A program made the position numbers and the translations under genes. 64,000 bases of DNA, taken from positions 133 to 64,132 of the forward strand of contig CAZMCQ010000004.1 of assembly GCA_964565195.1 (NCBI GenBank). The letters are read 5' to 3'. The notes below the pieces were generated by a model. That model saw only the letters and a list, made by a program, of their open reading frames with translations. It did no database searches and had not been told where the DNA came from. Below are positions 1-64,000 of the stretch, piece by piece. This DNA comes from an uncultured Candidatus Saccharibacteria bacterium. Its GTDB lineage: Bacteria; Patescibacteriota; Doudnabacteria; UBA920; 2-01-FULL-46-14. How positions within the stretch are numbered: the first letter of the stretch is position 1; the number at the start of each line of letters is the position of its first letter.

Positions 1-254
1 TCTGCTAAAATGAGATGGACTGAAGTGCGTTAAAAGGTGCTGTCAAAGACCGCCGGAAAAGCCCTCAACCGTCTCACTCTGGCCGGTTCTAAACGGAGTT
101 GGCACCCCATAATACAATACACAACAACATCCTTATAAACTTAAGAATGTAAGGATGTTTGGGTGGACGCAGCTCAACGGCTGAAACGCGTTTCAGCCGT
201 TGAAAGTAGCCGGAAACATTGAATCTGTGCAAGAAAATTGGCATAGATTACCCC

Positions 255-290
255 TGTAGGAAAATCAAAAACCGCAACCGGAGTTGCGGG
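255..290 (-). terminator. Putative intrinsic terminator of cdd. Minus-strand hairpin CCGCAAC-TCCGG-TTGCGG followed by a T-run that overlaps the stop codon.
   Basis: Inverted repeat ccgcaaccggagttgcgg at about 273-290; the reverse complement is followed by TTTTTGATTTT. Confidence 0.45.
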
Positions 291-744
291 ATGAAGCACT
301 AAAACCGTTTTGCTTCAGAAGTTCCTGGAGGGTGAAATATTCGCCAGGTTCGTTCTCGTTAATCGAGGCGCAATAGATCGGGGTTTGTCCGGACAGCCGA
401 TAGACTCTTTGCATGAGCTTTAAACACTCCAGGCAGGGACGCAGCGTTCGGTTCTGCTGCGGCTTACCAATAACCACAATGCCCTGGATGCTTTCATGGC
501 CGGCGAGTGAGGCATGCTTTATCGCCTGCTGTTCGGCGCAAACCTTCTGCCCGTTTTTTTTGGGCTTCAGGTTGGCGCCGCCGAAAATGCGGAGATTTTT
601 ACCGTTGGCGGCCAGCACGGCCGCGCCAACATGGTATCTGCGCCACGATACTGCGTATTTTTTTCTCTGCTGCCTGGCCTCTTTCAGCAAAAGTTCAATA
701 TTCTCTATGAAAACCAAAGGAACAGTTTTCAAGTGCTTTTTCAA
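265..744 (-). CDS. cdd: Cytidine deaminase (CMP/dCMP deaminase zinc-binding family).
   Basis: Zinc-ligand motifs VCAEQQAI (C/HAE) and PCLECLKLM (PCxxC); length 159 aa. Confidence 0.8.
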   Translation of the reverse strand: MKKHLKTVPLVFIENIELLLKEARQQRKKYAVSWRRYHVGAAVLAANGKNLRIFGGANLKPKKNGQKVCAEQQAIKHASLAGHESIQGIVVIGKPQQNRTLRPCLECLKLMQRVYRLSGQTPIYCASINENEPGEYFTLQELLKQNGFSASSRNSGCGF

Positions 745-856
745 TCTTTCCTCCTTTTATCTACAAAAAGCACTAGAATGAGTCTATCAGATTTTTTCGG
801 CGAAAGCCAGTGTTTTTATTTTGCCTCCCCGCCTCGGCTGGGGTATGATTATAATT

Positions 857-1213
857 ATGGAAATAGAGATTATTGACGAACCAATTACGCTTGACAGGCT
901 TGAGTTAGCTAAACGCCGCTGGTTTACGCTTTCGCTTGCCGAACAGCTCGGCAATGCTGGGAGTGAATTTGGCCGTGCGGCCGGCGCGCGGAGGCGGGGA
1001 GACGAGCCGCGTTTTGAGAGCGCGGCGACACGATTTTTTGAATTGATGATCCTCACTGTTGCTGATCCGCGGTGGCGCGGCCAGCGCCGTCGGGAACTGG
1101 CGCGCGTCAAAGAGCTTAGCGGCGATGCACTTTATGGGGATGACAAAGAAGCCGCAGCGTCGCTCGAGAAATATTTTTTCCAATTTGCCCTTTTGGCCCG
1201 CGCCGGCCGATAG
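857..1213 (+). CDS. Hypothetical small alpha-helical protein (ORF-track frame 821..1213, likely start ATG near 857 directly after a TATAAT).
   Basis: Only open frame in the 500-bp gap between cdd and msrB. No recognisable motif, and competing antisense ORFs exist. Confidence 0.25.
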   Translation: MEIEIIDEPITLDRLELAKRRWFTLSLAEQLGNAGSEFGRAAGARRRGDEPRFESAATRFFELMILTVADPRWRGQRRRELARVKELSGDALYGDDKEAAASLEKYFFQFALLARAGR

Positions 1214-1249
1214 GCATCGACAACCACGAGGATCGCGCCGCGTCTGCCG

Positions 1250-1675
1250 GTGGAGGGGAAGATTAAAAGGATCATCATATATATGAAAATCGACGAAGAG
1301 AAATTGAAAAAACAGCTCACGTCGGAGCAGTATCATATCCTGCGCGAGAAGGGGACCGAGGCGCCGTTTTCGAGCGAACTGTTGCACGCCAAAGGTCCGG
1401 GGATGTTTGCCTGCGCAGTCTGTGGTAATCAACTCTTTTCTTCAGATGCCAAATTTGACTCCGGCACCGGCTGGCCGAGCTTTGATGAGGCCCTGCCTCG
1501 AGCGATCGAGTTTTCTCCCGACAGCTCGCAAGGGATGAGTCGCACCGAGGTAACCTGCGCCACTTGCGGCTCGCACCTTGGCCATGTTTTTGACGATGGT
1601 CCGGCGGAAACTACGGGCAAGCGGTTTTGCATCAACGGCGCGTGCTTGGTGATGAAGCAAGGAAATCAGAAGTAA
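1250..1675 (+). CDS. msrB: Peptide methionine sulfoxide reductase MsrB (probable true start at the internal Met near 1283).
   Basis: CAVCGNQLFSSDAKFDSGTGWPSF and RTEVTCATCGSHLGHVFDDGP (SelR signature, CxxC pairs). Confidence 0.9.
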   Translation: MEGKIKRIIIYMKIDEEKLKKQLTSEQYHILREKGTEAPFSSELLHAKGPGMFACAVCGNQLFSSDAKFDSGTGWPSFDEALPRAIEFSPDSSQGMSRTEVTCATCGSHLGHVFDDGPAETTGKRFCINGACLVMKQGNQK

Positions 1676-1771
1676 AAAAAATCGCCCTGCCCTTGGCTCT
1701 GTAAGCCCCGCCGTTTGACTGGAGCGGTTTTTTCTGCTATCCTCTTTGATCATCTTCAAGGAGGAACAGGG

Positions 1772-2434
1772 ATGGAATATTGGGTGGAATATCAGCAGTG
1801 GGGCTGGAATGCCCTGACGCTAAGTTTCCTGGCCACGGTGCTCTTGAGCATTTTTGACGGCTACGGGCTCTGGGACCAACGGCGAAAGATTAAAGAAGAA
1901 GAATCGGTCAGGTCGCTCGGCACGATTTGGTTTTTAAACCAGATGTTCGTCTTCGCGCAGTTTTTGCTTTATGGCATTTACATCCGGAGCTTCGCGCTGG
2001 CTTTCCACGGCCTGGAATTTTTTCTCCATCTGCCGATCCTGCTCTACATTTGGAAGTATCACTGGAAGGAGAAAGGGACGACAGCGTGGGAAAAGTTCTG
2101 GCTTGGAACATTTGTACTGACAACAGCCGGAATCATCGCACTGCCGGAGTGGCGCACAGAGCTCTTTTCGGTGATGTACCTCTCGCGGCTGCCGGCTTTT
2201 ATGAACAAGCCGTGGGCGATCTGGAAGGAAAAATCTCCGGGCGTGGTCAGCATCAAAATGGTGCTCATCTTTCTCGCGGGGTCAGTGTTCTGGGTGATCT
2301 ACGCATTTAAATTTGGGCGAAGTTTCATCCTCAAGTTTATGTGCACCGCGATTGGTCTCATCTTGTTCGCCACCTTGCTCCTTTGGCTATATTTCTCCTA
2401 CAAGGAAAAGGAGGCGCGAATAGCGGCGGCTTGA
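1772..2434 (+). CDS. Hypothetical polytopic membrane protein.
   Basis: GGAGG RBS at 1761-1765 lies 6 nt before the ATG at 1772. There are multiple hydrophobic helices. The track ORF starts upstream at 1715. Confidence 0.6.
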   Translation: MEYWVEYQQWGWNALTLSFLATVLLSIFDGYGLWDQRRKIKEEESVRSLGTIWFLNQMFVFAQFLLYGIYIRSFALAFHGLEFFLHLPILLYIWKYHWKEKGTTAWEKFWLGTFVLTTAGIIALPEWRTELFSVMYLSRLPAFMNKPWAIWKEKSPGVVSIKMVLIFLAGSVFWVIYAFKFGRSFILKFMCTAIGLILFATLLLWLYFSYKEKEARIAAA

Positions 2435-2508
2435 AAGTTGTAAAGGCGCGGAAGCGTGGTCATTGACCGCCTTTCCGCGCCGTATTTTTTTATGTTAAAA
2501 TTCAGTTT

Positions 2509-3366
2509 GTGGATTTGAAATACGAATTTAAAACTCTTTACGATCCCGGAACGGCCAAGGTGCGGGAGGATAAATTTGTCGCGGCGCCGCCGTTTTTTGC
2601 CGTGTTCGACGGCGCAAGCGGGCTCTATCACCCGGACACTGGACCACAGAAGTTTGATGGCGTGGCTGGCGGGCAAAAAGCCGTGGAACTGGCCGTGGAG
2701 GCGGTGAAGAACGCGCCAAGCAGTGATTCGATTGAGGATGTGGCGCTTCGCATCAACGAGGCACTTCGGAAATTTATAAAAGCGAACGCGCTCGATCCCG
2801 CGCATCCGGAAAATTTGCCGGGTATGGAATTCGCTGCCGCCAAAGTTTCGGATGCAGGCATAGATATTATCCAGGGCGGCGACACGTTCGCGGTTTGGGT
2901 GAAAAAAGACGGCCGCAGCGGCGCGACGCCGAATCAAAATTATTCATACGAAAAAGCGCTTATTGAACTTCTGCAGCCGCTCATTGAGAAGCACAAGGGA
3001 GACGGCAAGGCCTATTGGCAGGAATATCTGCCGCTCATCGCCAAAGCGCGGCGCGAACGCGCGAACAAAGGCGGAGCAAAAGATTATGTAGTGCTAAACG
3101 GCGATCCGGCAGTGGAAAAAGTTTGGAATAAAATTGCATTCGCCCCCGGGGATTTGCAAAAACTTTTCCTCTTCACTGACGGCTTCGTAGATTTTCCGGA
3201 AACGCGCGACGAAAAAACTATGGCGGCCTTGATTGCCGAGACTTACGCCCAAGGCGGCTTCTCAAAATTATTGTCGCGAATTCGCGAGATTGAAACGCAC
3301 GAACTCAAGAAGCGGCACATTGACCATGCGGAAGCCACTGCCATCGCGATTGAATTTGCGGTATAA
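2509..3366 (+). CDS. PP2C-family (PPM) Ser/Thr phosphatase-like protein.
   Basis: FAVFDGASGLYHPDTG resembles the PP2C motif FxVxDGHGG; a later motif is FLFTDGFVDF. Confidence 0.5.
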   Translation: MDLKYEFKTLYDPGTAKVREDKFVAAPPFFAVFDGASGLYHPDTGPQKFDGVAGGQKAVELAVEAVKNAPSSDSIEDVALRINEALRKFIKANALDPAHPENLPGMEFAAAKVSDAGIDIIQGGDTFAVWVKKDGRSGATPNQNYSYEKALIELLQPLIEKHKGDGKAYWQEYLPLIAKARRERANKGGAKDYVVLNGDPAVEKVWNKIAFAPGDLQKLFLFTDGFVDFPETRDEKTMAALIAETYAQGGFSKLLSRIREIETHELKKRHIDHAEATAIAIEFAV

Positions 3367-3378
3367 TTTTCTATCGGA

Positions 3379-4422
3379 ATGAAAAATAAAATTTTTTTAA
3401 TGATCATCGCGGCCGTTCTGGCAATCCCATTTGTCGCCGCGACGAAGGATGGAAAGAAGGTTTTGCTGGATCGCAGCGGAATTTTGCCGGGTTGGCAAGT
3501 CGTGGCAGACGAACGGACTGCGGTGGAACCCGTGGCCGAGGGCTATTTGCTGAAAAATTTCGGCACGACAAATTTTGTTTACACTGAAGTGTTTGGTTAC
3601 CGAGACTATGACCGACTGCTTTTGGTTTTGCAAAATTCGGCGCCGCTTCAACTCCGGATTATTCCTGACATCACGACAACCGCGAATTATACTTTTGAAA
3701 ATGAATTGGCCATTCCGGCTTCTGCCAGCCCGAGAACATACCAGTTTTCGCTGCGCTACCCCAACTTCAGGCAGATTAACAATTTTGGAATAAAATTTAT
3801 CACCGCGGAAAGCGCCGAGATTTTGATTCAGGAGATTAGTCTAGAGAAAGCATCGCTTTGGCAAAATTTGGGCCAGGCCGCCAGAGATTATTTCCACGCT
3901 GCCCCGTATTCGCCTTTTACGGTCAATGTCCTGGCCACGCCGCGAATTTTTGGCCGTTCGGCTTTTGTCTATTTTTTGCCGGTATTTCTGGGCCTTGCAG
4001 GATTGTTGTTTTCGCGCCGCTTCCGCCGCGGCGCGCTGTGGGGACTTTTGGCGTTGTGGCTTTTGACTGATTTTCGCATGGGCTATGAATTTTTGCGCTA
4101 TCAAATGGCAGATTATCAAACCTGGGTCAAGCCGCCTGCGTCGCAGAAGGTTTTGCGGAGTTATGGCAATTTTTATGCTTTTCTCGATTGGCTTTCCAAA
4201 AATTTACCTGCAGAAACGGCGGCCGTCAATTTTTACTCATCCGACACCGCTCATTTTCCGCGCCTCGCGCAGTATTATCTTTATCCGATCAGGGTTTTTC
4301 CAGAATCGCGTGAGATGGGAGCGGTCTACGTGATTTATCAAAAACCGGCAAGTCCGTTGCCAGAGGAAGGGCGAGTGATCGCTTCTTTTGACGAGCAATC
4401 ATTCATTTTCGTAAGTCCATGA
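3379..4422 (+). CDS. Hypothetical secreted or membrane-anchored protein.
   Basis: N-terminal signal peptide MKNKIFLMIIAAVLAIPFVAA; C-terminal hydrophobic segments; ATGA overlap with the next gene. Confidence 0.6.
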   Translation: MKNKIFLMIIAAVLAIPFVAATKDGKKVLLDRSGILPGWQVVADERTAVEPVAEGYLLKNFGTTNFVYTEVFGYRDYDRLLLVLQNSAPLQLRIIPDITTTANYTFENELAIPASASPRTYQFSLRYPNFRQINNFGIKFITAESAEILIQEISLEKASLWQNLGQAARDYFHAAPYSPFTVNVLATPRIFGRSAFVYFLPVFLGLAGLLFSRRFRRGALWGLLALWLLTDFRMGYEFLRYQMADYQTWVKPPASQKVLRSYGNFYAFLDWLSKNLPAETAAVNFYSSDTAHFPRLAQYYLYPIRVFPESREMGAVYVIYQKPASPLPEEGRVIASFDEQSFIFVSP

Positions 4423-5771
4423 CCTGGCTTTATTTAAAGTTAATGCTTGCTTACTTTCTGCCATTCGTCCTTGGTTATTTGCTGGTGCGCCTTCTTGACT
4501 ATGAGCGAAAATTTTCCGGCGGCTTGATCATATTTAGCGCCTTGCCGGTCGGGTTCGGCCTCTTTACCCTGCAGGTATTTACCGCCGGGGTCTTGGGCGC
4601 GCCGCTTCGGCTGCCAACCTTTTTGGCAATTCTGCTTGTTGATCTGGCAGTTTTGCTATCCTCGGTATTTTGGTGGCGCATACCGCTTTGGCCGCGGAAT
4701 TTTTCATTCCGTTTCTCCGGATCAAAATTATTATGGAGTATCATTATTTTAATCTTGTTTTTCAAGATCGGCGCGGCCGTTTGGCAGATCATGCATACGC
4801 CGGTCTATGAGTTCGATGCCTGGAATACCTGGGATTTGCGGGGCAAAGTGATTTACACGGAAGCAAGGATCCCTTTAGACAGGACCGAGCCGTTTTATCT
4901 AGGCGGCGGACTGAATAGTTATCCTTTGAACGACGCATTGTGGAAAGTCTGGGTCGCGAGCATGCTCGGTTCGTGGCAGGAAGGACTTATCAATCTTTAC
5001 AGTGTAGTTTTTTACGCCCTTTTGCTTGGACTTTTTTATTTTCTGCTGCCGCAAGCGTGGTCAGCAAACTTCCGGCTGTTTTCGACTTATGCTCTGGCCA
5101 GTCTGCCCTTTTTATATTTCCATTCCTGGGTCGCGTATGCGGATCTGGAGCTTGCCCTCTATTTATTTTTGGCCGTCGCCGCCGGGTGGCGGTTTCTCAG
5201 AGATTCCTATTCGTCATACCTTTTTTTATCGGCCGTCGCCTTGGGACTGGCCATCTGGACCAAAAACGAGGGCTTGGTCATTCTCGCGCCCGCGCTTTTC
5301 CTGCTTACTGTTTATTTCACTTTCCGCAAGTCGCTTTCTAAAAAACAGCTCCTGCAATACTGGCTTCTGGCTTTCGTTGCGGCGTCGCCCTGGCTTATTT
5401 TTCGGTTCGTAAATCAGCTGGACCTGCTCAACGGCAACTCGAGTTCGTTTCAAATAGTTTTGAATTCACCATTTTTTCCTGACTGGTTCTCATCCGTGTT
5501 TCTGCGCAGCCATTTCAATTTTTTGTGGCCGTTGTTATTCCTGCTGGTTGTTTGGCAATGGCGCGCCATCCGGAGCACCGCCGCGCTTCGGTATTTGGCT
5601 ATCACCGCAGGACTTCTGTTTTCGTTCTACAATGGTATCGTCTTGTTCACGGACCGCGCGTATGATCTAAGCGTGCTGGCGCGGGCGGATCTGCAGATCG
5701 TTCCGGTGGCCGTGTTTTTGTGCGCCTTGCTTCTTCATCCGCTAGTGTTCCGAAGTGGGAATGAAAAATAA
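4419..5771 (+). CDS. Large polytopic membrane protein, possibly a GT-C (family 39/ArnT-like) glycosyltransferase.
   Basis: At least 10 predicted TM helices with long loops; translationally coupled to the upstream secreted protein. The family assignment is a guess. Confidence 0.5.
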   Translation: MTWLYLKLMLAYFLPFVLGYLLVRLLDYERKFSGGLIIFSALPVGFGLFTLQVFTAGVLGAPLRLPTFLAILLVDLAVLLSSVFWWRIPLWPRNFSFRFSGSKLLWSIIILILFFKIGAAVWQIMHTPVYEFDAWNTWDLRGKVIYTEARIPLDRTEPFYLGGGLNSYPLNDALWKVWVASMLGSWQEGLINLYSVVFYALLLGLFYFLLPQAWSANFRLFSTYALASLPFLYFHSWVAYADLELALYLFLAVAAGWRFLRDSYSSYLFLSAVALGLAIWTKNEGLVILAPALFLLTVYFTFRKSLSKKQLLQYWLLAFVAASPWLIFRFVNQLDLLNGNSSSFQIVLNSPFFPDWFSSVFLRSHFNFLWPLLFLLVVWQWRAIRSTAALRYLAITAGLLFSFYNGIVLFTDRAYDLSVLARADLQIVPVAVFLCALLLHPLVFRSGNEK

Positions 5772-6339
5772 AGTTTGGCTGCTTCTGTTTGGCGCGGCGA
5801 TTCTCGCTTTTGGCTCTTATTACCGCGTCAACTTGAGTCCGCTGCATTCGCGCGTCGCGGGCGTGGTTTTGGATCGGACCGTCAAAACCGAACATGGCGC
5901 TTTTATCAAAGTCGCCGAAGCCGTGGACGGCGATACAGTCCTGCTGATCAACGGCGAGCGCCTGCGCTACATTGGCATTGATACGCCGGAAGAAGTGGAT
6001 GAGCGCAAACCCGTGCAATGCTATGCGCGCGAAGCCGCCGCAAAAAACCGGCAGCTCGTTGCCGGCACAAATATCAAATTTTACAAAGACGTGAACGAAA
6101 AAGATATTTACGGCCGGTGGCTGGGGTTTGTTTATCTCGAGGATGGGACGTTTGTCAATTTGGAATTAGTCAGGCAGGGGTTTGCCTTTGCCTATCCCTA
6201 TCCGCCGGATATTTCCAAGAGCGCGGAGTTCGCGCAAGCTGAAACATTTGCCCGCGAAAATAAACTTGGCCTGTGGGGCGGGCAGTGCACCATTACCAAG
6301 CTTAAAAGTGGACGATCGCAGACCAATCCGATAGAATAA
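5755..6339 (+). CDS. Thermonuclease (staphylococcal nuclease, SNase) family protein, secreted.
   Basis: VDGDTVLLINGERLRYIGIDTPE ... YGRWLGFVYLEDGTFVNLELVRQGFAFAY ... NKLGLWGG. Confidence 0.85.
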   Translation: MGMKNKVWLLLFGAAILAFGSYYRVNLSPLHSRVAGVVLDRTVKTEHGAFIKVAEAVDGDTVLLINGERLRYIGIDTPEEVDERKPVQCYAREAAAKNRQLVAGTNIKFYKDVNEKDIYGRWLGFVYLEDGTFVNLELVRQGFAFAYPYPPDISKSAEFAQAETFARENKLGLWGGQCTITKLKSGRSQTNPIE

Positions 6340-6347
6340 CTTTCGCT

Positions 6348-7109
6348 ATGAGTCTGCTTGCAAAAATCATTCTGGCGAGTTTGTTCGGGGGAATTTTGGC
6401 GCTCATCGGCGGGATCGCGCTGCTGTTTCGGACAACCTGGGTGAGAAAGTTTGCGGTGCATTTCACCTCCTTTGCGGTCGGCGTGCTGCTGGCCGCCGCG
6501 TTTTTGGATCTCTTGCCCGAGGGCCTCGCACTGGCCGGCGAGCATTTCCAGCCGGTTTTGCTGATGGCGCTTGCGGGCATTTTGGGGATGTTTCTCCTCG
6601 AGCAGCTCGTCTACAAATTTCACCCTCATCACCACGAGGATACTCCCGAGCACCATCACCCCGTGCCGGTGATGCTCATGCTCGGCGATACCACGCATAA
6701 CTTCATTGACGGGGTTTTGATCGCGATAACTTTTTTGACTGACCCTGCGCTCGGCGTCCTCGCCACGCTCGCGGTGTTTGCGCACGAGTTGCCGCAGGAG
6801 ATCAGCGATTTTTCCGTGATGTTAAACCACGGCTGGGGACGGGCCAGAGTGCTGTGGATGAATATTATTTCTTCCCTGGCCAGTCTCGCGGGCGCGCTTG
6901 TTGCTTTTTCCGCCCGCGCATTTATCGAACCGTTTTTGCCGCAAATGCTCGGGCTGACAGGCGGCATTTTCCTCTATATTGCCATGGCTGACCTCATGGC
7001 CGATATTTCGACCGAAAAATTCCGTGACAAAACCTGGCACGTGATTCTGTTAGTCTGTTTGGGCGTTTTGAGCATCTGGATCCTGGGCACCCTGTTTGTA
7101 GAGAACTAG
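6348..7109 (+). CDS. zupT: ZIP family divalent metal transporter (ZupT-like).
   Basis: HNFIDGVLIA and HELPQEISDF signature helices; His-rich loop HPHHHEDTPEHHHP. Confidence 0.85.
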   Translation: MSLLAKIILASLFGGILALIGGIALLFRTTWVRKFAVHFTSFAVGVLLAAAFLDLLPEGLALAGEHFQPVLLMALAGILGMFLLEQLVYKFHPHHHEDTPEHHHPVPVMLMLGDTTHNFIDGVLIAITFLTDPALGVLATLAVFAHELPQEISDFSVMLNHGWGRARVLWMNIISSLASLAGALVAFSARAFIEPFLPQMLGLTGGIFLYIAMADLMADISTEKFRDKTWHVILLVCLGVLSIWILGTLFVEN

Positions 7110-7123
7110 ATTGTGGATAACTT

Positions 7124-7155
7124 TTTTGACAAATTTGACAAATAGTTCACATAAT
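7124..7155 (+). promoter_or_regulatory. Sigma70-like promoter with a tandem TTTGACAAA direct repeat.
   Basis: TTGACA (7126-7131), 18-nt spacer, CATAAT (7150-7155); AAGGAG RBS at about 7192 before the ATG at 7205. Confidence 0.5.
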
Positions 7156-7204
7156 AAAGGTGCAAAATTTATCAATTAAGAAATAAATATCAAGGAGCAA
7201 AGCA

Positions 7205-8515
7205 ATGAGAAATAAATGGCTCATTGGAACAGGCATAGCTGTTCTAAGTGTTTTGTTTAGTGTCAGTGTTGCCTATGCGGCGCTCACTTTTACGGCCACG
7301 GCGGTAACAAGTGACGGCGCTTTAACATTAACTACAGGTGCTGCATCAACGGCAGTAACTGTGACTTATGGCATTAGCGCCAATGCGGCCACGACCACGG
7401 ATTCCCTCTATGTCGGCGGCCTTGCCCAGCACACGGGCGCCACAGCCTCGGCCACAGCCCTGGTCCTTGGTAGCGACGTTTCGCTTTACCGCAGCGCGGC
7501 CAACTTCCTGACGATAGGGCAGGCAGGACTCGGGATTCCCACGGCCACGGCTTCGGGGACTGGTTTGGTGATCGGCGGTGATGTGACGCTGTTCCGCAGT
7601 GCTGCCAACACTTTGAAAATCCAAGGCAATCTGGCCAATGCCACCACCACGGATTCCCTCTATGTCGGCGGCCTCGCCCAGCTCACTGGCGCCACAGCTT
7701 CGGCTACGGCTCTGGTGATCGGCGGGGATATACCGATTTACCGTTTATTCGCTAATAGCTTGGCGGTAGTAGCAGGTCAGCAGCTTCTCGCCTCGACAGC
7801 TTCGGCAACAGCTTTGACGATCGGCGGCGACGTCCCGCTCTTCCGCTCCGCTGCCAACACTTTGAAAATCCAAGGCAATCTGGCCAATGCCACCACCACG
7901 GATTCCCTCTATGTCGGCGGCGTATTGCAACATACGGCAGGAACAGCTTCGGCTACGGCTCTGGTCATCGGCGGCGACGTCCCGCTCTTCCGCAATGCCG
8001 CCAACCAGCTGCGACTGCAGGGGACGCTGTCCGTCTCGGCCGGCGTCACGCCAAATGCGGCCACCACCACGGACTCCCTCTATGTCGGCGGCGTATTGCA
8101 ACACACGGCAGGAACAGCTTCGGCTACGGCTCTGGTGATCGGCAACGATGTGCCGCTCTTCCGCAACGCCGCCAATCAGTTGAGATTACAGGGCACACTT
8201 TCGGTTTCAGATGGCGTGACGCCGAATGCCGCCACGACTACCGACTCACTCCGTGTCGGTGGTATTGCGCAGATTGTCAGCTTTACTTCTTTGGCCACGA
8301 CTTCAGCGACCACGACTCGTTCCTTACTCGTTGGTGCCCCTGCTGGTACCGCAACTACCACACTTTCCTTCGGCAACGTATCAGGATCAAAGGGTAACTG
8401 TATTGAGATGAGTAGAGAGGGAACTAGTTACCGCATGTTCCTGACAGCCAGTTCGGGCATGCAGACTGTGGCCGGTGTCGGGCTGCAAGTGGAAGCCGGT
8501 TCCTGCCGCGACTAA
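7205..8515 (+). CDS. Secreted repetitive surface protein (Thr/Ala-rich tandem repeats, adhesin-like beta-solenoid candidate).
   Basis: Signal peptide; at least 5 repeats of T(T)TDSLYVGG(L/V)AQ(H/L)T(G/A)ATASATALVIGGDVPLFR(S/N)AAN(T/Q)L(K/R)(I/L)QG(N/T)L. Confidence 0.7.
   Translation: MRNKWLIGTGIAVLSVLFSVSVAYAALTFTATAVTSDGALTLTTGAASTAVTVTYGISANAATTTDSLYVGGLAQHTGATASATALVLGSDVSLYRSAANFLTIGQAGLGIPTATASGTGLVIGGDVTLFRSAANTLKIQGNLANATTTDSLYVGGLAQLTGATASATALVIGGDIPIYRLFANSLAVVAGQQLLASTASATALTIGGDVPLFRSAANTLKIQGNLANATTTDSLYVGGVLQHTAGTASATALVIGGDVPLFRNAANQLRLQGTLSVSAGVTPNAATTTDSLYVGGVLQHTAGTASATALVIGNDVPLFRNAANQLRLQGTLSVSDGVTPNAATTTDSLRVGGIAQIVSFTSLATTSATTTRSLLVGAPAGTATTTLSFGNVSGSKGNCIEMSREGTSYRMFLTASSGMQTVAGVGLQVEAGSCRD
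7603..8195 (+). repeat. Nucleotide-level tandem duplications inside the surface-protein gene.
   Basis: Exact 68-69-nt copy at 7603-7670 and 7852-7920. Near-identical blocks of about 90 nt at 7930-8020 and 8103-8195. Confidence 0.8.
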
Positions 8516-8540
8516 GGCTTGTTAAAGGCAGGTTAATTTT

Positions 8541-9797
8541 ATGATGATTACCAGAAAATCATTTCTATTCCTGCTGGTTTTGGCGGTCGCGTTTTTTCCC
8601 GGGGTCGTGTCAGCCGCAGCCCTCACTTATAACGCGGACGTCACCGTCACCCTGACTTCTCCCGCGATTAACTACACTATTATCTCCGGCTCCGCAGCGA
8701 CCGAAGTGGTTGTCAATGCCGGCAATGTCCAGGCCACGGTCCCGGCAGACAGCCAGTTTCAGCTCTCTTCCGCGAACCGCAGTCTGACGGTTCTGAAAAG
8801 CGATGGCTCGACCACTTCCCGAGTCTCGATTTCCTGTTCAAATCTCAATGTTGACACAGCTACTGTCTTAACCGGCAGTTCTGTGGAAACTTTGATTTTT
8901 TATCCCAATGCCAGCCAGTGCGCCGGCGGCGCCGGCGGTGGGGGTGGGGGCGGCGGGGGTGGGGGCGGCGGTTCGCCGACCCCAACACCGACTCCGACCC
9001 CAACACCTACGCCCACGCCTACCCCGACCCCAACACCGACTCCGGGTACGCAGGGCAGCAGTGCCACGAGCGCGCACGCCAACGGCACTTTGATTCTGGA
9101 TACAGACGGTACCATCTACCTCATTGTCAATGGCCAGCGCCAGGGTTTCCGCAACCCCGAGGAGTATTTCTCGCACGGCTATGAGTTCAGCCAGGCGGTC
9201 TCTGCCAATGACGCGGACCGCGCGCTGCCCGGCGCTTCCGGCAGCGCGGCCGTGGCCAAGGCGCTCGACGGCACGCTCGTTTTGGACAAAACCGACAACC
9301 GCACGATCTATATGATCGCGGATGGCAAGAAAGCCGGCTTTACCTCGGCAGATATTTTCCTGGCCCTCGGCTACAAATTCAGCCAGGCCGTTCCCGTTGA
9401 CCTTTCCGATTATGAAGCCACGAGCCCGATCGACGATATCGCCAAACCGCATCCAAACGGCGCTTTGGTTCTCGATAAAACGGATGGCCGGACAGTGTGG
9501 TGGGTATTGAACGGCGTGCGCCAGGGTTTCCAGTCAGCGGAAGTGTATTACACTTATGGTTTTGATTTCAGCAAGATCGTCCCGGCGACTGACGCCGACA
9601 TGGCGTTGACTGTCGGCGACGTCGTAAAATTCCGCGACGGGACACTCGTTAAGGATGGGGAAACTTACTACCTCATTTCTGATGGAACCAAACGTCCGTT
9701 TGCGAGCGCGGATACGCTCACAGCGCGCGGGTATACCTTGGCCAGTGTCATCAATGCTGACTTGAGCGTCTACTCAAGCGGCGCAGGGATTCAATAG
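8541..9797 (+). CDS. Secreted protein with a poly-Gly/(PT)n linker and 4 tandem repeats of about 55 aa of unknown domain.
   Basis: Signal peptide; [39 protein letters not shown]; repeats of the form (N/D)G(T/A)L(V/I)LD.TD..T.Y.I..G.R.GF.S.......GY.FS..V. Confidence 0.7.
   Translation: [418 protein letters not shown]
8933..9050 (+). repeat. Low-complexity poly-GGN then ACN-CCN (PT) microsatellite-like coding repeat.
   Basis: ggcggtgggggtgggggcggcgggggtgggggcggcgg followed by ccgaccccaacaccgactccgaccccaacacc... Confidence 0.8.
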
Positions 9798-12064
9798 CCG
9801 CCAATATCAAAATAACCTTTTGTAGAACTCGCCGCAGAGGCGAGTTCTGCTATTGTCGCTCCCGCGGGCGGTGGTTCTGGCTCGGGCGGCGGGGGTAGGT
9901 AGGGATAAAAATTATTCGCGGCGAGCCACTTCTGGACACCCTGTTCCCAGTGCGGATCATTTGGTTTTTCGCTGTGGTAAACTGGCACAACGGAGATTTC
10001 TTCGCCAATTTGGATGGACTGGTACAAATCATCCGCGCCAGGAAGGTTGTCGGCGGTGAAAATTTCAATTTTGGTTTCTTGCGTCCGCTTGCCCGGCAAC
10101 TTGCCGGAAATTTTATCAACCGCGAGTTCGATTATCCCCTCGGGCCTCGCGAATTCTTCGGGCAGCGTGTCCGCGAGCGCGCGGCGCATAAATTCGTTCC
10201 AAATGGGCGCGGCCACCACTGACCCGTCGCTGCCTGCGCGCATGGGACGGTTATCATTGTTCCCCACCCACACGCCGGCGACGAGAGAGGGCGTATAGCC
10301 GATCGTCCAGGCATCGCGGTTGTTTTGCGTGGTGCCGGTCTTCGCGGCCACTGGCCGGTCGGGCAATACCAAATTTTTGCTAAGCGAGCCGAAGATAAAT
10401 TTGCGCGTCTCGCGGTCGGAGAGGATGCTGGTGATCTGATAGGCAATCGGCGGATCCAGAACCTGCTTCGGAAAGCGCGCCTCGCCATCATCCAAAATAT
10501 TACCGACGCGGTCAGTAACGCGCATAATGGCCTGCGGGGCGTGTCTCGCTCCATTTGTCGCAAACACGCCAAACGCCGAGGTGTGGTCAAGCAGGGTTAC
10601 CTCGGCCCCGCCGAGAACGATGGCCGGGCCGTATTTTTGGGAATCGGCGAGCGTGGTGATGCCCATGGCGCGGGCCGTGGCAACGGATTTATCAATGCCG
10701 GTGAGGAGCAAGGTTTTGACCGCCGGGATATTGAGCGAGCCGGCCAGCGCCTGCCGAACGGAAACCGGTCCATGCTCGCGGCCGTCATAATTGCGCGGGA
10801 TATAATCACGGCTGCCGTAGCGGCCGAAATTGGTGCGAACGTCCATCAGCATGGTCGCGGGGTTCATGCCATTCATAAAGGCCGTGGCATAAACATAGGG
10901 CTTAAAGGACGAGCCTGGCTGCCTCGGACGCGTGGCCACATTCACCTGGCCGTCGTGGGCCAAATCAAAATAATTGCGGCTGCCGACCATAGCGAGGATT
11001 TCCCCGGTTCGAGGATCAATGGCGACCAGCGCGGCATTGCCGGCGTGGTAACGTTTTTCGTTTTTCGGCCCCTCGCGCCGGATGATTTCTTCGCCAAGCT
11101 TTTGCAGCGAGAGATCCAGAGTCGTTACGACTTGCAAACCTTGCCGCAGCTGCTCTTCGCTGTAGGTTTTTTTCAGTTCTTCGATCACGTGCATTACAAA
11201 ATGCGGCGCTTGAATGGGCGCGACCGGTTTTTTAAATGCGACCGTTTGCTCGGCGGCCAGCAGCGCCTGCCCGGGCGAAAGATAGCCCTGTTCGGTCATA
11301 AGCTTGATGATTAAACGCGCCCGCGCGTCCAGCTCCTCGCGATGCGCGCCATAGGGCGAGTAATAGGTCGGCGCTTTGGGCAGGGCGGCAAGATAAGCTG
11401 CTTCCATCACCGTGAGCTCGCGCACGTGCTTGCCGAAAAAAGTCTGGCTGGCGGCCTCCACGCCGTAGGCGTTCGAACCATAGGGGATGCGGTTTAAATA
11501 CATATCCAGGATTTCCGTTTTGCTATAAAGGCGTTCCAGTTCCAGGCTTAAAACCGCTTCCTGAAATTTTCTCACGAAAGTCTTCCGGCGGCTTAGAATC
11601 GAAGCGCGCACCAGCTGCTGGGAAATCGTGCTCCCTCCCTCCCGCAGCGAGCGGGTGCGGAGATTGACCAGCGCCGCGCGGACGATGCTGGTGGGGTTCA
11701 CGCCGATGTGGGTATAAAAATTTTTATCTTCAATAGCAATCGTCGCATTTTGAACGCTCATCGGGATCTCGGCGAGCGGAATCGGGGTGCGCTTGACCTC
11801 GCCATATAGTTCGTAAAGCCGAGTGCCGCTTCTGTCATAGATTTTGGTGGACTCCGGAAAATCCATTGCGAGAAGTTCCACGCTCGGTTTGAAAAAAAAC
11901 ATCGCGAACAGCCCCGCGCTCGTAACGAGCAGGGTGACGGCAAGTTTGTTGGTGCGCTTTCCAGTCAAAAACCTCGAATTTTTTTCGGGGTTTTTGTTCT
12001 CTTCCTGTTCGGGTTCCCGGCCGGTTTGCGTGTTGGCGCCGCGATCGGTTTTGTCGTCCGCCAT
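9791..12064 (-). CDS. Class A penicillin-binding protein (bifunctional transglycosylase/transpeptidase, PBP1A-like) with a Pro-rich C-terminal tail.
   Basis: GT51 motifs IEDKNFYTHIGVNP and RIPYGSNAYGVEAASQTFFGK; transpeptidase motifs SSFKP, SLN, KTGT. Confidence 0.9.
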   Translation of the reverse strand: MADDKTDRGANTQTGREPEQEENKNPEKNSRFLTGKRTNKLAVTLLVTSAGLFAMFFFKPSVELLAMDFPESTKIYDRSGTRLYELYGEVKRTPIPLAEIPMSVQNATIAIEDKNFYTHIGVNPTSIVRAALVNLRTRSLREGGSTISQQLVRASILSRRKTFVRKFQEAVLSLELERLYSKTEILDMYLNRIPYGSNAYGVEAASQTFFGKHVRELTVMEAAYLAALPKAPTYYSPYGAHREELDARARLIIKLMTEQGYLSPGQALLAAEQTVAFKKPVAPIQAPHFVMHVIEELKKTYSEEQLRQGLQVVTTLDLSLQKLGEEIIRREGPKNEKRYHAGNAALVAIDPRTGEILAMVGSRNYFDLAHDGQVNVATRPRQPGSSFKPYVYATAFMNGMNPATMLMDVRTNFGRYGSRDYIPRNYDGREHGPVSVRQALAGSLNIPAVKTLLLTGIDKSVATARAMGITTLADSQKYGPAIVLGGAEVTLLDHTSAFGVFATNGARHAPQAIMRVTDRVGNILDDGEARFPKQVLDPPIAYQITSILSDRETRKFIFGSLSKNLVLPDRPVAAKTGTTQNNRDAWTIGYTPSLVAGVWVGNNDNRPMRAGSDGSVVAAPIWNEFMRRALADTLPEEFARPEGIIELAVDKISGKLPGKRTQETKIEIFTADNLPGADDLYQSIQIGEEISVVPVYHSEKPNDPHWEQGVQKWLAANNFYPYLPPPPEPEPPPAGATIAELASAASSTKGYFDIGGY

Positions 12065-12165
12065 TGTTTATCACCCCCTTCCAGTTTTACTATAGTGAAC
12101 CAGCAGTGAAAGACGGATTAAAAAAATAATCGCCTGGCCGTTCACAGAATTTTAATTGTTCCGGG

Positions 12166-12489
12166 TTGTATAATCAAACCATGCGATTCGTAATTTTTCT
12201 CGTAAATTTCGTAACGGGAATCGCCGAGGCGATCCTCGGTATCCGCCTCGTGTTGAAGCTGCTCGGCGCAAACCGCGCCGCACCCTTCGTGCAGTGGATT
12301 TACGATATGAGCCAGCCGCTGCTGCGGCCGTTTTTGGGGATTTTTCCCTCGCCGGTGCTCGACCGGATCTATGTTTTGGAGTTCACGACGCTGTTCGCGA
12401 TCCTGATTTACGCGCTGTTTGGCTATTTTCTCGACGAATTGCTGCGTTATTTGTCTTACCGGCTGAATCTCAAGCCGCCTAGGCCTTGA
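12166..12489 (+). CDS. YggT-family small membrane protein.
   Basis: IRLVLKLLGANRAAPFVQWIY...PLLRPF...RIYVLEF pattern typical of YggT; extended -10 TGTATAAT immediately upstream. Confidence 0.55.
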   Translation: MYNQTMRFVIFLVNFVTGIAEAILGIRLVLKLLGANRAAPFVQWIYDMSQPLLRPFLGIFPSPVLDRIYVLEFTTLFAILIYALFGYFLDELLRYLSYRLNLKPPRP

Positions 12490-13147
12490 TTTTATAACCC
12501 GTGCCGTGAATTGTATGGATCAGCGGTTTCAAGCCTGGGGTATCAATTTTTTGCCGCAGGCGCGTGATGTAAACGTCGATGACGTTGCTTTTGACGTAGT
12601 TGAAGCCCCAGATGTGTTCGTTGATCATGGTTCGCGTGCAGACGCGGCCTTCGTTGCGGATGAGATATTCCAGGATGCGGTATTCTTTGCTGGTAAGTTT
12701 GATCGGTCGGTCGCCGCGGGACACTTCGTGCGAGAGCGAGTCCAGCACGAGGTCGCTGACCTCGAGTTGGTCGGGCTTCAGGGTTTGCGAGCGGCGGGCC
12801 AGGGCATGGATGCGCGCGACGAGTTCTCCCATCTCAAACGGCTTCACCATGTAGTCGTCCGCCCCCAAGTTTAGGCCCTGGATTTTATCGTCAGACAATT
12901 TTTTTTGGGCCGTCAAGATCAGTACCGGCGTAGCCAGCTGCAAGGCTCGCATTTCCCGGACCACCGCAAAGCCGTCTTTCTTCGGCAGCATCACGTCGAG
13001 AATGACTAAATCATAGTCATTGACGCTGATTTTTTTTATGGCCTGTTCCCCGTCTGAAGCGAGCTCCACGGTAAATTGCTCCTTTTCGAGAGCATCTTTG
13101 ATAAATTCAGCCAGTTTGGCCTCATCTTCGGCCAGTAATATCACCAT
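12479..13147 (-). CDS. OmpR-family response regulator (receiver plus winged-helix DNA-binding domain); orphan, with no kinase adjacent.
   Basis: ILLAEDE...DLVILDVMLPKKDG...LILTAQ receiver motifs; C-terminal YVKSNVIDVYITRLRQKID winged helix. Confidence 0.9.
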   Translation of the reverse strand: MVILLAEDEAKLAEFIKDALEKEQFTVELASDGEQAIKKISVNDYDLVILDVMLPKKDGFAVVREMRALQLATPVLILTAQKKLSDDKIQGLNLGADDYMVKPFEMGELVARIHALARRSQTLKPDQLEVSDLVLDSLSHEVSRGDRPIKLTSKEYRILEYLIRNEGRVCTRTMINEHIWGFNYVKSNVIDVYITRLRQKIDTPGLKPLIHTIHGTGYKIKA

Positions 13148-13245
13148 AATGTCATTATACCTGAATATTAAATTAAAGATTCATTAATTATGTTTGACGA
13201 CATTGAATTTGTTGTTCCATAAATTTTAATTTATAATTATGCTCC

Positions 13246-13272
13246 AAACCCCTCCCTTACTAAAAGGGGAGC
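13246..13272. repeat. GC-rich palindromic element, intergenic copy (CCCCTCCC...GGGGAG).
   Basis: aacccctcccttactaaaaggggagc upstream of the AAGGAGG RBS of the 13298 gene. Confidence 0.5.
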
Positions 13273-13297
13273 AAAAAGGAGGATAAAGATAAAAATA

Positions 13298-14101
13298 ATG
13301 GTAAAGCCTGCATTACGTCTTTACCGATCATTCGAACTGACTGCCGAGCAGACACCAGAGCTGCGTGAAGAACAACACAAATGGGACGCAAAACTCCGGG
13401 AGCGCTGGCCGCTTGCCCCCACGCATCTTAAGGAACTTGGACTCGTTAACGATGACTCTTACCGTCGGGAGTGCAAACTCTTTAAGCAATTTACCGGAAA
13501 CTTCATGCGAAAGGAGATTATAGATTTCACCGATAGTTTCCATCCACCCGAACCGGATTATTGGAAAATAATCCATATCGGAGTTGGGGAAGCAGACGAT
13601 TTCGGTTACCTGGCGGCTGCACGAAAGAAAGGGCTTGAGGTAATTGCTTTGGATATCAGCAGGGTGGCTTGTCTGAATGTTCGCGCGCATTTTCGGCAAA
13701 AGAGTTATTCTCTCGTTTCACCTGATCCGTACATCGGGCAGCGGATTTGGCAGGGAGATGTAGAACAGTGCTTTGCAGCAGACCTGAACCTGACTCATAT
13801 CGCAGGCCAGATTGGCTTGATATATGCTTCCCGGATTTTTCAGCACCTGCCTTTTCAGAAGCTCATGCGAACCCTGTTTAGTATGGGAGAGCTGCTCCGG
13901 CGGAGTGCCAGGCTGGTGATCGTCCATGCTTTTATGGAGGATAACCTGTCTATTCAATGGACAAAAAGCATCCCACACAGTCGAGATCTGATACTTTGTG
14001 GCCTCGAGGCAGGAGCGCAGATGCCGCTCAAAATTCTGCGGGAAGAAAAGGAGAAAGGTTGGTTCGGGCAAGTCTATACGGCTTTTACAGTCGGGACCTA
14101 A
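13298..14101 (+). CDS. Hypothetical protein, possibly a class I SAM-dependent methyltransferase fold.
   Basis: IIHIGVGEADDFGYLA ... LEVIALDISRVACLNV resemble MTase motifs I and II. Weak. Confidence 0.4.
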   Translation: MVKPALRLYRSFELTAEQTPELREEQHKWDAKLRERWPLAPTHLKELGLVNDDSYRRECKLFKQFTGNFMRKEIIDFTDSFHPPEPDYWKIIHIGVGEADDFGYLAAARKKGLEVIALDISRVACLNVRAHFRQKSYSLVSPDPYIGQRIWQGDVEQCFAADLNLTHIAGQIGLIYASRIFQHLPFQKLMRTLFSMGELLRRSARLVIVHAFMEDNLSIQWTKSIPHSRDLILCGLEAGAQMPLKILREEKEKGWFGQVYTAFTVGT

Positions 14102-14163
14102 GTTTTGTCAGGCGGAGTACTTCGAAATTTTCGGAATGCTCCGCCCGCCCTTTTAAGCAACTT

Positions 14164-15711
14164 ATGGATAAATCAATAGCAAATAGAATAACTCTTTTAA
14201 ATCAGACCGCGCTTGATTCGTTAAATGATGTCTCCGAGCGGGAGATAATCGGAAGATTTACTGAAACTGGAGTGAAGATCTTGGATGGCGATTTTGGTTT
14301 TGCCTGGCTCAAAGGCAAGGCTTCAAAGTATGAACTGGCTTACAAGAGCCCAGGCCTGCCTTACGAGCCGCCTCCACCGCGGCGCGGGGGCATTAATTAC
14401 CAAGTGAAAAGAACCCGAATCCCGTTTTTTGCCATTCGAGTTAAAAAAGAAACTGATCCCAGATATGATGTATCGCGATACATGGAAAGTTACGTGATTA
14501 TTCCTGTTTTTAGCAACAAGGTACGCTACGGCAATATTGTCATCTGTTTTGTGGAGCATCGGACTTTTTCCGCATACCAGAGAAGTTTATGCGCCTTTTT
14601 GGGTAATATCGCCGCCCAGGCCATAACTCTTCACGGGCTTTATAGTGATTTAAAACATTTCAAGGACAGCCTGGATCGCACGCTCGATTCAATTATCATT
14701 TTCGATTCCTCATCTTTCCGTATCGAATACGCCAATCACGGGGCAGCAGCTTTGCTAAATATCCCTCAAAACAAGCTGCTCAGGCAAAAGATCCTCGAGG
14801 TTTTGCCACAAGGGGCCAGGGCAAGGTTTATGGCTATCTTGCAGTCGCTGCTCAAAGATGAAAATAAGACTTTTGTTTTTGAAACCAACCTGCCCTCTGC
14901 CCAAAAAAAGAGTGTTTCTACTGAATTTTTCATTCAACTCATTGAAACTTCGAGCCAGCCAAGAAAATTTTTGATGATCGGTCAAGACATCAGCGGCCGG
15001 AAAATCTCGGAGAGACAGATTCAAAAACTCCTCCGGCAAAAGGATGAGTTTTTGGGCGTGGCGAGCCATGAGCTGCGCACGCCGATCACCACCATCAAAG
15101 GCTTTGCCCAGCTTTTGCAGAAAAGAAGTCTCTCCGGCGACAAGCAGATGAATTATTACGCGACCAAGATCAATACACAGACGGACAAACTCGCGCGGCT
15201 CGTGGAGGAATTGCTGGATGTTTCCAAAATTGAGGCTGGCAAACTCGCCCTCAAGCGCCAGAAAATTAAGCTTAATGATCTGCTGCAGGAGATCAGTGAA
15301 GGGCTGCAGTTGAGCACGACCCAGCACGAATTTATTTTGAACGGAAAGGTGCGCGGCTTCGTACCCGGCGATCCCGACCGCTTGAGCCAGGTCTTCACCA
15401 ATATTTTGGCCAACGCGATCAAGTATTCTCCAAACGGCGGGCAGATCATTGTGCGTCTGCGGCAAAAGCGCGGGGTCGCGCGCATCAGCATCCAGGATTT
15501 TGGCGTTGGTATTCCGAAGCGTCATCAGCGGCAGATTTTCAACCGGTTTTTTCAGGGCCGCAATGTCAGCGCCTTTCCCGGCCTGGGCCTCGGGCTTTAC
15601 ATCTCGCGGGAAATTGTGCGGCGACACGGCGGCGATATTTGGTTTGAAAGCGAGCAAGGCCAGGGGACGACTTTTCATGTGGAATTGCCGCGGAGAAAAA
15701 TAAGCGTATGA
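14164..15711 (+). CDS. Cytoplasmic sensor histidine kinase (GAF/PAS-like N-terminal region plus HisKA plus HATPase_c).
   Basis: H-box LGVASHELRTPITTIKGFAQLL; N/G-boxes NILANAIKYS, DFGVGIP, GLGLGLYISREIV. The track ORF begins at 13957 inside the upstream gene, so I place the start at the ATG at 14164, just after that gene's stop at 14101. Confidence 0.85.
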   Translation: MDKSIANRITLLNQTALDSLNDVSEREIIGRFTETGVKILDGDFGFAWLKGKASKYELAYKSPGLPYEPPPPRRGGINYQVKRTRIPFFAIRVKKETDPRYDVSRYMESYVIIPVFSNKVRYGNIVICFVEHRTFSAYQRSLCAFLGNIAAQAITLHGLYSDLKHFKDSLDRTLDSIIIFDSSSFRIEYANHGAAALLNIPQNKLLRQKILEVLPQGARARFMAILQSLLKDENKTFVFETNLPSAQKKSVSTEFFIQLIETSSQPRKFLMIGQDISGRKISERQIQKLLRQKDEFLGVASHELRTPITTIKGFAQLLQKRSLSGDKQMNYYATKINTQTDKLARLVEELLDVSKIEAGKLALKRQKIKLNDLLQEISEGLQLSTTQHEFILNGKVRGFVPGDPDRLSQVFTNILANAIKYSPNGGQIIVRLRQKRGVARISIQDFGVGIPKRHQRQIFNRFFQGRNVSAFPGLGLGLYISREIVRRHGGDIWFESEQGQGTTFHVELPRRKISV

Positions 15712-16097
15712 GTGTGCCGAAGAAAATTTTAATTGCCGAGGATGATCCGGGGATTTCCGAACTCATCGAGACCGTCTTGGAAGAGCGCGGCTACGCTGTG
15801 GAAATTTGCCCGGATGGACACGTGATGCAAGAGTTGCTCGCGGGCTTGCGTGAGAACGGTTTTATTCCGGACCTCATTTTGCTTGATCTTTGGATTCCGG
15901 GAATAGATGGAGAAAAAATGGCGCGGCTGTTAAAGAATAATACAGCGACCAGGCAAATTCGAATCGTTATTGTTTCCGCGCAGCGGAATCTGCAGGCGAT
16001 CGTGGACCGAACCGGCGCGGACGGGTTTCTCGCCAAACCGTTTGACATCGATACCTTGTTAGCCGTCGTTCGCCAGCACACCGGCGAAGTCGTATAA
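15708..16097 (+). CDS. Single-domain (CheY-like) response regulator, ATGA-coupled to the kinase.
   Basis: KILIAEDDPG...DLILLDLWIPGIDG...VIVSAQ...LAKPFD. Confidence 0.85.
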   Translation: MSVPKKILIAEDDPGISELIETVLEERGYAVEICPDGHVMQELLAGLRENGFIPDLILLDLWIPGIDGEKMARLLKNNTATRQIRIVIVSAQRNLQAIVDRTGADGFLAKPFDIDTLLAVVRQHTGEVV

Positions 16098-16104
16098 TTG
16101 CCAT

Positions 16105-16935
16105 ATGGTAACTCTGGCGGCCATCCAGCTCAAAGCCTCAATTGATTTGGATTACAATCTTGGGAAGGCGGTGCGTCTCGCGCGCGCGGCCGCGAGGAAA
16201 GGCGCGCAGATCATCTGCCTGCCCGAGCTGTATCGCACGATTTATTTTCCCCAATTCAAAAAGCAAGGCGCCAGGCATTATGCGGAAACTGTTCGCGGGC
16301 AGTCCTTTGCGCGATTGGCGGAAATTGCGAGGGACTTTGGCGTGGTGATCATCGCGCCCATCTATGAGCGGTCCGGACGCTCGTACTACAATACCGCGCT
16401 CGTGATTGACGAGCAGGGCCGCCTCCGGCCGCCCTACCGCAAGACCCATATCCCGTTTGACAAGTATTTCTACGAGAAAAATTATTTCAGGCGCGGGGAC
16501 ACCGGCTACCGCGTTTATAAAACTAAATTTGCGACATTTGCGGTGCTCATTTGCTACGACCAGTGGTTTCCGGAGGCCGCGCGCACGGTCGTGCTCCGAG
16601 GCGCGGAAATAATTTTCTACCCAACCGCCATTGGTTATATTGCGGGTTATAAATCTCCGGACGGCGACTGGCATGACGCCTGGGAGACGGTCATGCGCGG
16701 GCACGCGATCGCCAATGGCGTGCATATCGTGGCCGTGAACCGCACGGGCCGCGAGGGCCGGCTCCAGTTCTGGGGCCAGTCATTTGTCTCGGGCGCCTTT
16801 GGCAAGATTTTGGCACGGGCTGGCGCAAACCGCGAGCAGATTTTAATTACAAAAATAAATCTTGCGCATAATAAACGTATCCGTGAGGGTTGGGGGTTTT
16901 TGCGCAATCGCTGGCCTGACACGTATGAATTATAG
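16105..16935 (+). CDS. aguB: N-carbamoylputrescine amidase (carbon-nitrogen hydrolase family).
   Basis: CN-hydrolase catalytic Cys context LICYDQWFPE; E-K-C triad layout; adjacent to agmatine deiminase. Confidence 0.75.
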   Translation: MVTLAAIQLKASIDLDYNLGKAVRLARAAARKGAQIICLPELYRTIYFPQFKKQGARHYAETVRGQSFARLAEIARDFGVVIIAPIYERSGRSYYNTALVIDEQGRLRPPYRKTHIPFDKYFYEKNYFRRGDTGYRVYKTKFATFAVLICYDQWFPEAARTVVLRGAEIIFYPTAIGYIAGYKSPDGDWHDAWETVMRGHAIANGVHIVAVNRTGREGRLQFWGQSFVSGAFGKILARAGANREQILITKINLAHNKRIREGWGFLRNRWPDTYEL

Positions 16936-17902
16936 ACTGCCGGCCGAGTGGGAGGAGCATGCGGCAGTGTGGCTTTGCTGGCCGCACGACGAAATTACTT
17001 TTCCGGAGCGCCTTCCCAAAGTGGAACAGGAGTTTGTGAAGATCATCAGCGCGCTTCACGAAAGCGAGCGCGTGGCGCTCATTGTTTTGGATGAGCCGAT
17101 GCAGCGGCGCGCGGCCGCAATGCTGCAGGCGGCGGGAGTTGGATTAGATAAAATTACTTTTCACCAAACCCGCTACGTGGACGGCTGGCTGCGCGACTGC
17201 GCGCCGCTGTTTGTCCGCGATGAACATAACGACCTTGCGGCCTCCATCTGGCGGTTCAATGCCTGGGGCAATAAGTTTCCGGATCTGCTGCCGGACGCGG
17301 CCTTGTCAGAGAAGATTGCGAGTTGGCTGGCGCTTCCCGCTCGCCGGGCAAATTTGGTCCTGGAAGGCGGGGCGATTGAGGTCAACGGGCAGGGGGTGTG
17401 TCTCGCGACCGAGCAGTGTCTTTTAAACCCCAACCGCAACGGAAACATTACTTGGGAGGTGATGGAAAGCTATCTCAAGGATTATTTAGGCGTGCAGAAG
17501 ACGATCTGGCTCCCCGAGGGCATTGTCAATGATCACACCGACGGGCACATTGACGAGGTGGCGCGGTTTGTGAGCGAAAACAGGGTTGTTTGCGGCTACG
17601 AAGAGGATACCAGTGATCCGAACTATAAAATTCTGCAGGCCAGTTACGAAATTTTATCCCAACATTTTGAAGTTATAAAATTACCCATGCCGCACCAGGC
17701 GCTGCCCGCTTCTTATACTAATTTTTATATTGGTAATCAGGTCGTGTTGGCTCCGGTTTTCGGCGATCTCAATGATGAGCGAGCTTTGCAAATTCTAACC
17801 GAACAATTTCCGGGCCGGAAAATCGTGCCGATTGACTGCCGCGAGATCATTTCCGGCGGGGGCGCGGTGCACTGCCTTGTTATGCAGCAGCCAAAGCCAT
17901 GA
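16925..17902 (+). CDS. aguA: Agmatine deiminase.
   Basis: WLCWPHDE, GGAIEVNGQGVCL, DGHIDEVARFV, GGGAVHCLVMQQP (catalytic Cys). The start ATG at 16925 overlaps the end of aguB. Confidence 0.85.
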   Translation: MNYRLPAEWEEHAAVWLCWPHDEITFPERLPKVEQEFVKIISALHESERVALIVLDEPMQRRAAAMLQAAGVGLDKITFHQTRYVDGWLRDCAPLFVRDEHNDLAASIWRFNAWGNKFPDLLPDAALSEKIASWLALPARRANLVLEGGAIEVNGQGVCLATEQCLLNPNRNGNITWEVMESYLKDYLGVQKTIWLPEGIVNDHTDGHIDEVARFVSENRVVCGYEEDTSDPNYKILQASYEILSQHFEVIKLPMPHQALPASYTNFYIGNQVVLAPVFGDLNDERALQILTEQFPGRKIVPIDCREIISGGGAVHCLVMQQPKP

Positions 17903-18459
17903 AGAGAAGAATTTTATACCTTGTTTTGCTGATCGGTTTTCTGGCCGCGATTTTCTCGGCCTCGACTTATCTGCAGGATGTATTTTTTCGCTTCACTGAT
18001 GTTTTGGCGCGGTTTGTCGCGGCCCACGGGTTTTGGGGAGTGCTGATTTTTGTCGGCCTCGCCGCTCTCTCGGCCATGCTCGGGGCAGTCTCAAGCATTC
18101 CCTTGGTTCCCTCGGCAGTGCTGATCTGGGGCATTCCCCAGACCCTGGCCCTGCTCCTTTCCGGCTGGGTGATCGGCAATGTTTTTTCCTTTGGCGTCGG
18201 CCGCCGGTTTGGCTACCCGCTGGTGCAGCGCGTTGTCGGCAGGCAGCGCCTCTCGGCCTGGCTGTCCTCTTTGGAATCCCGGCTGTCTTTTTTTGTTTTG
18301 CTCCTGTTTCGCCTGACCACGCCCTCGGAAACCGGCTACGTCTTTGGCATTCTCAAGTATAATTTCTGGAAATATCTCCTGATTACCATGCTCTCGGAAA
18401 TCCCCATCGCGCTTATTGCGGTTTACGGCAGCGAGGTGTTTATTGACGTTTTAAGATAA
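17899..18459 (+). CDS. DedA/TVP38-family membrane protein.
   Basis: Hydropathy pattern and GxxxG(R)RFGYP motif; ATGA overlap with aguA. Confidence 0.55.
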   Translation: MKRRILYLVLLIGFLAAIFSASTYLQDVFFRFTDVLARFVAAHGFWGVLIFVGLAALSAMLGAVSSIPLVPSAVLIWGIPQTLALLLSGWVIGNVFSFGVGRRFGYPLVQRVVGRQRLSAWLSSLESRLSFFVLLLFRLTTPSETGYVFGILKYNFWKYLLITMLSEIPIALIAVYGSEVFIDVLR

Positions 18460-18483
18460 AACCGTTAAAGTTTAGGACAGGAA

Positions 18484-19068
18484 ATGCTGATCGGCAATTT
18501 TTTTAAAAAATACAGGAAATATCTGGGGATTATCGTGCCCTGGTTTTCCGCGACCGCGATCGTCACCATCATTTTCGTGACGCTATACGCGAGCATTCAG
18601 AAGATTTACCGCGCGAGCGCCAACGACCCTCAAATCGAGCTCACCGAGAATGTTGCGAACGCCTTGCTTGCCGGTGCCAATCCGGAAGCAGTGGTAACGA
18701 ACCAAGTCGTGCCGATTGATAAAAGTCTCTCGGTGTTTGTCTCGATTTTTGATGAATCCCTGAACCCGGTCATCTCCAACGCCAATCTTGAAGGAGAACC
18801 GCCGATTCTTCCGCGCGGGGTATTTGACCAGGCCCGCGCCTATGACGAAAACCGCGTCACCTGGGAGCCGCGGCCCGGCGTGCGCGCCGCGATCGTGGTC
18901 CGGCATTTTGCCAACGACCGGGTGGCCGGTTTCGTTTTGGCCGGCCGTAATTTGCGCGAGATCGAGACCCGCGAGCAGGCACTCACGCTGATGGTGTTTA
19001 TCGCCTGGCTCGTCTCGCTTGCCATCATCGCCGCGCGGTATCTGGCCCGGCTGCTCGCCGGCTTGTAA
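18484..19068 (+). CDS. Hypothetical protein with N- and C-terminal TM helices.
   Basis: ORF only; hydrophobic termini. Confidence 0.45.
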   Translation: MLIGNFFKKYRKYLGIIVPWFSATAIVTIIFVTLYASIQKIYRASANDPQIELTENVANALLAGANPEAVVTNQVVPIDKSLSVFVSIFDESLNPVISNANLEGEPPILPRGVFDQARAYDENRVTWEPRPGVRAAIVVRHFANDRVAGFVLAGRNLREIETREQALTLMVFIAWLVSLAIIAARYLARLLAGL

Positions 19069-19077
19069 AAGCGTTTC

Positions 19078-21699
19078 ATGAAACAAAAATGGTATAAGAA
19101 AAACATCAGCAGCGTTTTGAGACAGCTCGAAACCGCTCCCGAAGGGCTGACCGCGGCCGTGGCGCGGGGGCGGCTCCAGAGCCACGGGCCGAACGTTTTG
19201 CCCGAAGCGCCGCGCGACAACCGCTTCGCGGTTTTTTTGCGCCAATTCCAAAGTCCGCTCATCTATATTTTAGCGTTGGCGGCTTTGGCAGTGTTTTTCA
19301 TTAGCGAACGTTCTGACGCGTTTATCATTCTGGCCGTTCTGTTGTTCAACGCAGTCGTCGGCACGATTCAGGAAGGCCGCGCGCAGAATACGCTCGCGGC
19401 GCTCCGCAAAGTGGTTGAAACCAAAGCCACGGTTTTGCGCGGCGGCGTGGAATCGATTATTCCCGACGCGGAAGTGGTGCCGGGCGATCTCGTAATTTTG
19501 CAGGAGGGCGACCGCGTCCCAGCGGATTTGCGGCTTTCGGATGTGAACAATTTGAAAATTGACGAGGCCGGCCTTACGGGCGAGTCGGTTCCAGTCAATA
19601 AATTTACCAAAGCGATTCCGGCTGTCACGCTCACGGTCGGAGACAGGAAAAATATGGCTTTCCGTGGGACGCATGTAGTCGCCGGGCATGGGTACGGCGT
19701 CGTCGTGGCGACCGGAGCGCAGACGGAAATCGGAAAAATTTCTCGCGAAATCACAGATATCAAATCGGACAGCCCGCTCAAAGGCGACATTGCTTTTCTC
19801 TCGCGCCTCATCATGATCGTCGTGGGCATTTTGAGCGTCTTGTTTTTTACCCTTGGTCTGGTCATGGGGCAGGACGCGCAGCAGATGTTTGCCACAGTTG
19901 TTTCGCTCGCAGTTTCGGTTATCCCGGAAGGATTGCCCATCGTGATGACTCTGGTGTTGGCCACCGGCGTCTGGCGGATGAGCAAGCGGAGCGTCCTTGT
20001 GAAAAAACTTCAGGCCGTGGAGGCGCTGGGCCAGGCGCGAGTCATCGCCGTGGATAAAACCGGCACCATCACCAAAAACGAAATGGCCGTGGAAAAAGTT
20101 TATTTCAATGGCGAGTCCTACGATATTCCTGGCAGTGGTTATGATCCGCGGGTGGTATTTCGCCCGAGCGGCGGGGGTTGGCGCCGTCTCGCTACCGCTT
20201 TGGGGTTTATTTCGAACGCGCGGGTTTTTTATTCAGAAGCCGATAAACAGTGGCTGCCGATCGGAGATCCGACCGAGGCCGCGATGCAGGTGCTCGCTGA
20301 AAAGCTCGGGGTGAACAAAGACGAACTCGAGGAGGGGCACCGGAAAGTGGGGGAAGCGTCGTTTGATTATCGGACCAAATACCACATCACGGTTCACAAG
20401 GTGGAAAATGGATTTTTTTTCAGCGCCGCAGGCGCGCCGGAAGCGATTTTTAAACTCTGCGCCCGGACGGCGAGGAAAAAGCTTGAACGGATTTACAAAA
20501 CCTTTTCCGAGTCAGGGCTTCGCGTTTTGGCCGTGGCTTATCGCGTCAGCAAAACCGCGCAGATCGTAAAGAGACCGAAAGGTTTCAAATTTTTGACTTT
20601 GGTGGGGATCAAAGATGCGCTGCGTCCCGAAGCGCGGCAAAGTCTGGCGCTTGCGCATTCGGCCGGACTCCAAGTGGTGATGATTACCGGTGACAATGCC
20701 GTCACGGCTGAAGCCATCGCCCGCGAGGCCGGGATATACCGCGGCGGCGAAATTTTGACCGGCGAACAGCTGGAAGAGATGCGGCTTCCGGAATTGGCCC
20801 GCACAGTTTCGAAAGTGGAAGTTTTTGCCCGGGTTACTCCGGAGCACAAGCTGCGGATTATTGAGGCCTATAAAAAAAACGGAAACATCGTGGCCATGAC
20901 TGGCGACGGGGTCAATGACGCGCCCTCCCTAGTAGCGGCTGATCTCGGCGTGGCCATGGGCGTGATCGGCACCGAGGTCGCAAAAGAAGCGTCAGACATC
21001 GTGCTGCTTGATGATAACTTCGGCAGCATTGTCGCCGCTATTGAGGAAGGCCGGTCCATATATAAAACGATTAAAAAAGTCATTTTGTACCTTTTCTCAA
21101 CGAGTTTGGGCGAGGTTTTGACTATTGGCGGCGCATTGCTGCTGGCCTGGCCTTTGCCAATTTTGCCCGCGCAGATCATCTGGCTAAATTTTGTGACAGA
21201 CGGCTTTTTGGATGTTGCCCTGGCCATGGAGCCGAAAGAGCGAGGGCTTTTGAAGCCCGGCTTTGCCAAACAAAAAAGGTATCTTCTCGATTGGGGTATG
21301 GGCCGGCGCATGATCTATATGGCGCTGCCGATGGCGATCGGGGCGTTGGTGATTTTCGGCAATTTCAAAAGTTCGAGCGAAGCCAAGGCCTGGACCATCA
21401 CGCTCACCGTTCTGGCCGTCTTCCAGTGGTTCAACGCCTGGAATTGCCGCAGCGAAACTGAATCCATTTTTAACCGACGATTTTTCGGCAATATTTACCT
21501 CGTCGCGGCCACGGTCGTGGTGGTGTTTTTGCAACTTTTCGCGGTTTATCATCCGGCGCTGCAGAAAATTTTGCACACCACCGCGCTTACTGGCGCGGAG
21601 TGGCTTTTGGTCCTGACCGTGGCCGCATCCATAATTATAGTCGAGGAGCTGCGCAAATCTTTTGCACGGAATTTGACAAAAAAGCCGGCCAGTATATAA
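19078..21699 (+). CDS. P-type cation-transporting ATPase (P2-type, Ca2+/Mg2+-like).
   Basis: DKTGTITKNEM phosphorylation motif, MITGDN, TGDGVNDAPSL, 8-10 TM helices. Confidence 0.9.
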   Translation: MKQKWYKKNISSVLRQLETAPEGLTAAVARGRLQSHGPNVLPEAPRDNRFAVFLRQFQSPLIYILALAALAVFFISERSDAFIILAVLLFNAVVGTIQEGRAQNTLAALRKVVETKATVLRGGVESIIPDAEVVPGDLVILQEGDRVPADLRLSDVNNLKIDEAGLTGESVPVNKFTKAIPAVTLTVGDRKNMAFRGTHVVAGHGYGVVVATGAQTEIGKISREITDIKSDSPLKGDIAFLSRLIMIVVGILSVLFFTLGLVMGQDAQQMFATVVSLAVSVIPEGLPIVMTLVLATGVWRMSKRSVLVKKLQAVEALGQARVIAVDKTGTITKNEMAVEKVYFNGESYDIPGSGYDPRVVFRPSGGGWRRLATALGFISNARVFYSEADKQWLPIGDPTEAAMQVLAEKLGVNKDELEEGHRKVGEASFDYRTKYHITVHKVENGFFFSAAGAPEAIFKLCARTARKKLERIYKTFSESGLRVLAVAYRVSKTAQIVKRPKGFKFLTLVGIKDALRPEARQSLALAHSAGLQVVMITGDNAVTAEAIAREAGIYRGGEILTGEQLEEMRLPELARTVSKVEVFARVTPEHKLRIIEAYKKNGNIVAMTGDGVNDAPSLVAADLGVAMGVIGTEVAKEASDIVLLDDNFGSIVAAIEEGRSIYKTIKKVILYLFSTSLGEVLTIGGALLLAWPLPILPAQIIWLNFVTDGFLDVALAMEPKERGLLKPGFAKQKRYLLDWGMGRRMIYMALPMAIGALVIFGNFKSSSEAKAWTITLTVLAVFQWFNAWNCRSETESIFNRRFFGNIYLVAATVVVVFLQLFAVYHPALQKILHTTALTGAEWLLVLTVAASIIIVEELRKSFARNLTKKPASI

Positions 21700-21915
21700 T
21701 GGTTTTAGTTCCTTCAGACAATGATTAAGCAACGATTTTTCCAGGGGAAGTAGGGCCTGTCCCGTCGCATGACGGGATGATCCCTCGCTGTGCCGCAACC
21801 GTATAGCCGGATTACCTGAAAAAATCAGCAAGTATGTATAGTTTCTTCCGAGCAGAAGAGCAGCATTTTTTTATTTCAAAAATTGCCCTCATCCGCCCCG
21901 GAATGAGGTTTTTTT

Positions 21916-23694
21916 ATGACAAAATATAAATTTATCGTTGCCCTTTCCCTTATCGCGCTTGTTTTTGATTTATTCGCGCCGCTCCCGGCAGCCGCGAGCT
22001 ATGATGCGGCCAAGGCCGTCCAGTATCTAAAATCGGGCAGTATTGATGAGTGGACGGTAATGGCGCTGGCTGCAGCAGGAAGTTTATCCGGAGTAAATAC
22101 CGACTTTTTGCAAAATGACGCCGGCGGAGCCGCAACAGCAACAGAGAAGCGGATTCTGGCAGCCGTCGCTGCCGGGCAAAACCCGCAAAATCATCTCACC
22201 GCGCTGACCGCACTTTACAATGGCACGGAGATAAATGCCGCCGCTGGCCTGCTCAACGATGATATCTGGGGACTCCTTGCCTTTGCGGCCGCGCGCGCCA
22301 ACTCAAGTGCGCAGGCGCAGCTGGCGAGTTTTATCAGGCAGAATCAGAACGTTAACGGAGGCTGGAGCTATGCCAAGGCGCCATCGGATTCGGACAGCAA
22401 TGACACGGCCGTGGCGATTATGGCGCTGCTGGCCGCCGGGGAAAGCCCGGATGCCGGGGCCATAACGCGCGGTTTTGGCTATCTGGCCAGCACCCTCACT
22501 GACACGGGTTTTGCCTTTGACGCTGATTCCGGCTTTGGGCCGGATTCGGCTTCAACTTCCTGGGCCATTTCCGCTTATCTGGCCGCGGCGAGAACCGTGC
22601 CGGTAAGCGCGCGGGTTTATCTTGAGAATTTGCAGAAAACCGATGGCTCGTTTCCCTGGCAGCAAGGCGGCTCGGGCAATCCGCAGATGACGGCCCATGC
22701 GGTTATCGCGCTTTCCGGAAAATTTTTCCCGGTGCGCGCCGGGGGAGTGAATTCCAGTTTTGAAGTATCAATCATCGGCCCGAGCGCGACCATTTTCAGC
22801 GGTCATATCACGCTGCCCCCTGGGGCTACCGCGCTTGCCGTTTTGGCCGAAAGTGCAAAGACTGGCAATTTTTCGTATGTGGTCAAAGATACTTCCCTGG
22901 GGTTATTTGTTGAATCCATCGGTGGCATCGGCCCCAGCGGGGACAAGGGATGGATGTATGCTGTGAATGGTGTAAAACCGTCAGTTGGCGCATCGCAATA
23001 TGTGTTGCAAAACGGGGATAAATTAGTTTGGTTTTACGGCGCGCCAGAGATCGCGGTGCCAATTGGTCCACCTTCAGGCAATGGACAAAATTCTGCTGTA
23101 GTCAACCTCTCGCTTCAAGTTTCTGTTCCCGCGGATCCGGAGCCGACAATTATGCTCGCGGCTTCGCGGACCAGCATCGGGCTCGGCGACACTGTTCAGC
23201 TTTCCTGGAGTGCGCAAAACGCGAGCGCGGTTGTAACTTCCACTCCTGGCAATTGGGCGGGCGCTGCCCTGTCCGACACAGTCACTGGCGGACCCCCGCA
23301 GACTACAATTTATTCCATTATGGTGTCCGGCCCGGGAGGCACCAAACAAGCGACAGTGCAGATCAACGTGGACACAACGCCGCAGATTGTGTTCGGGGTC
23401 AATCCTAACAATCTGCATCTGGGCGATTTATCGCCGTCGCATACCACCGTGCAGGGTTCGCTTGTGCTCGCCAATGCAGGCCGAAACAATTTGGCTGTCA
23501 CCGCCACCCTTCAGAACGCGGATGGTCTCTACCAGCAGGCGTTGTTTTTGAACGGTTTTTTGTGGTCCGCGTTTCGCGAGAATTTAGACACGAATTTTTC
23601 CAAAAACGTGAACGTCAGCGTTGTTTTGCCGGCCGGATACAGAAATAACGGCATCAAGACTGGCACGCTGATTTTTTGGGCAGTCCTTCGATGA
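21916..23694 (+). CDS. Secreted surface protein with prenyltransferase/squalene-oxidase-like repeats and a DUF4430 (transcobalamin-like) domain.
   Basis: Signal peptide; repeats NVNGGWSY...DTAVAIMALLAAG; DUF4430-like FSYVVKD...GWMYAVNGVKPSVGASQYVLQNGDKLVWFY. Confidence 0.6.
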   Translation: MTKYKFIVALSLIALVFDLFAPLPAAASYDAAKAVQYLKSGSIDEWTVMALAAAGSLSGVNTDFLQNDAGGAATATEKRILAAVAAGQNPQNHLTALTALYNGTEINAAAGLLNDDIWGLLAFAAARANSSAQAQLASFIRQNQNVNGGWSYAKAPSDSDSNDTAVAIMALLAAGESPDAGAITRGFGYLASTLTDTGFAFDADSGFGPDSASTSWAISAYLAAARTVPVSARVYLENLQKTDGSFPWQQGGSGNPQMTAHAVIALSGKFFPVRAGGVNSSFEVSIIGPSATIFSGHITLPPGATALAVLAESAKTGNFSYVVKDTSLGLFVESIGGIGPSGDKGWMYAVNGVKPSVGASQYVLQNGDKLVWFYGAPEIAVPIGPPSGNGQNSAVVNLSLQVSVPADPEPTIMLAASRTSIGLGDTVQLSWSAQNASAVVTSTPGNWAGAALSDTVTGGPPQTTIYSIMVSGPGGTKQATVQINVDTTPQIVFGVNPNNLHLGDLSPSHTTVQGSLVLANAGRNNLAVTATLQNADGLYQQALFLNGFLWSAFRENLDTNFSKNVNVSVVLPAGYRNNGIKTGTLIFWAVLR

Positions 23695-24086
23695 TCGGCG
23701 TTTCTCCTGACCATTTGGAGCTTGATCTGGCGCAAAGCGGCGCGAGCAGCCAGAATATTTTTTTGAAGAATCTGGATACAAAGCCGGTTGAGATTTCTAT
23801 CGAAGCAGAGAGATATGCCCATCACCTTGAAATCGAGGCGGCCGCATTGATATTGCCGAGTGCAGGGGAGAGAGCCGTCAAAATCACCGCGAGAGCAGGA
23901 AAAAATTTTTCTACAAATTTGGAGGTGGTCGCTCATGAAAATTCCGAAATTGCCGCCGGAATAAAAATCCCCTTAACAGTGACCGGCAATAAATTTATAA
24001 CGCAGTATCAATATGGCTTTATCCTTCTCGGCGCTTTTTTGATTACATTTTTGGCGTACGCGATTAACAAAAAACGAAAAAAATAA
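23691..24086 (+). CDS. Small tail-anchored protein (C-terminal TM plus KKRKK); probable start is an ATGA overlap with the upstream gene.
   Basis: C-terminal FILLGAFLITFLAYAINKKRKK. Confidence 0.5.
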   Translation: MIGVSPDHLELDLAQSGASSQNIFLKNLDTKPVEISIEAERYAHHLEIEAAALILPSAGERAVKITARAGKNFSTNLEVVAHENSEIAAGIKIPLTVTGNKFITQYQYGFILLGAFLITFLAYAINKKRKK

Positions 24087-24109
24087 ACTAGACAAACATA
24101 AAGGAGGTA

Positions 24110-24646
24110 GTGATGCAACGCAGAGAATGGCTGTTTTCCGCGCTGGGGGTTTTGGCAACGGGATTACCCATTGCCGCCGAGGTCATCGGCCGACGTGTCA
24201 ATCCTCGGCCGGATATTGAGACGGTTCGCCTCCCCGCCGGGGATTATTGGCTCGACGTCGGCGTTGACGGCGATCCACTCCGCGGCCTCGTGACTTATTT
24301 TTACGCGACGCTCGTACCTGCTGCTCCGGACGCTTTTTATGGGACTCGTCCCTTGGAACGATTGCGGGCATCCGGGATGATCGAACCAAACGAGCCGCGA
24401 CAAGGATTTTTCCCGACCCGTGCGCGGCCGCCCGATTCTGACAAAACTGAACCAGATGCGTTTTTCAGGATCGTGACGGTGAGAGTTGGGAAAGATATTT
24501 ACCGGATTGCCAGCGAGGCATTTTGGTTTCTGGTGAACGGTAACCTCGTGCTTGGCAGCGAGGTGAGCGCCGCGAGCTTTGACATTAAGCCCGCCGACAC
24601 GGTGAGCGTGGTCATCGCCCCCGGCGCAACTGGTCAGCTGCTTTGA
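24110..24646 (+). CDS. Hypothetical secreted protein (possible Tat-like RR signal).
   Basis: AAAGGAGG RBS 6-8 nt upstream; N-terminus MMQRREWLFSALGVLATGLPIAA. Confidence 0.55.
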   Translation: MMQRREWLFSALGVLATGLPIAAEVIGRRVNPRPDIETVRLPAGDYWLDVGVDGDPLRGLVTYFYATLVPAAPDAFYGTRPLERLRASGMIEPNEPRQGFFPTRARPPDSDKTEPDAFFRIVTVRVGKDIYRIASEAFWFLVNGNLVLGSEVSAASFDIKPADTVSVVIAPGATGQLL

Positions 24647-24655
24647 AAGCAAGAG

Positions 24656-24697
24656 AGCCGCGGGGTTGTAGCTCCGCGGCTTACATTTTTATTTTAT
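24656..24697 (+). terminator. Strong rho-independent terminator.
   Basis: Perfect stem AGCCGCGG-N10-CCGCGGCT followed by TTACATTTTTATTTTATT. Confidence 0.8.
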
Positions 24698-24712
24698 TAA
24701 AAAATGTTCAGT

Positions 24713-24741
24713 TTGCAAAATTGTGCGAAAAGTGCTATAAT
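24713..24741 (+). promoter_or_regulatory. Near-consensus sigma70 promoter of the giant-protein operon.
   Basis: TTGCAA, 17-nt spacer, TATAAT (duplicated TATAAT), within a 160-bp AT-rich gap. Confidence 0.6.
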
Positions 24742-24863
24742 TATAATAGTCAAAACAAAGACCAATAACCAAAAATAACAATGCATTTTCTGCCGATTTT
24801 GGCATTTGACAATTCTGCTTTGGTTAAATTTGGATTTATCCAAGGCAGAGTTTTTTAAATTAT

Positions 24864-27839
24864 ATGGCGAGACCCGAAGCGCACATTCCCGAAATAAACC
24901 CGCAGCGCGATGCAGATATGCGCCTGATGCCGGCGCGTTCTTTGATGCGTCAGCTTGAGAAACTCGAAAATGAATTCTCTGCAGAGAACACGGACGAGAC
25001 AAAACGGCGTTTGGGAATTATTGAAAAACAAATTATTGAAAAGGCGGGTCCGGAGAATGACCAGCCGAAATCTGACGAATTAACTGATCTATGGTACGAG
25101 CTTTGGGTAAAAGTAAATGGTCTAAAAAATGTTATCGGAACTTACAACAAGGAAACGCCTGCCCCAACTCCAACCGCACAAGTCGTAGATATTGAGCTTG
25201 GCCGCAAAAAGCCGCCGGCAGCCAAAGAAGGGAAAGGTGATGCAAGCGAGGTTGGAGGAGGAACAGGAGCCGCGACAGCTGGTGGCGGCGAGGGCGGCGA
25301 GCCGCCGGATGATGGCGAAAAGAAAAAACTGACCAAAGCGGAAAGGAAAGGGAGCAAAGGAAAGAAGGGGAAAGTCGATGCTGCGGAAGAAGAGCTGGCG
25401 AGCCGCGCGGAAGAGATACGATTTAAACAGGAGGCGGAGGCGGCTGCAAAATTAGCGGCTGAAAAATTGGAGACTGACGAGCAGCCGGCCAAGAAAGAGA
25501 AACACTATGAAGCGATTGGCAACATTGCGCGGCAGAATGCGGTATCGGGTGAGGAATGGCTTCGTGACAAACCGAAACCGGGTTTTGCGGAAGAGGATGC
25601 GCAAAGAATAGCCGAGGCGTTCCAGCAGACAATAGCGGCGCAAACACCTCCCGTGCCGGCGGAAGCAACGCCGGGAGTTTTTGCGGGCAAGGAAGAGCCG
25701 CCCGCCCCGCCGCCTGAAGGCGCGCCAGAGGCAGAACCTGCCCCTGTCCCAACCGCAGGCAGCGGCAAGATTGAGAGGGCGATCAGCGGCCGAGAAAAAC
25801 GAAGCGCGCGCCAGACAGTTGTTGAACAAAATGAGGCGCGCTTTAGAGAGAGAGATGAACGGTTCCGCCAAGCGAAGGCGATGGTCGTCAAGGCCAAAAC
25901 CGGCGATTTTGGCAAAGAGGAAGTCGCAGAATTTGATGAGGTTGCCGGGCCGCTTTTCGAGCACTACCGCGGCCTTCTAAATGTTGCCAAAAGACAAGTT
26001 AAAGCCCATGCCAAACGGAAGCTGGCTGAACTAGACGGAATGCGCAAACTTGTTGAGGCTGGCGAGTTAAAAGGGAAAGCCGAGCAGAACCCCGAGGAGC
26101 GGTTAAGAAACTCGAGGGATTACAAATTGCTGGAAAAGCAGTTTTTGCGCGGCATGAATGTGAGAGAGATGAAATTTAAATTTAATCGCGAAGATGAAAA
26201 GAGGATTGTTGAACTTTTCGAGCGGGATGTGAAGGCAGGACGCGATCCGCTGCAGCGGATCGCTGGAGATATACTTTACAAGGTGCTTGGCGATTACGAT
26301 TTCAATGAACTAAATGCGAAGGACAAAGAGGAATCCGAAAAAAAGTTTCTGGAGGTTGTGCGCCAAGTTTGGAATAATTTCGTCTACGAAAGAAAGGTCA
26401 ACCCGCGGACTGGCCAGTTTGGCATTGGCGAAGGCTCAATGGATACTGACGTCAAGGTGTCGCTTTGGCTTCTCAAAAAAGCGGGTATGGTCGGAGCAGA
26501 GGATGCGCAGTCAGTAAAGGCCGGTGAGGTCGTACCCGGTGCAACCCACGTCGATACCGGGCCGCAAGGCGTTTCCGGAGTCTTTCTCGACCGGCTCGAC
26601 GGAGAAATGATTGCCGGTTTTACCAATCACCCCGAAGGCCGTGATTTCCGAACCTCCAGCGCCAAGATTTTGTTTGAGTTCCTACGCCAGGCCGGTTTTA
26701 TTGAGACGAACGACAGTTCACAGGATGGTTTCAAGCAAAGGCGCGCAATGGAGATGATGGTCCAGTACACAATTGATGAAGATAACGCATCTTTTCCGGT
26801 AAGTAAAGAGGGGAGCATCGCTGATTTTAAAAAAAGCGCTGAAACATTGCGCGGCCTTGGGCGATATCTGTCTGCCGATCAAATGCATGCAGTTTTTATA
26901 GCGTATGATGAGGGCGGACCGTTTGGCGAAACTTATCGGAAAATTTTACAGCGCAAATTCACTCGTGAAGAATTGAGCAATCTAGGATTGCTTGACGAGT
27001 ACAAGCTTGCAGAGTTTCCAAATCGTGATTTTGATTTTGACGCTTACGCCAAGGAATACAGACAAAACAAAATTACGATTCCGGCTTTCGCCCAGTACGC
27101 CATCGAGCAGGCGGGCAGGCGTTTTGACAAATCACCCAAGAGGCGGTTTTCCGAAGGGTGGACGCTTCGGACGCGGTTTGGAAATTATGTCGTGGATATC
27201 GTGCAAGGCCGCGGAGACAAGACACTGGCCGGTTATAATGCCGTACAGGCCTATGGGTTCGATGGTTATATTTCTTATGATGTCCGCAACAACAGCTTTC
27301 TAATCAATACCTTCAATCCCAAAGTTGACTTAAGCCGTGATCCGGGGATTCACGAGCTTCAGAAAAAAACCGGTGCAGTGATTGTTCGCGGCAATATAAT
27401 GATTCGCCCGGGAGCGAAGGACAAACCGTTTAATACCACTCTCAAAGAAATTCTACAGATTCTGACCGGGAAAGAGGAAATTCAAGCCGGGGAGTTGATC
27501 ACCCGCGCTTTGGAACTCGAGAGTAAAGGCGAACTGAAACCCGTCGAGCGATCGGTAGAGAAGTGGAAGAAGAAAAAGAAGAGACAAGAAGCCGCGCCTT
27601 CCCCGAAAGCCAAGGAATTCTCACCCCCTGAAAGGAGAGGGGGCGGGAGTGAAGCGGTAGCAGAAAAAACGGAAAAAGAGAAACAGCGCGAGCAAGTTAC
27701 TAGAGATTGGGAAGAAAAAACAAGGGGTTGGCTCATTGGAGAAAAGAAAACTGAAGAACAAATTCAAAAGTATTTTGACATATTTAGGGATAGCGAAGTT
27801 GAGAAAATAATGAAAATGATCGAGGAAGAAAATGCCTGA
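24864..27839 (+). CDS. Giant (991 aa) charged, K/E/A-rich hypothetical protein with a low-complexity N-terminal third and no signal peptide or TM helices.
   Basis: Long uninterrupted ORF. Its stop overlaps the next start (ATGCCTGA). I recognise no catalytic motif. Confidence 0.7.
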   Translation: MARPEAHIPEINPQRDADMRLMPARSLMRQLEKLENEFSAENTDETKRRLGIIEKQIIEKAGPENDQPKSDELTDLWYELWVKVNGLKNVIGTYNKETPAPTPTAQVVDIELGRKKPPAAKEGKGDASEVGGGTGAATAGGGEGGEPPDDGEKKKLTKAERKGSKGKKGKVDAAEEELASRAEEIRFKQEAEAAAKLAAEKLETDEQPAKKEKHYEAIGNIARQNAVSGEEWLRDKPKPGFAEEDAQRIAEAFQQTIAAQTPPVPAEATPGVFAGKEEPPAPPPEGAPEAEPAPVPTAGSGKIERAISGREKRSARQTVVEQNEARFRERDERFRQAKAMVVKAKTGDFGKEEVAEFDEVAGPLFEHYRGLLNVAKRQVKAHAKRKLAELDGMRKLVEAGELKGKAEQNPEERLRNSRDYKLLEKQFLRGMNVREMKFKFNREDEKRIVELFERDVKAGRDPLQRIAGDILYKVLGDYDFNELNAKDKEESEKKFLEVVRQVWNNFVYERKVNPRTGQFGIGEGSMDTDVKVSLWLLKKAGMVGAEDAQSVKAGEVVPGATHVDTGPQGVSGVFLDRLDGEMIAGFTNHPEGRDFRTSSAKILFEFLRQAGFIETNDSSQDGFKQRRAMEMMVQYTIDEDNASFPVSKEGSIADFKKSAETLRGLGRYLSADQMHAVFIAYDEGGPFGETYRKILQRKFTREELSNLGLLDEYKLAEFPNRDFDFDAYAKEYRQNKITIPAFAQYAIEQAGRRFDKSPKRRFSEGWTLRTRFGNYVVDIVQGRGDKTLAGYNAVQAYGFDGYISYDVRNNSFLINTFNPKVDLSRDPGIHELQKKTGAVIVRGNIMIRPGAKDKPFNTTLKEILQILTGKEEIQAGELITRALELESKGELKPVERSVEKWKKKKKRQEAAPSPKAKEFSPPERRGGGSEAVAEKTEKEKQREQVTRDWEEKTRGWLIGEKKTEEQIQKYFDIFRDSEVEKIMKMIEEENA
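27620..27653 (+). repeat. GC-rich palindromic element in frame in giant protein A (encodes SPPERRGGGSE).
   Basis: tcaccccctgaaaggagagggggcgggagtgaag. Confidence 0.5.
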
Positions 27840-30800
27840 TGGAGAAGGCCACTCACCAGAAGAAGTGCAGCGAATTATCCGCGAAGAGATCGCGGCTAAA
27901 TTTCGCAAACCAAAAGTAGATAAACAAGAACAGCCAGCGGCGGAAAAAATTGAAATTGCCGCGCCGCTGGTGGAATCCGAACTTCCGGCTCCAGAGCCGG
28001 AATTGCCCGCGCCAACCCTGCCGGAGAAAAAAGAGGAACTCCCGCCAGCTGCAAAATTCAAAACGGGTGACCGAGTTCGTCGGTATGTTGTTAGAGATAA
28101 AGACGAAAAGCCGGAGGTAGATCCGACCCCGCGGATCATTCGTGAAGTCAAGCTACGCCCAGGGATGCAAACTGCCTATGTTTTAAGTGACGGCAGTGAA
28201 ACCGTGGAGAGCTGGTTGGAAAAAGCGCCGGACGATGCGCTTGCCGCCAGCCAAGAAATTAAACCTCCTTCCAGCACAGAACCAAAAGTGGAAGCAGAAT
28301 CACAGCCCGAAAGAACTTTAGAACAAACCGTGGCCGAAGTGGCCAAGGATTTCTTCGCGGAGAAGGCCCGGCAGGCCAATTTGTCGGAAGACGAGCAGAG
28401 GCATCTGCGCGCGATGTATGACAAAATAGTTCGTGAAAAAGGTTTTATTGAAAAAGTTTCCGATGCGACGATAGGGAAAATAAAGCAACGGAAATATCTG
28501 GGGTGGGCGCCTGAATTTATCGCATCCGGTGTGAGCGGGTATATTCTTCGCAGCACGGTTCGAAGCGGTCTCGAAGCAGCAATATCACTAGGCACGGTCG
28601 GAACAGGCGCGGGCGTTGGCGCACTCGTCGGCGGCGCGATGGGTTCGTTTTCCGAATACCGGAAAGCAAGAAAAGAAGCGTACGGGGTTGCCAGTTGGGC
28701 TAAGGAGCTTGAAGGCAAGGACAACGTCGTTCTAGCCGGACAATATGAAGCCTTAAAACAAGCGATCGCTGACGCCAAAGTTAAGGGCAATGAAAATGAA
28801 GCTTGGGAACTCGTGATGAAGCTGCGCGATATTGGAACGAAACTGGCGCAGGAGGGGGGGCCTGAACAAATCTTTTCCCAAAGACTGGATGATGACAAAA
28901 CCACAGCCCTTACTGGCGCGCGCGGTGAGATCTATAAAAAAATGTTGGATACACGGAGCAAGCACATCAGAAGTAAAGCAGGCATAGGGCTTCTCAAAGG
29001 AGCGGCTATTGGAGCAGTCGGTGGAACCCTTGGCGCGCTTATCAGCGATTATGTCGCGGGGTGGCGGCATCTCGAGGATTTAAAGACGGCGAAAGCACCG
29101 GTCAATCAGGAGATAATCGATTATGTTCAAGACAGAGCAAGGGAGGCCAAAGAAGCAGCGATTGAGAGATCGCTCGACCATTCCATGGATCAGCTAGCGA
29201 GCCATTCCTTTACCCAGCATGTTCAGAGCGGAGAAGGACTTACGCATGTTGCCCGTGGCTTTATTCATGATTATCTGACACAGGATAACCGTATCAGACT
29301 TTCCCGCGAACAGCTTTTGTACGCGGAGGATTATTTGCAAAAGCATATGACCGACCATCTCCAGCCCGGCCAGGAATATGTACTGAAAGGTCAGCAAATT
29401 TTGGATGCCATCAGTGCCGCGCGAACTTTAACCGAAGATAAGATCGAAAATCTTAAGCAAAATTGGGTATCGAAAGTGGCGGAGAAAGTTTGGGATAGGA
29501 CGCAGGACTATAGCCAGACTTTCGACAGTACTAACCAATTTACGCAAGGATTTGTCAGGGAAGCCCAGGCGCAGGGCGAAGCGGCTGCGCAAAAATATCT
29601 CGATGAAGCCGCGGGAATGTCGCTTGAACAAATGGCAGAAGTTGCCAAAGCAGCCGGCGCGGCAGCGGCTACTGCCGAGCGCAATAATCTAATCATGAGA
29701 TACGTTGCGGGAGCCGTAGGTATAACCGCAGTCGGATTTGGAATAAAAAGAGCTTTTGATCGATTCCGCGCGCCAAAACAGGAAACAAAAACTTCGATGT
29801 TGGGACTGGATGACAAAAAGGGGCCGGAGCCAACCGAACCGCCACGGCCAGGGCCACAGCCTGCGCCCGACCAAGAACTTAGAGATATAATGGGATTGGA
29901 GCCAGAGGAACCACAACCGGTACCCCAAACGCCAAAGTCTGAGAACAAATCGCTGTTAGGATTTCTGAAGCGAAAGAAAGAGGGGCCGCAACTAGACAGG
30001 ACTGCACAGGAAGCAGCGCAAAAGGAAGCAGAAAAATTGGAAGAGGCAAAACAGGCGGCAGATCCGATTATTGCTTGGTACCAGAGCCAAGGATTAGAAG
30101 CAAAGCCAGGGGATGTGTATTACAGAGCAATTATTCCAGAAGACATCGGCAAAGCGAGTGCCAGCACCTTGAGTTTTTCGAATTACTCGGATTACAGGGC
30201 TCATATGGAAAGCCTTTCTCCGTATATAAGGGGTCGTGCGCTCCGTTATGATCGAGTTGGGCCTTTGAGTTCAGAAGAGTTTTGGGAGCAAAAGAATAAA
30301 TTATCTAAGTCAGCATTGACTGAATGGAGAACATCTTATAGCAAAATCCTTTTGGGTTTATATGAAGATAGATTTACGGGAAAGCCGGAATCGGTAATGA
30401 AAACGGAGGAGGAAATGAAGGCGATACGAAAAGAATTGGAAGATGAGTATGGTCTTTATTTTGCAGACGACTGGTCGGTAGGATATGACGCTAATTATTA
30501 TGCGGCGGAAAAAATAAAAGAAGTTTTGCCGAAGATTCCAAAAGAAAGACTAAACCGTGTACGTTTTAAGCCCGCATTAAAGAATGAAATTAGCAAAGAA
30601 GGGATAATTCTTTTCAATCCTGATGCAGGCCCTTCTGAACTCCAGAAGTATATTGGAGATATCGCGCTCGAAGCCGCAAATGTAATTAACACGAAAACTG
30701 AAGATGCCCGAGAGAAAATTTATGAGTTGGAGCGTACATATAATATAGAAGTTTACAGTACCGTCTATGGGGATAAATTTTTGAGAGCAGCGGAAGTTTT

Positions 30801-30987
30801 TAAAGAAGCATTAGCTGGTCAGACAAATTTGCCTTCAGATTTAGGATTTGCCATTTTGAATAGTCCAGAGGATTATCATTACAAAAATCGTATAAACCTC
30901 CTATGGAATATGACGTCGGAGGAAATGCGAACGGAAATAGCAAGATTTTTAGAAAATAAAAACAAAGAAGGGAATCAAAATGGCTGA
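27832..30987 (+). CDS. Giant (1051 aa) hypothetical protein: charged N-terminus, three glycine-zipper hydrophobic segments, a Pro-rich linker, and a C-terminal module of about 290 aa that is compositionally distinct (AT-rich).
   Basis: Segments AISLGTVGTGAGVGALVGGAMGSF, AGIGLLKGAAIGAVGGTLGALISDYVAGW, YVAGAVGITAVGFGI; linker KGPEPTEPPRPGPQPAPDQ...PEEPQPVPQTPK. GC drops from about 55% to about 37% after about 30060. Confidence 0.7.
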   Translation: MPDGEGHSPEEVQRIIREEIAAKFRKPKVDKQEQPAAEKIEIAAPLVESELPAPEPELPAPTLPEKKEELPPAAKFKTGDRVRRYVVRDKDEKPEVDPTPRIIREVKLRPGMQTAYVLSDGSETVESWLEKAPDDALAASQEIKPPSSTEPKVEAESQPERTLEQTVAEVAKDFFAEKARQANLSEDEQRHLRAMYDKIVREKGFIEKVSDATIGKIKQRKYLGWAPEFIASGVSGYILRSTVRSGLEAAISLGTVGTGAGVGALVGGAMGSFSEYRKARKEAYGVASWAKELEGKDNVVLAGQYEALKQAIADAKVKGNENEAWELVMKLRDIGTKLAQEGGPEQIFSQRLDDDKTTALTGARGEIYKKMLDTRSKHIRSKAGIGLLKGAAIGAVGGTLGALISDYVAGWRHLEDLKTAKAPVNQEIIDYVQDRAREAKEAAIERSLDHSMDQLASHSFTQHVQSGEGLTHVARGFIHDYLTQDNRIRLSREQLLYAEDYLQKHMTDHLQPGQEYVLKGQQILDAISAARTLTEDKIENLKQNWVSKVAEKVWDRTQDYSQTFDSTNQFTQGFVREAQAQGEAAAQKYLDEAAGMSLEQMAEVAKAAGAAAATAERNNLIMRYVAGAVGITAVGFGIKRAFDRFRAPKQETKTSMLGLDDKKGPEPTEPPRPGPQPAPDQELRDIMGLEPEEPQPVPQTPKSENKSLLGFLKRKKEGPQLDRTAQEAAQKEAEKLEEAKQAADPIIAWYQSQGLEAKPGDVYYRAIIPEDIGKASASTLSFSNYSDYRAHMESLSPYIRGRALRYDRVGPLSSEEFWEQKNKLSKSALTEWRTSYSKILLGLYEDRFTGKPESVMKTEEEMKAIRKELEDEYGLYFADDWSVGYDANYYAAEKIKEVLPKIPKERLNRVRFKPALKNEISKEGIILFNPDAGPSELQKYIGDIALEAANVINTKTEDAREKIYELERTYNIEVYSTVYGDKFLRAAEVFKEALAGQTNLPSDLGFAILNSPEDYHYKNRINLLWNMTSEEMRTEIARFLENKNKEGNQNG

Positions 30988-31285
30988 TCCAAACGCGCTA
31001 ACGTTGAAACTGCTTGCGGAGATGGGGGTGATGAACCCGACGCAGAAAATGGCGGATAATATAAAAGATCACTTTGAGAATGTGATCCTGGAAGTGTTTC
31101 TGCGCCGCGTGCCGGAAAATAAATTGCCGGAGATTCGCGCGAAAATGGAAGCCGACGATCCGGAGCTGCATGATTATTTTGCCGCGCTCGCGGCAGAGAC
31201 CCCGGGGCTTGCCGAAGAGCTGGAGGCCGCGGTCACCCGCGAGTATGCGGTGATGAAAGAAGCTCTGCAGACCGCGCCAAAATAG
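30980..31285 (+). CDS. Small (101 aa) acidic alpha-helical protein, translationally coupled (ATGGCTGA) to the giant protein; immunity/chaperone-like by position.
   Basis: ORF plus coupling; the composition returns to GC-rich. Confidence 0.55.
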   Translation: MADPNALTLKLLAEMGVMNPTQKMADNIKDHFENVILEVFLRRVPENKLPEIRAKMEADDPELHDYFAALAAETPGLAEELEAAVTREYAVMKEALQTAPK

Positions 31286-31294
31286 AAAGGCGAT

Positions 31295-33943
31295 TTACTT
31301 CTTCGCGACTGCCGCGATGCGCAAAGGGCGAAAGCTGATTTCGCCTTTTTTGGCGGAAACGTCAATGATGTCGCCGCGCTCGGCCTCGCCTTTGATCATG
31401 AGGAGCGCGAGCCGGTCGAGAATTTCCTTTTGGATGAGGCGTTTTAGCGGCCGCGCGCCGAAGATCGGGTCATAGCCCTTGTCCGAAAGCAGTTTTTTCG
31501 CGGGTGCACCAACCCGTAGCGTGAGGCCGTGCTCGAGGAGGCGGTCGGCGATCTGCTCGAGCTGCAGCTCCACGATTTTTTCGATGTGTTCTTTTTTCAG
31601 CGGATGGAAGATGATGATCTCGTCAATGCGGTTTAAGAATTCCGGCCGGAAGTGTTTGTGCAAAATATCCAAAACCCGCTCGCGCATCTGGGCCTCCGAG
31701 GCCTCGGCCTCCCCGCGGTTTTCCGAAAAACCCAGGACCTGGGTGCGGATCATCTCCGAACCGAGGTTCGAGGTCATGATGATGATCGTGTTTTTGAAAT
31801 TCACGGTCCGGCCTTTGGCGTCCGTGAGCTGCCCGTCATCCAGAATCTGCAGCAGGATGTTGAAGATCTCGGGGTGCGCCTTCTCGATCTCGTCGAAGAG
31901 GATGATGCTGTAGGGGCGCCGCCGCACAATTTCCGTAAGCTGGCCGCCCTCCTCGTAGCCAACATAGCCGGGCGGCGAGCCGATGAATTTCGCGACCGAA
32001 TGTTTTTCGCTGTATTCGGACATATCAATGCGCACGAGCGCTTTTTCGTCATTGAAGAGAAATTCGGCGAGCGCCTTGGCGGTCTCGGTTTTGCCGACGC
32101 CGGTCGGCCCCATGAAGATGAACGACCCGATCGGCCGTTTTTCCTCGGCAATGCCGGCGCGGGAGCGGCGGATGGCGTTGGAGATCGAGACAATGGCTTC
32201 ACCCTGGCCCACAATCCGTTTTTTGAGCTCCTTTTCCATGTTGGTGAGCTTGATGCTCTCGCTCTCCAGCATCTTCATGACCGGGATGCCGGTCCAGCGC
32301 GAGACGTTCTGGGCGATATCCTCTTCGGTTATTTTTTCGCGCAGGACCTTGGTTTTGCTCTGCAGTTTGATGAGCTCGCGCTCTTTGACCGTGATCTCGT
32401 TTTGCAATTTGGGCAGCAGGCCGTAGCGGATCTCGGCGACGCGGTTCAGGTCGCCCTCGCGTTCGGCGCGCTCGGCCTGCATCTTGAGATCGTCAATCCG
32501 GCTTTTGGCCTCGCGGATTTTCGCGATCACTTCTTTTTCCGCTTCCCAGTGCAGGCGCAGGGTGCGCGCCTGCTCCTGGGTTTCGGCGAGTTCCTTTTCC
32601 ACTTTTTTGCGGTTTTCCCCGCTCGACTCGGACTCCTCGTTTTTGAGCGCCTGTTTTTCGATCTCCAGCTTGCGGATTTTGCCGGTCAAGGTCTCCAGCT
32701 CCTCGGGCATGCTGTCAATCTGGAGGCGCAGATTGGACGCCGCCTCGTCAATGAGGTCAATGGCCTTATCCGGCAGATACCGGTCCGTGATGTAGCGGTG
32801 CGAAAGTTCGGCCGCGGCCACGAGCGCCTCGTCCGTGATCTTCACGCCGTGGTGCACCTCGTATTTTTCCTTGATGCCGCGCAGGATGGAAATCGTATCT
32901 TCCACGGATGGCTCGAAAATCGTGACCGGCTGGAAGCGCCGCTCCAAAGCCGCGTCTTTTTCAATGTATTTCTGGTATTCCTTGAGCGTGGTGGCGCCGA
33001 TGGCGTGCAGCTGCCCCCGCGCGAGCATGGGTTTGAGCATATTGGAGGCATCCAGGCCCCCCTCGGCCGCGCCGGCGCCCACGACCGTGTGCAGTTCATC
33101 AATAAAGAGAATGATCTTGCCGCTAGAGCGTTCGATCTCCCGCAGCACGGATTTCAGGCGCTGCTCAAATTCCCCGCGGAATTTGGCGCCGGCCAGCAGC
33201 GCGCCGAGGTCGAGGGCTAAGAGCATTTTATTTTTGAGACTTTCCGGCACGTCGCCGTCCGCGATGCGCTGCGCCAGGCCCTCCGCGACCGCCGTTTTGC
33301 CCACGCCCGGCTCGCCGATCAAAACCGGATTATTTTTCGTCCGGCGGGAAAGCACCTGCATCACGCGGCGGATTTCCGCGTCGCGGCCGATCACCGGATC
33401 GAGTTTGTTTTTGCGCGCGAGGTCCGTGAGATTCAGGGTGTATTTTTCCAGCGACTGATAGCTCTGCTCGGGTTCCTGATTGACCACGCGCTCTGACCCG
33501 CGGATCTCTTTCAGACTTTCCAGAACGTCGTCCGTTGAGAGGCCGAACTGCTCGAGGAGGTTTTTGGTCTGCCCGCCGCGCTCCAGAATGGCCAGAAACA
33601 AATGTTCGGTCGAGACATATTCGTCTTTGAGCTTCACGGCCTCTTTCATTGACTGCGTGAGCACTTCGTTCAGATTGCGCGTCACGTAAATCTGTCCCAG
33701 GCCCGAGGGAAAGGCCGAAATCTGCGGCAGGACGCGCAGGATTTTCTGGATTTGGTTTTCCAGGAGCCGCGTGTCCACTTTCATTTTTTCCAGGAGCGAG
33801 CCAATCACGCCGCCTTCCTGCTGGATGAGCGCCAGAAGCAGGTGAATGGTGTCCACCTGCTGGTGTTCAAAATCCGAGGCAATGGTCTGCGAAGAGGCGA
33901 TCGCTTCCTGGGCTTTTTGCGTGAATTTATCTAAGGGGATCAT
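31295..33943 (-). CDS. clpB: ATP-dependent chaperone ClpB.
   Basis: Two AAA+ modules ([15 protein letters not shown]; [15 protein letters not shown]), coiled-coil M-domain, N-domain; 882 aa. Confidence 0.95.
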
Positions 33944-34049
33944 AATAATAAATGCAAAATTTAAAAATCAAAATGCAAAATGACAGTCGAAAATTAAACA
34001 TTTTGGATTTGGCATTGTCATTTTGATTTTTGCACTTTGCATTTTACAT
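33944..34049. repeat. Intergenic imperfect inverted-repeat element (family copy A).
   Basis: Arms aaaaatcaaaatgcaaaatgaca (33963-33985) and tgtcattttgatttttgcactttgcatttt (34017-34046). Confidence 0.6.
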
Positions 34050-34086
34050 TTAGCACTCAATTATGTCAACTGCTAATATATTAATT

Positions 34087-34248
34087 TTACCTTGTTTTGA
34101 TGAATTTGCCGTGAAACCGGCGGTGGATCTCCTTCAGGCGGCGATTGGTGACGTGCGTATAAACCTGCGTTGTGGTGATGGAGGCGTGGCCGAGAATTTC
34201 CTGAACAGACCGCAAATCCGCGCCCGCGGCGAGCAAATCCGTGGCCAT
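34087..34248 (-). pseudogene. Relic C-terminal fragment (53 codons) of a tyrosine recombinase/integrase (XerC/D-phage integrase family).
   Basis: Minus-strand translation [45 protein letters not shown] matches box II (LLxxGxDLRxVQxLLGHxxxxTTxxYTH with the catalytic Tyr). The frame is closed by TAA immediately upstream of the ATG, so the N-terminal roughly 250 aa are absent. Confidence 0.7.
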
Positions 34249-34348
34249 CGGCGGTTCTTTTTAGTTTCTACAAGTCATTGCGCACAATACCACAGTACCA
34301 CAAGATCGCGCATTTGCAAAGTGCTCCGGCATGTGGTAGAATCTATTT

Positions 34349-34618
34349 ATGCTTTCGCCGAAGGAAAAGGATAATATCATCAAGAAATTCCAGACGCATA
34401 AAGGCGACACGGGGTCGCCGGAAGTGCAGATCGCGATTTTGACCGAAGAAATCGACCAGGTTTCCGAGCATCTGAAAGAGCACCGCAAGGATAACCACTC
34501 GCGCCGCGGGCTTTTGAAGATGGTGGGCAACCGCCGCCGGCTGCTGCGGTACCTGCGCGATGAGGACAAGAAGCGCTACGAAAAGCTGACGGAACGACTG
34601 AAGATTAAAACGAAATAA
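34349..34618 (+). CDS. rpsO: 30S ribosomal protein S15.
   Basis: 89 aa; ...[17 protein letters not shown]...[19 protein letters not shown]... Confidence 0.95.
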
Positions 34619-34715
34619 TTAAGAGCGATACTGATATACCAATTCGTGCTCATGGTGCCAAGCAATTAGCATCATTGGTACGCATTCGTATATTGGCATC
34701 GCGAAAAAGGATTAA

Positions 34716-36899
34716 GTGATGCAGACAAAAGAATATTCCGTTACCGCGGAGATCGGAGGGAAGTCTTGGAATTTATCAGCCGGCAAGCTCGCCCTGCAGG
34801 CCTCGGGCTCGGTTTTGGCGCGGGTCGGCGACACCATGGTGATGGCGACGGTGGTGATGAGTCCGCAGCAGCGCGAAGGAATTGACTATCTGCCTTTGCT
34901 GGTGGACTATGAGGAGAAACTCTACGCCGCCGGCAAGATCAAGGGCTCGAGGTGGGTGAAGCGCGAAGGCCGGCCGTCGGATGAGGCGATTCTCTCGGGT
35001 CGCGTGATTGACCGCACCCTGCGCCCGATGTTTAACAGCAAAATTCGCAATGACATTCAGGTTGTCGTGACAGTCCTGTCTGTGGACGGCGAGAACGATC
35101 CGGATGTCATCGGCCTCTGCGCCGCCTCGGCCGCGGTCGAGGTTTCGGATGTGCCGTGGGATGGGCCGGTGGCCGGCGTGCGCGTCGGCAAGTTGAGCGG
35201 CGAATTTGTTTTGAATCCCTCCTTCAAACAAAAAGAGGAGCAAAGCACGCTTGACCTCATCGTCGCCGGAACCGCCGAGCACATCATCATGGTGGAAGCC
35301 GGTGCCAAGGAAGTGCCGGAAGACGAGATGATTGCCGCCGTGGAATTCGCGCAGAAAGAAATCGGCAAGATCATCGCGGTCATCAAGGAGCTGGCCGCCA
35401 AAGGCGGCGTCGTGAAGCGCGAGGTCGTGGTGTTTGTGCCGGACGCGGGAGTCGCGGAAAAGATGAAGGCCAAAGAGGCGGAATTTGCGAAAGTTTTATT
35501 TAATCCCGATAAAGACGCGCGCGAGCAGGGCCTTCGCGAGTTTACAGAAAACGCGGTGCAAGCGGTCGCCGGCGACGACGATAACCTGAAAGTGCATGTG
35601 AAATATCTGATCGAGGAGATGACCAAAGCGCTTATGCAGAAGAACATTCTCGAGCACGGCAGGCGCGTGGACGGCCGCGCGCTCGATGAGATCAGGGCCG
35701 TCACCTGCGAAGTGGGGTTGCTGCCGCGCGTGCACGGCTCGGGCCTGTTCCGCCGCGGCGAGACGCAGGTGCTGACCACGGTGACGCTTGGCGGCCCGGG
35801 CGATGAGCAGCTGCTCGAGGATCTCGATACAGTCGAGGAGCGCGGCAAACGCTATATCCATCACTACAACTTTCCGGCCTTTTCGGTCGGCGAGGTGGCG
35901 CCGATGCGTTCGCCGGGACGCCGCGAGATCGGCCACGGAGCGCTGGCCGAGCGCGCGCTCGAGCCCATGATCCCGAAAAAGGAAGATTTTCCCTACACGC
36001 TGCGGCTCGTGTCTGAAGTTTTGTCCTCCAATGGCTCGACCTCCATGGCTGCCACTTGCGGTTCCACGCTGGCCCTGATGGATGCCGGCATTCCGATCAA
36101 AGCGCCGGTTTCCGGCATTGCCATGGGCCTGGTTTTGGATACCGAGAGCGGGAAATATAAAATTTTGAGCGACATTCAAGGGGTGGAAGACGGCTCGGGA
36201 CATATGGATTTTAAGGTCGCCGGAACGAAAGGCGGCATCACAGCCCTGCAGCTGGATATCAAAGTTAAAGGGCTCACCGTGGCGATTCTCCGCGACGCGC
36301 TGGCGCAGGCGCATGCCGGCCGGCAGTTTATTTTGGAGAAAATTTTCGGTGCGATCGCGGCCCCGCGCCCGGAAATGTCGCCGTACGCGCCCCGCATCAC
36401 CTCGTTTATGATCAATCCGGACAAGATCCGCGACGTAATCGGGCCGGGCGGCAAGATCATCAACACGATCATTGCCGAGACGGGCGTGAAGATTGATATT
36501 GAGGATTCGGGGCTCGTGATGGTGACCTCAACAAACGCCGAGGCATCGGCAAGGGCAGTGGAGTGGATCAAAAACCTGGTGCGCGAGGTAAAACCGGGCG
36601 AGGTTTTTCAGGGCAAGATCACGCGTATCCTGGATTTCGGCGCGTTTGCCGAGATCCTGCCTGGCCAGGAGGGGCTGATCCATATCTCGGAACTCGAAAA
36701 TTATCGCGTGGAGAAAGTTACGGATGTCGTGAATATCGGCGACATCGTGCCGGTCAAGGTAAAAAATATCGACGAGATGGGCCGCATCAACCTCTCCCGC
36801 AGGGCGCTGCTGCCTGGCGCAGAGAATCATCCCGGGCGAAACCATCCGCCCCGAGACGATAGGCCGCGCGGGGGCAGGCGTTTCCTGGCTAGACATTGA
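34716..36899 (+). CDS. pnp: Polyribonucleotide nucleotidyltransferase (PNPase) with an unusual Arg/Pro/Gly-rich C-terminal tail.
   Basis: Two RNase PH domains, KH (GPGGKIINTIIAETG) and S1 (GEVFQGKITRILDFGAFAEI); rpsO-pnp synteny. Confidence 0.95.
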   Translation: MMQTKEYSVTAEIGGKSWNLSAGKLALQASGSVLARVGDTMVMATVVMSPQQREGIDYLPLLVDYEEKLYAAGKIKGSRWVKREGRPSDEAILSGRVIDRTLRPMFNSKIRNDIQVVVTVLSVDGENDPDVIGLCAASAAVEVSDVPWDGPVAGVRVGKLSGEFVLNPSFKQKEEQSTLDLIVAGTAEHIIMVEAGAKEVPEDEMIAAVEFAQKEIGKIIAVIKELAAKGGVVKREVVVFVPDAGVAEKMKAKEAEFAKVLFNPDKDAREQGLREFTENAVQAVAGDDDNLKVHVKYLIEEMTKALMQKNILEHGRRVDGRALDEIRAVTCEVGLLPRVHGSGLFRRGETQVLTTVTLGGPGDEQLLEDLDTVEERGKRYIHHYNFPAFSVGEVAPMRSPGRREIGHGALAERALEPMIPKKEDFPYTLRLVSEVLSSNGSTSMAATCGSTLALMDAGIPIKAPVSGIAMGLVLDTESGKYKILSDIQGVEDGSGHMDFKVAGTKGGITALQLDIKVKGLTVAILRDALAQAHAGRQFILEKIFGAIAAPRPEMSPYAPRITSFMINPDKIRDVIGPGGKIINTIIAETGVKIDIEDSGLVMVTSTNAEASARAVEWIKNLVREVKPGEVFQGKITRILDFGAFAEILPGQEGLIHISELENYRVEKVTDVVNIGDIVPVKVKNIDEMGRINLSRRALLPGAENHPGRNHPPRDDRPRGGRRFLARH

Positions 36900-36917
36900 A
36901 CAATTTTGCATTAACAA

Positions 36918-36970
36918 AACCCCCGGCATCATCGGTCCGATTAGGATTGGACCATCATGCGGGGGTTTTT
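36918..36970 (+). terminator. Rho-independent terminator after pnp.
   Basis: ACCCCCGGCATCATCGGTCC...GGACCATCATGCGGGGGT stem followed by TTTTT. Confidence 0.65.
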
Positions 36971-37151
36971 ACTCCTTGTGCATTGAAAAATGTTAATGGA
37001 AATTAGATCATGCTTTTGCCACGCCTGGGGCGTCGCTCATTTGTTTTTGTATTCAATTGTTAAGGTGCAGGCCCGATTTGCTTATAAGCAATTTCATAAT
37101 ATCCCCGGTACGCTAATTGGTCAAGATGAAAATGCCTGCTTTTAACTCCCT

Positions 37152-38390
37152 TTGGCGACCATGAATTTTTTTGAAATCACAAAAAAGGACGAAAATTCGC
37201 CGGCCCGCGCCGCAATTTTACATACGGCCGCAGGCCGGGTGCACACGCCGGCTTTTTTGCCGATCGCCACGCGCGGGGGAGTCAAGGCCGTGACCATGGA
37301 GGAGGTAAAATTCTGGGGCGCGGAAATAATTTTAGCCAATACTTATCATCTTTGGCAGCGGCCCGGAGACAATCTCATCCGCAAGCAGGGCGGGCTCCAC
37401 AAATTCATTGGCTGGTCCGGCCCGATCCTCACGGATTCGGGCGGGTTTCAGGTATTTTCCTTGGGAGAGAAAAGACATGTCCCTCTTCCGAAAAACCCTC
37501 TCCTTGAGAGGGGGGGGTGGCCGGAGGCCGGGAGGGGTAGAGATGCCCATGGCCGCGTTCTGAAGATAAGTGCAAAAGGCGTTCTATTTCACTCAGACCT
37601 TGATGGCGCGACCCGTGAGCTCACTCCCGAGGATTCGCTCAATATTCAATCTAACCTGGGGTCTGACATTGCGCTTGTCCTGGATTATTTTCCCGCATAC
37701 CCGTTTACGAAAGAAGGGATGCGGAAAGCAGTGCAGTTGACTTTGCAATGGGCCGAACGCAGCGCCAGACATTTTGAGAAAATCCGCGCTGCGGGCGTGA
37801 ACCCCGCGCAGCGCCTGTTCGGCATCGTGCAGGGCGGCGATTTCGCAGATTTGCGTAAACTGTGCGCGGAGAAATTGCGGGCAATGGATTTTGCGGGCTA
37901 CGCGATTGGCGGCGTGGCGGTCGGGGAGCCGATCGATGCGATGTACCGCGCGGTGGAGATGACAGTCCCTCATCTTGAGGAAGACAAGCCGCGGCACCTT
38001 TTGGGCGTCGGCACGCCGGAGCAGCTCATCGGCGCGGTCGCTCGTGGCTGTGATCTCTTTGATTGTGTTTTGCCGACGCGCAACGCGCGGCATGGCACGC
38101 TGTTTATAAATAATAAAAACGAGGGCGGCTACTCGATCCTGAACATTGACAACGCCAGTTTCGCCGAAGACGGGACGCCCGTGGACAACACCTGCAACTG
38201 CTACCTCTGCCTGCGGCACACGCGGGCCTATCTGCGGCACTTGTTTGCCACGCGCGATCCGCTTGCGGTGCGCCTCGCAACCATGCACAATCTGCGCTTT
38301 TATCTGAATCTGATGGAAAAAATCCGTCGCGCGATCGAGTATGATACTATGAGCGAGCTGCTTGGTGGTTTCCGGCGGAGTATTGTATAA
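37152..38390 (+). CDS. tgt: Queuine tRNA-ribosyltransferase carrying an in-frame insertion of about 30 aa.
   Basis: DSGGFQVFSL, LLGVGTPE, CVLPTRNARHG, Zn site CNCYLC...H; inserted segment GEKRHVPLPKNPLLERGGWPEAGRGRDAHG. Confidence 0.9.
   Translation: MATMNFFEITKKDENSPARAAILHTAAGRVHTPAFLPIATRGGVKAVTMEEVKFWGAEIILANTYHLWQRPGDNLIRKQGGLHKFIGWSGPILTDSGGFQVFSLGEKRHVPLPKNPLLERGGWPEAGRGRDAHGRVLKISAKGVLFHSDLDGATRELTPEDSLNIQSNLGSDIALVLDYFPAYPFTKEGMRKAVQLTLQWAERSARHFEKIRAAGVNPAQRLFGIVQGGDFADLRKLCAEKLRAMDFAGYAIGGVAVGEPIDAMYRAVEMTVPHLEEDKPRHLLGVGTPEQLIGAVARGCDLFDCVLPTRNARHGTLFINNKNEGGYSILNIDNASFAEDGTPVDNTCNCYLCLRHTRAYLRHLFATRDPLAVRLATMHNLRFYLNLMEKIRRAIEYDTMSELLGGFRRSIV
37481..37540 (+). repeat. GC-rich palindromic element in frame in tgt.
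   Basis: ccctcttccgaaaaaccctctccttgagaggggggggtggccggaggccgggagggg. Confidence 0.65.
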
Positions 38391-38404
38391 TTTATACAAA
38401 CCAA

Positions 38405-39298
38405 ATGAAGAAACTTCTCCTGATAATTTGTCTTAGTTTTATCCTCATTTCTCCATTTTTCGCTCTCGCGGCCGAATCAGGGCTCGGCGACACTGGTTTT
38501 GAAACAGTTTGTAAGAAGGGGGGCGAACTCGCCTTAGGTGCCTGCATTGCCAACATCTATAAACTTTCCCTGGGTTTAGGCGCCGTGGTGGCGCTCTTCA
38601 TGACCATTCTGGCCGGCTACCGGTATATGAATGCGGCCGGCAACGCCGAGCAGGTGGAGAGCGCCAAGGAATCCTTTACCTACGCGATCACCGGCCTCAT
38701 CATCCTCTTCGTGGCCTATGCCCTGCTCTACACGATCAACCCAGACCTGGTGAAATTCCGCAAGGTCGGGGACATCGGCAAGCTGCCGGCGATAGTGTTT
38801 CAGGCGCCGGCTCCGCCTATCACGGGTCCAGCTATTGATTTGGCCAAACAGATCCAGGGTCTAGCCGCACGGATCACTTTGGCCATGGTGCATGCCTCCG
38901 GCAATTCCGACAACGCGACCGCGAGAAAGAATATTGACGATACGGCAGAGGGCCGGGAGGCTTTGCACAGCTGCTATGGTACAGCACCTTGCAAAAGTGT
39001 GGCTTTGGATGAAACCATGCTCGGCGCGATGATCGAACTCGCGAAAACTTATTCATTTTCTGTAAGCGAGATCGCCGGCGGCGCACACAGCGCCAATTCC
39101 GCTCATTATGCCGGTCGCGCTTTTGATGTGAATTATATAAATGGAACTCGTGTTAACGCGAGCCACCCTTCGCAGCAGGCGTTCAGAGATAAATGCCGGA
39201 CCTTGGGCGCGGTGCAATATCTGGGCCCGGGCGCTGCCGGACATTCGACCCATATCCACTGCGCCTGGGCAGCCGGCGGGACGGATATAGGAGATTAA
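38405..39298 (+). CDS. Fusion protein: TrbC/VirB2-like pilin N-terminal region plus peptidase M15 (VanY/D-Ala-D-Ala carboxypeptidase-like) domain.
   Basis: Signal peptide plus two TM helices (LGLGAVVALFMTILAGYRYM...ITGLIILFVAYALLYTINP); M15 motifs SAHYAGRAFDVNY and HSTHIHCAW. Confidence 0.55.
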   Translation: MKKLLLIICLSFILISPFFALAAESGLGDTGFETVCKKGGELALGACIANIYKLSLGLGAVVALFMTILAGYRYMNAAGNAEQVESAKESFTYAITGLIILFVAYALLYTINPDLVKFRKVGDIGKLPAIVFQAPAPPITGPAIDLAKQIQGLAARITLAMVHASGNSDNATARKNIDDTAEGREALHSCYGTAPCKSVALDETMLGAMIELAKTYSFSVSEIAGGAHSANSAHYAGRAFDVNYINGTRVNASHPSQQAFRDKCRTLGAVQYLGPGAAGHSTHIHCAWAAGGTDIGD

Positions 39299-39299
39299 T

Positions 39300-40625
39300 A
39301 TGGCTAGTATCAATAATCTGATGGACAAAATTGTTGCGCTGTGCAAACGGCGGGGTTTCGTTTTTCCCGGCTCGGAAATTTACGGCGGCCTGGCCGGGAC
39401 ATGGGATTATGGCCCTCTGGGGTCGCTTTTGAAAAAAAACATTAAAGATGAATGGTGGCGCGACACGGTTCAGTTAAGGGATGATATGGTGGGTCTGGAT
39501 GCCTCCATCATGATGAATCCCAGGGCTTGGGAAGCGTCAGGGCACGTTGAGGCATTTACCGATCCTTTGGTGGAATGCAAAGTCTGCCATGAAAGATTCA
39601 GGGCCGACAATGCAAGCGAAATCAAGCAGCACGAGAAAACCCATCAGGGCAGGGAGGTCAGCTGGACTGCACCTAGAAAATTTAATCTTTTGGTTAAAGC
39701 TTACCTCGGGATCATTGAAGGCGAGCAGTCAGAGGTTTATTTACGGGGCGAAATTACAAACGGCGTGAGCGTGAACTTTAAAAATGTTTTGAATTCAACT
39801 CGAGTCAAAGTTCCTTTTGGCATCGCGCAAATCGGAAAGGCGTTCAGAAACGAAATCACGCCGGGCAATTTTATGTTCCGCTCGCGCGAGTTCGAGCAAA
39901 TGGAGACCCAGTTTTATATCAAACCAGACGAAGGCCAAGGTCAAAAATGGTTTGCGTATTGGAAACAGAACCGAATGGATTGGTATGTGGGGATGGGCAT
40001 CAGGAAGGAAAATCTGCGCTTCAAGGATCACAAACCCGAGGAGCGTGCGCATTACGCGAGGGCCGCGACAGATCTCGAATACAACTCTCCGTTTGGCTGG
40101 GCGGAATTCATGGGGATTCACCACCGCGGTGACTGGGATTTAAAGCGGCACCAGGAATTTTCAAAAGTTGCTTTGCAATACAAGGATCCGGAGAGCGGCG
40201 AGGAATATTTACCGCATGATATTGAAACATCCGCCGGGGTGGACCGATCGCTGCTATTTTTTCTTATGGATGCCTATTCGGAAGAGAAAGAGAGGATTGT
40301 CTTGAAACTCCACCCGAAACTCGCACCCTATAAAGTTGCGGTTTTTCCGCTCCTCAAAAACAAACCCGAGCTTGTGAAACTCGCGCGTAAAATTTATGAC
40401 GACCTCCGCCCCGTCTTTCTGACGGCTTGGGACGACCGCGGCAACATCGGCAAACGTTATTTCTCGCAGGACGAGATCGGCACACCCTATTGCATCACCG
40501 TGGATTTTGACTCCTTGGAAAAAAATGATGTGACGGTGAGGGATCGGGATACAATGAAGCAAATTCGTCTCCCGATAATCCAATTAACTGATTACTTAAA
40601 TAAAAAATTAAATATCAAAATGTAA
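39300..40625 (+). CDS. glyQS: Glycine--tRNA ligase (alpha2-type class II).
   Basis: Class II motifs, FRNEITPGNFMFRSREFEQME, GIHHRGDWDL; 441 aa. Confidence 0.9.
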   Translation: MASINNLMDKIVALCKRRGFVFPGSEIYGGLAGTWDYGPLGSLLKKNIKDEWWRDTVQLRDDMVGLDASIMMNPRAWEASGHVEAFTDPLVECKVCHERFRADNASEIKQHEKTHQGREVSWTAPRKFNLLVKAYLGIIEGEQSEVYLRGEITNGVSVNFKNVLNSTRVKVPFGIAQIGKAFRNEITPGNFMFRSREFEQMETQFYIKPDEGQGQKWFAYWKQNRMDWYVGMGIRKENLRFKDHKPEERAHYARAATDLEYNSPFGWAEFMGIHHRGDWDLKRHQEFSKVALQYKDPESGEEYLPHDIETSAGVDRSLLFFLMDAYSEEKERIVLKLHPKLAPYKVAVFPLLKNKPELVKLARKIYDDLRPVFLTAWDDRGNIGKRYFSQDEIGTPYCITVDFDSLEKNDVTVRDRDTMKQIRLPIIQLTDYLNKKLNIKM

Positions 40626-40700
40626 AATGACAATGTAAAATCCAAAGTTTTTAATTTTTATTTGTCATTTTGATTTTTGATATTTTCATTTTAAATTACC
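40626..40700. repeat. Intergenic inverted-repeat element (family copy B).
   Basis: caaaatgtaaaatgacaatg ... tttgtcattttgatttttga. Confidence 0.6.
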
Positions 40701-40701
40701 C

Positions 40702-41805
40702 GTGGATTATCTTCCGAGAGTCAAAAAACTCCAATCATATCTTCGAGAAAACGCGCTGGACGCGTTTCTTGTTCTCACGAAGGTCAATCGTCAATATCTT
40801 TCCGGCTTCACGGGCTCTGCCGGAGCGCTTTTAATTCGCAAAAACAAGGTCGGGCTTTATGTTGACGACCGCTATACGATCCGCGCGAGGCGAGAGAGTA
40901 AATTGCCGATCAAACCCCTCACCCGGCTTAGAGCCGACCTCTCCCGCAAGGGGCGAGGTAAGACGGGGATAGAAGACAAGATCATGCTGCGGGAATTTTT
41001 GAAGATTCAGAAAATAACGCGGCGACTCGAGGTAACTTCAAATGTTATCGAAAACATCCGCGCGGTTAAATCCAAAGAAGAGTTAAGACACATTGCCAAG
41101 GGCAGCCGGATCATCGACGAGATATTTCGCCGCGTTAAGCGATTGGCAAAGCCAGGCATCACCGAGGCCGCGGTATCTCTCGAGATCGGCAGATTGGCAA
41201 AAAAACTGGGCGGCGACGGGCTCGCGTTTGATCCGATCGTGGCTTTTGGGGCCAATGCTGCCTCGCCGCACCAATTTTCGGAAAATCGGAAAATCGGAAA
41301 AAATAACTTTCTCTTGCTCGATTTCGGCGTTCTGGTAAAAGGATATCATTCCGATTTCACAAGGACTTTGTTTATCGGAAAACCAAACCGAAAGCAGGAA
41401 AAGATTTATCATACTGTTCTCGAAGCGCAGCTTCGCGCCATTGAGGCTACCGCGACCCCTTCTCAACCTCCCCCTCGTGAGGGGGAGAAGAAAGAGGGGG
41501 TCATAGTTGTCAAAGCAAAAGATATCGATTCGGTAGCGCGCCGATTTATCGGCAATGCCGGCTTCGGCAAATATTTTACGCACAACACCGGCCACGGGGT
41601 GGGGTTGGAAATTCACGAGCTGCCCAATTTTTCGCCGGATTCGACGGACATTTTACAAAAAGATATGGTTGTCACAGTCGAACCTGGTATTTATCTGCCA
41701 CAATCCGGGGGAGTGAGGATTGAAGATATGGTCATCGTTGGAGAGAAGCCACGAGTGCTTTCGGAAATCCACAAGGATTTAAAGAGTATGGTTGTTGATG
41801 TATAA
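40702..41805 (+). CDS. pepP: Xaa-Pro aminopeptidase (M24B family) carrying two in-frame palindromic insertions.
   Basis: HNTGHGVGLEIHELP, metal ligands; creatinase-like N-domain. Confidence 0.85.
   Translation: MDYLPRVKKLQSYLRENALDAFLVLTKVNRQYLSGFTGSAGALLIRKNKVGLYVDDRYTIRARRESKLPIKPLTRLRADLSRKGRGKTGIEDKIMLREFLKIQKITRRLEVTSNVIENIRAVKSKEELRHIAKGSRIIDEIFRRVKRLAKPGITEAAVSLEIGRLAKKLGGDGLAFDPIVAFGANAASPHQFSENRKIGKNNFLLLDFGVLVKGYHSDFTRTLFIGKPNRKQEKIYHTVLEAQLRAIEATATPSQPPPREGEKKEGVIVVKAKDIDSVARRFIGNAGFGKYFTHNTGHGVGLEIHELPNFSPDSTDILQKDMVVTVEPGIYLPQSGGVRIEDMVIVGEKPRVLSEIHKDLKSMVVDV
40914..40966 (+). repeat. GC-rich palindromic element in frame in pepP (encodes ...DLSRKGRGKTG).
   Basis: cccctcacccggcttagagccgacctctcccgcaaggggcgagg shares cccctcaccc and ctctcccgcaagggg with the copies at 53324 and 58531. 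Confidence 0.7.
41467..41500 (+). repeat. GC-rich palindromic element in frame in pepP (encodes SQPPPREGEKKEG).
   Basis: Perfect palindrome CTCCCCCTC-GTG-AGGGGGAG. Confidence 0.7.
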
Positions 41806-41893
41806 TGAAAAATGTAAAGATCAAAAATCAAAATTACAGATTAAAATTTAAAATTTTGCATTGTCATTTTCCATTTTGATTTTTTATTTTTGA
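41806..41893. repeat. Intergenic inverted-repeat element (family copy C).
   Basis: aaaaatcaaaattacag ... gcattgtcattttccattttgatttttt. Confidence 0.55.
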
Positions 41894-41896
41894 TTT

Positions 41897-43162
41897 ATGT
41901 ATAGCAAAACTACTCTCAAGAACGGCTTGACGATACTAAAAGTCCCCATCCCTTCGGCCAAGTCAGTCCTCGTGGACGTTTTTGTCAAAGTCGGCTCGCG
42001 GCAGGAGCGGCCGCAGGTCAACGGCATTTCCCATTTCCTGGAGCATTTGTTTTTCAAAGGCTCAAAAAAATTCCCGACGGCCCAGGATCTCTCACACGCG
42101 CTGGACGCGATCGGCGCGGAATACAATGCCAATACCGGCAAGGAGCACACCCAATTTTACATCAAGGCCGCCAAAAAACACTTGCCGTTTATTTTCGAAG
42201 TTCTCACGGACATGCTGCAGAGCCCGGTTTTTGATCCGGCGGAGATTGAGCGTGAAAAAGGCGTGATCATCGAGGAGATCAATATGTATGAGGATACGCC
42301 GATGCGCCACGTCGAGGACATTCTCGAGGAGACGATGTGGCCGCGTCATCCCTTGGGCCGCAATATTGCCGGGACCAAAGCAGTCGTCCGTAAAATCACG
42401 CCGGCTGACATCCATAATTACGTCAGTATCTATTACCAGCCGCAAAACATTATCCTGGCAGTGACCGGCAGCTTCCCGGATGCCGTTGTGGATAAATTTA
42501 TCAATCGCTACTGGGCGCGGCTTACGCGGAAGCGATCCCCGGCCTGGCGGCGGGTGCGCGGCCGGCAGCGGAGCCTGCGCGCGGCCGCCCTGGCGAAAAA
42601 GACCGAACAGTACCACCTCGCGCTTGGTTTTTTATCTTATTCGCACAATCACCCGGACAACATCGCGCAGACGGTGCTCGCGACTATTCTCGGCGGAGGA
42701 ATGAGTTCGCGGCTTTTCACCGAGATTCGCGAGCGGCGTGGCTGGGCGTATTATGTCCGCGCGAGCGCGGCGAACTACCAGGACACCGGGAACTTTGTGA
42801 TTCAGGCCGGCGTGCGGCGGGAAGTTTTGTTAAATGTCTTGAAGACCGTCTCACTGGAACTGGCCAAGATCAAATCCATTCCGGTCGGCAAGCGCGAGCT
42901 CGATAAAGCCAAGGAATATCTCAAAGGCACGCTCACCCTTTCTCTGGAGGCAAGCGAAAGTCTCCTCGGGTGGTTTCTGGAACAGACTGCCTTCCGTAAG
43001 AAAATTTTAATTCCAGAAGAGGCCTTTCGGCTGGTGGACCGCGTGACGGCGGGCGATATCCGGCGCGTGGCGCGGGATATTTTTCAAATGAAGCGAGCGA
43101 GTTTTGCCCTGATTGGCCCAAAAAAACAGGACAGCCGCCTGAAAAAGCTGCTCCGCTTCTAG
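41897..43162 (+). CDS. M16-family zinc peptidase (insulinase-like).
   Basis: HxxEH motif HFLEHLFFKGS plus downstream E; 421 aa. Confidence 0.85.
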   Translation: MYSKTTLKNGLTILKVPIPSAKSVLVDVFVKVGSRQERPQVNGISHFLEHLFFKGSKKFPTAQDLSHALDAIGAEYNANTGKEHTQFYIKAAKKHLPFIFEVLTDMLQSPVFDPAEIEREKGVIIEEINMYEDTPMRHVEDILEETMWPRHPLGRNIAGTKAVVRKITPADIHNYVSIYYQPQNIILAVTGSFPDAVVDKFINRYWARLTRKRSPAWRRVRGRQRSLRAAALAKKTEQYHLALGFLSYSHNHPDNIAQTVLATILGGGMSSRLFTEIRERRGWAYYVRASAANYQDTGNFVIQAGVRREVLLNVLKTVSLELAKIKSIPVGKRELDKAKEYLKGTLTLSLEASESLLGWFLEQTAFRKKILIPEEAFRLVDRVTAGDIRRVARDIFQMKRASFALIGPKKQDSRLKKLLRF

Positions 43163-43180
43163 ACGTGGTATAATGAATTT

Positions 43181-44224
43181 ATGACAGCCAATCCGCCGCA
43201 GAAGGTGCTGGTGCAGATCTCCACCATGGCGATTGTTAAGGTGGTCGCCGCCGGGCTGCTTTTGGTCGGGCTGTTTATCATCCGCGACGTGCTTTTGACC
43301 TTGCTGGTCGCGATCGTGATTGCCTCGGCCATTGATCCGCTTGTAGACTGGCTGTACCGCAAGGCCAGATTTCCCCGCGGACTCACGGTCGTATTGGTCT
43401 ACCTCATCGTGATCGGGGTTGTGGCGACGATCGTTTACTTCATGGTTCCGCCGATTGTGATCCAGTTTCAGGAGCTCTCGGGGCGTCTGGGCGAATTCCG
43501 CGAGGAGCTCGCCGGCGGGCGAACGTCCTTTACGCGCCTCCTAAACCAGCTTGGCATTACCAACGTCGTCTCTACCGTGCGCGATTATTTCGGCAGTTTT
43601 GCGGGCAACGTTTTCCGAACCACCCTCGGCGTTTTCAGCGGGGTAGCCGACCTCATCGCTATTCTGGTCATCTCTTTTTATCTTGTTTCTTCGGAGAGCG
43701 GGATGAAAAATCTCGTCCGGTCGCTGGTGCCGTTCAAACACCAGGCCTATGCTGTGCGCCTCACTGACAAAGTGCAGAACAAAATCGGTCACTGGCTTTT
43801 GGGGCAACTCATCCTCTCCTTCTCCATTTTTCTGCCGACCTACATCGGCCTGTCCATCCTCGGCGTGAAATTTGCTTTGGCGCTCGCGCTCCTGGCCGGA
43901 CTCCTGGAAATTGTGCCCTACCTCGGGCCAGTACTCTCGGCGCTGCCCGCGTTGTTTATCGCGGTTGTGCAGTATCCGCCTCTGGCGCTGTTTGTGCTTC
44001 TCCTTTATATCATCATTCAGCAGGTGGAAAATTACGTGCTGGTCCCGAAAATAATGGGCCGCACAGTGGGTGCCAATCCGGTGGTGATTTTGCTTGCGGT
44101 GCTGATCGGTTTCAAATTGGCAGGCATTCTGGGAATGCTGCTCGCGGTCCCGATTGTCGCGGCCCTGCAGGTGTTTTTCAGCGACTTTATCGAGACGCGG
44201 GAGCAGCGCGCGCGAGAAATTTGA
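43181..44224 (+). CDS. AI-2E family transporter (PerM/YhhT, UPF0118).
   Basis: Eight TM helices with the typical AI-2E topology and conserved C-terminal helices. Confidence 0.7.
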   Translation: MTANPPQKVLVQISTMAIVKVVAAGLLLVGLFIIRDVLLTLLVAIVIASAIDPLVDWLYRKARFPRGLTVVLVYLIVIGVVATIVYFMVPPIVIQFQELSGRLGEFREELAGGRTSFTRLLNQLGITNVVSTVRDYFGSFAGNVFRTTLGVFSGVADLIAILVISFYLVSSESGMKNLVRSLVPFKHQAYAVRLTDKVQNKIGHWLLGQLILSFSIFLPTYIGLSILGVKFALALALLAGLLEIVPYLGPVLSALPALFIAVVQYPPLALFVLLLYIIIQQVENYVLVPKIMGRTVGANPVVILLAVLIGFKLAGILGMLLAVPIVAALQVFFSDFIETREQRAREI

Positions 44225-44240
44225 AATTGCGAAAACATTA

Positions 44241-44284
44241 AAAACCCCGTATAATAAAAGGGTTTTAAGGCCCTTATTTTTTTA
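44241..44284 (+). terminator. Rho-independent terminator (AAAACCCC-loop-GGGGTTTT plus T-run); the loop contains a TATAAT that may serve metG.
   Basis: aaaaccccgtataataaaagggtttt...cttatttttttatt. Confidence 0.6.
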
Positions 44285-44289
44285 TTCCG

Positions 44290-45693
44290 ATGGACAAATT
44301 TTACATCACCACGCCGATTTATTACGTGAATGACAAACCACACATCGGCTCGGCCTACCCGACCATTGCGGCCGATGTTTTGGCGCGTTTTTACCGCGCG
44401 GCCGGCGTGCCGACGTTTTTTCTTGCGGGCACGGCTGAACACGGCACGAAAATCGAAAACAGCGCCAAACAAGCCGGGAAAAACATCCAGGAATTTGTGG
44501 ACGAGAATTCGGCTAAATTTTCCCTGGCCTGGGATATTTTGGAAATCAGCAACGACGATTTTATCCGGACGACTGAAGATAGACACGAACAGGCGGTAGT
44601 TTCTTTTTTTGAGAAACTCAAAGCATCCGGCAAAGTTTATGAGGGAGAGTATGAAGGGCTGTATTGTGTGGGTCATGAATCATTTGTCAAAGAAGGGGAT
44701 TTGGTTGGCGGGCTATGCCCGGATCACAAAACCAAGCCGGAAAGAGTTAAAGAAAAAAATTGGTTTTTTAAACTTTCCGACTATACCGGAATTTTGAAGA
44801 GCAAAATCGAGAGCGGCGAATTCGCGATTGAGCCGGAGTCGCGACGGAACGAAATCCTTTCGTTTATTGCGCAGGGGCTTGAGGATATCGCCATCTCGCG
44901 GCAGAACGTGCGCTGGGCGATCCCTCTGCCCTGGGACAAATCGCAGACCATCTATGTCTGGCTCGACGAACTTTATAATTATGTTTCCGCGGGAGGGAAA
45001 AACTGGCCGGCAGATCTGCATATTGTCGGTAAGGACATCATCAAATTCCACTGTATCATCTGGCCGGCACTGCTCGAGGCGGTTGGATTGCCGTGGCCGA
45101 GAAAGGTTTTTGCGCATGGGTTCTTTACCATCGATGGTCAGAAGATCAGCAAAACACTTGGCAATGCGATTGATCCCGTGGAACTTGCCCAAAAATACGG
45201 CGCGGACGCAGTACGATATTTTTTGCTGCGAGAGATTCCGTTTGGCCAGGACGGCGATTTCTCTATAAAGAAGCTCGAGGCGCGCTACGAAGGGGATCTC
45301 GCCAACGGCCTGGGCAATCTGTTTTCGCGCCTGGCGACTTTAGTGGCGCAAAACTTGGCTGGAAAAATTCCTGATATTGTGGAGAGCCCCAAAGATTTAA
45401 GCGCAGTGGATAAACTGACGCAAGATTTGAAGTTTCACGAGGCCCTGGCGCGGATTTGGGAGCAGATCGCCTGGGCGAATAAATACATTGACGAGACCAA
45501 GCCGTGGGAGTTGGTGAAGAAAGACCCCAAACTTTTTGCGGAAGTGATCTCATCGCTGGCCGCGCTGCTTTGTGAGATTGCTTTGAAACTCGCGCCGTAT
45601 CTGCCGGAAACGGCGGAGCAGATCAGATCGGCTCTCTCTGCTGAAAAGATCGTGAAGCCCGAACCGCTCTTTCCGAGATTCAATGTTGATTGA
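44290..45693 (+). CDS. metG: Methionine--tRNA ligase (short form).
   Basis: PHIGSAY (HIGH), KISKTLGN (KMSKS), anticodon-binding domain. Confidence 0.95.
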   Translation: MDKFYITTPIYYVNDKPHIGSAYPTIAADVLARFYRAAGVPTFFLAGTAEHGTKIENSAKQAGKNIQEFVDENSAKFSLAWDILEISNDDFIRTTEDRHEQAVVSFFEKLKASGKVYEGEYEGLYCVGHESFVKEGDLVGGLCPDHKTKPERVKEKNWFFKLSDYTGILKSKIESGEFAIEPESRRNEILSFIAQGLEDIAISRQNVRWAIPLPWDKSQTIYVWLDELYNYVSAGGKNWPADLHIVGKDIIKFHCIIWPALLEAVGLPWPRKVFAHGFFTIDGQKISKTLGNAIDPVELAQKYGADAVRYFLLREIPFGQDGDFSIKKLEARYEGDLANGLGNLFSRLATLVAQNLAGKIPDIVESPKDLSAVDKLTQDLKFHEALARIWEQIAWANKYIDETKPWELVKKDPKLFAEVISSLAALLCEIALKLAPYLPETAEQIRSALSAEKIVKPEPLFPRFNVD

Positions 45694-46588
45694 CACCCAC
45701 AGCCATGTTAATTTTCAGGCTTTCAAAAACGACTATGACGATGTTATTCGTCGGTCATTGGGAAGTGGCGTTTGGCTGATCAATGTCGGCACGCAGTTTG
45801 AGACTTCGCGCCGCGCCGTGGAACTTGCGGAACAATACTCGGACGGCGTTTACGCGGCTGTGGCGCTCCACCCGATCCACCTTTTCGAGCACCACGTGGA
45901 TGAGGAGGAAACGAGCTTCAACGCGCGCGGCGAAGAGTTCAATCTGCAAAGCTACAAAGATCTAGTCCTGCGCTCAACCAAGGTGGTTGCCATCGGCGAG
46001 TTTGGCCTGGATTACTACCGGATGCCAGAGGGTGAGGATCAAGAGGGGGTGAAAAAAGTCCAAGAGGAGGCGGTGAAGCAGCATCTAATTTTAGCCAAGG
46101 CGGTTGATAGGCCGTTGATGTTGCATGTTCGCTCCTCGCAAGGAAGCCAAGATGCCTACGAAGATTTATTAAGAATTCTCGACCGCCAAGCAGGCAACCT
46201 CTCCCCCCACCCCTCCCCAGGCTTGGGGAGGGCGACCGACAGGCCGGGAGAGGTCGAATCATGGTACCGAGGAGTAATTCATAGTTTTACCGGCAGCCTT
46301 GAAACAGCACAAGAGTTTGTTAAGCGCGGTTTTTATATTGGTCTCAATGGCATCATCACCTTTGATAAAACTGGCCGGAGCGAGGAGGTTGTCAAAAACA
46401 CGCCGCTTGATATGATAGTTCTCGAGACTGACGCGCCCTACCTTACGCCCGCGCCGTACCGCGGCCAGCGCAACGAACCATCGTATGTAAAATACGTCGC
46501 CGACAAGATCGCCGCGATCAAGGGCATTGAGGTAGCCGAAGTCGAATTTGCCACTACGCGCAACGCGCGCCAACTGTTTCGAGTGTAA
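45683..46588 (+). CDS. tatD: TatD-family metal-dependent deoxyribonuclease carrying an in-frame palindromic insertion.
   Basis: MLIDTHSHVNF, ...GEFGLDYY..., HVRSS..., DAPYLTP. Confidence 0.85.
   Translation: MLIDTHSHVNFQAFKNDYDDVIRRSLGSGVWLINVGTQFETSRRAVELAEQYSDGVYAAVALHPIHLFEHHVDEEETSFNARGEEFNLQSYKDLVLRSTKVVAIGEFGLDYYRMPEGEDQEGVKKVQEEAVKQHLILAKAVDRPLMLHVRSSQGSQDAYEDLLRILDRQAGNLSPHPSPGLGRATDRPGEVESWYRGVIHSFTGSLETAQEFVKRGFYIGLNGIITFDKTGRSEEVVKNTPLDMIVLETDAPYLTPAPYRGQRNEPSYVKYVADKIAAIKGIEVAEVEFATTRNARQLFRV
46197..46253 (+). repeat. Nested GC-rich palindromic element in frame in tatD (encodes NLSPHPSPGLGRATDRPGEV).
   Basis: cctctcccc..ccacccctcccc-aggctt-ggggaggg...gggagagg. Confidence 0.7.
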
Positions 46589-46609
46589 AAAACCTAAACT
46601 TTATTTATT

Positions 46610-46641
46610 ACCAAAATTTACGCAATTGCATAAAATTTGGT
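46610..46641 (+). promoter_or_regulatory. 32-bp palindromic operator-like site (ACCAAAATTTACGCAATTGCATAAAATTTGGT) overlapping a TAGAAT -10 upstream of 46653.
   Basis: Dyad symmetry about GCAATTGC; a near-identical copy lies at 47341. Confidence 0.55.
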
Positions 46642-46652
46642 AGAATAGAACC

Positions 46653-47330
46653 ATGAGCTATATTAAGAGCTATATTAAGCTTGGCAACATCATCCGCCGT
46701 TCTTTGCCACAAGAGAAAGCCCCGCGATTTAGTCCGGAGCAGATCGAAAAAATCAAGACCGCGAGTGGCATCGCCCTGGTGATTATTGCGGCCGCCGGCG
46801 TGATTGCCGTTTCGGCCGTTGCTCCCAATATCTTTATTGCGATAGACAAACTATTTCTACGCAAACATCCCAACCGGCGCTTGTCACGAAAACAGCGCGA
46901 GGCCAAAGCGATTCGGGCATTTTATTACCTCAAAAAGCACAAATATATACGGATGAAGCGCACCAAAGAAGACTTTAAAATTTTTCTCACAAATTTAGGA
47001 GAAAAGAAGGTCAGACAACTCCAATTCGAACAGCTGCGCGTTCCAAAACCGGGACACTGGAACAGAAAATGGTGGCAAGTCGCGGCAGACATCCCCACGG
47101 AAGAATATAAATGGGCGGCGGACCTTTTGCGACAAAAATTGAAAGATATGAACTTCTTCCCACTCCAACGGACACTTTGGTTTTATCCTTATGATCCGAG
47201 AAAGGAAGTCGAATGGATAGTGCAAAATTATGGGATTGCGGACTTTGTAACCGTTATGGAGATAAACCGTCTGGATAAAGATGATGAGAGAAAGATGGAG
47301 AAGTTTTTTGGAAAGGAAAAAATCCTTTAA
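46653..47330 (+). CDS. Hypothetical protein with one TM helix, flanked by twin palindromic sites.
   Basis: ORF; TM segment IALVIIAAAGVIAVSAVAPNIFIAI. Confidence 0.55.
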   Translation: MSYIKSYIKLGNIIRRSLPQEKAPRFSPEQIEKIKTASGIALVIIAAAGVIAVSAVAPNIFIAIDKLFLRKHPNRRLSRKQREAKAIRAFYYLKKHKYIRMKRTKEDFKIFLTNLGEKKVRQLQFEQLRVPKPGHWNRKWWQVAADIPTEEYKWAADLLRQKLKDMNFFPLQRTLWFYPYDPRKEVEWIVQNYGIADFVTVMEINRLDKDDERKMEKFFGKEKIL

Positions 47331-47340
47331 ATTTATTTGA

Positions 47341-47372
47341 ACCAAAATTAACGCAATTGCGTGGATTTTGGT
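47341..47372 (+). promoter_or_regulatory. Second copy of the 32-bp palindromic site (ACCAAAATTAACGCAATTGCGTGGATTTTGGT).
   Basis: 28/32 identical to the copy at 46610. Confidence 0.55.
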
Positions 47373-47478
47373 AGGAACGATTTAAGGAGGGTTTGGGCTT
47401 TTGAGAAAAGGAGGGCAAGGGAGGGCAAAGCGAAAAGAGACTGAATATCATTTTGTCCAGCTGCGGAAAAATGATACA

Positions 47479-48243
47479 ATGAATTCTATGGAAAAGTTTA
47501 TCAAAAATTTAGCACGGGATGCGGGAAGAATTCTCCGCGATGGTTTTCGAAGCAAACTGAAGATCAATTACAAAAGCGGCAATATTTTTGATATTGTTAC
47601 GCAGTACGATTTGAAATCAAAGGAATTCATCATCGGGAAAATTTTGCAAAAATATCCAAGGCACGGCATCATGGCCGAGGAGTCAGGATATAATAATAAA
47701 AGAGACAACATTTGGATTATTGATCCTTTGGATGGCACACGCGCCTTCAGTCGCGGGATCCCGCAGTTCTCGGTAAGCATCGCTTTTGTGAGCAGGAATA
47801 AAATTCAGCTTGGAGTAATCTACGACCCAATCCATGATGAATTATTTTTTGGTCAAAGCGGGAGAGGGAGCAGGTTAAATGCACGGCGAATGTTAGTCAA
47901 TCCAACGCAGCAGCTTACTCATGCGCTAACTTTCTTGCAATTTGTATCCAACAAAATACCAAAGCTCCATAAAAGGGTATTTCGGTTCATGGCTGAACGC
48001 GATGTTACTATTTCTCAATTTGGCAGCACGGCCTTGGCCGGGGCGAATGTGGCCTGCGGGCGATTTGATGCGGTTGTCAGCAATCGTCAATCACCCTGGG
48101 ATATTGCCGCCGCGGGGTTGATCCTCCGCGAGGCGGGAGCGAAAGTCACGGATTTTGATAATCAGCCTTATTCTTGGCAAAAACGGCAGATGCTCGCCGC
48201 CAATTCTACTTTACATAAGCAAATAATTAAAATTTTGAATTAG
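47479..48243 (+). CDS. suhB: Inositol monophosphatase family protein (SuhB/CysQ-like).
   Basis: WIIDPLDGTRAF, EE..., WDIAAAGLIL. The track ORF starts at 47401; the internal Met at 47479 is the likelier start. Confidence 0.8.
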   Translation: MNSMEKFIKNLARDAGRILRDGFRSKLKINYKSGNIFDIVTQYDLKSKEFIIGKILQKYPRHGIMAEESGYNNKRDNIWIIDPLDGTRAFSRGIPQFSVSIAFVSRNKIQLGVIYDPIHDELFFGQSGRGSRLNARRMLVNPTQQLTHALTFLQFVSNKIPKLHKRVFRFMAERDVTISQFGSTALAGANVACGRFDAVVSNRQSPWDIAAAGLILREAGAKVTDFDNQPYSWQKRQMLAANSTLHKQIIKILN

Positions 48244-48669
48244 ATGGAAAGACCGCCATTGCACATTGTTGCCGTAACGGGGGTGGTGATCAACGGAGCA
48301 AGATTTCTAGCCGGAAAAAGATCCGAAGATGAAATAGCATTTCCTGGAAAATATGTTGTACCGGGAGGCAAGGTGGATAATGGAAAAAGCATAGAGGAAA
48401 CACTAAGGGAAGAAATCCGGGAGGAGGCCGGAGTGGAGGTTCAAAATATTTTTTACGTTGGAGATTTTCAGTTTATAAGACCGGATCACAACCCGGTAAT
48501 GGGTTTGGAATTTGGCTGTGAATATATCTCGGGTGAAGTGCAGCCAGGGGAAGACATGGACACTATGGAGTGGTTGACTATTGAGGAAGCAGAAAAATTA
48601 GATTTTATCCCCGGAGTGATTGATTATGTGAAGAAGGCATTTGAACTTTATAATAACCAGCGAAAATAG
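48244..48669 (+). CDS. NUDIX hydrolase.
   Basis: Nudix box GGKVDNGKSIEETLREEIREEAGVEV. Confidence 0.85.
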   Translation: MERPPLHIVAVTGVVINGARFLAGKRSEDEIAFPGKYVVPGGKVDNGKSIEETLREEIREEAGVEVQNIFYVGDFQFIRPDHNPVMGLEFGCEYISGEVQPGEDMDTMEWLTIEEAEKLDFIPGVIDYVKKAFELYNNQRK

Positions 48670-48690
48670 TGCGAAGCCTTTATTATTTAC

Positions 48691-51600
48691 ATGTATAGCC
48701 ACAAAAAGATTGAACCGAAGTGGCAGCGTTGGTGGCAGAAGCAGAAACTTTATGCCACGCCGAAGAAGCTGGGCCGGAAAAAGCAGTATGTTTTGGATAT
48801 GTTTCCATACCCTTCGGGCGCGGGGCTGCATGTCGGGCACCCCGAGGGCTATACCGCGACGGACATTTACTCACGCTATTTGCGGATGAACGGCTATAAT
48901 GTGCTGCATCCGATGGGCTGGGACGCGTTTGGGCTGCCGGCGGAAAACTATGCCATCAAAGAGGGAATTCACCCGGCCAAATCGACAGCCGCGAATATCA
49001 AACGCTTTCGCGAGCAGATAAAGATGCTCGGGCTTTCCTATGACTGGGACCGCGAGATAAACACTGCTGATCCTGACTACTATAAATGGACGCAGTGGCT
49101 GTTTTTGAAATTCTACGAGAAAGGCCTCGCGTACCGCAAAGAGGCCAGCGTGAACTGGTGTCCCGAGGACCAGACAGTGCTCGCCAATGAGCAGGTCATC
49201 AATGGCCACTGCGAGCGCTGCGGCACCGCAGTCGTGCAAAAACTTCTGCCACAATGGTTTTTGAAGATCACTGACTATGCCGACCGCCTTCTGGCAGGTT
49301 TGGACAAGATTGATTGGCCGGAGCCGATCAAGCTGATGCAGCGAAACTGGATCGGCCGCTCGGAAGGCGCGGAAATGGAGTTTGGAATCAAGAATCAAGA
49401 ATCAAGAATCAAGAATTTTGTCTTGCTACATGGATTTAATGGTAATCCCTCGGGTGTGTTTTTGCCGTGGGTTGCAAAAGAATTACGAAAAGCGGGATTC
49501 AAAGTTCAAATTCCGCAGTTGCCTAATCCTGCAAATCCGACTGAAGAAGAACAGGTTTGGCATGTGCTAAAAAATATTGAATTTGATGAAAATACAGTTT
49601 TGCTTGGTCATAGTCTTGGTGCAGTTGTCGCTATGAAAGTTCTTGAAAGATTAAATATAAAGATCGCGGGACTTGTTTTGGTGGGCGGTTTCGTTGAGCA
49701 TAATTTCAAAGATAGGCCGCGGCCTTTTGATAAAACTTTTTCCTGGAAGTTTGATTTTTCAAAGATTCGAAAAAAAGCAGGCTTTGTAAAAATTCTAAGT
49801 TCGGTGGATGATTATGCGGTTCCTATCGAACAAGGACGGATATTACAAGAGAAATTGCGAGGCGAATTGGTCGAAATCAAAGGCGAGAAGCCGCATTTTA
49901 CGAATACTGAAGAGCCAGTTGTTTTGGAAGCATTACTGCCGAAGATTAAGATCTTCACCACGCGCCCGGACACGATCTATGGCGCGACATATATGGTGCT
50001 GGCGCCGGAACACCCGCTCGTCGTTTCGCTCCTCGCGTCCACCCCCTCCTTTTCCTCCCCCCTCGAGGGGGAGGAGGGGTGGGGGGGAATTCAAAATCCA
50101 AAGGAAGTCAGAAAATACATTGATGAGGCAAGGAAGAAGACAGAGCTGCAGCGTACCGCGCTTGAGAAGGATAAGACTGGCGTTGAGCTGAAAGGGATCA
50201 AGGCGATCAATCCAGCGACTAAAGAAGAAATTCCGGTCTGGATCGCGGATTATGTCCTGATGGGCTATGGCACAGGCGCCATCATGGCCGTGCCGGCTCA
50301 CGACGAGCGGGATTTTGTTTTTGCAAAAAAATATAAGCTGCCGATTAGAAAGGTAATTATTCCACCGGAAATAGTTAGTGAACCAGTCCAGCCGCCCAGT
50401 CCTGGCGCTTGGGGGCATCTTGACGCGGATTTGGAAGCTGACGTGTGGATTGGAGACGGTAAGCTTGTGAATTCCGGAAAGTTTAACGGACAGGATTCGG
50501 AAAAGGCCAAATGGAAAATAACGGCTTTGGTAAACGGGGTTAAAAAGGTCCAGTACAAACTCCGCGATTGGTTGATAAGTCGCCAGCGGTACTGGGGGGC
50601 GCCGATTCCGATTGTTTATTGTGAGGACTGTGGAATACAGCCGGTTCCTGAAAAAGATCTGCCAGTGAAACTGCCGACAGACGTGGATTTCCGGCCGACT
50701 GGCGAGTCCCCGCTTGCGCGGTCAAAAAGTTTTCATGAAGTGAAATGCCCGAATTGCGGCAAAGCCGCGCGGCGCGATACGGATACAATGGATACATTTG
50801 TGGATTCCTCCTGGTACTATTTGCGTTTCACTGACCCGCACAACAAAAAAGAATTCGCCTCGAAAAAAGAGACAAGTAAATGGTGTCCGGTGGATGTGTA
50901 TGTCGGCGGCGCGGAGCACGCGGTGCTGCACCTGATGTACGCGCGGTTTTTCTGGAAGGCGCTCGCGGATATGAAGCTGGTCAACGGCTCAACCGCGGAT
51001 GAGCCGTTTCTGAAGCTGCGCAATCAGGGTCTGATTTTGGGCCCGGATGGCCAGAAAATGAGCAAATCACGAGGCAATGTGATAAATCCGGACGATGTCG
51101 TGGATGAATATGGCGCGGACTCAATGCGGATGTTCGAGATGTTTATGGGGCCCCTGGAGGACGCCAAGCCTTGGAGTACGCAGGGGATAAAAGGGGTGCG
51201 AAGATTTTTGGAGAAGGGATGGCGATTGTTCTCTGACGTCATTCCCGCGCAGGCGGGAATCCAGACTGGATCCCGGATCAAGTCCGGGATGACAGAAACA
51301 CAAAGACTCCTTCATAAAACCATTAAGAAAGTAGGCGAGGATATTAAATCTTTCAAATTTAACACCGCGGTTTCGGCAATGATGATATTGGTGAATGAAA
51401 TGACCCTTCGACAAGCTCAGGGTATAAATAAAAAAGATTGGGAGACATTTTTGAAACTCCTCGCCCCCTTTGCGCCGCACATGGCCGAGGAGTTATGGCA
51501 GAAATTGGGTCACAAGAAATCCGTTCACCTCGAGCCATGGCCGCAGTATGACGAAAAATTGGTTGAAGAGGAAGAGGTAAATATCGTCGTCCAGGTGAAT

Positions 51601-51756
51601 GGCAAAGTTCGGGCGACTTTTAAGGCGTCGAGGAGCGCGTCGCAGGTCGATATTGAAAAATTGGCCAAAGCAGATGAGAACGTGGCAAAATATCTCGAAG
51701 GCAAAGTCAGGAAAGTTATTTTTGTTCCAGGCAAGGTAATTAACTTCGTCATCTGA
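48691..51756 (+). CDS. leuS: Leucine--tRNA ligase carrying an inserted serine-hydrolase domain and two short palindromic insertions.
   Basis: HVGHPEGY (HIGH), KMSKSRGN, CP1 TTRPDTIYGATY, anticodon-binding region; 1021 aa. Confidence 0.95.
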   Translation: MYSHKKIEPKWQRWWQKQKLYATPKKLGRKKQYVLDMFPYPSGAGLHVGHPEGYTATDIYSRYLRMNGYNVLHPMGWDAFGLPAENYAIKEGIHPAKSTAANIKRFREQIKMLGLSYDWDREINTADPDYYKWTQWLFLKFYEKGLAYRKEASVNWCPEDQTVLANEQVINGHCERCGTAVVQKLLPQWFLKITDYADRLLAGLDKIDWPEPIKLMQRNWIGRSEGAEMEFGIKNQESRIKNFVLLHGFNGNPSGVFLPWVAKELRKAGFKVQIPQLPNPANPTEEEQVWHVLKNIEFDENTVLLGHSLGAVVAMKVLERLNIKIAGLVLVGGFVEHNFKDRPRPFDKTFSWKFDFSKIRKKAGFVKILSSVDDYAVPIEQGRILQEKLRGELVEIKGEKPHFTNTEEPVVLEALLPKIKIFTTRPDTIYGATYMVLAPEHPLVVSLLASTPSFSSPLEGEEGWGGIQNPKEVRKYIDEARKKTELQRTALEKDKTGVELKGIKAINPATKEEIPVWIADYVLMGYGTGAIMAVPAHDERDFVFAKKYKLPIRKVIIPPEIVSEPVQPPSPGAWGHLDADLEADVWIGDGKLVNSGKFNGQDSEKAKWKITALVNGVKKVQYKLRDWLISRQRYWGAPIPIVYCEDCGIQPVPEKDLPVKLPTDVDFRPTGESPLARSKSFHEVKCPNCGKAARRDTDTMDTFVDSSWYYLRFTDPHNKKEFASKKETSKWCPVDVYVGGAEHAVLHLMYARFFWKALADMKLVNGSTADEPFLKLRNQGLILGPDGQKMSKSRGNVINPDDVVDEYGADSMRMFEMFMGPLEDAKPWSTQGIKGVRRFLEKGWRLFSDVIPAQAGIQTGSRIKSGMTETQRLLHKTIKKVGEDIKSFKFNTAVSAMMILVNEMTLRQAQGINKKDWETFLKLLAPFAPHMAEELWQKLGHKKSVHLEPWPQYDEKLVEEEEVNIVVQVNGKVRATFKASRSASQVDIEKLAKADENVAKYLEGKVRKVIFVPGKVINFVI
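49383..49953 (+). other. In-frame insertion encoding a complete YdeN-family serine hydrolase (alpha/beta hydrolase, PF06821-like) within leuS.
   Basis: NFVLLHGFNGNPSGVFLPWVAKELRKAGFKVQIPQLPNP...VLLGHSLGAVVAMKVL...GGFVEHNF...SSVDDYAVP...GEKPHF. It aligns along its length with Bacillus YdeN and is AT-rich relative to the flanks. Confidence 0.75.
50040..50087 (+). repeat. Nested GC-rich palindromic element in frame in leuS (encodes TPSFSSPLEGEEGWGG).
   Basis: caccccctcc-ttt-tcctcccccctcgagggggagga-ggggtggggg. Confidence 0.7.
51237..51293 (+). repeat. Second-type double-hairpin element in frame in the 3' part of leuS.
   Basis: GTCAT-TCCCGC-GCAG-GCGGGA-atccagactgg-ATCCCGGA-tcaag-TCCGGGAT-GAC; encodes VIPAQAGIQTGSRIKSGMT. 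Confidence 0.5.
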
Positions 51757-52427
51757 TGCAGGCGGTAATTCTCGCAGCTGGTTTGGGGACCCGGATGGGC
51801 AGGCTCACCGAGGACACCCCCAAGCCGCTGCTTCGAATAGGAAACAGGACGATTATCGAGCAAAGTTTGGAATCCTTGCCGGAAGAGATCGGCGAGGTGG
51901 TCGTTGTTATTGGTTATCTGGGTGACAAAATAAAACAGTTCTTAGGCAAGGAGTTTGGTGGAAAGAAAATAAAATATGTGATGCAGGCAAAGCTGAAAGG
52001 TACTGCTGACGCGCTCTTTCGGTGCAAGGATTTTCTATATAATGATTTCTTAGTTTTGATGGGGGATGATATTTATTCCAGAGAAGATTTGAGCGAATTA
52101 ACCGGGAAAACACTGGCCATACTGACTTTAGAACTGCAAACCGACGATGTTGCTGGCGAAAAGCACGCCATAGTTAAAACCGATGAAGCGGGCAATGTTA
52201 TGGATATAGTCGAGCGGCAACCAGGTAAAAAGGGGGATTTGGTCAATGCGGGCGCGTATATGCTAAATACCGAAGTCTTTCAGTATCCTCAGGTCAAAGC
52301 CGGCAATCAGACAGAGGAGTTCGGCCTGCCGCAGACTTTTATGCAAATGATCCGGGCTGGCGCGAAAATGCAGGTGGTCAAGGCGAAAAATTGGAGAAAG
52401 ATCACTTCGCCGGAGGACCTCAAATGA
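51756..52427 (+). CDS. Nucleotidyltransferase (sugar-phosphate NTP-transferase family).
   Basis: MQAVILAAGLGTRMGRLTEDTPKPLL; TGATG overlap with leuS. Confidence 0.75.
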   Translation: MQAVILAAGLGTRMGRLTEDTPKPLLRIGNRTIIEQSLESLPEEIGEVVVVIGYLGDKIKQFLGKEFGGKKIKYVMQAKLKGTADALFRCKDFLYNDFLVLMGDDIYSREDLSELTGKTLAILTLELQTDDVAGEKHAIVKTDEAGNVMDIVERQPGKKGDLVNAGAYMLNTEVFQYPQVKAGNQTEEFGLPQTFMQMIRAGAKMQVVKAKNWRKITSPEDLK

Positions 52428-53665
52428 AGATATTTCTAGATTTTGACGGGGTTTTGCACGATACGCGTCGGATGATAGACCGCACCAACACCCTGCTTAA
52501 GAAATTTGGCGTAGACCCGCAGGTGTGGGCTGATTCCTGGGAAGCCATGAGCCAGCCGGATCATTATAAGGTCGGGCTTTACACCATTGAACAGCACGCG
52601 CAGCAATATGCCAAAATTCGTAAATTCAACACAAGAAAATTTGTCGAGGATTATTGGAAGTTTCACGACGGGATTAATTACCTGCACAAAGAGACGCGAG
52701 ATTTTATTAGGAGGGTCAACAAAATTAGCGAGCCGACCCTGCTTACGCATGGCGACCCCGAATTTCAGATGCGTAAGATCACCAGAAGCGGTACGTATAA
52801 ATTAGTCAAAAAGATTGTCGTCGTGCCGAGCTTGAAATCACGCAGCATTGGAAAATTATTGGACAAAAAAGCACTTAATGTGCTGATTGATGACAATCCT
52901 TTTGAAGTTGAGGAGATGAAGCGAAGTTTTCCCAAGGTTGTCGTCATCCACATTAGCCGTCAAATTTTGAGGCATTGGACGAAACCAGTGAGCGCAGATT
53001 TTTATGTGAGCAATCTCAAGCAAGCTCTGGTAATCCTCGAATTGCTGGACGAAACATTCACGAAAGATGCGAGCAAAGTTGTGCAGTATCTCAAAAAAGG
53101 CAAAGCCGTGGTTTATCCCACGGACACGGCTTATGGGCTGGGCGTGGATGCTTTTAATCCAAAAGCCGTGAGAAACCTTTACCGAATCAAAAATCAGAGC
53201 TTGAAAAAACCCGTGCATGTGATTGTGGACAGTGTGGCAATGGTGGAGAAGATCGCAGTACTAGATTCTATTGCTCGAAAACTGATGAAGAAATATTGGC
53301 CGGGCCCGTTGACCTTGGTGCTACCCCTCACCCCCACCCTCTCCCGCAAGGGGAGAGGGGGTTCATGGAAATTACTTTCCAGCGGGACGGGGACGATCGG
53401 CGTGCGAATGCCGGATAATAAGATTGCCTTGCAATTAGTTAGAAAACTTGGTCGGCCAATCACAACCACGTCCGCGAATCTACACGGCGGGCCGACGTCT
53501 TATTCCGCGATTGATTCGTTCAAACAATTTTTCCTCAAAAAGTACCAGCCGGATTTGTATTTGGACGCTGGGGTTTTGCCGAAACAAAAACCATCAACTA
53601 TCATCAAAATAGAACAAAATAAAATAAAAACTTTGCGAAAGGGGCCGATTCGTGCTTCGCCTTAG
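52424..53665 (+). CDS. Fusion protein: HAD-like hydrolase N-domain plus L-threonylcarbamoyladenylate synthase (YrdC/TsaC) C-domain, carrying an in-frame palindromic insertion.
   Basis: N-domain DFDGVLHD (HAD motif I) and LIDDNP (motif IV); C-domain KGKAVVYPTDTAYGLGVDAFNPKAVRNLYRIKNQSLKKPVHV. The track ORF begins at 52391. Confidence 0.7.
   Translation: MKIFLDFDGVLHDTRRMIDRTNTLLKKFGVDPQVWADSWEAMSQPDHYKVGLYTIEQHAQQYAKIRKFNTRKFVEDYWKFHDGINYLHKETRDFIRRVNKISEPTLLTHGDPEFQMRKITRSGTYKLVKKIVVVPSLKSRSIGKLLDKKALNVLIDDNPFEVEEMKRSFPKVVVIHISRQILRHWTKPVSADFYVSNLKQALVILELLDETFTKDASKVVQYLKKGKAVVYPTDTAYGLGVDAFNPKAVRNLYRIKNQSLKKPVHVIVDSVAMVEKIAVLDSIARKLMKKYWPGPLTLVLPLTPTLSRKGRGGSWKLLSSGTGTIGVRMPDNKIALQLVRKLGRPITTTSANLHGGPTSYSAIDSFKQFFLKKYQPDLYLDAGVLPKQKPSTIIKIEQNKIKTLRKGPIRASP
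53324..53361 (+). repeat. GC-rich palindromic element in frame in the HAD-YrdC gene (encodes PLTPTLSRKGRGGS).
   Basis: cccctcacccccaccctctcccgcaaggggagaggg; its 21-mer core matches the parB copy. Confidence 0.75.
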
Positions 53666-54806
53666 CCATTTTCATTACTTTTCCCGCGCGCTCTCCCGCG
53701 AAACCTCGGAGGTATACTGGCATGCGATCATAAATAACCTGGCGCTCGCCATGGTGTTTATTTTCGAGCCGATCTATCTCTGGACGCTTGGTTATTCGCT
53801 TATTCAGATAATGTGGTTTTACGTCCAGGTTTACGTCTGGTACGCGTTTTTAGTGGGCGCCGGCGCCAAATTTGCCAGCCGCCTCGGCTACAAGCATTCC
53901 ATCTTCCTCTCCAATTTTTTCTACGTATTTTACTGGCTCGCGCTTTTTTCCACAAAAAGTTACCCCCTGTTATTTTTCATCGCGCCAATTTTATTTGCTT
54001 CGCAAAAGTCCCTGTTCTGGCCGGCCTACAATGCGGATATCGCGCTTGCGGAGCAGAAAAAGCAGCGCGGCCGCGAGCTCGGCGTGCTCTTTTCGCTGCA
54101 GCAGCTGGCCTTCATTGCCGGGCCATTCTTGGGAGGTTTTATCTCCGGCGTCTTTGGCTTCAAAATTTTGTTTTCCATAAGCTCGGCGCTGATGATGCTC
54201 TCTGTTTATCCGCTTTTTCGCAGTCCGGAGATCTATTCGCGGCACAGATTTCACTTCCGCCGGCTCTGGCAGATTCTGCGGCGGCACACCCGCAATTTCT
54301 TCGGCTACTGGGGCTATGCCGAGGATCTGATGTTGATGAGTTTATGGCCGATATATATGTTCATGGTCGTGCCGAATTTCTTTGGCCTCGGCACGGTTTC
54401 GATGATTGCGACCCTCGTCGGAACTGTTATAATGTTGTATGTCGGACGGCTTACGGATCGAACCAATAAACGCAAGCTCGTGGAGGAGGCCGCCGTTTTT
54501 TATGGGATCACCTGGCTTATCCGGTTTGTGGCGCGCGACCTGCCGACCGTGTTGATTATGGATTCCGTAACGAAGACCGGCAAAAGTGTCACCAACCTGC
54601 CCATGGTCGCGCTCACTTTTGACCGGACCGGGCAGGGGAGCGCGGATTTCGCGATCGCCTACAGCGTGTTTGTGGAATTTGCCCTTTCCATCGGCAAAGT
54701 TATCACGGCCCTTGCCGCCATCGCGATTTTATATTTCACCGGCAGCCTGTTCCTCGTTTTTGCCCTCGTTGGCTTTATGACCATGTTATATAGCTTAATA
54801 AAGTGA
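53652..54806 (+). CDS. MFS-type transporter.
   Basis: 12 TM helices; motif-A-like GRLTDRTNKRKL. Confidence 0.6.
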   Translation: MLRLSHFHYFSRALSRETSEVYWHAIINNLALAMVFIFEPIYLWTLGYSLIQIMWFYVQVYVWYAFLVGAGAKFASRLGYKHSIFLSNFFYVFYWLALFSTKSYPLLFFIAPILFASQKSLFWPAYNADIALAEQKKQRGRELGVLFSLQQLAFIAGPFLGGFISGVFGFKILFSISSALMMLSVYPLFRSPEIYSRHRFHFRRLWQILRRHTRNFFGYWGYAEDLMLMSLWPIYMFMVVPNFFGLGTVSMIATLVGTVIMLYVGRLTDRTNKRKLVEEAAVFYGITWLIRFVARDLPTVLIMDSVTKTGKSVTNLPMVALTFDRTGQGSADFAIAYSVFVEFALSIGKVITALAAIAILYFTGSLFLVFALVGFMTMLYSLIK

Positions 54807-54807
54807 T

Positions 54808-56130
54808 ATGGATTATCAGCATTTAGAAGAGCAGGACAGCGAGATTTACGATCTCATCAAAAAAGAAGAGCAGCGCCAGAAGGAAGGCCTCGAACTCATT
54901 CCATCCGAAAATTATGTGTCGCCCGCGGTTTTGGAAACGATAGGGAGCATCTTAAATTATAAATACGCCGAGGGCTATCCGGGGCGCCGCTATTACGCTG
55001 GCAACCAATACATTGATGAGGTAGAAAAACTTGCTCAAGTTCGCGCGCGCGAGGTTTTTCAGGCCAACGATTATCATATCAATGTGCAGCCGCTTTCCGG
55101 CAGTCCGGCCAATCTGGCCGTTTACTGGGGGCTCCTCGAGCCCGGCGACACGATTCTGGCTCTGAAGCTCGAAGAGGGCGGGCATCTCACGCACGGATCG
55201 GCTGTGAATTTTTCCGGCAGGACTTTTAAATTCGTGTTTTATCCGCTTGCGAAGGACGAAACGCTCGATTATGAAGCGGTGCGTAAATTAGCCAGGGAGC
55301 ACAAACCGAAATTGATTCTTTCCGGCTACACGGCCTACCCGCGCACGATTGATTTCAAGAAATTTCACAAGATCGCCAAGGAGATCGGCGCTATCTCGAT
55401 GGCTGACATTTCTCACATTTCCGGCCTTGTGATCGGGGGCGTGCATCCATCACCGTTTCCATTTACTGATGTGGTAACCACCACGACCCATAAAACCCTG
55501 CGCGGCCCGCGCGCAGCCATAATTTTCTGCAAGCCGGAATACAAAGAGCAGATTGATAAAGCGGTTTTTCCGGGGATGCAGGGCGGTCCGCACGAGCATA
55601 CGATCGCCGGGATTGCCGTGGCCTTGAAAGAAGCAGCGACGCCAGAGTTTAAAAATTATGCAGAACAAATTGTCAAAAATTCAAAGGCACTAGCCGAAAC
55701 TTTAATTGTAGAAGAGCTAAAGCTCGTGGCCGGCGGTACGGATAATCATTTAATGCTTATTGATTTGCGGCCGTTTGGTCCGGGCCGCGGTATTTTTATC
55801 GAAAAAGCGCTTGAGGCCGCGCACATCACGGTCAATAAAACCACTGTGCCCGGTGATACCGCAACGCCATTTTATCCCTCTGGCATCCGTCTCGGACCGC
55901 CGGCAGTCACCTCACGAGGAATGAAAGAGGGGGAAATGACGCAAGCTGGCAAACTCATCGCGCGTATTGTCAAAGAGTTCGCGACCACCGAGCTTCCGGA
56001 TGACAAAGAAAAACGCAGCGCGGCAGTGAAAGAATTTGTGGCAAAATTGAAAAACCACCCAGTGATTAAAGAGGTGAAAGTGGCGGTAATGAAATTATCG
56101 AGACAATTCCCCGTGCCGGGGATCGAATAA
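54808..56130 (+). CDS. glyA: Serine hydroxymethyltransferase.
   Basis: GGHLTHGS, TTTHKTLRGPR (PLP lysine). Confidence 0.95.
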   Translation: MDYQHLEEQDSEIYDLIKKEEQRQKEGLELIPSENYVSPAVLETIGSILNYKYAEGYPGRRYYAGNQYIDEVEKLAQVRAREVFQANDYHINVQPLSGSPANLAVYWGLLEPGDTILALKLEEGGHLTHGSAVNFSGRTFKFVFYPLAKDETLDYEAVRKLAREHKPKLILSGYTAYPRTIDFKKFHKIAKEIGAISMADISHISGLVIGGVHPSPFPFTDVVTTTTHKTLRGPRAAIIFCKPEYKEQIDKAVFPGMQGGPHEHTIAGIAVALKEAATPEFKNYAEQIVKNSKALAETLIVEELKLVAGGTDNHLMLIDLRPFGPGRGIFIEKALEAAHITVNKTTVPGDTATPFYPSGIRLGPPAVTSRGMKEGEMTQAGKLIARIVKEFATTELPDDKEKRSAAVKEFVAKLKNHPVIKEVKVAVMKLSRQFPVPGIE

Positions 56131-56133
56131 TTT

Positions 56134-56904
56134 ATGTCTATTTTTCAAGCTGTCGTTCTCGGAGTGGTGCAGGGGATTACCGAGTTTTTGCCGATCTCGT
56201 CGCAGGCGCACCTGCTGCTCGTGCCGTATTTTTTGAAGTGGAATTATCAGGGGCTTGGGTTTGACATCGCTCTGCATTGGGGAACTCTGCTTGGCGTGCT
56301 CGCGTTTTTTGGAAAAGATTACTGGAACATTCTCACAGGCAAGATGGGTTCGAAAATGTTTTGGTATCTCGTACTTGGCTCCATCCCGGCCGCGGCAGCG
56401 GGATTTCTTTTTGAGAAGCAGGCCGAAACAATTTTTCGAAGTCCGTTGATCACAGTTTTCACGCTCGCGGGTTTTGGGTTTCTGCTCTGGCTTGCGGATC
56501 GGAACCCCTCCCTCAATCCCTCCCCTCGTCAGGAGAGTGAGGTGCTGAATTGGAAAAAAGTCCTCGGCATTGGCCTCGCGCAGGCCATCGCCATCATCCC
56601 TGGCGTGTCGCGTTCCGGCGCGACCATCACAGCCGGTCTTTTTTCCGGGCTCTCCCGCGAAGCCGCGGCGCGTTTTTCGTTTCTGCTCTCCGGCCCGATC
56701 ATTTTCGGAGCGGGACTCGTCGCCTCGCGCGATTTAGTTTCCATAACCGCCCCACTCATCGCCGGCTTTCTGGCCGCCGCCATCGCCGGCTTTCTGGCCA
56801 TAGAGTTTCTTCTGCGATACGTGAGTAAAAATAATTTTAATGTCTTTGTTTGGTATAGATTAGTATTAGCCGTTGCGGTTTTGCTGACCATTCTCTATCG
56901 TTGA
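56134..56904 (+). CDS. uppP: Undecaprenyl-diphosphatase (BacA/UppP) carrying an in-frame palindromic insertion.
   Basis: GITEFLPISSQAHLLL, SRSGATIT. Confidence 0.9.
   Translation: MSIFQAVVLGVVQGITEFLPISSQAHLLLVPYFLKWNYQGLGFDIALHWGTLLGVLAFFGKDYWNILTGKMGSKMFWYLVLGSIPAAAAGFLFEKQAETIFRSPLITVFTLAGFGFLLWLADRNPSLNPSPRQESEVLNWKKVLGIGLAQAIAIIPGVSRSGATITAGLFSGLSREAAARFSFLLSGPIIFGAGLVASRDLVSITAPLIAGFLAAAIAGFLAIEFLLRYVSKNNFNVFVWYRLVLAVAVLLTILYR
56504..56543 (+). repeat. Degenerate GC-rich palindromic element in frame in uppP (encodes NPSLNPSPRQESEV).
   Basis: cccctccctcaatccctcccctcgtcaggagagtgagg. Confidence 0.55.
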
Positions 56905-56962
56905 GATGTTCCTGAAAATAGAATATAATAGTCCCAGTATTTTGTGTTTAGAATGATATTAT

Positions 56963-57049
56963 GCCGCCGTGGCGGAACTGGCAGACGCACGGGACTCAAA
57001 ATCCCGCGGTAGCAATACCATATCGGTTCGACTCCGATCGGCGGCACCA
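56963..57049 (+). tRNA. tRNA-Leu (anticodon CAA), type II with a long variable arm and encoded CCA.
   Basis: Acceptor GCCGCCG/CGGCGGC, anticodon stem CGGGA/TCCCG with loop CTCAAAA, T-arm CGGTTCGACTCCG, ends ...GCACCA. Confidence 0.85.
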
Positions 57050-57082
57050 GAAGATAGTAAAAATGAAGGGAGGTGATAAATT

Positions 57083-57481
57083 GTGCCGACAGTAAATTAT
57101 TTGGGAGTGTTGATCGCGGCTATCGCCAGCATGGTGGTGGCCGGAATTTGGTTCACAGGCATTTTCTCCAAGCCCTGGAAGAGAGAGACAGGCAAGAGTG
57201 AAGAAGAGCTCAAAAAGGGAACAAAAACCGGACTCATAGTTTCCTTCATCCTGGCCTTGGTGATGGCTTATGCCTTAGGCGTTGTCATGAAGTTTGCCAA
57301 TGCGGATACGGCGGGAGAAGTACTGCCAATCGCCTTTCTGGTCTGGCTCGGGTTTGTGATTGCCACCAGCGGCCAGGACTACGTGACCGCCCTGCGTTCC
57401 AGAAAACTTTTTTTCATCAACAACTTCTATCAGTTGGTGAGTTTGGTGGTTATGGGTCTGATTTTGCTTCGTTGGGGTTGA
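57083..57481 (+). CDS. Small membrane protein (DUF1761-like), GTG start after a GGGAGGTG RBS.
   Basis: Four hydrophobic helices. Confidence 0.5.
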   Translation: MPTVNYLGVLIAAIASMVVAGIWFTGIFSKPWKRETGKSEEELKKGTKTGLIVSFILALVMAYALGVVMKFANADTAGEVLPIAFLVWLGFVIATSGQDYVTALRSRKLFFINNFYQLVSLVVMGLILLRWG

Positions 57482-57499
57482 TTCCTTCTTGCCGCTTAG

Positions 57500-57961
57500 A
57501 TGAATTTTATAAAAAGTTTTAGCCTCACTTCTTTAGCGGTGCTCCTGGGGCTGCTGGTTGCGATCGCGATGATCGAACTTGATTTAGTCTTCGGTCTAAA
57601 AAATTTCCAAAGCGAAATGCTGGCAAAGCTCGGTTGGACTTTTTTGGCGCTGGGCGCAGCCTTGCGTTTCTGGGCAACCCATCTCTTTTACCAAAAGCAA
57701 ATGCGGGTTATTGCCACTCGGCCGCAAGCGCAGCTTCTCACAACGGGGCCTTATAAATATTCCCGGAATCCTCTGTATCTGGGATTGATTTTGATTTTTG
57801 CCGGGGCAGCGCTCTTGGCCGGTTCAGTGAGCGCCCTGTTGCTGACTTTGGCCATCTTCATTGTTTTAAGTTTCTGGATCAGGGTTGAAGAGCGGCAGCT
57901 GGCCGAGGCGTTTGGCGAGCAATACGCAAAGTTTCAAAGCCAAATCCGCCGTTGGCTTTAG
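57500..57961 (+). CDS. Isoprenylcysteine carboxyl methyltransferase (ICMT/PEMT) family membrane methyltransferase.
   Basis: TTGPYKYSRNPLYLGLILIFAGAALL, C-terminal EE...L motif. Confidence 0.7.
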   Translation: MNFIKSFSLTSLAVLLGLLVAIAMIELDLVFGLKNFQSEMLAKLGWTFLALGAALRFWATHLFYQKQMRVIATRPQAQLLTTGPYKYSRNPLYLGLILIFAGAALLAGSVSALLLTLAIFIVLSFWIRVEERQLAEAFGEQYAKFQSQIRRWL

Positions 57962-58021
57962 CTGGACAACCTTTACACGATCGTATAACACTTGTCGCGG
58001 CGGATTTTGAGGTTGCGGGAC

Positions 58022-58062
58022 TCGCTCTAAAGAGCAGTCCCGTCCTGTTTTATTTTCTGCTA
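58022..58062 (+). terminator. Intrinsic terminator after the ICMT gene, followed by TATAAT (58061-58066) for the next gene.
   Basis: GGGACTCGCTC-TAAA-GAGCAGTCCC followed by GTCCTGTTTTATTTT. Confidence 0.6.
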
Positions 58063-58066
58063 TAAT

Positions 58067-58486
58067 TTGTGCATGGAATTACAGGTTGGCGTGAAGGCGC
58101 TCTTGCGAAAGAAAGGTGGTAAATATTTGCTGGTGCGAAGATCTCCAGAGAAATACCCGGAGGTTGGTGCCCGCTGGGACATTGTTGGCGGCAGGATTGA
58201 TCCCGGCACAACCCTGCTTGAAAATTTGCGCCGCGAAATCAAGGAAGAAACGCATTTGGAATTAAGATCTACACCGAAACTTATCGCTGCGCAGGATATT
58301 CTACGCGTTCCCGGGCGTCACGTGGTACGATTAACTTATATTGCCGAAATTGAAGGCGAGCCAAAACTCGATCGTGATCATATGGAATTTGGCTGGTTTA
58401 CGATGGATCAACTGAAAAATTTGGAAAATTTAGATATTTATTTTAAGGAATTGCTGGATTCCGGCTTGCTGGCCGGAATGACATAG
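58067..58486 (+). CDS. NUDIX hydrolase (TTG start).
   Basis: Nudix box GGRIDPGTTLLENLRREIKEETHLEL. Confidence 0.8.
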   Translation: MCMELQVGVKALLRKKGGKYLLVRRSPEKYPEVGARWDIVGGRIDPGTTLLENLRREIKEETHLELRSTPKLIAAQDILRVPGRHVVRLTYIAEIEGEPKLDRDHMEFGWFTMDQLKNLENLDIYFKELLDSGLLAGMT

Positions 58487-58491
58487 AAGCC

Positions 58492-59409
58492 ATGGACGAT
58501 ACGTTTAAATTGGGGAACTTCGAGGAGGAGACCCCCTCACCCTCCCCTCTCCCGCAAGGGGAGAGGAGTATGATAAAACACCCGACCGTGGAGTCGGATG
58601 CGCAGGTTAGGTTCCGTTCGCCGCGCGACGGTTCGCCGCTTCTGGAGATTGAACTGGACAAGATTATTCCCAACGAATTTCAGCCGCGGCGCATTTTCAA
58701 CGAAGAAAAATTGCAGGAACTGGCGGACTCCATCGTGGTGCACGGCATCATTCAGCCGCTGGTTGTGCTGGCGCGGACTGACGGCACTTATGAAATCCTG
58801 GTCGGCGAGCGGCGCTACCGCGCCGCGAAGATCGCGGGTTTATCCAGCGTTCCGGCCTTTGTAAGAGAAGGGCTGTCCGCACAGGCCAAGCTCGAGATTT
58901 CCCTTATTGAAAATATCCAGCGCGCGGATCTCAATCCCATCGAAGAGGCCAAGGCCTACCAGCAGCTTTCGGTGGAGTTTGGACTCACGCAAATGCAGAT
59001 TGCAAAGCGCGTCGGCAAAAACCACTCGACAGTGGCCAACCTCATGCGTTTATTAAATTTGCCGGCAGAGATCCAGAAGGCGCTTGTCTCCGAGGAAATT
59101 TCCGAAGGGCAGGCGCGGCCGCTCCTGACCTTGCGCGACCGCGAAGAGATGCTCGCCATGTTCAAAATTGTCGTTAGGGATAAGATGAAAGTGCGGGACA
59201 TTGAAAATAAAGTTCGCGAAATCGTGAACCGGAAGATAAGAGTCCGCGAGATGTTTATACCTGACCCGTTTATTGAATCGCTGGAAAATCAGCTTCGCGA
59301 CAAACTCGGCACACGCGTGGAGGTGAGCAAAAAGGCGAAAGGCGGGCAGATTACGATCCAGTTTTATTCGGACGATGAGCTAAAAGGAATCATTGAAAAA
59401 TTAACCTAA
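58492..59409 (+). CDS. parB: ParB/Spo0J-family chromosome partition protein carrying an N-terminal in-frame palindromic insertion.
   Basis: GIIQPLVVL...ILVGERRYRAAKIAGLSSVPAFV (ParB box), HTH, C-terminal dimerisation region. Confidence 0.9.
   Translation: MDDTFKLGNFEEETPSPSPLPQGERSMIKHPTVESDAQVRFRSPRDGSPLLEIELDKIIPNEFQPRRIFNEEKLQELADSIVVHGIIQPLVVLARTDGTYEILVGERRYRAAKIAGLSSVPAFVREGLSAQAKLEISLIENIQRADLNPIEEAKAYQQLSVEFGLTQMQIAKRVGKNHSTVANLMRLLNLPAEIQKALVSEEISEGQARPLLTLRDREEMLAMFKIVVRDKMKVRDIENKVREIVNRKIRVREMFIPDPFIESLENQLRDKLGTRVEVSKKAKGGQITIQFYSDDELKGIIEKLT
58531..58567 (+). repeat. GC-rich palindromic element in frame near the parB N-terminus (encodes TPSPSPLPQGERS).
   Basis: ccccctcaccctcccctctcccgcaaggggagagg. 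Confidence 0.75.
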
Positions 59410-59458
59410 TTATTCTAAGCAGCTATTTTTAAGCTGTTGATAACGTGGGGAGAAATAC

Positions 59459-59487
59459 TTGACTATCACGCTAAACCGACTTATTAT
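59459..59487 (+). promoter_or_regulatory. Consensus-like sigma70 promoter (TTGACT, 17-nt spacer, TATTAT).
   Basis: Read directly from the sequence. Confidence 0.55.
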
Positions 59488-59605
59488 GTGAGTAGATTGA
59501 TATTTTAAGCCAAGGTCTGCTTGGTATCGCGCTCACAATTGTCATTTTGGCGGAACTTATGATCAAAGTTTAAAACTTTCAATCGACTCGCAGCAAAAAC
59601 CTAAG

Positions 59606-59633
59606 TTCCGCGAAAGCGGAATTTTGGTTTTTA
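59606..59633 (+). terminator. Leader hairpin with a GAAA tetraloop plus U-tract (attenuator-like) immediately upstream of an AAGGAGG RBS.
   Basis: TTCCGC-GAAA-GCGGAA followed by TTTTGGTTTTTA; the RBS at 59635-59641 is followed by the ATG at 59647. Confidence 0.45.
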
Positions 59634-59646
59634 TAAGGAGGACGGA

Positions 59647-59808
59647 ATGTCAAAAAAGATTTATCGCGCGGCTTTTCCAAGAAACTATGGGTCGTTTGCT
59701 TTTTCCCATCCGTGGCTTTGCCCTGGCTGCAATAGGCGGCTTAAGGATCCGATCAGCCACGAGAGAAGATGTCAGAAACTGCGGGTGCGGTCCAAACTTT
59801 GGTTATAA
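59647..59808 (+). CDS. Small (53 aa) basic zinc-ribbon-like protein; not in the ORF track (under 60 aa).
   Basis: MSKKIYRAAFPRNYGSFAFSHPWLCPGCNRRLKDPISHERRCQKLRVRSKLWL. It has a perfect RBS, an ATG, C-x2-C-x8-H-x3-C, and a downstream terminator. Confidence 0.4.
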   Translation: MSKKIYRAAFPRNYGSFAFSHPWLCPGCNRRLKDPISHERRCQKLRVRSKLWL

Positions 59809-59845
59809 TGATTTGCCGGTTCGATTGGCATTCGGCGGTTACCTA

Positions 59846-59876
59846 GGTGGTTCTTCGGGGCCACCTTTCTTTTTTA
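59846..59876 (+). terminator. Intrinsic terminator (GGTGG-N10-CCACC plus TTTCTTTTTT).
   Basis: ggtggttcttcggggccacctttctttttt. Confidence 0.55.
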
Positions 59877-59893
59877 TGCTAAAATTACCAAAC

Positions 59894-59964
59894 CGGGGTA
59901 TGGGGTAGTGGTAGCCCGCGTGCATGGGGTGCATGTAGCGGCGGTTCAATTCCGCCTACCCCGA
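59894..59964 (+). tRNA. tRNA-Pro (anticodon GGG); CCA not encoded.
   Basis: Acceptor CGGGGTA/TACCCCG, D-arm GGGT-AGTGGTA-GCCC, anticodon stem CGTGC/GCATG with loop ATGGGGT, T-arm GGCGG-TTCAATT-CCGCC. Confidence 0.8.
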
Positions 59965-60030
59965 TTATGTGAGAATTTTGTTATAGTCGCCTCATCGGCG
60001 ACCCGCCGGAGAGGCGGGTACGCGTGCATT

Positions 60031-61188
60031 ATGACAAAACATTTAGCAAATAGCGGAGCAACCGAGATTAATTTTGTCCGAGGCGCAGGGTGTTTTTTGT
60101 TTGACGAAGCTGGCAAAAAATACATTGACTTTTTAGGCGGTTGGTGCGTCGCCACAGTCGGCTGGAAGCATCCGGAAATGGAGAAAGCTTTAGCCGAAGC
60201 AGGGAAACTTGGCTTATATGTTCCACCGAGTTTTGGCTGGCCGGAGTGGGATAAATTCGCCGAGCGGCTTTGCCGGCTGGCGCCGGGAAACTTATCGCGC
60301 GCGTTTCGCTGCACGAGCGGCTCGGAAGCCGTGGAATTCGCCATTAAGCTGGCCCGCGCGGCCACGGGGAGGAAGAAAATAATTTCGGTTGAGGGCGTCT
60401 ATCATGGTCATACTTATGGCGCGGCCACGGTCGGCACGGGGCTTACTTCTGCGATGGCGCCGGGCGTGCCGGAAATGCAAAAAATTTCACTGCGCGATGG
60501 TGTCACGGAATTTGAAAAGATCGCTAATGGCGGCGATGTAGCCGCGTTTTTGAGCGAGCCGGTTTTCACCAATGCTGGCGCGATCATTCCACCAGCGGAT
60601 TTTTATCCGCACATTGCCCAGATTTGTCGCAAGCAAGATATTCTTCTTGTTATGGACGAGGTCGCGACTGGCTTTGGCCGCACAGGCAAAATGTTCGCAA
60701 GCGAACATTGGAATCTCGAGCCGGATATTATTTGCCTCGGCAAAGCGATCTCCGGCGGGTACGCGACTCTCGGCGCCACGCTTACGACCGAAGAAGTCTT
60801 TGAGAAGGGCCAGGATATCCCATTGTATTCCACCTTTGGCTGGATGCCGTCAAGCTTGGTCGTCGCACGGCGCAATGTGGAACTTATTGCAGAAGAAAAA
60901 CTGGTCGAAAACTCCGCGAAACTGGGGGAGTACATGCTTGGCAAATTGAAGGGCCTCGAGAAGCTTCCGACAGTAAAAGAAGTTCGCGGCTTGGGCCTCA
61001 TGTTTGGCATAGATTTAGAGCCGCGCGGACTTTCGGAAAAAATTTATAATGATTGTTTGCAGCAGGGATTAATAATTGACACCGCGCATCACGGCACCCT
61101 GTTTTTCACGCCGCCGCTTTGCCTAGATCAGAAAACCGCGGATCAAGGTATCATGATATTGGGAAAGGTTTTGAATGAAGCTGGTTAG
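60031..61188 (+). CDS. Class III pyridoxal-phosphate-dependent aminotransferase (acetylornithine/GABA aminotransferase-like).
   Basis: ICLGKAISGGYATLGA (PLP lysine context), GHTYGA. The track ORF starts at 59908 across the tRNA; MTKHL at 60031 is the plausible start. Confidence 0.8.
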   Translation: MTKHLANSGATEINFVRGAGCFLFDEAGKKYIDFLGGWCVATVGWKHPEMEKALAEAGKLGLYVPPSFGWPEWDKFAERLCRLAPGNLSRAFRCTSGSEAVEFAIKLARAATGRKKIISVEGVYHGHTYGAATVGTGLTSAMAPGVPEMQKISLRDGVTEFEKIANGGDVAAFLSEPVFTNAGAIIPPADFYPHIAQICRKQDILLVMDEVATGFGRTGKMFASEHWNLEPDIICLGKAISGGYATLGATLTTEEVFEKGQDIPLYSTFGWMPSSLVVARRNVELIAEEKLVENSAKLGEYMLGKLKGLEKLPTVKEVRGLGLMFGIDLEPRGLSEKIYNDCLQQGLIIDTAHHGTLFFTPPLCLDQKTADQGIMILGKVLNEAG

Positions 61189-61891
61189 TTTAAATATTTT
61201 AATGGGTGAGGTGCACGAGCCGTTTATGGAGTTCGTGAAATCTTCCCGCGAAACCACGGATATTTTTTGCTTTCAGGAAGTCTTCGATGCGCCCAAGGCG
61301 AGCATCCTCAAAGAGCTAAAAGCCGCCCTGTCGGAGTTCGACGCATATTTCGCGCCAAGCATGCGGTGGAAAGGCCGTGACTGTGGACTTGGTATGTTTG
61401 TCCGCAAAGAAATTTCCATAAAATCGCAGGGCGATTTTTTCGTCTTCGGGAAGTTTGTCAAAATCATTAGTAACGATTTTTCCCAACAAGGCAAAAAACT
61501 CCAGTACATAAGGTTTACAAAGGACGGCCAGCAGTTCACCATAGCCAACTTTCACGGCTGGTGGTTTGACGGTCCGAAAGTAGATAATCCAGGGACACTC
61601 GAGCAGATGAAATTGGTTAAAGAATTTTTGGATAAGCAACTGGGCGAAAAAATCATCTGCGGGGATTTCAATCTCAACCCTGACACCCAGTCAATGGAGC
61701 TTCTGGAAGACAATATGATAAACCTCATCAAAAAGTTTCGGATTGCCTCGACGCGGCCGGACTCATTTCCCAAACACTTTTCGCGTTTTGCGGACTATAT
61801 TTTGGTTTCGCGCGGAGTGAAAATAAAAAACTTCGAAGTGCCGAACCTCGAAATTTCCGACCATTTACCGATGATTTTGGAGTTTGATTAG
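61175..61891 (+). CDS. Endonuclease/exonuclease/phosphatase (EEP) family protein.
   Basis: LNILMGE...FCFQEV...GDFNL...SDHLPMILEF. Confidence 0.7.
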   Translation: MKLVSLNILMGEVHEPFMEFVKSSRETTDIFCFQEVFDAPKASILKELKAALSEFDAYFAPSMRWKGRDCGLGMFVRKEISIKSQGDFFVFGKFVKIISNDFSQQGKKLQYIRFTKDGQQFTIANFHGWWFDGPKVDNPGTLEQMKLVKEFLDKQLGEKIICGDFNLNPDTQSMELLEDNMINLIKKFRIASTRPDSFPKHFSRFADYILVSRGVKIKNFEVPNLEISDHLPMILEFD

Positions 61892-62094
61892 ACGACTTGC
61901 GGGATTTTGACTTTGCCCGAACTTACTGACTTAATACACTTAGTGCAGGCGCGGACGCGTTTGCCGGGCCGGACAGTCAACCACTGCAAATTCGGCTGCA
62001 GACGGCGAATGGTGGCCTGCATAGAGTGCGAGCGCGCGAAACCGCGGCTGTAGCCCTTATCGCAAATTTTACAAATTTTGTTTGGTGAAATCAT
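61888..62094 (-). CDS. rpmB: 50S ribosomal protein L28.
   Basis: CKICDKGYSRGFARSHSMQATIRRLQPNLQ matches the L28 core (C..CGK...G...SHS..AT.RR..PNLQ). Confidence 0.8.
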   Translation of the reverse strand: MISPNKICKICDKGYSRGFARSHSMQATIRRLQPNLQWLTVRPGKRVRACTKCIKSVSSGKVKIPQVV

Positions 62095-62098
62095 TGAA

Positions 62099-62130
62099 GT
62101 ACGAACTACGAACTTTTACGAATCTACGAA
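62099..62130. repeat. Four direct TACGAA(C/T) heptamer repeats in the divergent rpmB/M50 promoter region.
   Basis: gTACGAACTACGAACttTTACGAATCTACGAACat. Confidence 0.6.
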
Positions 62131-62153
62131 CATGAAATAAAGGATAACATAAT

Positions 62154-62780
62154 ATGGATATTGGGTCAATCGTTATTACTCTAATCATTTTGCTTTTTTC
62201 GGTCATTATTCATGAGGTTTGCCATGGGATAGTGGCCGACAAACTCGGCGACCAGACCGCGCGGCTTTCGGGACGGCTCACCTTGAACCCGCTTCCGCAT
62301 CTGGATTTGTTTGGTTCGATTTTATTGCCGTTATTTTTGTATCTCGTGAATTCTCCGATCTTGTTTGGCGCGGCCAAACCCGTACCCGTGAATTTTTTCA
62401 ACCTGCGCCGGCCCAAGCGCGACATGGCCCTGGTTTCGCTAGCCGGTCCTGGATCGAACTATTTACTTGCGATCATCTTCGCCCTGCCGATCCGTCTCGG
62501 CGCGGCCATGCCGGAAACTTTTATTTTTGATATTTTAGTGCAGGCCGCGCTTCTAAATCTCGTGCTTGGCACTTTCAACTTTCTGCCCATTCCACCGCTC
62601 GATGGCTCCAAGGTTCTCGCGTCGTTTCTCTCGGACAATATGATGTATCGCATCCTGGAGTGGGAGCGCTTCGGCTTTTTGTTGATTATCTTTTTTCTCT
62701 ACACCGGCCTCGTCGGCGCGGTTCTGGTCCCGATCATAACTTTTCTGGCCAAACTTTTTCTCGGGTTTTCGATTATTTGA
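62154..62780 (+). CDS. M50-family (site-2 protease-like) intramembrane zinc metalloprotease.
   Basis: HExxH within a TM helix (IIHEVCHGIVA), LNLVLGTFNFLPIPPLDG. Confidence 0.75.
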   Translation: MDIGSIVITLIILLFSVIIHEVCHGIVADKLGDQTARLSGRLTLNPLPHLDLFGSILLPLFLYLVNSPILFGAAKPVPVNFFNLRRPKRDMALVSLAGPGSNYLLAIIFALPIRLGAAMPETFIFDILVQAALLNLVLGTFNFLPIPPLDGSKVLASFLSDNMMYRILEWERFGFLLIIFFLYTGLVGAVLVPIITFLAKLFLGFSII

Positions 62781-62833
62781 CTTTTTCCAGCATACTTTGC
62801 AATCATATACTTACTTCAAGGAGGAAGTCATGA

Positions 62834-64000
62834 ATATAAAAAGGTTGGTCGTTTTGCTTATCAGGCCGAGTAAATACCACAGTGACGGGTATTTACTGCA
62901 GTTGCTGCGCGGATCGCTCCCGAGCAACAGCCTGGCGGTAATGAACTCTCTGACAGAAGCGGCGTTTAACGGCCCGCTCGCCGATATCGCTCGCAAAGAG
63001 GTTTATGTTTATGATGAGCTGGTCTGCGACGGCCGGGTCCAAGTATCACAACTTATGAAGCGACACGCCCGCGAGGGCACTGTTGTGGTGGCCGGGTTGG
63101 TGGGCGTGCAAACCAATATGTTTCCGCGGGCCTGCGATTTGGCCAAGGAGTTTACTCGCGCCGGCGCGGTTGTGGTCATGGGCGGCTTCCACGTGAGCGG
63201 TTCTATCACCATGCTGCACGACAAGCAACATCCGGTCGGGTCGTGTCCTCATGAGGCGCAACCCTCTGACTGCGAGCTGATGCCGCCCGAGTGCGCAGAG
63301 ATAATGCGCGAGGGTGTAATCATCTTCCACGGCGAGGCGGAAAACCTCTGGCCGGCTGTGCTGGCCGACATCTGCCGCGGGACACCAAAATCCCTTTACC
63401 GGGGCGGGCGGCCCGATCTCGCAAAAGCGCCGCCGCCGAGCTATCCGCCGAATTACTTCAACGGCTTTTTTGGCAAGCTTCGGACCATGGATTCCGGACG
63501 CGGGTGTCCGTTCGACTGCAGTTTCTGCACGATCATCAATGTGCAGGGGCACGATATGCGCTTTCGGACTCTCGATGCGATCAAGGCATGGATCCGCAGC
63601 GCGTGTGCCGTTGACGGCCGGACGTTCTGGTTTTTTACGGACGACAATTTCTGCCGCAATCCTTGCTGGGAAGATATCCTGCTGGCCTGCAGCAATCTCC
63701 AGGCCGAAGGCCTGCAGTTCAGCTTTATGATCCAGTCAGACCTGGCGGCCTGGCGTCTCAAGGGTAAAAAGACCGGGCGTCGTTTCGTCGAACTGCTGGC
63801 AGAAGCCGGTTGTTCGCAGGTCTTCCTCGGTGTCGAATCCGTTCGGCAAGACACGCTGCAGCACACCGGCAAGCCGCAAAACCGGGTTGAGACCTATCAG
63901 CACATGGTCGATCTCTACCACAGTGCCGGCATTGCTTGTCACGCGAGTTTCATCATCGGTTTCCCGGGTGACACGCCGGCAACCGTTGCCGAAGACGTGC
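62834..64000 (+). CDS. Radical SAM protein with an N-terminal B12-binding-like domain (partial; runs off the window).
   Basis: AGGAGG RBS; CxxxCxxC motif GRGCPFDCSFC; the N-terminal Rossmann-like region precedes it. Confidence 0.7.

Follow-up and report, generated by a model that had tools for sequence, protein, structure and literature searches.

A translationally coupled operon in Candidatus Doudnabacteria encodes an undescribed membrane protein family, its small partner and an accessory protein modelled with a divergent DHH/DHHA1 fold

A three-gene operon in an uncultured Candidatus Doudnabacteria (CPR) bacterium encodes a large protein, B, which represents an undescribed family and in all likelihood is a membrane protein bearing glycine-zipper-like helices. 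It is accompanied by a small acidic protein, C, which behaves in sequence comparisons as the obligate partner of B, and by a second large protein, A, whose core is modelled as a divergent DHH/DHHA1 phosphoesterase fold. So far the B family and the operon are known only in CPR/Patescibacteria. We give a probability of roughly 40% to the reading that the operon specifies a conserved CPR membrane-associated complex, in which B and C keep A, the protein with the DHH fold, at the membrane's cytoplasmic side. The window analysed here comprises 64,000 nt of contig CAZMCQ010000004.1, and the operon and the features mapped in it lie on its plus strand.

The three open reading frames are gene A at 24864-27839 (991 amino acids), gene B at 27832-30987 (1051 amino acids) and gene C at 30980-31285 (101 amino acids). 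At both junctions the start of one gene and the stop of the gene before it overlap within 8 nt of the form ATGnnTGA, ATGCCTGA at 27832-27839 for A and B and ATGGCTGA at 30980-30987 for B and C, and the Shine-Dalgarno sequences are of the GAGGA type 5' of B and of the GAAGGGA type 5' of C. The overlapping arrangement recurs in two relatives (L003 and L012). The genes form a real, translationally coupled operon, as an earlier sequence-only reading of this DNA had proposed in calling the locus self-contained. On its 5' side it is bounded by an intrinsic terminator (24655-24697) that belongs to the preceding gene cluster; the hairpin at 24655-24682 has a 12-bp stem containing eight G-C pairs and is followed by a T-run. 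The folding energy of -23.8 kcal/mol compares with -11.3 +/- 2.6 for shuffled sequences (z -4.8; 0 of 200 shuffles equal), bearing out the terminator noted earlier. Likewise present as described is TTGCAA-17-TATAAT (24713-24741), a promoter-like site of the sigma-70 type that also carries a TG extension; as a consensus match only, it scores 10/12, joint best in 24000-31800 with an overlapping TTTGCA-18-TATAAT.

The surroundings also agree with the earlier description. The genes at 21.9-24.6 kb encode proteins with signal- or anchor-like hydrophobic ends, one of them with a DUF4430 domain, and clpB is convergent with the operon, ending 9 bp past C. The GC content of the operon is within the range of the window. 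Beyond clpB lies a 53-aa integrase fragment, with a full integrase at the equivalent place in L003, and a T4SS-pilin gene is found 7 kb downstream of the operon. NCBI's assembly for this organism carries four clustered A-to-T differences that split B into products of 832 and 196 aa; an intact gene of 1051 aa is seen in the window as well as in an independent Logan assembly.

The sequence-only reading could name no family for these proteins, and B and C indeed belong to none that has been described. Searches of Pfam, NCBIfam, PHROGs, PADLOC and PDB sequences gave no significant match to A, B or C, the best PHROGs hit for B being a family of unknown function at E 0.041. When A, B and ~20 homologs were compared with Pfam, NCBIfam and PADLOC, no toxin or secretion domain was detected, nor any trafficking domain such as LXG, Rhs, PAAR or WXG. 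An exhaustive HMMER search with B, the family-defining member, recovered 229 relatives at E<=1e-3 and 19 at E<=1e-30, which have a common core architecture. The reported richness in lysine, glutamate and alanine is evident in both A (E 12.1%, K 9.9%, A 9.6%) and B (A 11.0%, E 10.8%, K 8.3%).

Three glycine-zipper segments had been picked out in B. They map to residues 250-273, 383-411 and 624-638, the sole stretches of the protein where the Kyte-Doolittle average over 19 residues exceeds 1.4; the hydrophobic segments of B are weakly hydrophobic (mean Kyte-Doolittle 0.7-1.0). Read from charge bias only, B would enter the membrane as a hairpin rich in glycine, followed by two more membrane helices with a domain between them that faces outward. 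The Gly/Ala-rich hydrophobic hairpin H1a and H1b (B 226-273; 28507-28650), with mean flank charges of +2.6 and +2.1 in 20 homologs, would penetrate the membrane from the cytoplasm and return, both of its ends being cytoplasmic. In the same 20 homologs, the flanks of the Gly-zipper-like helix H2 (B 382-411; 28975-29064) carry +2.2 on the N-terminal and -0.9 on the C-terminal side, suggesting passage from inside to outside, and those of the hydrophobic helix H3 (B 619-638; 29686-29745) carry -0.1 and +2.2, suggesting passage back. The predicted extracytoplasmic segment between H2 and H3 (B 412-618; 29065-29685) holds a domain that we call GEG (core ~29194-29556), characterized by the motifs GEGxTHxAR..IHDYL, QLxYAEDYL and NWVxKI..W...DY....N.F.

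The GEG domain was found in 151 proteins and has no Pfam or PDB sequence match. Besides B, a large set of small proteins with a single membrane anchor carries it: among the small GEG-only proteins, 76 of 86 have one N-terminal transmembrane helix, with an excess of lysine and arginine on its N-terminal side in 57 of these 76. A LysM-type wall-binding identity found no support in sequence, LysM not being among the 25 families most frequently matched at E<=1 by 85 GEG proteins. The C-terminal module of B (B 736-1051; 30037-30984), predicted to be cytoplasmic, consists of an N-terminal sub-domain (AADP...YSDYRAHMESLSP) and two homologous repeats of ~95 amino acids at 30394-30666 and 30679-30966 (probability 96.5%, E 9e-10, hhalign). 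The module is unrelated to the A-core and has no PDB sequence match; it also occurs in proteins that lack the B-core, and other domains replace it in some B relatives.

Protein C, described earlier as a small, acidic downstream protein, has a net charge of -8. A C-family gene, with 34-50% identity, adjoins B in all ten independent B-core lineages, upstream of B in three of them, and none was found adjacent to the GEG-only proteins. It is kept when B ends in the 'YSDYR + repeats' module and equally when the end is part of that module, a DHH-fold domain or another long extension. Because C tracks the conserved body of B whatever its C-terminal domain, it behaves as an obligate partner and not as an immunity gene, which would be expected to change along with the toxin domain. 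Any link between C and DUF5663, a family of similar size, is marginal: two of nine C-family members match it, the best with an E of 0.004 and none reaching the curated threshold, and C in the window has no match at E<=1. For the C-like gene of L011, a precomputed annotation lists PF18908 as 'weak'. DUF5663 is without known function, so that such a link would explain nothing, and no mention of it was found in the literature searched.

Protein A combines ~480 poorly conserved, charged, Pro/Gly-rich N-terminal residues, a folded core, a charged linker and a small, helical, conserved C-terminal tail. The A-core (A 485-885; 26316-27518), in a structure model built from a 6-sequence alignment, has two lobes, one DHH-like (~26376-26993) and one DHHA1-like (~27078-27518), separated by a low-confidence insertion (A ~712-736), and its structural matches include RecJ, RecJ2, GAN, NrnA and Cdc45 proteins. 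On this model, the A-core is a divergent DHH/DHHA1 phosphoesterase fold. Sequence searches scarcely register it: the Pfam DHH and DHHA1 models have no match at E<=1 in A, the L003 A-like protein, P0014 or P0046, PDB profile searches with the A-core were empty, and a PHROG 'DHH phosphoesterase' family matches A 596-622 with an E of only 0.25. The statement that A has no recognisable catalytic motifs thus holds by eye but misses the divergent DHH/DHHA1 domain within it.

The motif residues of the A-core lie at 26442-26786 and comprise D527-x-D529 (motif I), D564 (motif II), T587-N588-H589 at the DHH position, and D640-N641 (motif IV), the aspartates being assigned to motifs I, II and IV by order and spacing. 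D527, D529, D564 and D640 are invariant in all seven A-core family members, which share 24-48% identity. Motif III differs between forms of the protein: all four separate-gene A proteins, including that of the window, have x-N-H, whereas among the three fused homologs L011 and L019 have the canonical D-H-H and P0046 has D-H-R. With T-N-H in place of D-H-H and no upstream histidine, the window's A lacks both His metal ligands of NrnA-type enzymes. GGGH occurs nowhere in the A-core, whose DHHA1-like lobe instead conserves V-R-G-[NTA], an element that aligns only provisionally with the GGGH position. In a canonical member for which motif III is defined, alanine substitution of such metal ligands nearly abolishes activity (PMC11229311). 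With both His ligands missing, and no GGGH where the provisional alignment would place it, the window's A may bind a substrate without hydrolysing it, or do neither. The stand-alone DHH/DHHA1 enzymes, which possess these ligands and GGGH, also lack the ~480 extra N-terminal and ~100 extra C-terminal residues of A and its inter-lobe insertion, and identity of the A-core to NrnA/Pde2, PggH, DhhP, TM1595 and archaeal PAP phosphatase is only 8-16%.

Four lineages encode the A-core in a gene of its own just 5' of B, and in three it is fused to the B-core C-terminus, directly after H3; the relationship is supported by BLAST (E 1e-16 and 2.5e-15) and by HMM evidence. In L011 the fused gene is followed by one for PrgI (type IV secretion). 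Of 11 B-core lineages or proteins that were compared, four (L006, L009/L014/L018, L013 and L017) lack the A-core, and what lies upstream of B in these shows no relation to A or from one case to the next; because of this absence, A is, on present sequence comparisons, an accessory and not a core component. In three Doudnabacteria-type genomes the operon has an identical chromosomal location, with clpB, rpsO, pnp and tgt, and B-family relatives were found neither in IMG/VR viral contigs (pattern scan) nor in 50,697 phage genomes (tblastn) or 72,556 plasmids. Given this synteny and these empty searches, the operon looks chromosomal and vertically inherited.

A rather unlikely alternative is that the operon builds an envelope-associated or cytoskeleton-like scaffold for shape, division or attachment, with the DHH fold of A catalytically dead and serving only to bind protein or nucleic acid. 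Cdc45, a binding module in the eukaryotic replisome, offers the precedent and is represented among the A-core structural matches: Cdc45, archaeal GAN and RecJ-Cdc45 proteins share with A a DHH/DHHA1 fold, degenerate catalytic motifs and, as proposed for A, a place as subunit of a complex. The T-N-H of the window's A, the x-N-H of all four separate forms and the missing GGGH at the provisionally aligned position fit a dead site, while the charged, low-complexity, probably helical or disordered and fast-evolving sequence that accounts for roughly half of A and for long stretches of B, and the presence of one operon copy per locus in a housekeeping neighbourhood, fit a structural role. However, these relatives are replisome members whereas nothing ties the operon to replication, the strict conservation of the four acidic residues is unexpected for a dead site, and two of the three fused forms retain a canonical D-H-H; no coiled-coil or cytoskeletal family was detected. 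An improbable second alternative is nucleic-acid uptake or scavenging, in which B and C would cooperate with DNA or RNA import at the envelope and the RecJ/NrnA-like domain of A would degrade imported single strands or oligonucleotides or pass them on. Nucleotides would thereby be supplied to an organism assumed, like CPR bacteria in general, to be unable to make them. The RecJ, RecJ2, GAN and NrnA structural matches, the PrgI and T4SS-pilin genes mentioned above, and the DNA-uptake and pilus genes, which according to PMC6744442 are common or over-represented among CPR bacteria, are consistent with it. The association with uptake genes is nevertheless loose and not conserved across loci, no DNA-binding domain (OB fold, HhH) was detected, the B helices are too few and too weakly hydrophobic to form a channel alone, and the metal site of the window's A is non-canonical.

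The sequence-only reading favoured an effector or toxin, B possibly with A, accompanied by C as immunity protein or chaperone, and this now appears very improbable. Polymorphic toxin-immunity loci do resemble the operon in that a large protein joins a conserved body to a C-terminal module that can be exchanged, with a small, tightly coupled gene behind it, and glycine-zipper segments, such as those of B, occur in some pore-forming toxins. In this operon, however, the small gene tracks the body and not the module, a single C family accompanying four C-terminal architectures and lying upstream of B in three lineages. The parts conserved in B are the membrane core and GEG domain, the opposite of a diversifying warhead; toxin, trafficking and secretion-signal domains and PADLOC defence-system matches are absent; and the locus is syntenic and non-mobile. 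That reading itself held that homology of A and B to ordinary proteins, in single copy among relatives, would tell against a toxin, and half of this is seen, in the confident fold-level homology of A to an ordinary enzyme superfamily and in one copy of the operon genes per locus. Least credible of all is a prophage or mobile-element remnant with a tape-measure-like B, suggested by the integrase sequences here and in L003 and by the Gly-rich hydrophobic segments that tape-measure proteins can carry. The syntenic clpB separates integrase from operon, the GC content is unexceptional, and phage structural genes are absent nearby. Tape-measure identity for B was rejected, there being no tail-gene context, no significant PHROGs match and no match in the phage, plasmid and IMG/VR collections.

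In the preferred reading, A, B and C would form one physical complex at the membrane. B would serve as the membrane scaffold, its N-terminal region and Gly-rich hairpin cytoplasmic, with H2 leading out and H3 back, the GEG domain displayed outward between them and the modular C-terminal domain hanging in the cytoplasm. C would accompany the B-core as a small acidic cytoplasmic subunit, and A would be a soluble protein whose DHH/DHHA1-fold core acts at the cytoplasmic face of B. Most likely, a cell-surface event would be coupled, via GEG, to the DHH-fold domain, which would bind or hydrolyse a phosphoester ligand, a direction of coupling that we infer; candidate ligands include a nucleotide second messenger, pAp and a short oligonucleotide or ssDNA. 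This logic would broadly resemble that of membrane-anchored GdpP-type DHH/DHHA1 phosphodiesterases. GdpP is one polypeptide with transmembrane helices, a PAS domain, a degenerate GGDEF domain and DHH/DHHA1 domains. In contrast, PAS and GGDEF are absent from A, B and the fused homologs, the membrane part of B is unrelated to that of GdpP, the DHH-fold protein of the window is a separate polypeptide with a conserved small partner, C, and its A has T-N-H at motif III and lacks GGGH at the provisionally aligned position. The sequence-only reading had offered membrane remodelling beside a toxin, and the operon may indeed have a membrane or envelope role: it looks like part of the cell-envelope equipment of these bacteria rather than a toxin-immunity locus.

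Protein B, encoded by the middle gene of the three-gene operon, and the small protein C form the invariant core of a conserved module, to which a DHH/DHHA1-fold domain is attached in many lineages, either on a polypeptide of its own (A) or by fusion with B. The module has so far been seen in CPR bacteria only; its distribution was sampled, and all four named genomes that carry it are Patescibacteria MAGs.

In the window, which belongs to a Candidatus Doudnabacteria MAG, the plus-strand ORFs of A (24864-27839, 991 aa), B (27832-30987, 1051 aa) and C (30980-31285, 101 aa) are joined by 8-nt overlaps at their junctions (ATGCCTGA and ATGGCTGA), and purine-rich Shine-Dalgarno sequences stand ahead of B and of C. 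Upstream of the operon, a G+C-rich, 12-bp terminator-like hairpin with a T-run (24655-24682) has a folding energy of -23.8 kcal/mol, compared with -11.3 +/- 2.6 for shuffles (z -4.8), and a TTGCAA-17-TATAAT sequence with a TG extension is among the two top promoter-like consensus matches in the 7.8 kb scanned. The GC content of the operon lies inside the window's range, its purine skew follows from coding for K/E-rich protein, and no paralogues of A, B, C or any of their domains occur elsewhere in the 64-kb window. The sequence-only reading had described K/E/A-rich compositions, three Gly-rich hydrophobic segments and no family that could be named. The compositions and segments are correct as given, and Pfam, NCBIfam, PHROGs, PADLOC and PDB sequence searches returned no significant match for A, B or C. 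With the ORFs, overlaps, signals and compositions checked and no family matched, the observation itself is thus confirmed.

The family of B emerged when 1.84 billion cluster representatives were searched exhaustively with HMMER, using B as query: 229 proteins are related to it at E<=1e-3, and 19 of these at E<=1e-30. Among the candidates listed by word-indexed homology searches, full-length A, full-length B and the low-complexity-free part of A each matched only itself, and we suspect that these lists were filled by common low-complexity words. Module boundaries were set from the alignment together with local iterative searches. Residues 1-225 are a lineage-specific N-terminal region; next come a hydrophobic hairpin rich in Gly and Ala (226-273), a helical stretch that is conserved (274-381) and the Gly-zipper-like helix H2 (382-411). 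The GEG domain follows within a segment of ~200 residues; its core (455-575) is strongly conserved and carries the motifs GEGxTHxAR..IHDYL, QLxYAEDYL and NWVxKI..W...DY....N.F. H3 (619-638), the third hydrophobic helix, is joined by a Pro-rich linker to the C-terminal module (736-1051), which consists of an N-sub-domain (AADP...YSDYRxYLExLSP) and two ~95-residue repeats that are homologous to each other (hhalign probability 96.5%, E 9e-10). The local iterative searches place the membrane core in ~66 proteins and the GEG domain in 151. No Pfam domains were found in B-family members, relatives of up to 2260 aa included, and a scan of these long relatives revealed no extra informative domains. 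Pfam and PDB sequence searches with the GEG domain gave no relatives, and an early guess that the domain is LysM-like is unsupported by them. Kinship of the C-terminal module with the GEG domain, the membrane core of B (B-core) or the conserved region of A (A-core, residues 485-885) was ruled out at hhalign probabilities <4%.

Residues 75-130 of B (window ~28054-28221) form a small segment, probably rich in beta structure (KFKTGDRVRRYVV...YVLSDGSETVESWLEKA), that aligns with a similar insert in the B-family protein P0005 only, the rest of the family being without it; local iterative search found no other relatives. In an NCBI assembly of the same organism (GCA_016198105.1, JACQJL010000002.1), whose contig starts 126 nt ahead of gene A, four A-to-T differences from the window fall within 33 bp (30296-30328), and the one at 30328 creates a TGA stop that cuts B into 832 and 196 aa. 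The window has the same sequence there as an independent Logan assembly (SRR12113383), with B intact in both; the NCBI cluster probably reflects an error of assembly or consensus, or else a minor strain variant. In another Doudnabacteria sequence (L007, JBGQGB010000001.1, 5322-8299), B appears as a pair of overlapping ORFs (430 and 562 aa), broken between the hairpin region and H2 and recorded separately as P0051 and P0007. This split may reflect tolerance of a two-polypeptide B, or it may be a frameshift.

The charges that flank the hydrophobic segments suggest how B sits in the membrane. Averaged over 20 homologs, the 15 residues on either side of the hairpin carry a net charge of +2.6 before and +2.1 after it; the corresponding values are +2.2 and -0.9 for H2, and -0.1 and +2.2 for H3. 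Under the positive-inside rule, we infer from these values that the N-terminal region, both hairpin ends and the C-terminal module of B would be cytoplasmic, and the GEG segment outside. A second line of evidence comes from 86 small proteins of ~110-300 aa that contain little besides a GEG domain. In 76 of them, a single N-terminal helix is strongly hydrophobic and leads into a linker that is often acidic, and 57 of these 76 have more K/R N-terminal than C-terminal of the helix. This bias suggests an N-in/C-out anchor and offers independent support for an outward-facing GEG domain.

Gene neighbourhoods were assembled from exact look-ups of B homologs and from pattern scans of genomes and metagenomes. 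The genome-collection scan gave only four loci because its back-translated pattern was narrow, and a metagenome scan with the GEG alignment gave five. Three loci that represent one organism (L009, L014 and L018) were counted once, leaving 10 independent lineages with a B-core. In all 10, B is adjoined by a C-family gene, downstream in seven and upstream in three (L011, L017 and L019), where the stop and start overlap as well. The C homologs are 34-50% identical to the window's C, and the family stays constant across every ending of B: the full YSDYR module with repeats, a partial module, the DHH-fold domain or an unrelated long extension. No C neighbour was found beside the GEG-only small proteins at two loci (L010 and L016). 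An immunity protein is expected to track the variable toxin domain. The constancy of C while the ending of B varies is the opposite and is the pattern of a subunit, an obligate partner that would bind the conserved B-core. Two of nine C-family members match the Pfam family DUF5663, marginally (best E 0.004); the window's C does not match it, and DUF5663 is not mentioned in the literature searched.

In protein A, only the C-terminal 60% is conserved. This part is 34% identical (E 1e-88) to the protein encoded upstream of B at the homologous locus L003, and A-like proteins are also found upstream of B in L007 and L012. In the B-family proteins P0014 and P0046, an A-core-like segment takes the place of B's C-terminal module (BLAST E 1e-16 and 2.5e-15, respectively), and a third fusion of this kind occurs at a metagenome locus (L019). 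By lineage, A-core is a separate gene directly upstream of B in four and is fused after H3 of the B-core in three; in four it was undetected, and the upstream genes there are unrelated to A and to one another. A metagenome scan with the A-core alignment found no loci. Gene fusion is classical evidence of a functional link and points to one between A and B, and the position of the fusion after H3 would put A-core on the side of B's C-terminus, that is, in the cytoplasm.

The order of motifs in A-core (DxD ... hDxG ... [DE][NH]H + TSSAKIxYExL ... DEDNxxFP) suggests a DHH protein. A PHROG 'DHH phosphoesterase' match fell below significance (E 0.25), Pfam gave no match, and neither did PDB profile searches with two alignments (A2 and A5). 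A single-sequence AlphaFold model of A 474-891 was too poor to use (pLDDT 41), and the fold comparison was made with a model for which six sequences were aligned. RecJ2 and Cdc45 are among the fold-comparison matches of A-core, and Foldseek, used independently, gave matches to PggH (probability 1.00, E 6e-4), RecJ-Cdc45, GAN, Cdc45, family II pyrophosphatase and the DHHA1-like C-terminal domain of AlaRS. These structural matches make a predicted divergent DHH/DHHA1 fold for A-core well supported, by fold comparison only, all sequence methods having failed.

In NrnA-type enzymes, two metals are bound by an upstream His, two motif I Asp, the motif II Asp, the first His of D-H-H and the motif IV Asp; the second His of D-H-H contacts the substrate, and a GGGH motif comes from the DHHA1 lobe. 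Alanine substitution at these residues nearly abolishes activity (PMC11229311). Across the seven A-core sequences compared, four Asp are invariant (D527, D529, D564 and D640 in A). Of the three fused forms, L011 and L019 have D-H-H as motif III and P0046 has D-H-R; the motif is x-N-H in all four separate-gene forms, including the window's T587-N588-H589. The upstream His is absent from all seven sequences, and none contains GGGH; the element conserved in their DHHA1-like lobe is V-R-G-[NTA].

The operon holds the same position in three Doudnabacteria-type genomes, followed by convergent clpB and then by rpsO, pnp and tgt. In the window, clpB ends 9 bp past C (31285-31295); the site scan reported no terminator-like site between the two genes, and their transcripts may overlap. 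One lineage instead has ftsH directly after the B-C pair (L009 8690-10528; L014 3791-5629; L018 6897-8750). Both clpB and ftsH, neighbours in different lineages, are AAA+ protein-quality-control genes, which may be coincidence. Between clpB and rpsO the window has a Phage_integrase fragment of 53 aa (~34087-34248, minus strand), and a full-length 318-aa integrase occupies the equivalent position in L003 (16925-17881, minus strand); the site just past clpB looks like a recurrent integration spot. Upstream of the operon, the window encodes a 592-aa protein (21916-23694, plus strand) with a signal/anchor-like N-terminus, a DUF4430 domain (E 2e-14) and weak squalene-hopene-cyclase/prenyltransferase-like repeat matches (E 1e-5). 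Next come a 136-aa protein that ends in a hydrophobic anchor plus a basic tail and a 178-aa protein that has a hydrophobic segment at its N-terminal end. L003 and L007 do not have this surface-protein cluster beside the operon. Elsewhere in the window, a 1021-aa leucyl-tRNA synthetase (48691-51756, plus strand) contains an apparent alpha/beta-hydrolase segment (Ser_hydrolase PF06821, E 1e-7) at residues ~244-402, within the catalytic domain and ahead of the editing domain, an insertion that is unusual for LeuRS. The CPR metagenome contig of locus L013 carries a GyrA/ParC-type (DNA_topoisoIV) gene (9132-12992, plus strand) with an intein that has a LAGLIDADG endonuclease domain according to Pfam.

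Our leading interpretation, to which we give a probability of about 0.4, is a membrane complex that would hold a phosphoester-binding or -hydrolysing DHH-fold domain at the cytoplasmic face, under an outward-facing GEG domain. In function, such a complex would be analogous to the GdpP-type membrane-anchored phosphodiesterases without being a member of that group. A serious rival is a purely structural role for a dead, Cdc45-like DHH fold. That the acidic residues are strictly conserved speaks for a functional metal site in A-core; the conserved His-to-Asn change and the missing GGGH speak for altered chemistry, or for a domain that only binds. The module may also process imported nucleic acids: a PrgI-family (PF12666) gene lies directly after the fused B+A-core gene in L011 (6847-7257, plus strand), and a T4SS_pilin (PF18895) gene lies 7 kb downstream of the operon in the window (38405-39298, plus strand), but these type IV secretion associations are loose.

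The sequence-only reading had favoured an effector/toxin or membrane-remodelling operon with C as an immunity protein or chaperone, and had named tape-measure proteins among those with motifs like the hydrophobic segments of B. No relatives of the operon were found in 2.9 million IMG/VR contigs (pattern scan and tblastn), in 50,697 phage genomes or 72,556 plasmids (tblastn), or in PADLOC. These null searches, the conserved chromosomal place and the way in which C tracks the B-core make both a toxin with its immunity protein and a prophage tape-measure protein unlikely. We also consider it improbable that B-C(-A) is an undescribed, CPR-specific trans-envelope machine. Its outward GEG domain, a module that many small anchored surface proteins display as well, would recognise an external partner, by sensing or by binding, for example a component of the wall or the surface of a host. 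C would assist its coupling across the membrane to a DHH-type phosphoesterase that would degrade a nucleotide signal or process scavenged oligonucleotides. Such a machine could serve as a host-contact or nutrient-acquisition device of an episymbiotic lifestyle, without counterpart in cultured model bacteria.

CPR bacteria (Patescibacteria) account for a large part of bacterial diversity, and most of their distinguishing proteins are membrane proteins of unknown function (PMC6744442). B, the GEG domain and C are undescribed families, and the sole recognisable piece is a divergent new variant of the DHH/DHHA1 superfamily; as far as the literature searches reached, the whole system has no prior description. 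Three 'hypothetical proteins' become a defined module, comprising a membrane-protein family with an inferred topology, an extracytoplasmic GEG domain, an obligate partner of ~100 aa and a fusion link to a divergent DHH/DHHA1 domain, and a tempting, unsupported toxin annotation is removed. If the DHH-fold domain is active, the module would represent a new mode of membrane tethering for the DHH/DHHA1 enzyme class; if it is inactive, the module would be a candidate bacterial case in which a DHH fold has come to serve as a structural subunit.

What the first reader, a model, noticed from the sequence alone, without database searches (positions are those of the whole stretch)
37481..58567. Family of GC-rich palindromic elements inserted in frame into at least eight conserved housekeeping genes (RPE-like)
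Short (35-60 nt), strongly GC-rich nested palindromes built from CCCCTC.../...GAGGGG arms, often with the core CCTCTCCCGCAAGGGGAGAGG, interrupt conserved regions of tgt (37481-37540), pepP (40914-40966 and 41467-41500), tatD (46197-46253), leuS (50040-50087), the HAD-YrdC gene (53324-53361), uppP (56504-56543) and parB (58531-58567). Every copy keeps the reading frame and adds a Pro/Ser/Gly/Arg-rich loop of 10-25 aa to the host protein. The same core is read in different frames in different genes: LSRKGRG in pepP and the YrdC-like gene, PLPQGERS in parB. So the conserved unit is the DNA, not a peptide. The copies in the YrdC-like gene and in parB share an essentially identical 35-nt stretch, and pepP copy 1 shares both ends with them. 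Related copies lie intergenically (13246-13272), in giant protein A (27620-27653, PPERRGGG), possibly in the kinase (about 14366-14390, EPPPPRRGG), and in the PNPase C-terminal tail (about 36790-36890, NLSRRALL...RPRGGRR). This matches the behaviour of Rickettsia palindromic elements, selfish palindromes that spread into ORFs while preserving frame. I am not aware of it being described for this kind of genome. Eight hits within 21 kb of essential genes is a remarkable density.
Basis: seen in the sequence. Interest (0 to 1): 0.85.

Follow-up and report, generated by a model that had tools for sequence, protein, structure and literature searches.

The report
BoxC-type palindromes inside essential CPR genes
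Short GC-rich palindromic repeats, nearly identical to the long-known but unexplained "BoxC/triplex-motif" repeat of E. coli, sit in frame inside essential genes of an uncultured Doudnabacteria (CPR) bacterium, where they add floppy loops to the proteins.

Summary
Seven GC-rich palindromes with a pyrimidine arm followed by a purine arm lie inside tgt, pepP (two), tatD, leuS, the yrdC-like gene and the parB N-terminal tail. All ORFs stay open. Shuffled sequence gives about 0.1 such hairpins. The uppP copy is degenerate. The giant-protein copy is weak. The kinase, PNPase and intergenic 13246 "copies" are not supported.

The genome is a Candidatus Doudnabacteria MAG (Patescibacteria). The inserts in leuS, tatD, tgt and pepP site 2 are missing from the closest orthologues. 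Those orthologues carry their own similar palindromes, at other sites or in the same loops. So these are lineage-specific DNA insertions, not ancestral peptides.

The main correction concerns identity. The canonical copies are not a new family. They fit the published BoxC/PIT/TMECO intrastrand-triplex motif and match the E. coli copy at 33 of 35 bases. In E. coli K-12 MG1655 that repeat is reported as always intergenic.

In-frame palindromes are already known (RPE, intragenic REP). What appears new is a BoxC-type repeat at high density inside essential CPR genes. How it spreads is unknown. I found no transposase, no target-site duplication and no REP-type end tags.

The parts
37481..37540 (+). 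Nested GC-rich palindrome in tgt (inner hairpin 37496-37512, outer arms CCCTCTTCC/GGGAGGGG). Encodes VPLPKNPLLERGGWPEAGRGR.
   Evidence: Sequence. Absent from the 19 closest TGTs, and the site is an insertion hot spot. The AF2 segment 98-131 has pLDDT below 50. nhmmer E = 0.5.
40914..40966 (+). TMECO-like element in pepP with a 13-nt spacer that forms its own mini-hairpin. It lies in the interdomain linker (KPLTRLRADLSRKGRGKTG).
   Evidence: E = 2e-4. Net +2 aa only. Relatives carry related elements at the same site.
41467..41500 (+). Hairpin CTCCCCCTC/GAGGGGGAG followed by a 3' G-rich third block, in pepP (PPPREGEKKEGV).
   Evidence: Absent in the closest orthologue P0122; P0129 has a longer related insert at the same site. 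Predicted coil with pLDDT 59-64.
46197..46254 (.). Nested palindrome in tatD that matches the TMECO pattern on both strands (NLSPHPSPGLGRATDRPGEV).
   Evidence: -17.6 kcal/mol, z = -2.7. Absent from the L020 TatD. Lies in the stretch that does not align to PDB TatD proteins.
50040..50087 (-). 48-nt nested palindrome in the leuS editing-domain region. It matches the strict TMECO pattern on the minus strand and adds exactly 16 codons.
   Evidence: Absent from all 21 orthologues aligned, including P0002, the closest at 74-76% identity.
53323..53361 (+). Canonical BoxC/TMECO copy in the yrdC/tsaC-like gene (PLTPTLSRKGRGG).
   Evidence: E = 1e-8. 33/35 identical to the E. coli nrdA-nrdB spacer copy. 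About +7 aa after PGPLTLVL relative to PDB TsaC.
56504..56543 (+). Degenerate three-block remnant in uppP (NPSLNPSPRQESEV).
   Evidence: Weak fold, nhmmer E = 4.2, about +3 aa relative to L020.
58531..58568 (+). Canonical BoxC/TMECO copy in the N-terminal tail or linker of parB (TPSPSPLPQGERS). It would lie in the 5' leader if the NCBI start at 58570 is correct.
   Evidence: (E = 1e-7).
27620..27653 (-). Possible decayed copy in the 991-aa ORF ('giant protein A').
   Evidence: nhmmer E = 1.6. 6-bp stem, z = -1.1.
51238..51297 (+). A different GC-rich double-hairpin element, in frame in leuS (VIPAQAGIQTGSRIKSGMTE). Not part of the BoxC family.
   Evidence: (-19.3 kcal/mol, z = -4.7). Orthologous copy in L020 with two compensatory pair changes. 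No E. coli match.

Best explanation
The elements are copies of a dispersed, structure-defined DNA repeat of the BoxC/PIT/TMECO class. Each is a C-rich block, a second C-rich block and a complementary G-rich block, often extended into a full nested palindrome.

In this Doudnabacteria lineage the repeat has entered coding sequence many times. Copies persist only under three conditions:
- The inserted length keeps the reading frame.
- The composition is nearly free of stop codons, so the element reads as Pro/Ser/Leu/Thr followed by Gly/Arg/Glu.
- The site is a surface loop, an interdomain linker or a terminal tail that tolerates 7-25 extra, largely disordered residues.

On this reading they are selfish or neutral passengers that are transcribed and translated along with the host gene. 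The same permissive loops are hit or refreshed repeatedly in different lineages.

**Shown:** family identity, excess over chance, lineage-specific presence and absence, hot-spot loops, and predicted disorder at the two modelled insertion sites (tgt, pepP site 2).

**Inferred:** the means of spread. My best guess is copy-and-paste or gene conversion through hairpin or triplex-prone single-stranded DNA during replication or repair, using a trans-acting or host function not encoded in this window.
For: **Family identity**
- The strict TMECO pattern (at most 1 mismatch per block) hits yrdC, parB, tatD and leuS. Allowing a longer spacer adds pepP1. There were 0 hits in 200 shuffles.
- The 41-nt yrdC query matches 5012 of 5426 E. 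coli genomes at up to 94.7% identity over 38 nt. The yrdC copy is 33/35 identical to the nrdA-nrdB spacer copy, including the GCAAG loop.
- The motif definition is from PMC4666352.

**Not ancestral**
- leuS, tatD, tgt and pepP2 inserts are absent from the closest orthologues at 65-76% identity.

**Independent gains from a shared pool**
- L020 uppP carries two hairpins at a site that is empty in the window. One of them (TCCTCCCCCTCGATGGGGGAGGA) is close to the window's leuS hairpin.
- The L020 yrdC loop holds a different three-block variant.

**Clade-wide pattern**
- Lineage-specific inserts in PepP and TGT are dominated by P, S, G and R. They show pyrimidine-to-purine polarity at 14:2 and 12:3.
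- In L265, L266 and L267, 12 of 13 hairpins lie inside called genes.
- None or one such hairpin was found in about 250 kb of more distant loci.

**Tolerated in loops**
- AF2 gives low-confidence coil at the tgt and pepP2 inserts.
- PDB sequence alignments show gaps at the yrdC and tatD inserts.

**Decay happens**
- The uppP copy is degenerate.

**Real sequence**
- Two assemblies plus a Logan contig agree.
Against: - No mobilising enzyme was found. The window has no transposase or RAYT. There is no target-site duplication and no GTAG/CGTC tag.
- Holder et al. found no link to mobile elements. Cultured phages almost never carry the element.
- No presence/absence polymorphism was seen between the two near-identical assemblies, so ongoing mobility is not demonstrated.
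- Elements at shared hot-spot sites look 'fresh' (intact stems) in lineages whose proteins are only about 60% identical. The unrelated leuS element shows compensatory changes. Either observation could mean selection on structure rather than neutrality.
- Translation of the inserts is assumed, not shown.
Confidence: 0.65

Rival explanations
1. The elements are selected for a function at the nucleic-acid level. Candidates include hairpins or pyrimidine-motif RNA/DNA triplexes that pause translation or transcription at domain boundaries, stabilise mRNA, mark recombination or repair sites, or act as uptake or recognition signals. On this reading the encoded peptide is a by-product.
For: - The 35-nt sequence, including its loop, is strongly conserved between a CPR bacterium and E. 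coli.
- Stems are intact at shared sites in proteins only about 60% identical.
- There are two compensatory changes in the orthologous second-family leuS element.
- pepP1 sits exactly at an interdomain linker.
- The triplex forms in vitro on single strands (PMC4666352).
Against: - Sites and hosts are unrelated, and close orthologues lack the inserts.
- In E. coli no promoter or terminator activity, no in vivo triplex and no functional class of neighbouring genes was found.
- The uppP copy is decaying.
- Orientation is mixed.
Confidence: 0.15
2. The palindromes arise locally and repeatedly. Replication slippage, template switching or quasi-palindrome correction in C/G-rich tracts would generate them, with no copying from other loci. 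Their similarity would then reflect a common mutational attractor.
For: - No transposase and no target-site duplication were found.
- The elements vary widely in length and architecture.
- The same loops carry different variants in different lineages.
Against: - Copies at unlinked loci are nearly identical over 31-35 nt (yrdC, parB, pepP1) and match E. coli copies, loop included.
- The surrounding genes are 45-50% GC with no C/G tracts to seed such events.
- The leuS insertion is a clean 48-nt addition.
Confidence: 0.08
3. The segments are protein features selected as flexible Pro/Ser/Gly/Arg linkers or binding loops. Some may be ancestral, and the DNA palindromy would be secondary.
For: - pepP1 and uppP are not net insertions, and they occupy linkers that are present in all orthologues.
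- The parB copy lies in a natural N-terminal linker.
Against: - The same DNA is read in different frames and gives different peptides.
- The inserts are absent from the closest orthologues.
- The DNA, not the peptide, matches a non-coding E. coli repeat.
- The predicted loops have low confidence.
Confidence: 0.05
4. The palindromes are assembly or chimera artefacts.
For: The source is a MAG, and GC-rich hairpins are hard to sequence.
Against: - The elements are identical in a second assembly (GCA_016198105.1) and in an independent Logan contig.
- Analogous in-frame elements occur in many unrelated assemblies of related genomes.
Confidence: 0.01

Closest known systems
BoxC / PIT element / TMECO intrastrand-triplex motif (Bergler and Bachellier in the 1990s; Hoyne and Maher 2000; Holder et al. 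2015, PMC4666352)
   Same: - Same three-block architecture, CCCTCNCCC-N-CCCTCNCCC-N3-6-GGGNGAGGG (shown here as the reverse complement of the published pattern).
- 33/35 identity to the E. coli copy, including the loop.
- Dispersed and multi-copy, on either strand, with some copies in the 'palindromic' double form.
- No associated transposase.
   Different: - In E. coli K-12 MG1655 all 23 copies are intergenic. Here essentially all copies are inside ORFs and in frame.
- The host is a CPR bacterium, whereas TMECO was reported in 262 proteobacterial genomes.
- Density is about 1 per 8-9 kb in this window, against about 1 per 200 kb in K-12.
- Several copies (tgt, pepP2, leuS) are divergent variants.
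Rickettsia palindromic elements (RPE; Ogata et al. 2000, 2002; reviewed in PMC10969869)
   Same: Palindromic repeats inserted in frame into unrelated housekeeping genes, tolerated in surface regions and lineage-specific.
   Different: - RPEs are about 100-150 bp and each family encodes a conserved peptide in one frame. They are confined to Rickettsia and its relatives.
- These elements are 34-60 nt and strongly GC-rich, are read in several frames, and belong to a different sequence family.
Intragenic REPs (GTAG- and CGTC-tagged REP superfamilies; Di Nocera et al. 2013, PMC3733652) and REP/RAYT systems
   Same: 20-40-bp GC-rich palindromes, mostly intergenic, but found in frame in known proteins in several species. 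Single units or dimers encode 20-30 aa.
   Different: - There is no GTAG or CGTC terminal tag and no RAYT in the window.
- The third C-rich block and triplex potential are not REP features.
Optional G+C-rich clusters of yeast mitochondrial DNA, for example in var1 (from my own knowledge, not checked here)
   Same: Short GC-rich palindromic clusters, present or absent in frame in a protein gene of an AT-rich compact genome, and spread by gene conversion.
   Different: Organellar and eukaryotic, with an unrelated sequence.

Membership tests
BoxC / PIT / TMECO | Sequence pattern CCCTCNCCC N3-6 GGGNGAGGG N3 GGGNGAGGG (9-nt stems, at most one mismatch) | tested here: met
   A regex with at most 1 mismatch per block and an inter-block loop of 1-4 nt hits yrdC (+), parB (+, 2-nt loop), tatD (+) and leuS (-). 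There were 0 hits in 200 shuffles. pepP1 fits only with a 13-nt spacer. tgt, pepP2 and uppP do not fit strictly.
BoxC / PIT / TMECO | Sequence similarity to the E. coli consensus | tested here: met
   blastn with the 41-nt yrdC query gives 94.7% identity over 38 nt in 5012 of 5426 E. coli genomes. The yrdC copy is 33/35 identical to the nrdA-nrdB spacer copy. An nhmmer model that includes the E. coli copy recovers five window copies at E <= 2e-4.
BoxC / PIT / TMECO | Intergenic location (all 23 copies in E. coli MG1655) | tested here: not met
   All good copies lie inside ORFs. This is a descriptive property in E. coli rather than a structural definition. In-frame copies also occur in metagenome contigs L078, L113, L128 and L116.
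BoxC / PIT / TMECO | Forms an intrastrand triplex as a single strand in vitro | not testable with these tools
   Only hairpin folding could be computed. By inspection, block 1 (CCCTCACCC) aligns in parallel with GGGAGAGGG for 8 of 9 triads.
Rickettsia palindromic elements (RPE) | Palindromic repeat inserted in frame in unrelated ORFs | tested here: met
Rickettsia palindromic elements (RPE) | Length of about 100-150 bp, with each family encoding a conserved peptide | tested here: not met
   The elements are 34-60 nt. The same core is read in different frames and gives different peptides.
Rickettsia palindromic elements (RPE) | Sequence homology to RPE-1 through RPE-10 | not tested
   No RPE sequences were available in the tools. 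Rfam gave only two tRNAs in the window.
REP / RAYT (GTAG or CGTC REPs) | Conserved GTAG or CGTC tetranucleotide at one end of the palindrome | tested here: not met
   No consistent tag. Only isolated occurrences, one per element at varying positions.
REP / RAYT (GTAG or CGTC REPs) | Cognate Y1 (RAYT) transposase gene in the genome | tested here: inconclusive
   None in the 64-kb window or the 5 kb beyond it.
MITE | Terminal inverted repeats plus a target-site duplication | tested here: not met
   The whole element is a palindrome. The best flanking direct repeats are 0-4 nt even with 3 nt of slack, which is chance level.

The most novel reading that the evidence does not exclude
BoxC/TMECO-type triplex-forming palindromes may be a pan-bacterial class of element, spread or maintained by a conserved, structure-specific host process. 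In Doudnabacteria and related CPR lineages, intergenic space is minimal, so they would have colonised coding sequence wholesale. That would make them a major source of the lineage-specific loops in essential CPR proteins.

The stems stay intact at shared hot-spot sites. This could mean that the structure itself, possibly a pyrimidine-motif RNA triplex or hairpin in the mRNA, is maintained by selection or by continual gene conversion.
Probability: 0.2. Interest if true: 0.8.

Novelty: new member of a known kind. Interest (0 to 1): 0.58.

Why it matters
BoxC/PIT/TMECO repeats have been known in E. coli since the 1990s, and no function or means of spread has been accepted for them.

- **A natural experiment.** Near-identical copies sit in frame inside essential genes of a CPR bacterium. 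There they must be transcribed. If the genes are functional they must also be translated. This argues against promoter or terminator roles for these copies. It also gives a setting in which structure-preserving and neutral evolution can be told apart.
- **A source of CPR protein insertions.** Many of the lineage-specific Pro/Ser/Gly/Arg-rich insertions in Doudnabacteria housekeeping proteins appear to come from repeat DNA. This matters for annotation, alignment, phylogenomics and structure prediction in these lineages.
- **Cross-phylum conservation.** About 95% identity between phyla for a 35-nt element with no known function is itself unexplained.

Tried and rejected
- **Rfam.** At gathering thresholds only two tRNAs were found; no family covers the elements.
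- **Transposase search.** Pfam and NCBIfam scans of window ORFs and precomputed gene lists found no transposase, RAYT or IS200-like gene.
- **End signatures.** The search for target-site duplications and GTAG/CGTC tags was negative.
- **Contig junction (withdrawn).** I first thought the window was a concatenation of two contigs joined at about 24739. This was wrong. The window is a second, longer assembly of the same population, and the NCBI contig simply starts there.
- **Genic versus intergenic in metagenomes.** I tried to classify metagenome and IMG/VR hits by whether a long ORF spans them. This is unreliable above about 55% GC because spurious ORFs are common, so only the low-GC contigs were used.
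- **IMG/VR hits.** More than 120 hits suggested a link to phages, but only 5 of 50,697 cultured phage genomes carry anything similar, so I do not claim one.
- **Exact-protein look-ups.** Look-ups with the ORF-derived LeuRS and the long ParB failed. For ParB the NCBI start at 58570 differs from the long ORF. For LeuRS the cause was not resolved, since a 100%-identical, same-length protein (P0001) is in the protein database.
- **Fold z-scores.** They are only moderate (-1.4 to -2.7) because shuffles of C-block/G-block compositions also pair. The hairpin census against shuffled windows is the more informative control.
- **Literature.** Searches for a CPR or Parcubacteria description found nothing relevant.

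Full report
**1. What is in the sequence**

At the stated coordinates there are short segments (34-60 nt) of 62-76% G+C. The genes around them are 45-53% G+C. Each segment has one or two C/T-rich blocks followed by complementary G/A-rich blocks.

NCBIfam confirms the hosts: Tgt, an Xaa-Pro peptidase, a TatD-family nuclease, LeuRS, a TsaC/YrdC-family protein, UppP and ParB. All ORFs remain open through the elements.

Excess over chance was tested in four ways:
- The 21-nt core CCTCTCCCGCAAGGGGAGAGG occurs three times with at most 1 mismatch. It occurs 0 times in 100 shuffles.
- A census of hairpins with an all-pyrimidine 5' arm finds 6 in the window. The yrdC copy, seen, makes 7. Shuffles give a mean of 0.13. 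No hairpins have the purine arm first.
- All seven hairpins lie between 37.5 and 58.6 kb.
- An nhmmer profile built from the clear copies finds no further members. It ranks the candidates as follows:

| Candidate | nhmmer E-value |
|---|---|
| yrdC | 1e-8 |
| parB | 1e-7 |
| leuS (minus strand) | 3e-5 |
| tatD | 6e-5 |
| pepP1 | 2e-4 |
| pepP2 | 0.06 |
| tgt | 0.5 |
| giant protein A | 1.6 |
| uppP | 4.2 |
| PNPase | 5.2 |

The kinase and PNPase segments do not fold better than shuffles (z = +0.4 and +0.3). In PNPase, 'NLSRRAL' lies inside the PNPase profile match, which reaches residue 697. I therefore reject both, along with the 5-bp intergenic stem at 13246.

**2. Source and reality of the sequence**

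The LeuRS, PepP and TGT proteins are 100% identical to proteins of a 'Candidatus Doudnabacteria bacterium' MAG, which belongs to the Patescibacteria (CPR).

The window overlaps contig JACQJL010000002.1 of GCA_016198105.1. It differs at 4 of 21,104 and 5 of 15,431 bases, and none of these are in an element. The window is therefore a second assembly of the same population. An independent Logan contig from SRR12113383 encodes the identical PepP with both inserts. An assembly artefact is excluded for practical purposes.

**3. Insertions, not ancestral features**

The closest relative available is contig L020, whose LeuRS is 74-76% identical. It is syntenic over MetRS, TatD, LeuRS, an NTP-transferase, YrdC, an MFS transporter, SHMT and further genes up to BacA.

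| Site | Result |
|---|---|
| leuS | The 48-nt element adds exactly 16 codons. It is absent from L020 and from all 21 LeuRS orthologues aligned. |
| tatD | Absent from the L020 TatD. It falls in the only stretch that does not align to PDB TatD proteins. |
| tgt | Unique among the 20 closest TGTs. |
| pepP2 | Absent from the closest PepP (67% identical). A more distant orthologue (P0129) has a longer related insert at the same point. |
| yrdC | About 7 residues are added after PGPLTLVL relative to solved TsaC/Sua5 structures. L020 carries a different three-block variant in the same loop (CCCCCTCTT-AAT-CTCCCCCTTCC-CTCT-GGAAGGGGGAG). |
| uppP | The window copy is decayed and adds only about 3 residues. 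L020 UppP has two intact hairpins at another site that is empty in the window. One of them, TCCTCCCCCTCGATGGGGGAGGA, closely resembles the window's leuS hairpin. |
| pepP1 | Adds only about 2 residues. It occupies the interdomain linker, where many orthologues carry related elements. |
| parB | NCBI starts the gene after the element. A 71%-identical orthologue shares the upstream peptide (MDDTFKLGNF against MTDEIFKLGRF) and has its own long Pro/Ser...Gly insert at the same place. The long ORF is therefore probably real, and the element lies in the N-terminal linker. |

**4. The phenomenon is clade-wide**

In alignments of 120 PepP and 120 TGT homologues, I collected internal lineage-specific inserts of at least 8 aa. 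There are 33 in PepP and 31 in TGT. They are dominated by P, R, G and S. They also show the polarity expected for a C-arm followed by a G-arm: strong pyrimidine-to-purine against the reverse is 14:2 in PepP, 12:3 in TGT and 20:6 in LeuRS.

DNA from three further Doudnabacteria-like loci (L265, L266, L267) shows 13 hairpins of this type. Twelve lie inside called genes, including three in one TGT. L267 PepP holds full TMECO palindromes. A few of those near called gene starts may really lie in 5' leaders.

About 250 kb of more distant CPR, Ignavibacteria and Bacteroidota loci contain none or one.

Certain loops are hit repeatedly: the TGT site after FSLGEKR, the PepP linker, the PepP site after helix 230-248, and the YrdC loop.

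**5. Where the inserts sit in the proteins**

AlphaFold2 models were built from the orthologue alignments.
- **TGT** (mean pLDDT 72). Residues 98-131, which contain the insert, have pLDDT below 50 and no secondary structure.
- **PepP** (mean pLDDT 89.8). The pepP2 insert is coil between helices 230-248 and 272-291, with pLDDT 59-64 and below 50 at residues 263-265. The pepP1 region is modelled as a short helix plus loop at moderate to high confidence. This fits its being a replacement of the native linker rather than an addition.

**6. What the element is**

A blastn search with a 41-nt query based on the yrdC copy hits 5012 of 5426 complete E. coli genomes. The median is 3 places per genome, and the best hits are 94.7% identical over 38 nt. 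The listed top hits (15 records) have no annotated feature under the match, which is consistent with an intergenic location.

The copy in the nrdA-nrdB spacer reads CCCTCACCCTAACCCTCTCCCGCAAGGGGAGAGGG. The window's yrdC copy reads CCCTCACCCCCACCCTCTCCCGCAAGGGGAGAGGG. That is 33 of 35 identical, including the GCAAG loop.

This is the BoxC / PIT / TMECO element. Holder et al. 2015 (PMC4666352) report the following:
- The motif is CCCTCNCCC N3-6 GGGNGAGGG N3 GGGNGAGGG.
- There are 3610 copies in 262 proteobacterial genomes.
- E. coli MG1655 has 23 copies, all intergenic.
- The single strand forms a stable triplex in vitro, but no triplex was detected in vivo.
- The element has no promoter or terminator activity and no link to mobile elements. 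It is associated with local genomic instability.

Applying that pattern on either strand, with at most 1 mismatch per block, gives yrdC (+), parB (+), tatD (+) and leuS (-). Allowing a longer spacer adds pepP1 and a second, minus-strand match in tatD. There were 0 hits in 200 shuffles. The tgt, pepP2 and uppP copies are divergent or decayed relatives.

The exact pattern is very widespread. In low-GC contigs it is mostly intergenic: 3 of 32 hits are spanned by a long ORF. Clear in-frame cases do exist:
- a glycosyltransferase on a Hainich groundwater 0.1-um-fraction contig (L078);
- an LmbE-like protein (L113);
- RpiB (L128);
- a DsbD linker (L116).

These four host identities are my reading of the translated ORFs, not family-search results.

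Cultured phage genomes almost never carry the element (5 of 50,697 records).

**7. Mechanism**

*Shown:*
- The elements are dispersed copies of a known repeat family.
- They were gained, or replaced, after the lineages diverged.
- They sit in permissive positions. The tgt and pepP2 inserts are predicted to be disordered loops. The others lie in a linker, an N-terminal tail or stretches that do not align to solved structures.
- They are read in different frames.
- 5 of 8 have no stop codon in at least three of the six frames, and tatD and leuS have none in any frame.
- At least one copy, uppP, is decaying.

*Inferred:*
- Insertions occur at random, and those that break the frame or the fold are purged.
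- Spread is by copy-and-paste or gene conversion involving hairpin or triplex-prone single-stranded DNA.

I found no mobilising enzyme in the window. There is no target-site duplication and no REP-type tag.

Two observations keep a structural-function rival alive. First, the stems remain intact at shared hot-spot sites in proteins that are only about 60% identical. Second, an unrelated second palindrome family in leuS (51238-51297, z = -4.7) is orthologous in L020 and differs by two compensatory pair changes.

**8. Comparison and novelty**

- **By sequence and architecture,** the canonical copies are members of BoxC/TMECO. They fail only the descriptive 'intergenic' property.
- **By behaviour,** they resemble RPEs and intragenic REPs. 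In-frame REPs in replication and repair genes were reported by Di Nocera et al. 2013 (PMC3733652). RPEs are reviewed in PMC10969869. The window elements are not members of either family: their length, frame usage and lack of tags all differ.
- **Literature.** I found no description of such elements in CPR or Patescibacteria.

**9. Verdict**

This is a real and well-supported phenomenon. It is a new host and a new context for a known repeat family, and a known type of behaviour. It is of moderate interest.

The unexplained points are the cross-phylum conservation of the 35-nt sequence, the unusually high genic density, and the apparent maintenance of the stems.

Noticed in passing
window 33949-34052, 40597-40698, 41816-41891 (also 46586-46665): A separate AT-rich family of intergenic inverted repeats built on ATCAAAATGYAAAATGACA. 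It gives 5 matches with at most 3 mismatches, against 0.03 expected, arranged as inverted pairs in three spacers. In this window the AT-rich palindromes occupy spacers and the GC-rich ones occupy genes.
   Followed up: partly
window 51238-51297 (leuS): A second, unrelated GC-rich double-hairpin element lies in frame (GTCATTCCCGCGCAGGCGGGAATCCAG...ATCCCGGATCAAGTCCGGGATGAC, encoding VIPAQAGIQ..GSRIKSGMT). Fold z = -4.7. It is conserved at the same site in L020 with two compensatory stem changes. A copy sits at a different LeuRS site in L001. There is no E. coli match.
   Followed up: partly
window 49400-49940 approx. (leuS residues ~243-415): LeuRS carries an inserted alpha/beta-hydrolase domain of about 170 aa (PF06821 Ser_hydrolase). 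Many CPR LeuRS share it. Relatives additionally carry a NUDIX domain insert, and one Falkowbacteria LeuRS (P0087) has a PF01797 Y1-transposase hit.
   Followed up: no
window 51403-51423 (leuS): A small palindrome, ACCCTTCGACAAGCTCAGGGT (TLRQAQG), gives two extra residues relative to the orthologues. It resembles another widespread repeat-derived peptide motif.
   Followed up: no
window 58492-58570 (parB start): The NCBI annotation starts parB at 58570. The peptide MDDTFKLGNF upstream of the element is conserved in a 71%-identical orthologue, which suggests the true start is 58492.
   Followed up: yes
window ~24739: Contig JACQJL010000002.1 of GCA_016198105.1 begins here, in an AT-rich spacer. 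The window runs straight through, so it comes from a longer assembly of the same population. The overlaps differ at 4 and 5 positions, one shared, so 8 distinct positions over about 34 kb.
   Followed up: yes
window ~34088-34249 (-) and locus L265 3486-7196: Between clpB and rpsO the window has only a 53-aa integrase fragment next to an AT-rich palindrome. The syntenic locus L265 has a full integrase there, plus a bAvd and reverse-transcriptase pair that looks like a diversity-generating retroelement.
   Followed up: no
locus L265 12757-12792 and 13300-13336: Another repeat, ACTTCGCTCGGGCCACCCCTCCTT-loop-AAGGAGGGG, occurs twice near called gene starts. Its 3' arm contains a Shine-Dalgarno-like AAGGAGG.
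   Followed up: no
window 49384-49422 (leuS): A short tandem repeat, (AATCAAG)n, encodes GIKNQESRIKN just before the hydrolase-domain insert.
   Followed up: no

What the first reader, a model, noticed from the sequence alone, without database searches (positions are those of the whole stretch)
38405..39298. VirB2/TrbC-like pilin N-terminus fused to an M15 peptidoglycan peptidase domain
The N-terminal 110 residues have the hallmark T4SS pilin layout: a signal peptide, then two hydrophobic helices separated by a short polar loop (LGLGAVVALFMTILAGYRYMNAAGNAEQVESAKESFTYAITGLIILFVAYALLYTINP). The C-terminal 160 residues carry M15 (VanY/hedgehog-type) zinc-peptidase motifs (SAHYAGRAFDVNY; HSTHIHCAW). 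No other T4SS genes are nearby; it sits between tgt and glyQS. It could be a surface-anchored or pilus-tip cell-wall hydrolase. For an episymbiont that would be a plausible host-wall-attacking tool.
Basis: partly seen in the sequence, partly recalled or inferred. Interest (0 to 1): 0.55.

Follow-up and report, generated by a model that had tools for sequence, protein, structure and literature searches.

The report
Pilin-hairpin-tethered cell-wall zinc peptidase
A tiny symbiotic (CPR) bacterium encodes a protein in which a membrane hairpin of the conjugation-pilus (VirB2-like) type carries a zinc enzyme that very probably cuts bacterial cell-wall peptides outside the cell; this domain combination recurs across CPR bacteria, and I found no description of it in the papers I could search.

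Summary
ORF 38405-39298 (+, 297 aa) runs signal peptide, two-helix hairpin, Pro-rich linker, then a 150-residue globular domain.

- **Hairpin:** it passes Pfam's threshold for PF18895 T4SS_pilin (42.8 vs 26.6 bits). It aligns in register to genuine VirB2/TrbC only moderately (hhalign 66.5%) and fails PF04956's threshold.
- **C-domain:** a high-confidence model (pLDDT 94) has the LAS/Hedgehog-DD-peptidase fold. The best match is Streptomyces albus Zn DD-carboxypeptidase (1LBU, M15A). The SxHxxGxAxD and HxH zinc motifs are intact and conserved. Co-varying Cys pairs indicate an extracytoplasmic location.
- **Distribution:** the fusion is not a one-off. I found 17 clusters among the fetched proteins, plus further loci in the genome and metagenome scans, all in CPR bacteria. 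The hairpin family is huge (19,346 clusters) and highly modular, with adhesin-like or wall-hydrolase partners.
- **Context:** no fusion lies next to VirB4. Seven distinct loci follow a coiled-coil M23 peptidase gene. One full-length homologue has a downstream neighbour related to the gene that follows a VirB4-linked cluster pilin elsewhere. The essential T4SS cluster of S. epibionticum contains a DD-peptidase-fold protein.

Most likely it is a surface-tethered peptidoglycan peptidase. Whether it serves own-wall remodelling, T4SS passage or host attack is unresolved. It is a new variant of known parts, of moderate interest.

The parts
38405..39298 (+). Whole gene (297 aa + stop): modular VirB2-like pilin hairpin fused to a LAS/M15A-like zinc peptidase. 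NCBI protein HY398_00065, 'hypothetical protein', Candidatus Doudnabacteria MAG.
38405..38470 (+). Sec-type signal peptide, residues 1-22 (MKKLLLIICLSFILISPFFALA|A). The cleavage site is inferred from the AxA motif.
   Evidence: AF2 helix 2-23. Cleavage is inferred, not shown.
38471..38530 (+). Short mature N-terminal segment. It holds C36; its conserved partner C47 lies just inside helix 1. The pair is nearly invariant in the pilin family and is probably a disulfide on the outer face.
   Evidence: C36 and C47 conserved in at least 90%; invariant in the fusions
38531..38629 (+). Hairpin helix 1 / TM1 (residues 43-75, hydrophobic core 46-64)
   Evidence: PF18895 match spans 47-110
38630..38644 (+). 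Turn between the helices (NAAGN). With the following polar stretch AEQVESAKES it forms the presumed cytoplasmic loop (the lumen-facing loop in a pilus). G79 is invariant.
38645..38737 (+). Hairpin helix 2 / TM2 (residues 81-111, hydrophobic core 89-107)
38735..38749 (+). INPDL motif directly after TM2 (I111, N112, P113, D114, L115), a family signature of unknown role
   Evidence: invariant or nearly invariant
38750..38827 (+). Pro-rich, low-confidence linker (residues 116-141), a flexible tether of about 25 residues
   Evidence: pLDDT 50-72, no secondary structure
38828..39280 (+). Globular LAS (Hedgehog/DD-peptidase fold) domain, M15A-like, residues 142-292
   Evidence: AF2 pLDDT 94.1; 1LBU best by profile (E 0.0021) and by Foldseek (prob 0.98); phage peptidase prob 1.00
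38972..38992 (+). C190...C196 pair (SCYGTAPC), which co-varies across 47 homologues (both Cys or neither) and is a likely disulfide
39098..39127 (+). S232-x-H234-x-x-G237-x-A-x-D241: the M15 signature with the first two zinc ligands (H-x6-D)
39242..39259 (+). G-H280-x-x-H283-x-H285: the H-x-H motif (third zinc ligand plus catalytic His). It aligns to GHNDHTH of 1LBU.

Best explanation
The gene encodes a surface-tethered peptidoglycan peptidase built on a pilin scaffold. Sec export and signal-peptide cleavage leave a two-helix hairpin in the membrane with both ends outside. The hairpin is a member of the CPR 'T4SS_pilin' PF18895 family and is distantly VirB2-like. A Pro-rich tether of about 25 residues then holds a disulfide-stabilised zinc LAS/M15A-type domain just outside the membrane. 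There the domain cleaves D-Ala-D-Ala ends or cross-links of peptidoglycan stem peptides. The role I consider most likely is local remodelling or opening of the bacterium's own wall at the cell surface. In the Saccharibacteria-type orthologues it would act together with a coiled-coil M23 endopeptidase encoded immediately upstream. In this reading the pilin hairpin is the generic CPR module for anchoring or presenting extracytoplasmic domains.

Shown: the domain identities, intact zinc-ligand motifs, helix layout and recurrence of the fusion. Inferred: the topology, catalytic activity, substrate and biological role.
For: - **Architecture:** PF18895 above threshold; signal peptide plus two TM helices.
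- **C-domain:** a confident C-domain model whose best sequence-profile and fold matches are PG peptidases: 1LBU, ChiX, VldE, LysB4 and phage peptidases.
- **Active site:** H228, H234, D241, H283 and H285 are conserved in the query and nearly all of 47 homologues.
- **Outside location:** a cleavable signal peptide followed by two TM helices forces an N-out, C-out arrangement. Cys pairs co-vary in the C-domain and are conserved ahead of TM1. Non-CPR relatives are secreted proteins fused to PG-binding domains.
- **Short tether:** the linker is only about 25 residues, which keeps the enzyme close to the producer's own membrane.
- **Context:** the gene is tightly packed between tgt and the downstream tRNA synthetase gene (gaps of 14 and 1 nt), with no terminator between them. 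Seven distinct orthologous loci place the fusion directly after a coiled-coil M23 peptidase with intact HxxxD and HxH motifs, in housekeeping neighbourhoods. FtsEX lies about 8 kb away in one of them.
- **No T4SS neighbours:** none of about 11 loci with a true fusion has VirB4 within reach.
Against: - A plain membrane anchor would not need a hairpin that keeps every conserved position of stand-alone pilins at 53-61% identity.
- The fusion is patchy. S. epibionticum has only one DD-peptidase-fold protein, and that one lies in its T4SS cluster, so the fusion is not a universal housekeeping enzyme.
- The closest C-domain relatives (60-64% identity) are secreted enzymes of Herpetosiphon, which I recall as predatory bacteria, and of Actinobacteria. 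That fits an outward-directed lytic role equally well.
- P0042, a full-length homologue, has a downstream neighbour related to the gene that follows a VirB4-linked cluster pilin elsewhere.
- No activity, substrate or localisation data exist.
Confidence: 0.45

Rival explanations
1. T4SS-dedicated wall opener, a functional analogue of VirB1. The pilin hairpin recruits the peptidase into the membrane pilin pool or assembly site of the Patescibacterial type IV secretion system. There it cuts the wall locally so that the channel or pilus can pass.
For: - The hairpin belongs to the same Pfam family as the essential cluster pilins SEML1_0014-0019 of S. epibionticum.
- That cluster also encodes, next to VirB4, an essential protein with a Hedgehog/DD-peptidase-fold domain (SEML1_0007) and a lysozyme/CHAP protein (SEML1_0006). 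Our protein therefore fuses two module types that co-occur in one T4SS locus.
- P0050, a pilin hit of the query, lies two genes downstream of VirB4 (E 5e-38 to 4AG5).
- P0051 (pilin plus an extra domain) is its positional orthologue. P0042, a true homologue of the fusion, is followed by a homologue of the same 435/445 aa partner gene.
- The hairpin is repeatedly fused to SLT, lysozyme-like and M15 modules. This mirrors the VirB1-VirB2 adjacency of classical operons and the TM-anchored hydrolases of Gram-positive T4SSs, which I cite from memory.
- The 2025 survey notes that most Patescibacteria with VirB2-like genes lack a recognisable VirB1.
Against: - No true pilin-M15A fusion is adjacent to VirB4 in about 11 loci, and the window plus 10 kb has no T4SS gene.
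- Whether this MAG has a T4SS at all could not be checked. Only another Doudnabacteria-class genome is listed as VirB4-positive.
- The homology of P0051's extra domain to this C-domain is not significant.
Confidence: 0.25
2. Enzyme-armed pilus or host-directed weapon. The hairpin polymerises, as a minor or tip subunit, into a VirB2-type filament. This displays the DD-peptidase on the outside of the filament, where it weakens the host bacterium's wall at the contact site.
For: - The hairpin is as well conserved as in stand-alone pilins.
- Extensions occur at either terminus of the hairpin, in proteins of up to more than 1,000 aa, and include adhesin-like partners (TIG, Ig-like, discoidin, beta-propeller). 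This pattern suggests display of cargo.
- The nearest C-domain relatives are secreted enzymes of Herpetosiphon and Actinobacteria.
- From memory: both termini of VirB2/TraA pilins face the pilus exterior, and peptides fused to the C-terminus of F-pilin are displayed on pili.
Against: - No pilus has been shown for PF18895 proteins; reviews speak only of 'potential to elaborate conjugative pili'.
- A 150-residue cargo on a tightly packed VirB2-type lattice has no precedent.
- The housekeeping operon context and the M23 pairing do not suggest a specialised weapon.
Confidence: 0.2
3. Carrier and release. As with C-terminal processing of TrbC/VirB2 prepilins, the chain is cut after the INPDL motif, which frees a soluble secreted DD-peptidase. 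The hairpin serves only as an export carrier or becomes an ordinary pilin.
For: - An invariant INPDL motif sits exactly at the hairpin/linker junction.
- The C-domain exists as a free secreted protein of about 180 aa in many other bacteria.
- C-terminal trimming of TrbC/VirB2 is established biology, cited from memory.
Against: The signal peptide alone would suffice for secretion. No protease site has been demonstrated. Stand-alone pilins keep INPDL followed by short tails, so the motif need not mark a cleavage site.
Confidence: 0.07
4. Non-catalytic module. The LAS domain only binds peptidoglycan or another ligand, as in Hedgehog-like proteins, and anchors the hairpin to the wall.
For: Hedgehog N-domains are among the sequence matches, and some LAS proteins are non-enzymatic (from memory).
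Against: All zinc ligands and the catalytic His are conserved across the family, including the fusions. The best match is an active DD-peptidase.
Confidence: 0.03

Closest known systems
PF18895 'T4SS_pilin' proteins of Patescibacteria (e.g. the essential pilin array SEML1_0014-0019 of Southlakia epibionticum; Wang et al. 2023, PMC10633639; Quinonero-Coronel et al. 2025, PMC12102498)
   Same: Signal peptide, Cys pair, two long hydrophobic helices and the INPDL motif. The score is above the Pfam threshold, and the hairpin is 53-61% identical to stand-alone members.
   Different: It carries a 150-residue enzyme on its C-terminus and is not encoded in a pilin array or next to VirB4. The papers I could search do not describe such fusions.
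VirB2/TrbC conjugative pilins (Pfam PF04956; Agrobacterium VirB2)
   Same: Overall layout: signal peptide ending in AxA, then a two-helix hairpin. The profile-profile alignment covers TM1-loop-TM2 in register.
   Different: The score is below PF04956's threshold (12.9-18.5 vs 27.9 bits) and hhalign gives only 66.5%. There is no VirB1/VirB3/VirB4 neighbourhood (compare). Nothing is known about cyclisation or polymerisation.
Streptomyces albus G zinc D-Ala-D-Ala carboxypeptidase (MEROPS M15A, PDB 1LBU)
   Same: It is the best hit by sequence profile (E 0.0021) and by fold (prob 0.98). The motifs match: SRHxxGxAxD and GHxxHxH. Non-CPR relatives share its PG-binding-domain plus catalytic-domain architecture.
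   Different: Identity is only 24% over 97 aligned columns (TM 0.38). Pfam M15 models stay below threshold. The partner here is a pilin hairpin rather than a PG-binding domain.
Membrane-anchored cell-wall hydrolases of Gram-positive T4SSs and VirB1 (PrgK, TraG of pIP501, CwlT, TcpG; from memory and as discussed in PMC12102498)
   Same: A TM-anchored, outward-facing PG hydrolase. Relatives stack a peptidase and a glycosidase module (P0003: M15A+SLT; P0145: M15A+SLT_3) as those enzymes do.
   Different: The anchor is a pilin-family hairpin rather than a single TM helix. The catalytic type is LAS/M15 rather than SLT/CHAP/NlpC-P60. The gene is not encoded in a T4SS locus.
SEML1_0007 of S. epibionticum (essential, next to VirB4, with an ECOD Hedgehog/DD-peptidase domain at 951-1105)
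   Same: The same fold class of wall peptidase in a Patescibacterium, and it is functionally tied to a T4SS cluster that also holds PF18895 pilins.
   Different: It is a protein of about 1,100 aa with no reported pilin hairpin.
Modular type IV pilins (e.g. Streptococcus sanguinis PilB/PilC; from memory)
   Same: The concept is the same: a pilin module grafted to a functional cargo domain.
   Different: It is an unrelated pilin class. This protein has a Sec signal peptide and a two-TM hairpin, not a class III (G|FTLxE) prepilin signal. Genuine type IV pilin genes with that signal are seen in L018.

Membership tests
Pfam PF18895 T4SS_pilin (CPR VirB2-like pilins) | Score above the curated gathering threshold | tested here: met
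   42.8 bits vs 26.6, E 5.7e-11, residues 47-110 covering model positions 8-70 of 71
Pfam PF18895 T4SS_pilin (CPR VirB2-like pilins) | Signal peptide, then two hydrophobic helices with a short loop, plus the family signatures (Cys pair, G71, G79, G97, INPDL) | tested here: met
Pfam PF18895 T4SS_pilin (CPR VirB2-like pilins) | Encoded with T4SS genes (VirB4 and others) | tested here: not met
   There are none in the 64 kb window or 10 kb beyond it. The relative P0050 does lie two genes from VirB4. The literature finds the pilin near virB4 in only 1,135 of 1,948 assemblies.
Pfam PF18895 T4SS_pilin (CPR VirB2-like pilins) | Assembles into an extracellular filament | not testable with these tools
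   No experimental demonstration was found, even for stand-alone members.
TrbC/VirB2 pilins (PF04956) | Score above the gathering threshold | tested here: not met
   12.9 bits (whole protein) and 18.5 bits (N-half alone) vs 27.9
TrbC/VirB2 pilins (PF04956) | Profile-level homology to genuine VirB2/TrbC | tested here: inconclusive
   hhalign of A4 vs 8 annotated VirB2/TrbC: prob 66.5%, E 5.4e-5, 62 columns over both helices. TM composition can inflate this. The pilin profile hits no solved pilin sequence. 6 of 73 family members hit PF04956, best E 1.5e-13.
LAS metallopeptidases / MEROPS M15 | Zinc ligands H-x(3-6)-D and H-x-H | tested here: met
   H234-x6-D241 lies within SxHxxGxAxD, together with H283-I-H285. 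These residues are invariant or near-invariant across homologues and align to the equivalent 1LBU residues.
LAS metallopeptidases / MEROPS M15 | Hedgehog/DD-peptidase fold | tested here: met
LAS metallopeptidases / MEROPS M15 | Pfam M15 models above threshold | tested here: not met
   Peptidase_M15_3 scores 14.0-15.6 vs 23.2 bits and Peptidase_M15_4 scores 12.6-14.4 vs 25. The domain is not covered by current curated models.
M15A subfamily (S. albus Zn DD-carboxypeptidase type) | Closest relationship to the M15A holotype over the catalytic domain | tested here: inconclusive
   1LBU is the best hit in profile-vs-PDB (E 0.0021) with matching GHxxHxH. JGI names several homologues 'zinc D-Ala-D-Ala carboxypeptidase'. 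Identity is low (24%).
LAS metallopeptidases / MEROPS M15 | Zn-dependent hydrolysis of peptidoglycan peptides | not testable with these tools
   This needs biochemistry.
VirB1-like T4SS wall hydrolases | PG hydrolase encoded within, and required by, a T4SS locus | tested here: not met
   No T4SS locus surrounds this gene or any true orthologue examined.
Type IV (T4P) pilins | Class III signal peptide (G|F-x-x-x-E) and N_methyl motif | tested here: not met
   The N-terminus is a Sec type I signal. Compare the genuine GFTLLE motifs in L018.

The most novel reading that the evidence does not exclude
The VirB2-like hairpin really does polymerise, and this protein is a cargo-bearing minor or tip subunit of a Patescibacterial T4SS pilus. 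The result would be an enzymatically armed conjugative-type pilus that carries a peptidoglycan DD-peptidase (in relatives also lytic transglycosylases or adhesin domains) to the host bacterium's wall. 'Modular VirB2-type pilins' would then be a general CPR strategy for host interaction.
Probability: 0.15. Interest if true: 0.85.

Novelty: new variant of a known kind. Interest (0 to 1): 0.5.

Why it matters
CPR/Patescibacteria are a large share of bacterial diversity and live attached to other microbes, and how they breach or remodel cell walls is poorly understood. Their VirB2-like pilins are essential in the one genetically tractable species, yet no pilus or function has been shown.

This protein shows that the pilin hairpin is a modular scaffold that repeatedly carries wall-degrading enzymes (M15A-like, SLT, lysozyme-like) and adhesin-type domains. 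That gives concrete, testable candidates for several open questions:
- what the pilin family actually does (anchor, display or filament);
- the 'missing VirB1' of Patescibacterial T4SSs;
- enzymes acting at the symbiont-host interface.

The C-domain family is also a well-conserved DD-peptidase clade that current Pfam M15 models do not capture.

Tried and rejected
- **Hairpin fold and profile searches:** Foldseek with the full-length model added nothing for the hairpin, because any helical hairpin matches. The N-domain as a single sequence and as a profile found no solved pilin among PDB sequences.
- **Locus scan with A2:** the 28-sequence alignment was too diverse for the locus scan, so A1 and A6 were used instead.
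- **P0051:** I considered it a second pilin-LAS fusion inside a T4SS cluster. Its synteny with the VirB4-linked pilin is solid, but homology of its extra domain to this C-domain is not significant (hhalign prob 1.1%). It is kept as motif-level only.
- **P0049:** I read it as a VanY-type fusion from its motifs (SMAHFAGNALD...EPWH). Neither Pfam nor PDB searches confirm this.
- **T4SS in this MAG:** I tried to learn whether GCA_016198105.1 has VirB4 from Table S1 of PMC12102498. The stored file is truncated and the MAG is not in the visible part. The MAG is also absent from the GTDB-representative collection, since the pattern that matches this gene did not retrieve it.
- **Paralogues and partners in the window:** I looked for a second pilin module, a second C-domain, an M23 gene or the T4SS-cluster partner genes, and found none.
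- **Own promoter:** the scan finds no -35/-10 pair upstream. TGTATAAT at 38384-38391 is only my reading of the sequence.
- **Rejected alternatives:** a type IV (T4P) pilin (wrong signal type) and an annotation artefact or chance ORF (full-length homologues at 30-53% identity).
Full report
**Observation.** It is identical to NCBI protein HY398_00065, 'hypothetical protein', from a Candidatus Doudnabacteria MAG (assembly GCA_016198105.1). It sits between queuine tRNA-ribosyltransferase (TGT, E 5e-133) and a class II aminoacyl-tRNA synthetase with GlyRS-type domains, in a + strand run that begins with rpsO and pnp. The intergenic gaps are 14 nt and 1 nt, and no terminator-like site separates the three genes. 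The gene is therefore probably co-transcribed with housekeeping genes.

**N-terminal module.**
- Hydropathy gives three segments: residues 1-19, 46-64 and 89-107.
- The AF2 model of the full protein (pLDDT 85.4) shows a signal-peptide helix, two long helices (43-75 and 81-111) joined by a five-residue turn, then an unstructured Pro-rich linker (116-141).
- Pfam places residues 47-110 in PF18895 T4SS_pilin at 42.8 bits, against a threshold of 26.6. TrbC/VirB2 PF04956 reaches only 12.9-18.5 bits against 27.9. NCBIfam gives a sub-threshold hit to a Mycoplasma ICE 'pilin-like conjugal transfer protein'.
- To test the VirB2 link I built a profile of 24 stand-alone relatives (A4). I built a second profile from eight annotated VirB2/TrbC proteins taken from conjugative plasmids, each flanked by VirB1 and VirB3.
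- hhalign aligns the two profiles in register across TM1-loop-TM2 with probability 66.5% and E 5e-5. This is moderate support, weakened by transmembrane composition bias. The A4 profile finds no solved pilin in PDB sequences.
- Family signatures retained by this protein are a Cys pair before TM1 (C36, C47), G71, G79, G97 and an INPDL motif directly after TM2. The hairpin is 53-61% identical to stand-alone pilins, so it is not a degenerate copy.

**C-terminal module.**
- Pfam M15 models hit only below threshold. The domain nevertheless has many homologues, at 40-65% identity. Some are free secreted proteins of about 180 aa, several named 'zinc D-Ala-D-Ala carboxypeptidase' by JGI. Others are fused to PG-binding, B-lectin, chitosanase or SLT domains.
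- In an alignment of 20 sequences (A1), H228, H234, D241, H285 and W288 are invariant and H283 is nearly so (converted to full-length numbering).
- A profile search of PDB sequences puts the Streptomyces albus G Zn DD-carboxypeptidase 1LBU first (E 0.0021). It aligns SRHxxGxAxD and GHxxHxH, and Hedgehog N-domains follow.
- AF2 on A1 gives pLDDT 94.1 and pTM 0.89.
- Foldseek against the PDB ranks 1LBU first (prob 0.98). ChiX, VldE and LysB4, all LAS-type peptidoglycan peptidases, rank 2nd, 4th and 11th, interspersed with low-probability unrelated matches. Against viral models the top hits are a phage peptidase (prob 1.00, rmsd 2.5 A over 97 columns), a Hedgehog-annotated protein and DD-carboxypeptidases.
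- Across 47 homologues the zinc and catalytic residues are kept. C190 and C196 co-vary (both Cys or neither), and C264 and C286 are mostly both Cys, as expected for disulfides in an exported domain.

**Topology (inferred).** A cleavable signal peptide followed by two membrane helices puts both the mature N-terminus and the C-terminal domain outside the cytoplasm. The conserved Cys pairs on both outer parts fit this arrangement. So does the nature of the enzyme. The tether is only about 25 residues long.

**The family is modular.**
- An exhaustive phmmer search with residues 1-130 against 1.84 billion representatives finds 19,346 clusters at E<=1e-3. The module occurs alone, at the N-terminus with C-terminal cargo, at the extreme C-terminus of proteins over 1,000 aa, and in tandem. 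Examples of tandem copies are 8 matched stretches in 820 aa and 15 in 3,796 aa.
- Of the 164 module-bearing proteins I held, only 30 are plain pilins. This set is biased towards high total scores.
- A Pfam census of 73 fusions finds TIG (6), SLT (5), SLT_3 (3), CHB_HEX_C/Fn3_assoc (3), Ig-like, discoidin, LVIVD and beta-propeller domains, and M15_4/VanY.
- Seventeen proteins carry both this hairpin and this M15A-like domain. P0003 adds an SLT domain, and P0145 adds a lysozyme-like domain and a further M15 motif.
- In an unsupported NJ tree the pilin-fused C-domains are scattered among stand-alone ones. The query and P0002 nest among non-CPR sequences.
- A scan of GTDB representative genomes finds the closest C-domain relatives (60-64% identity) in five Herpetosiphon species. 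Others are in Frankiaceae, Pseudonocardia, Paractinoplanes and elsewhere. Only the two CPR loci, L030 (Saccharibacteria) and L032, are pilin-fused.

**Genomic contexts.**
- The window has no second pilin module or C-domain. It has no T4SS or type IV pilus gene by Pfam and no homologue of a CPR-type VirB4. The next 10 kb holds ribosomal and elongation-factor genes.
- Seven distinct loci place the fusion directly after a coiled-coil M23 peptidase: L001-3, L018, L030, L052, L054, L057 and L070. These neighbourhoods are housekeeping (WecG, GltX, a class-V aminotransferase), and FtsEX lies about 8 kb away in L001. The L018 M23 protein has intact HxxxD and HxH motifs. L018 also carries three genuine type IV pilin-like genes upstream.
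- No true fusion is next to VirB4.
- There is still a link to T4SS clusters. P0050, a 186 aa pilin retrieved by the query, lies in the order VirB4, 323 aa gene, pilin, 435 aa gene, jag-yidC-rnpA-dnaA. The VirB4 identity is shown by E 5e-38 to PDB 4AG5.
- L017 is syntenic to that locus (65% and 62.5% identity for the flanking genes, 54% for the hairpin). Its pilin, P0051, has gained a C-terminal domain. That domain's relation to ours is not significant.
- P0042 is a full-length homologue of our protein (30% identity, 99% coverage). It is followed by a homologue of the same 435/445 aa partner gene and lies about 9 kb from dnaA.

**Literature.**
- Patescibacterial T4SSs resemble monoderm MPF_FATA systems, but most assemblies also carry VirB2-like pilins detected with PF18895/PF04956, often in arrays, and most lack a recognisable VirB1 (PMC12102498).
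- In S. epibionticum the T4SS cluster beside dnaA is essential. Its supplementary annotation lists SEML1_0014-0019 as PF18895 pilins, SEML1_0008 as VirB4 and SEML1_0006 as lysozyme-like plus a cysteine proteinase domain. SEML1_0007 carries a Hedgehog/DD-peptidase domain. All are scored essential (PMC10633639).
- The two module types fused here therefore co-occur as separate essential genes of one T4SS locus.
- I found no paper describing pilin-enzyme fusions.
- A Doudnabacteria-class genome is listed as VirB4-positive, but this MAG is not in the stored part of that table.

**Mechanism.** With high confidence (about 0.9) the protein is an outward-facing zinc peptidoglycan peptidase, tethered to the membrane by a VirB2-like pilin-family hairpin. 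The biological role is less certain.
- **Own-surface wall remodelling or opening (0.45).** It is favoured by the short tether, the housekeeping operon, the conserved M23 partnership and the absence of VirB4 adjacency.
- **T4SS-dedicated VirB1-like role (0.25).** It is supported by the family identity of the hairpin, the S. epibionticum precedent, the P0042/P0050/P0051 synteny and the recurrent hydrolase cargo.
- **Pilus-displayed, host-directed enzyme (0.2).** It is supported by full conservation of the hairpin, cargo at either terminus with adhesin-like partners, and the secreted enzymes of a genus I recall as predatory being the nearest relatives.
- **Release by C-terminal processing at INPDL (0.07)** and **a non-catalytic binding role (0.03)** are minor alternatives.

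**Comparison and novelty.** The protein is a member of PF18895. It is not a demonstrated member of PF04956. It belongs to the LAS/M15 superfamily by motifs and fold and is closest to M15A, although curated M15 models miss it. It works like the membrane-anchored wall hydrolases of Gram-positive T4SSs but fails their defining locus criterion. It is not a type IV pilin.

The parts are known. The combination, a modular VirB2-type pilin carrying a wall peptidase, recurs across CPR lineages, and I found no description of it in the papers I could search. I rate it a new variant of a known kind, with interest 0.5.

**Limits.** There is no activity, localisation or polymerisation evidence. The T4SS status of this genome is unknown. 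The tree has no support values. Two attractive supporting cases (P0049, P0051) did not pass statistical tests. Statements about Herpetosiphon predation, pilin terminus exposure, TrbC processing, Gram-positive T4SS hydrolases and modular type IV pilins come from my own knowledge, not from tool results.

Noticed in passing
window 24864-30987 (+): Two adjacent giant ORFs (991 aa and 1,051 aa) overlap by 8 nt. Neither has a signal peptide or a Pfam hit at 1e-3, and the only PADLOC hit is a weak HEAT-ARM match (E 5e-4). The region has markedly positive AT and GC skew.
   Followed up: partly
window 48691-51756 (+): The leucyl-tRNA synthetase (1,021 aa) appears to carry an alpha/beta-hydrolase (Ser_hydrolase PF06821, 32 bits vs 22 threshold) insert at residues ~244-402. 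The insert lies between the N-terminal catalytic part and the editing domain.
   Followed up: no
window 7205-9797 (+): Two consecutive secreted proteins (436 aa and 418 aa, both with Sec signal peptides) have no family assignment.
   Followed up: no
window 21916-23694 (+): A 592 aa protein combines DUF4430 with weak squalene-hopene-cyclase/prenyltransferase-like repeats.
   Followed up: no
window 16105-17902 (+): A CN-hydrolase (276 aa) and a Porphyromonas-type peptidyl-arginine/agmatine deiminase (346 aa) are encoded side by side, which suggests an agmatine-to-putrescine route in this reduced genome.
   Followed up: no
window 59894-59964 / 59908: tRNA-Pro(GGG) overlaps the mechanical GTG start of the class-III aminotransferase ORF. 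The NCBI gene call is shorter (385 aa vs 426 aa), so the true start is downstream.
   Followed up: partly
P0053, P0188, P0078, P0080 (proteins): PF18895 hairpins occur as covalent tandem arrays, for example 8 matched stretches in 820 aa and 15 in 3,796 aa. They also occur at the extreme C-terminus of proteins over 1,000 aa. How tandem pilin hairpins would behave in a membrane or a filament is unexplained.
   Followed up: partly
L050 1810-4705; L017 31-3232; L012 9564-10694: Two conserved families without Pfam hits flank the origin-proximal T4SS-cluster pilin just downstream of VirB4. One is a secreted protein of 314-323 aa and the other is 376-445 aa. They are candidate CPR-specific T4SS components.
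   Followed up: partly
L018 279-1585: Three type IV pilin-like genes with class III signal motifs (GFTLLE) lie directly upstream of the M23 peptidase and the pilin-M15A-SLT fusion. Two different pilin classes thus sit beside wall hydrolases in one short contig.
   Followed up: no
L016 6526-11278: Two tandem paralogous pilin-hairpin fusion proteins (459 aa and 425 aa, 39% identical) sit next to a 1,714 aa RCC1-repeat protein, a DUF4215 protein and a DsbA-like thioredoxin. Their C-terminal domains show VanY-like motifs that no search confirmed.
   Followed up: partly
L019 (Herpetosiphon aurantiacus plasmid pHAU01) and L020-L024: Herpetosiphon species each carry PG-binding-domain plus M15A-like proteins that are 60-64% identical to the CPR C-domain. 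One copy is on a plasmid, which hints at horizontal movement of this domain between Chloroflexota and CPR bacteria.
   Followed up: no
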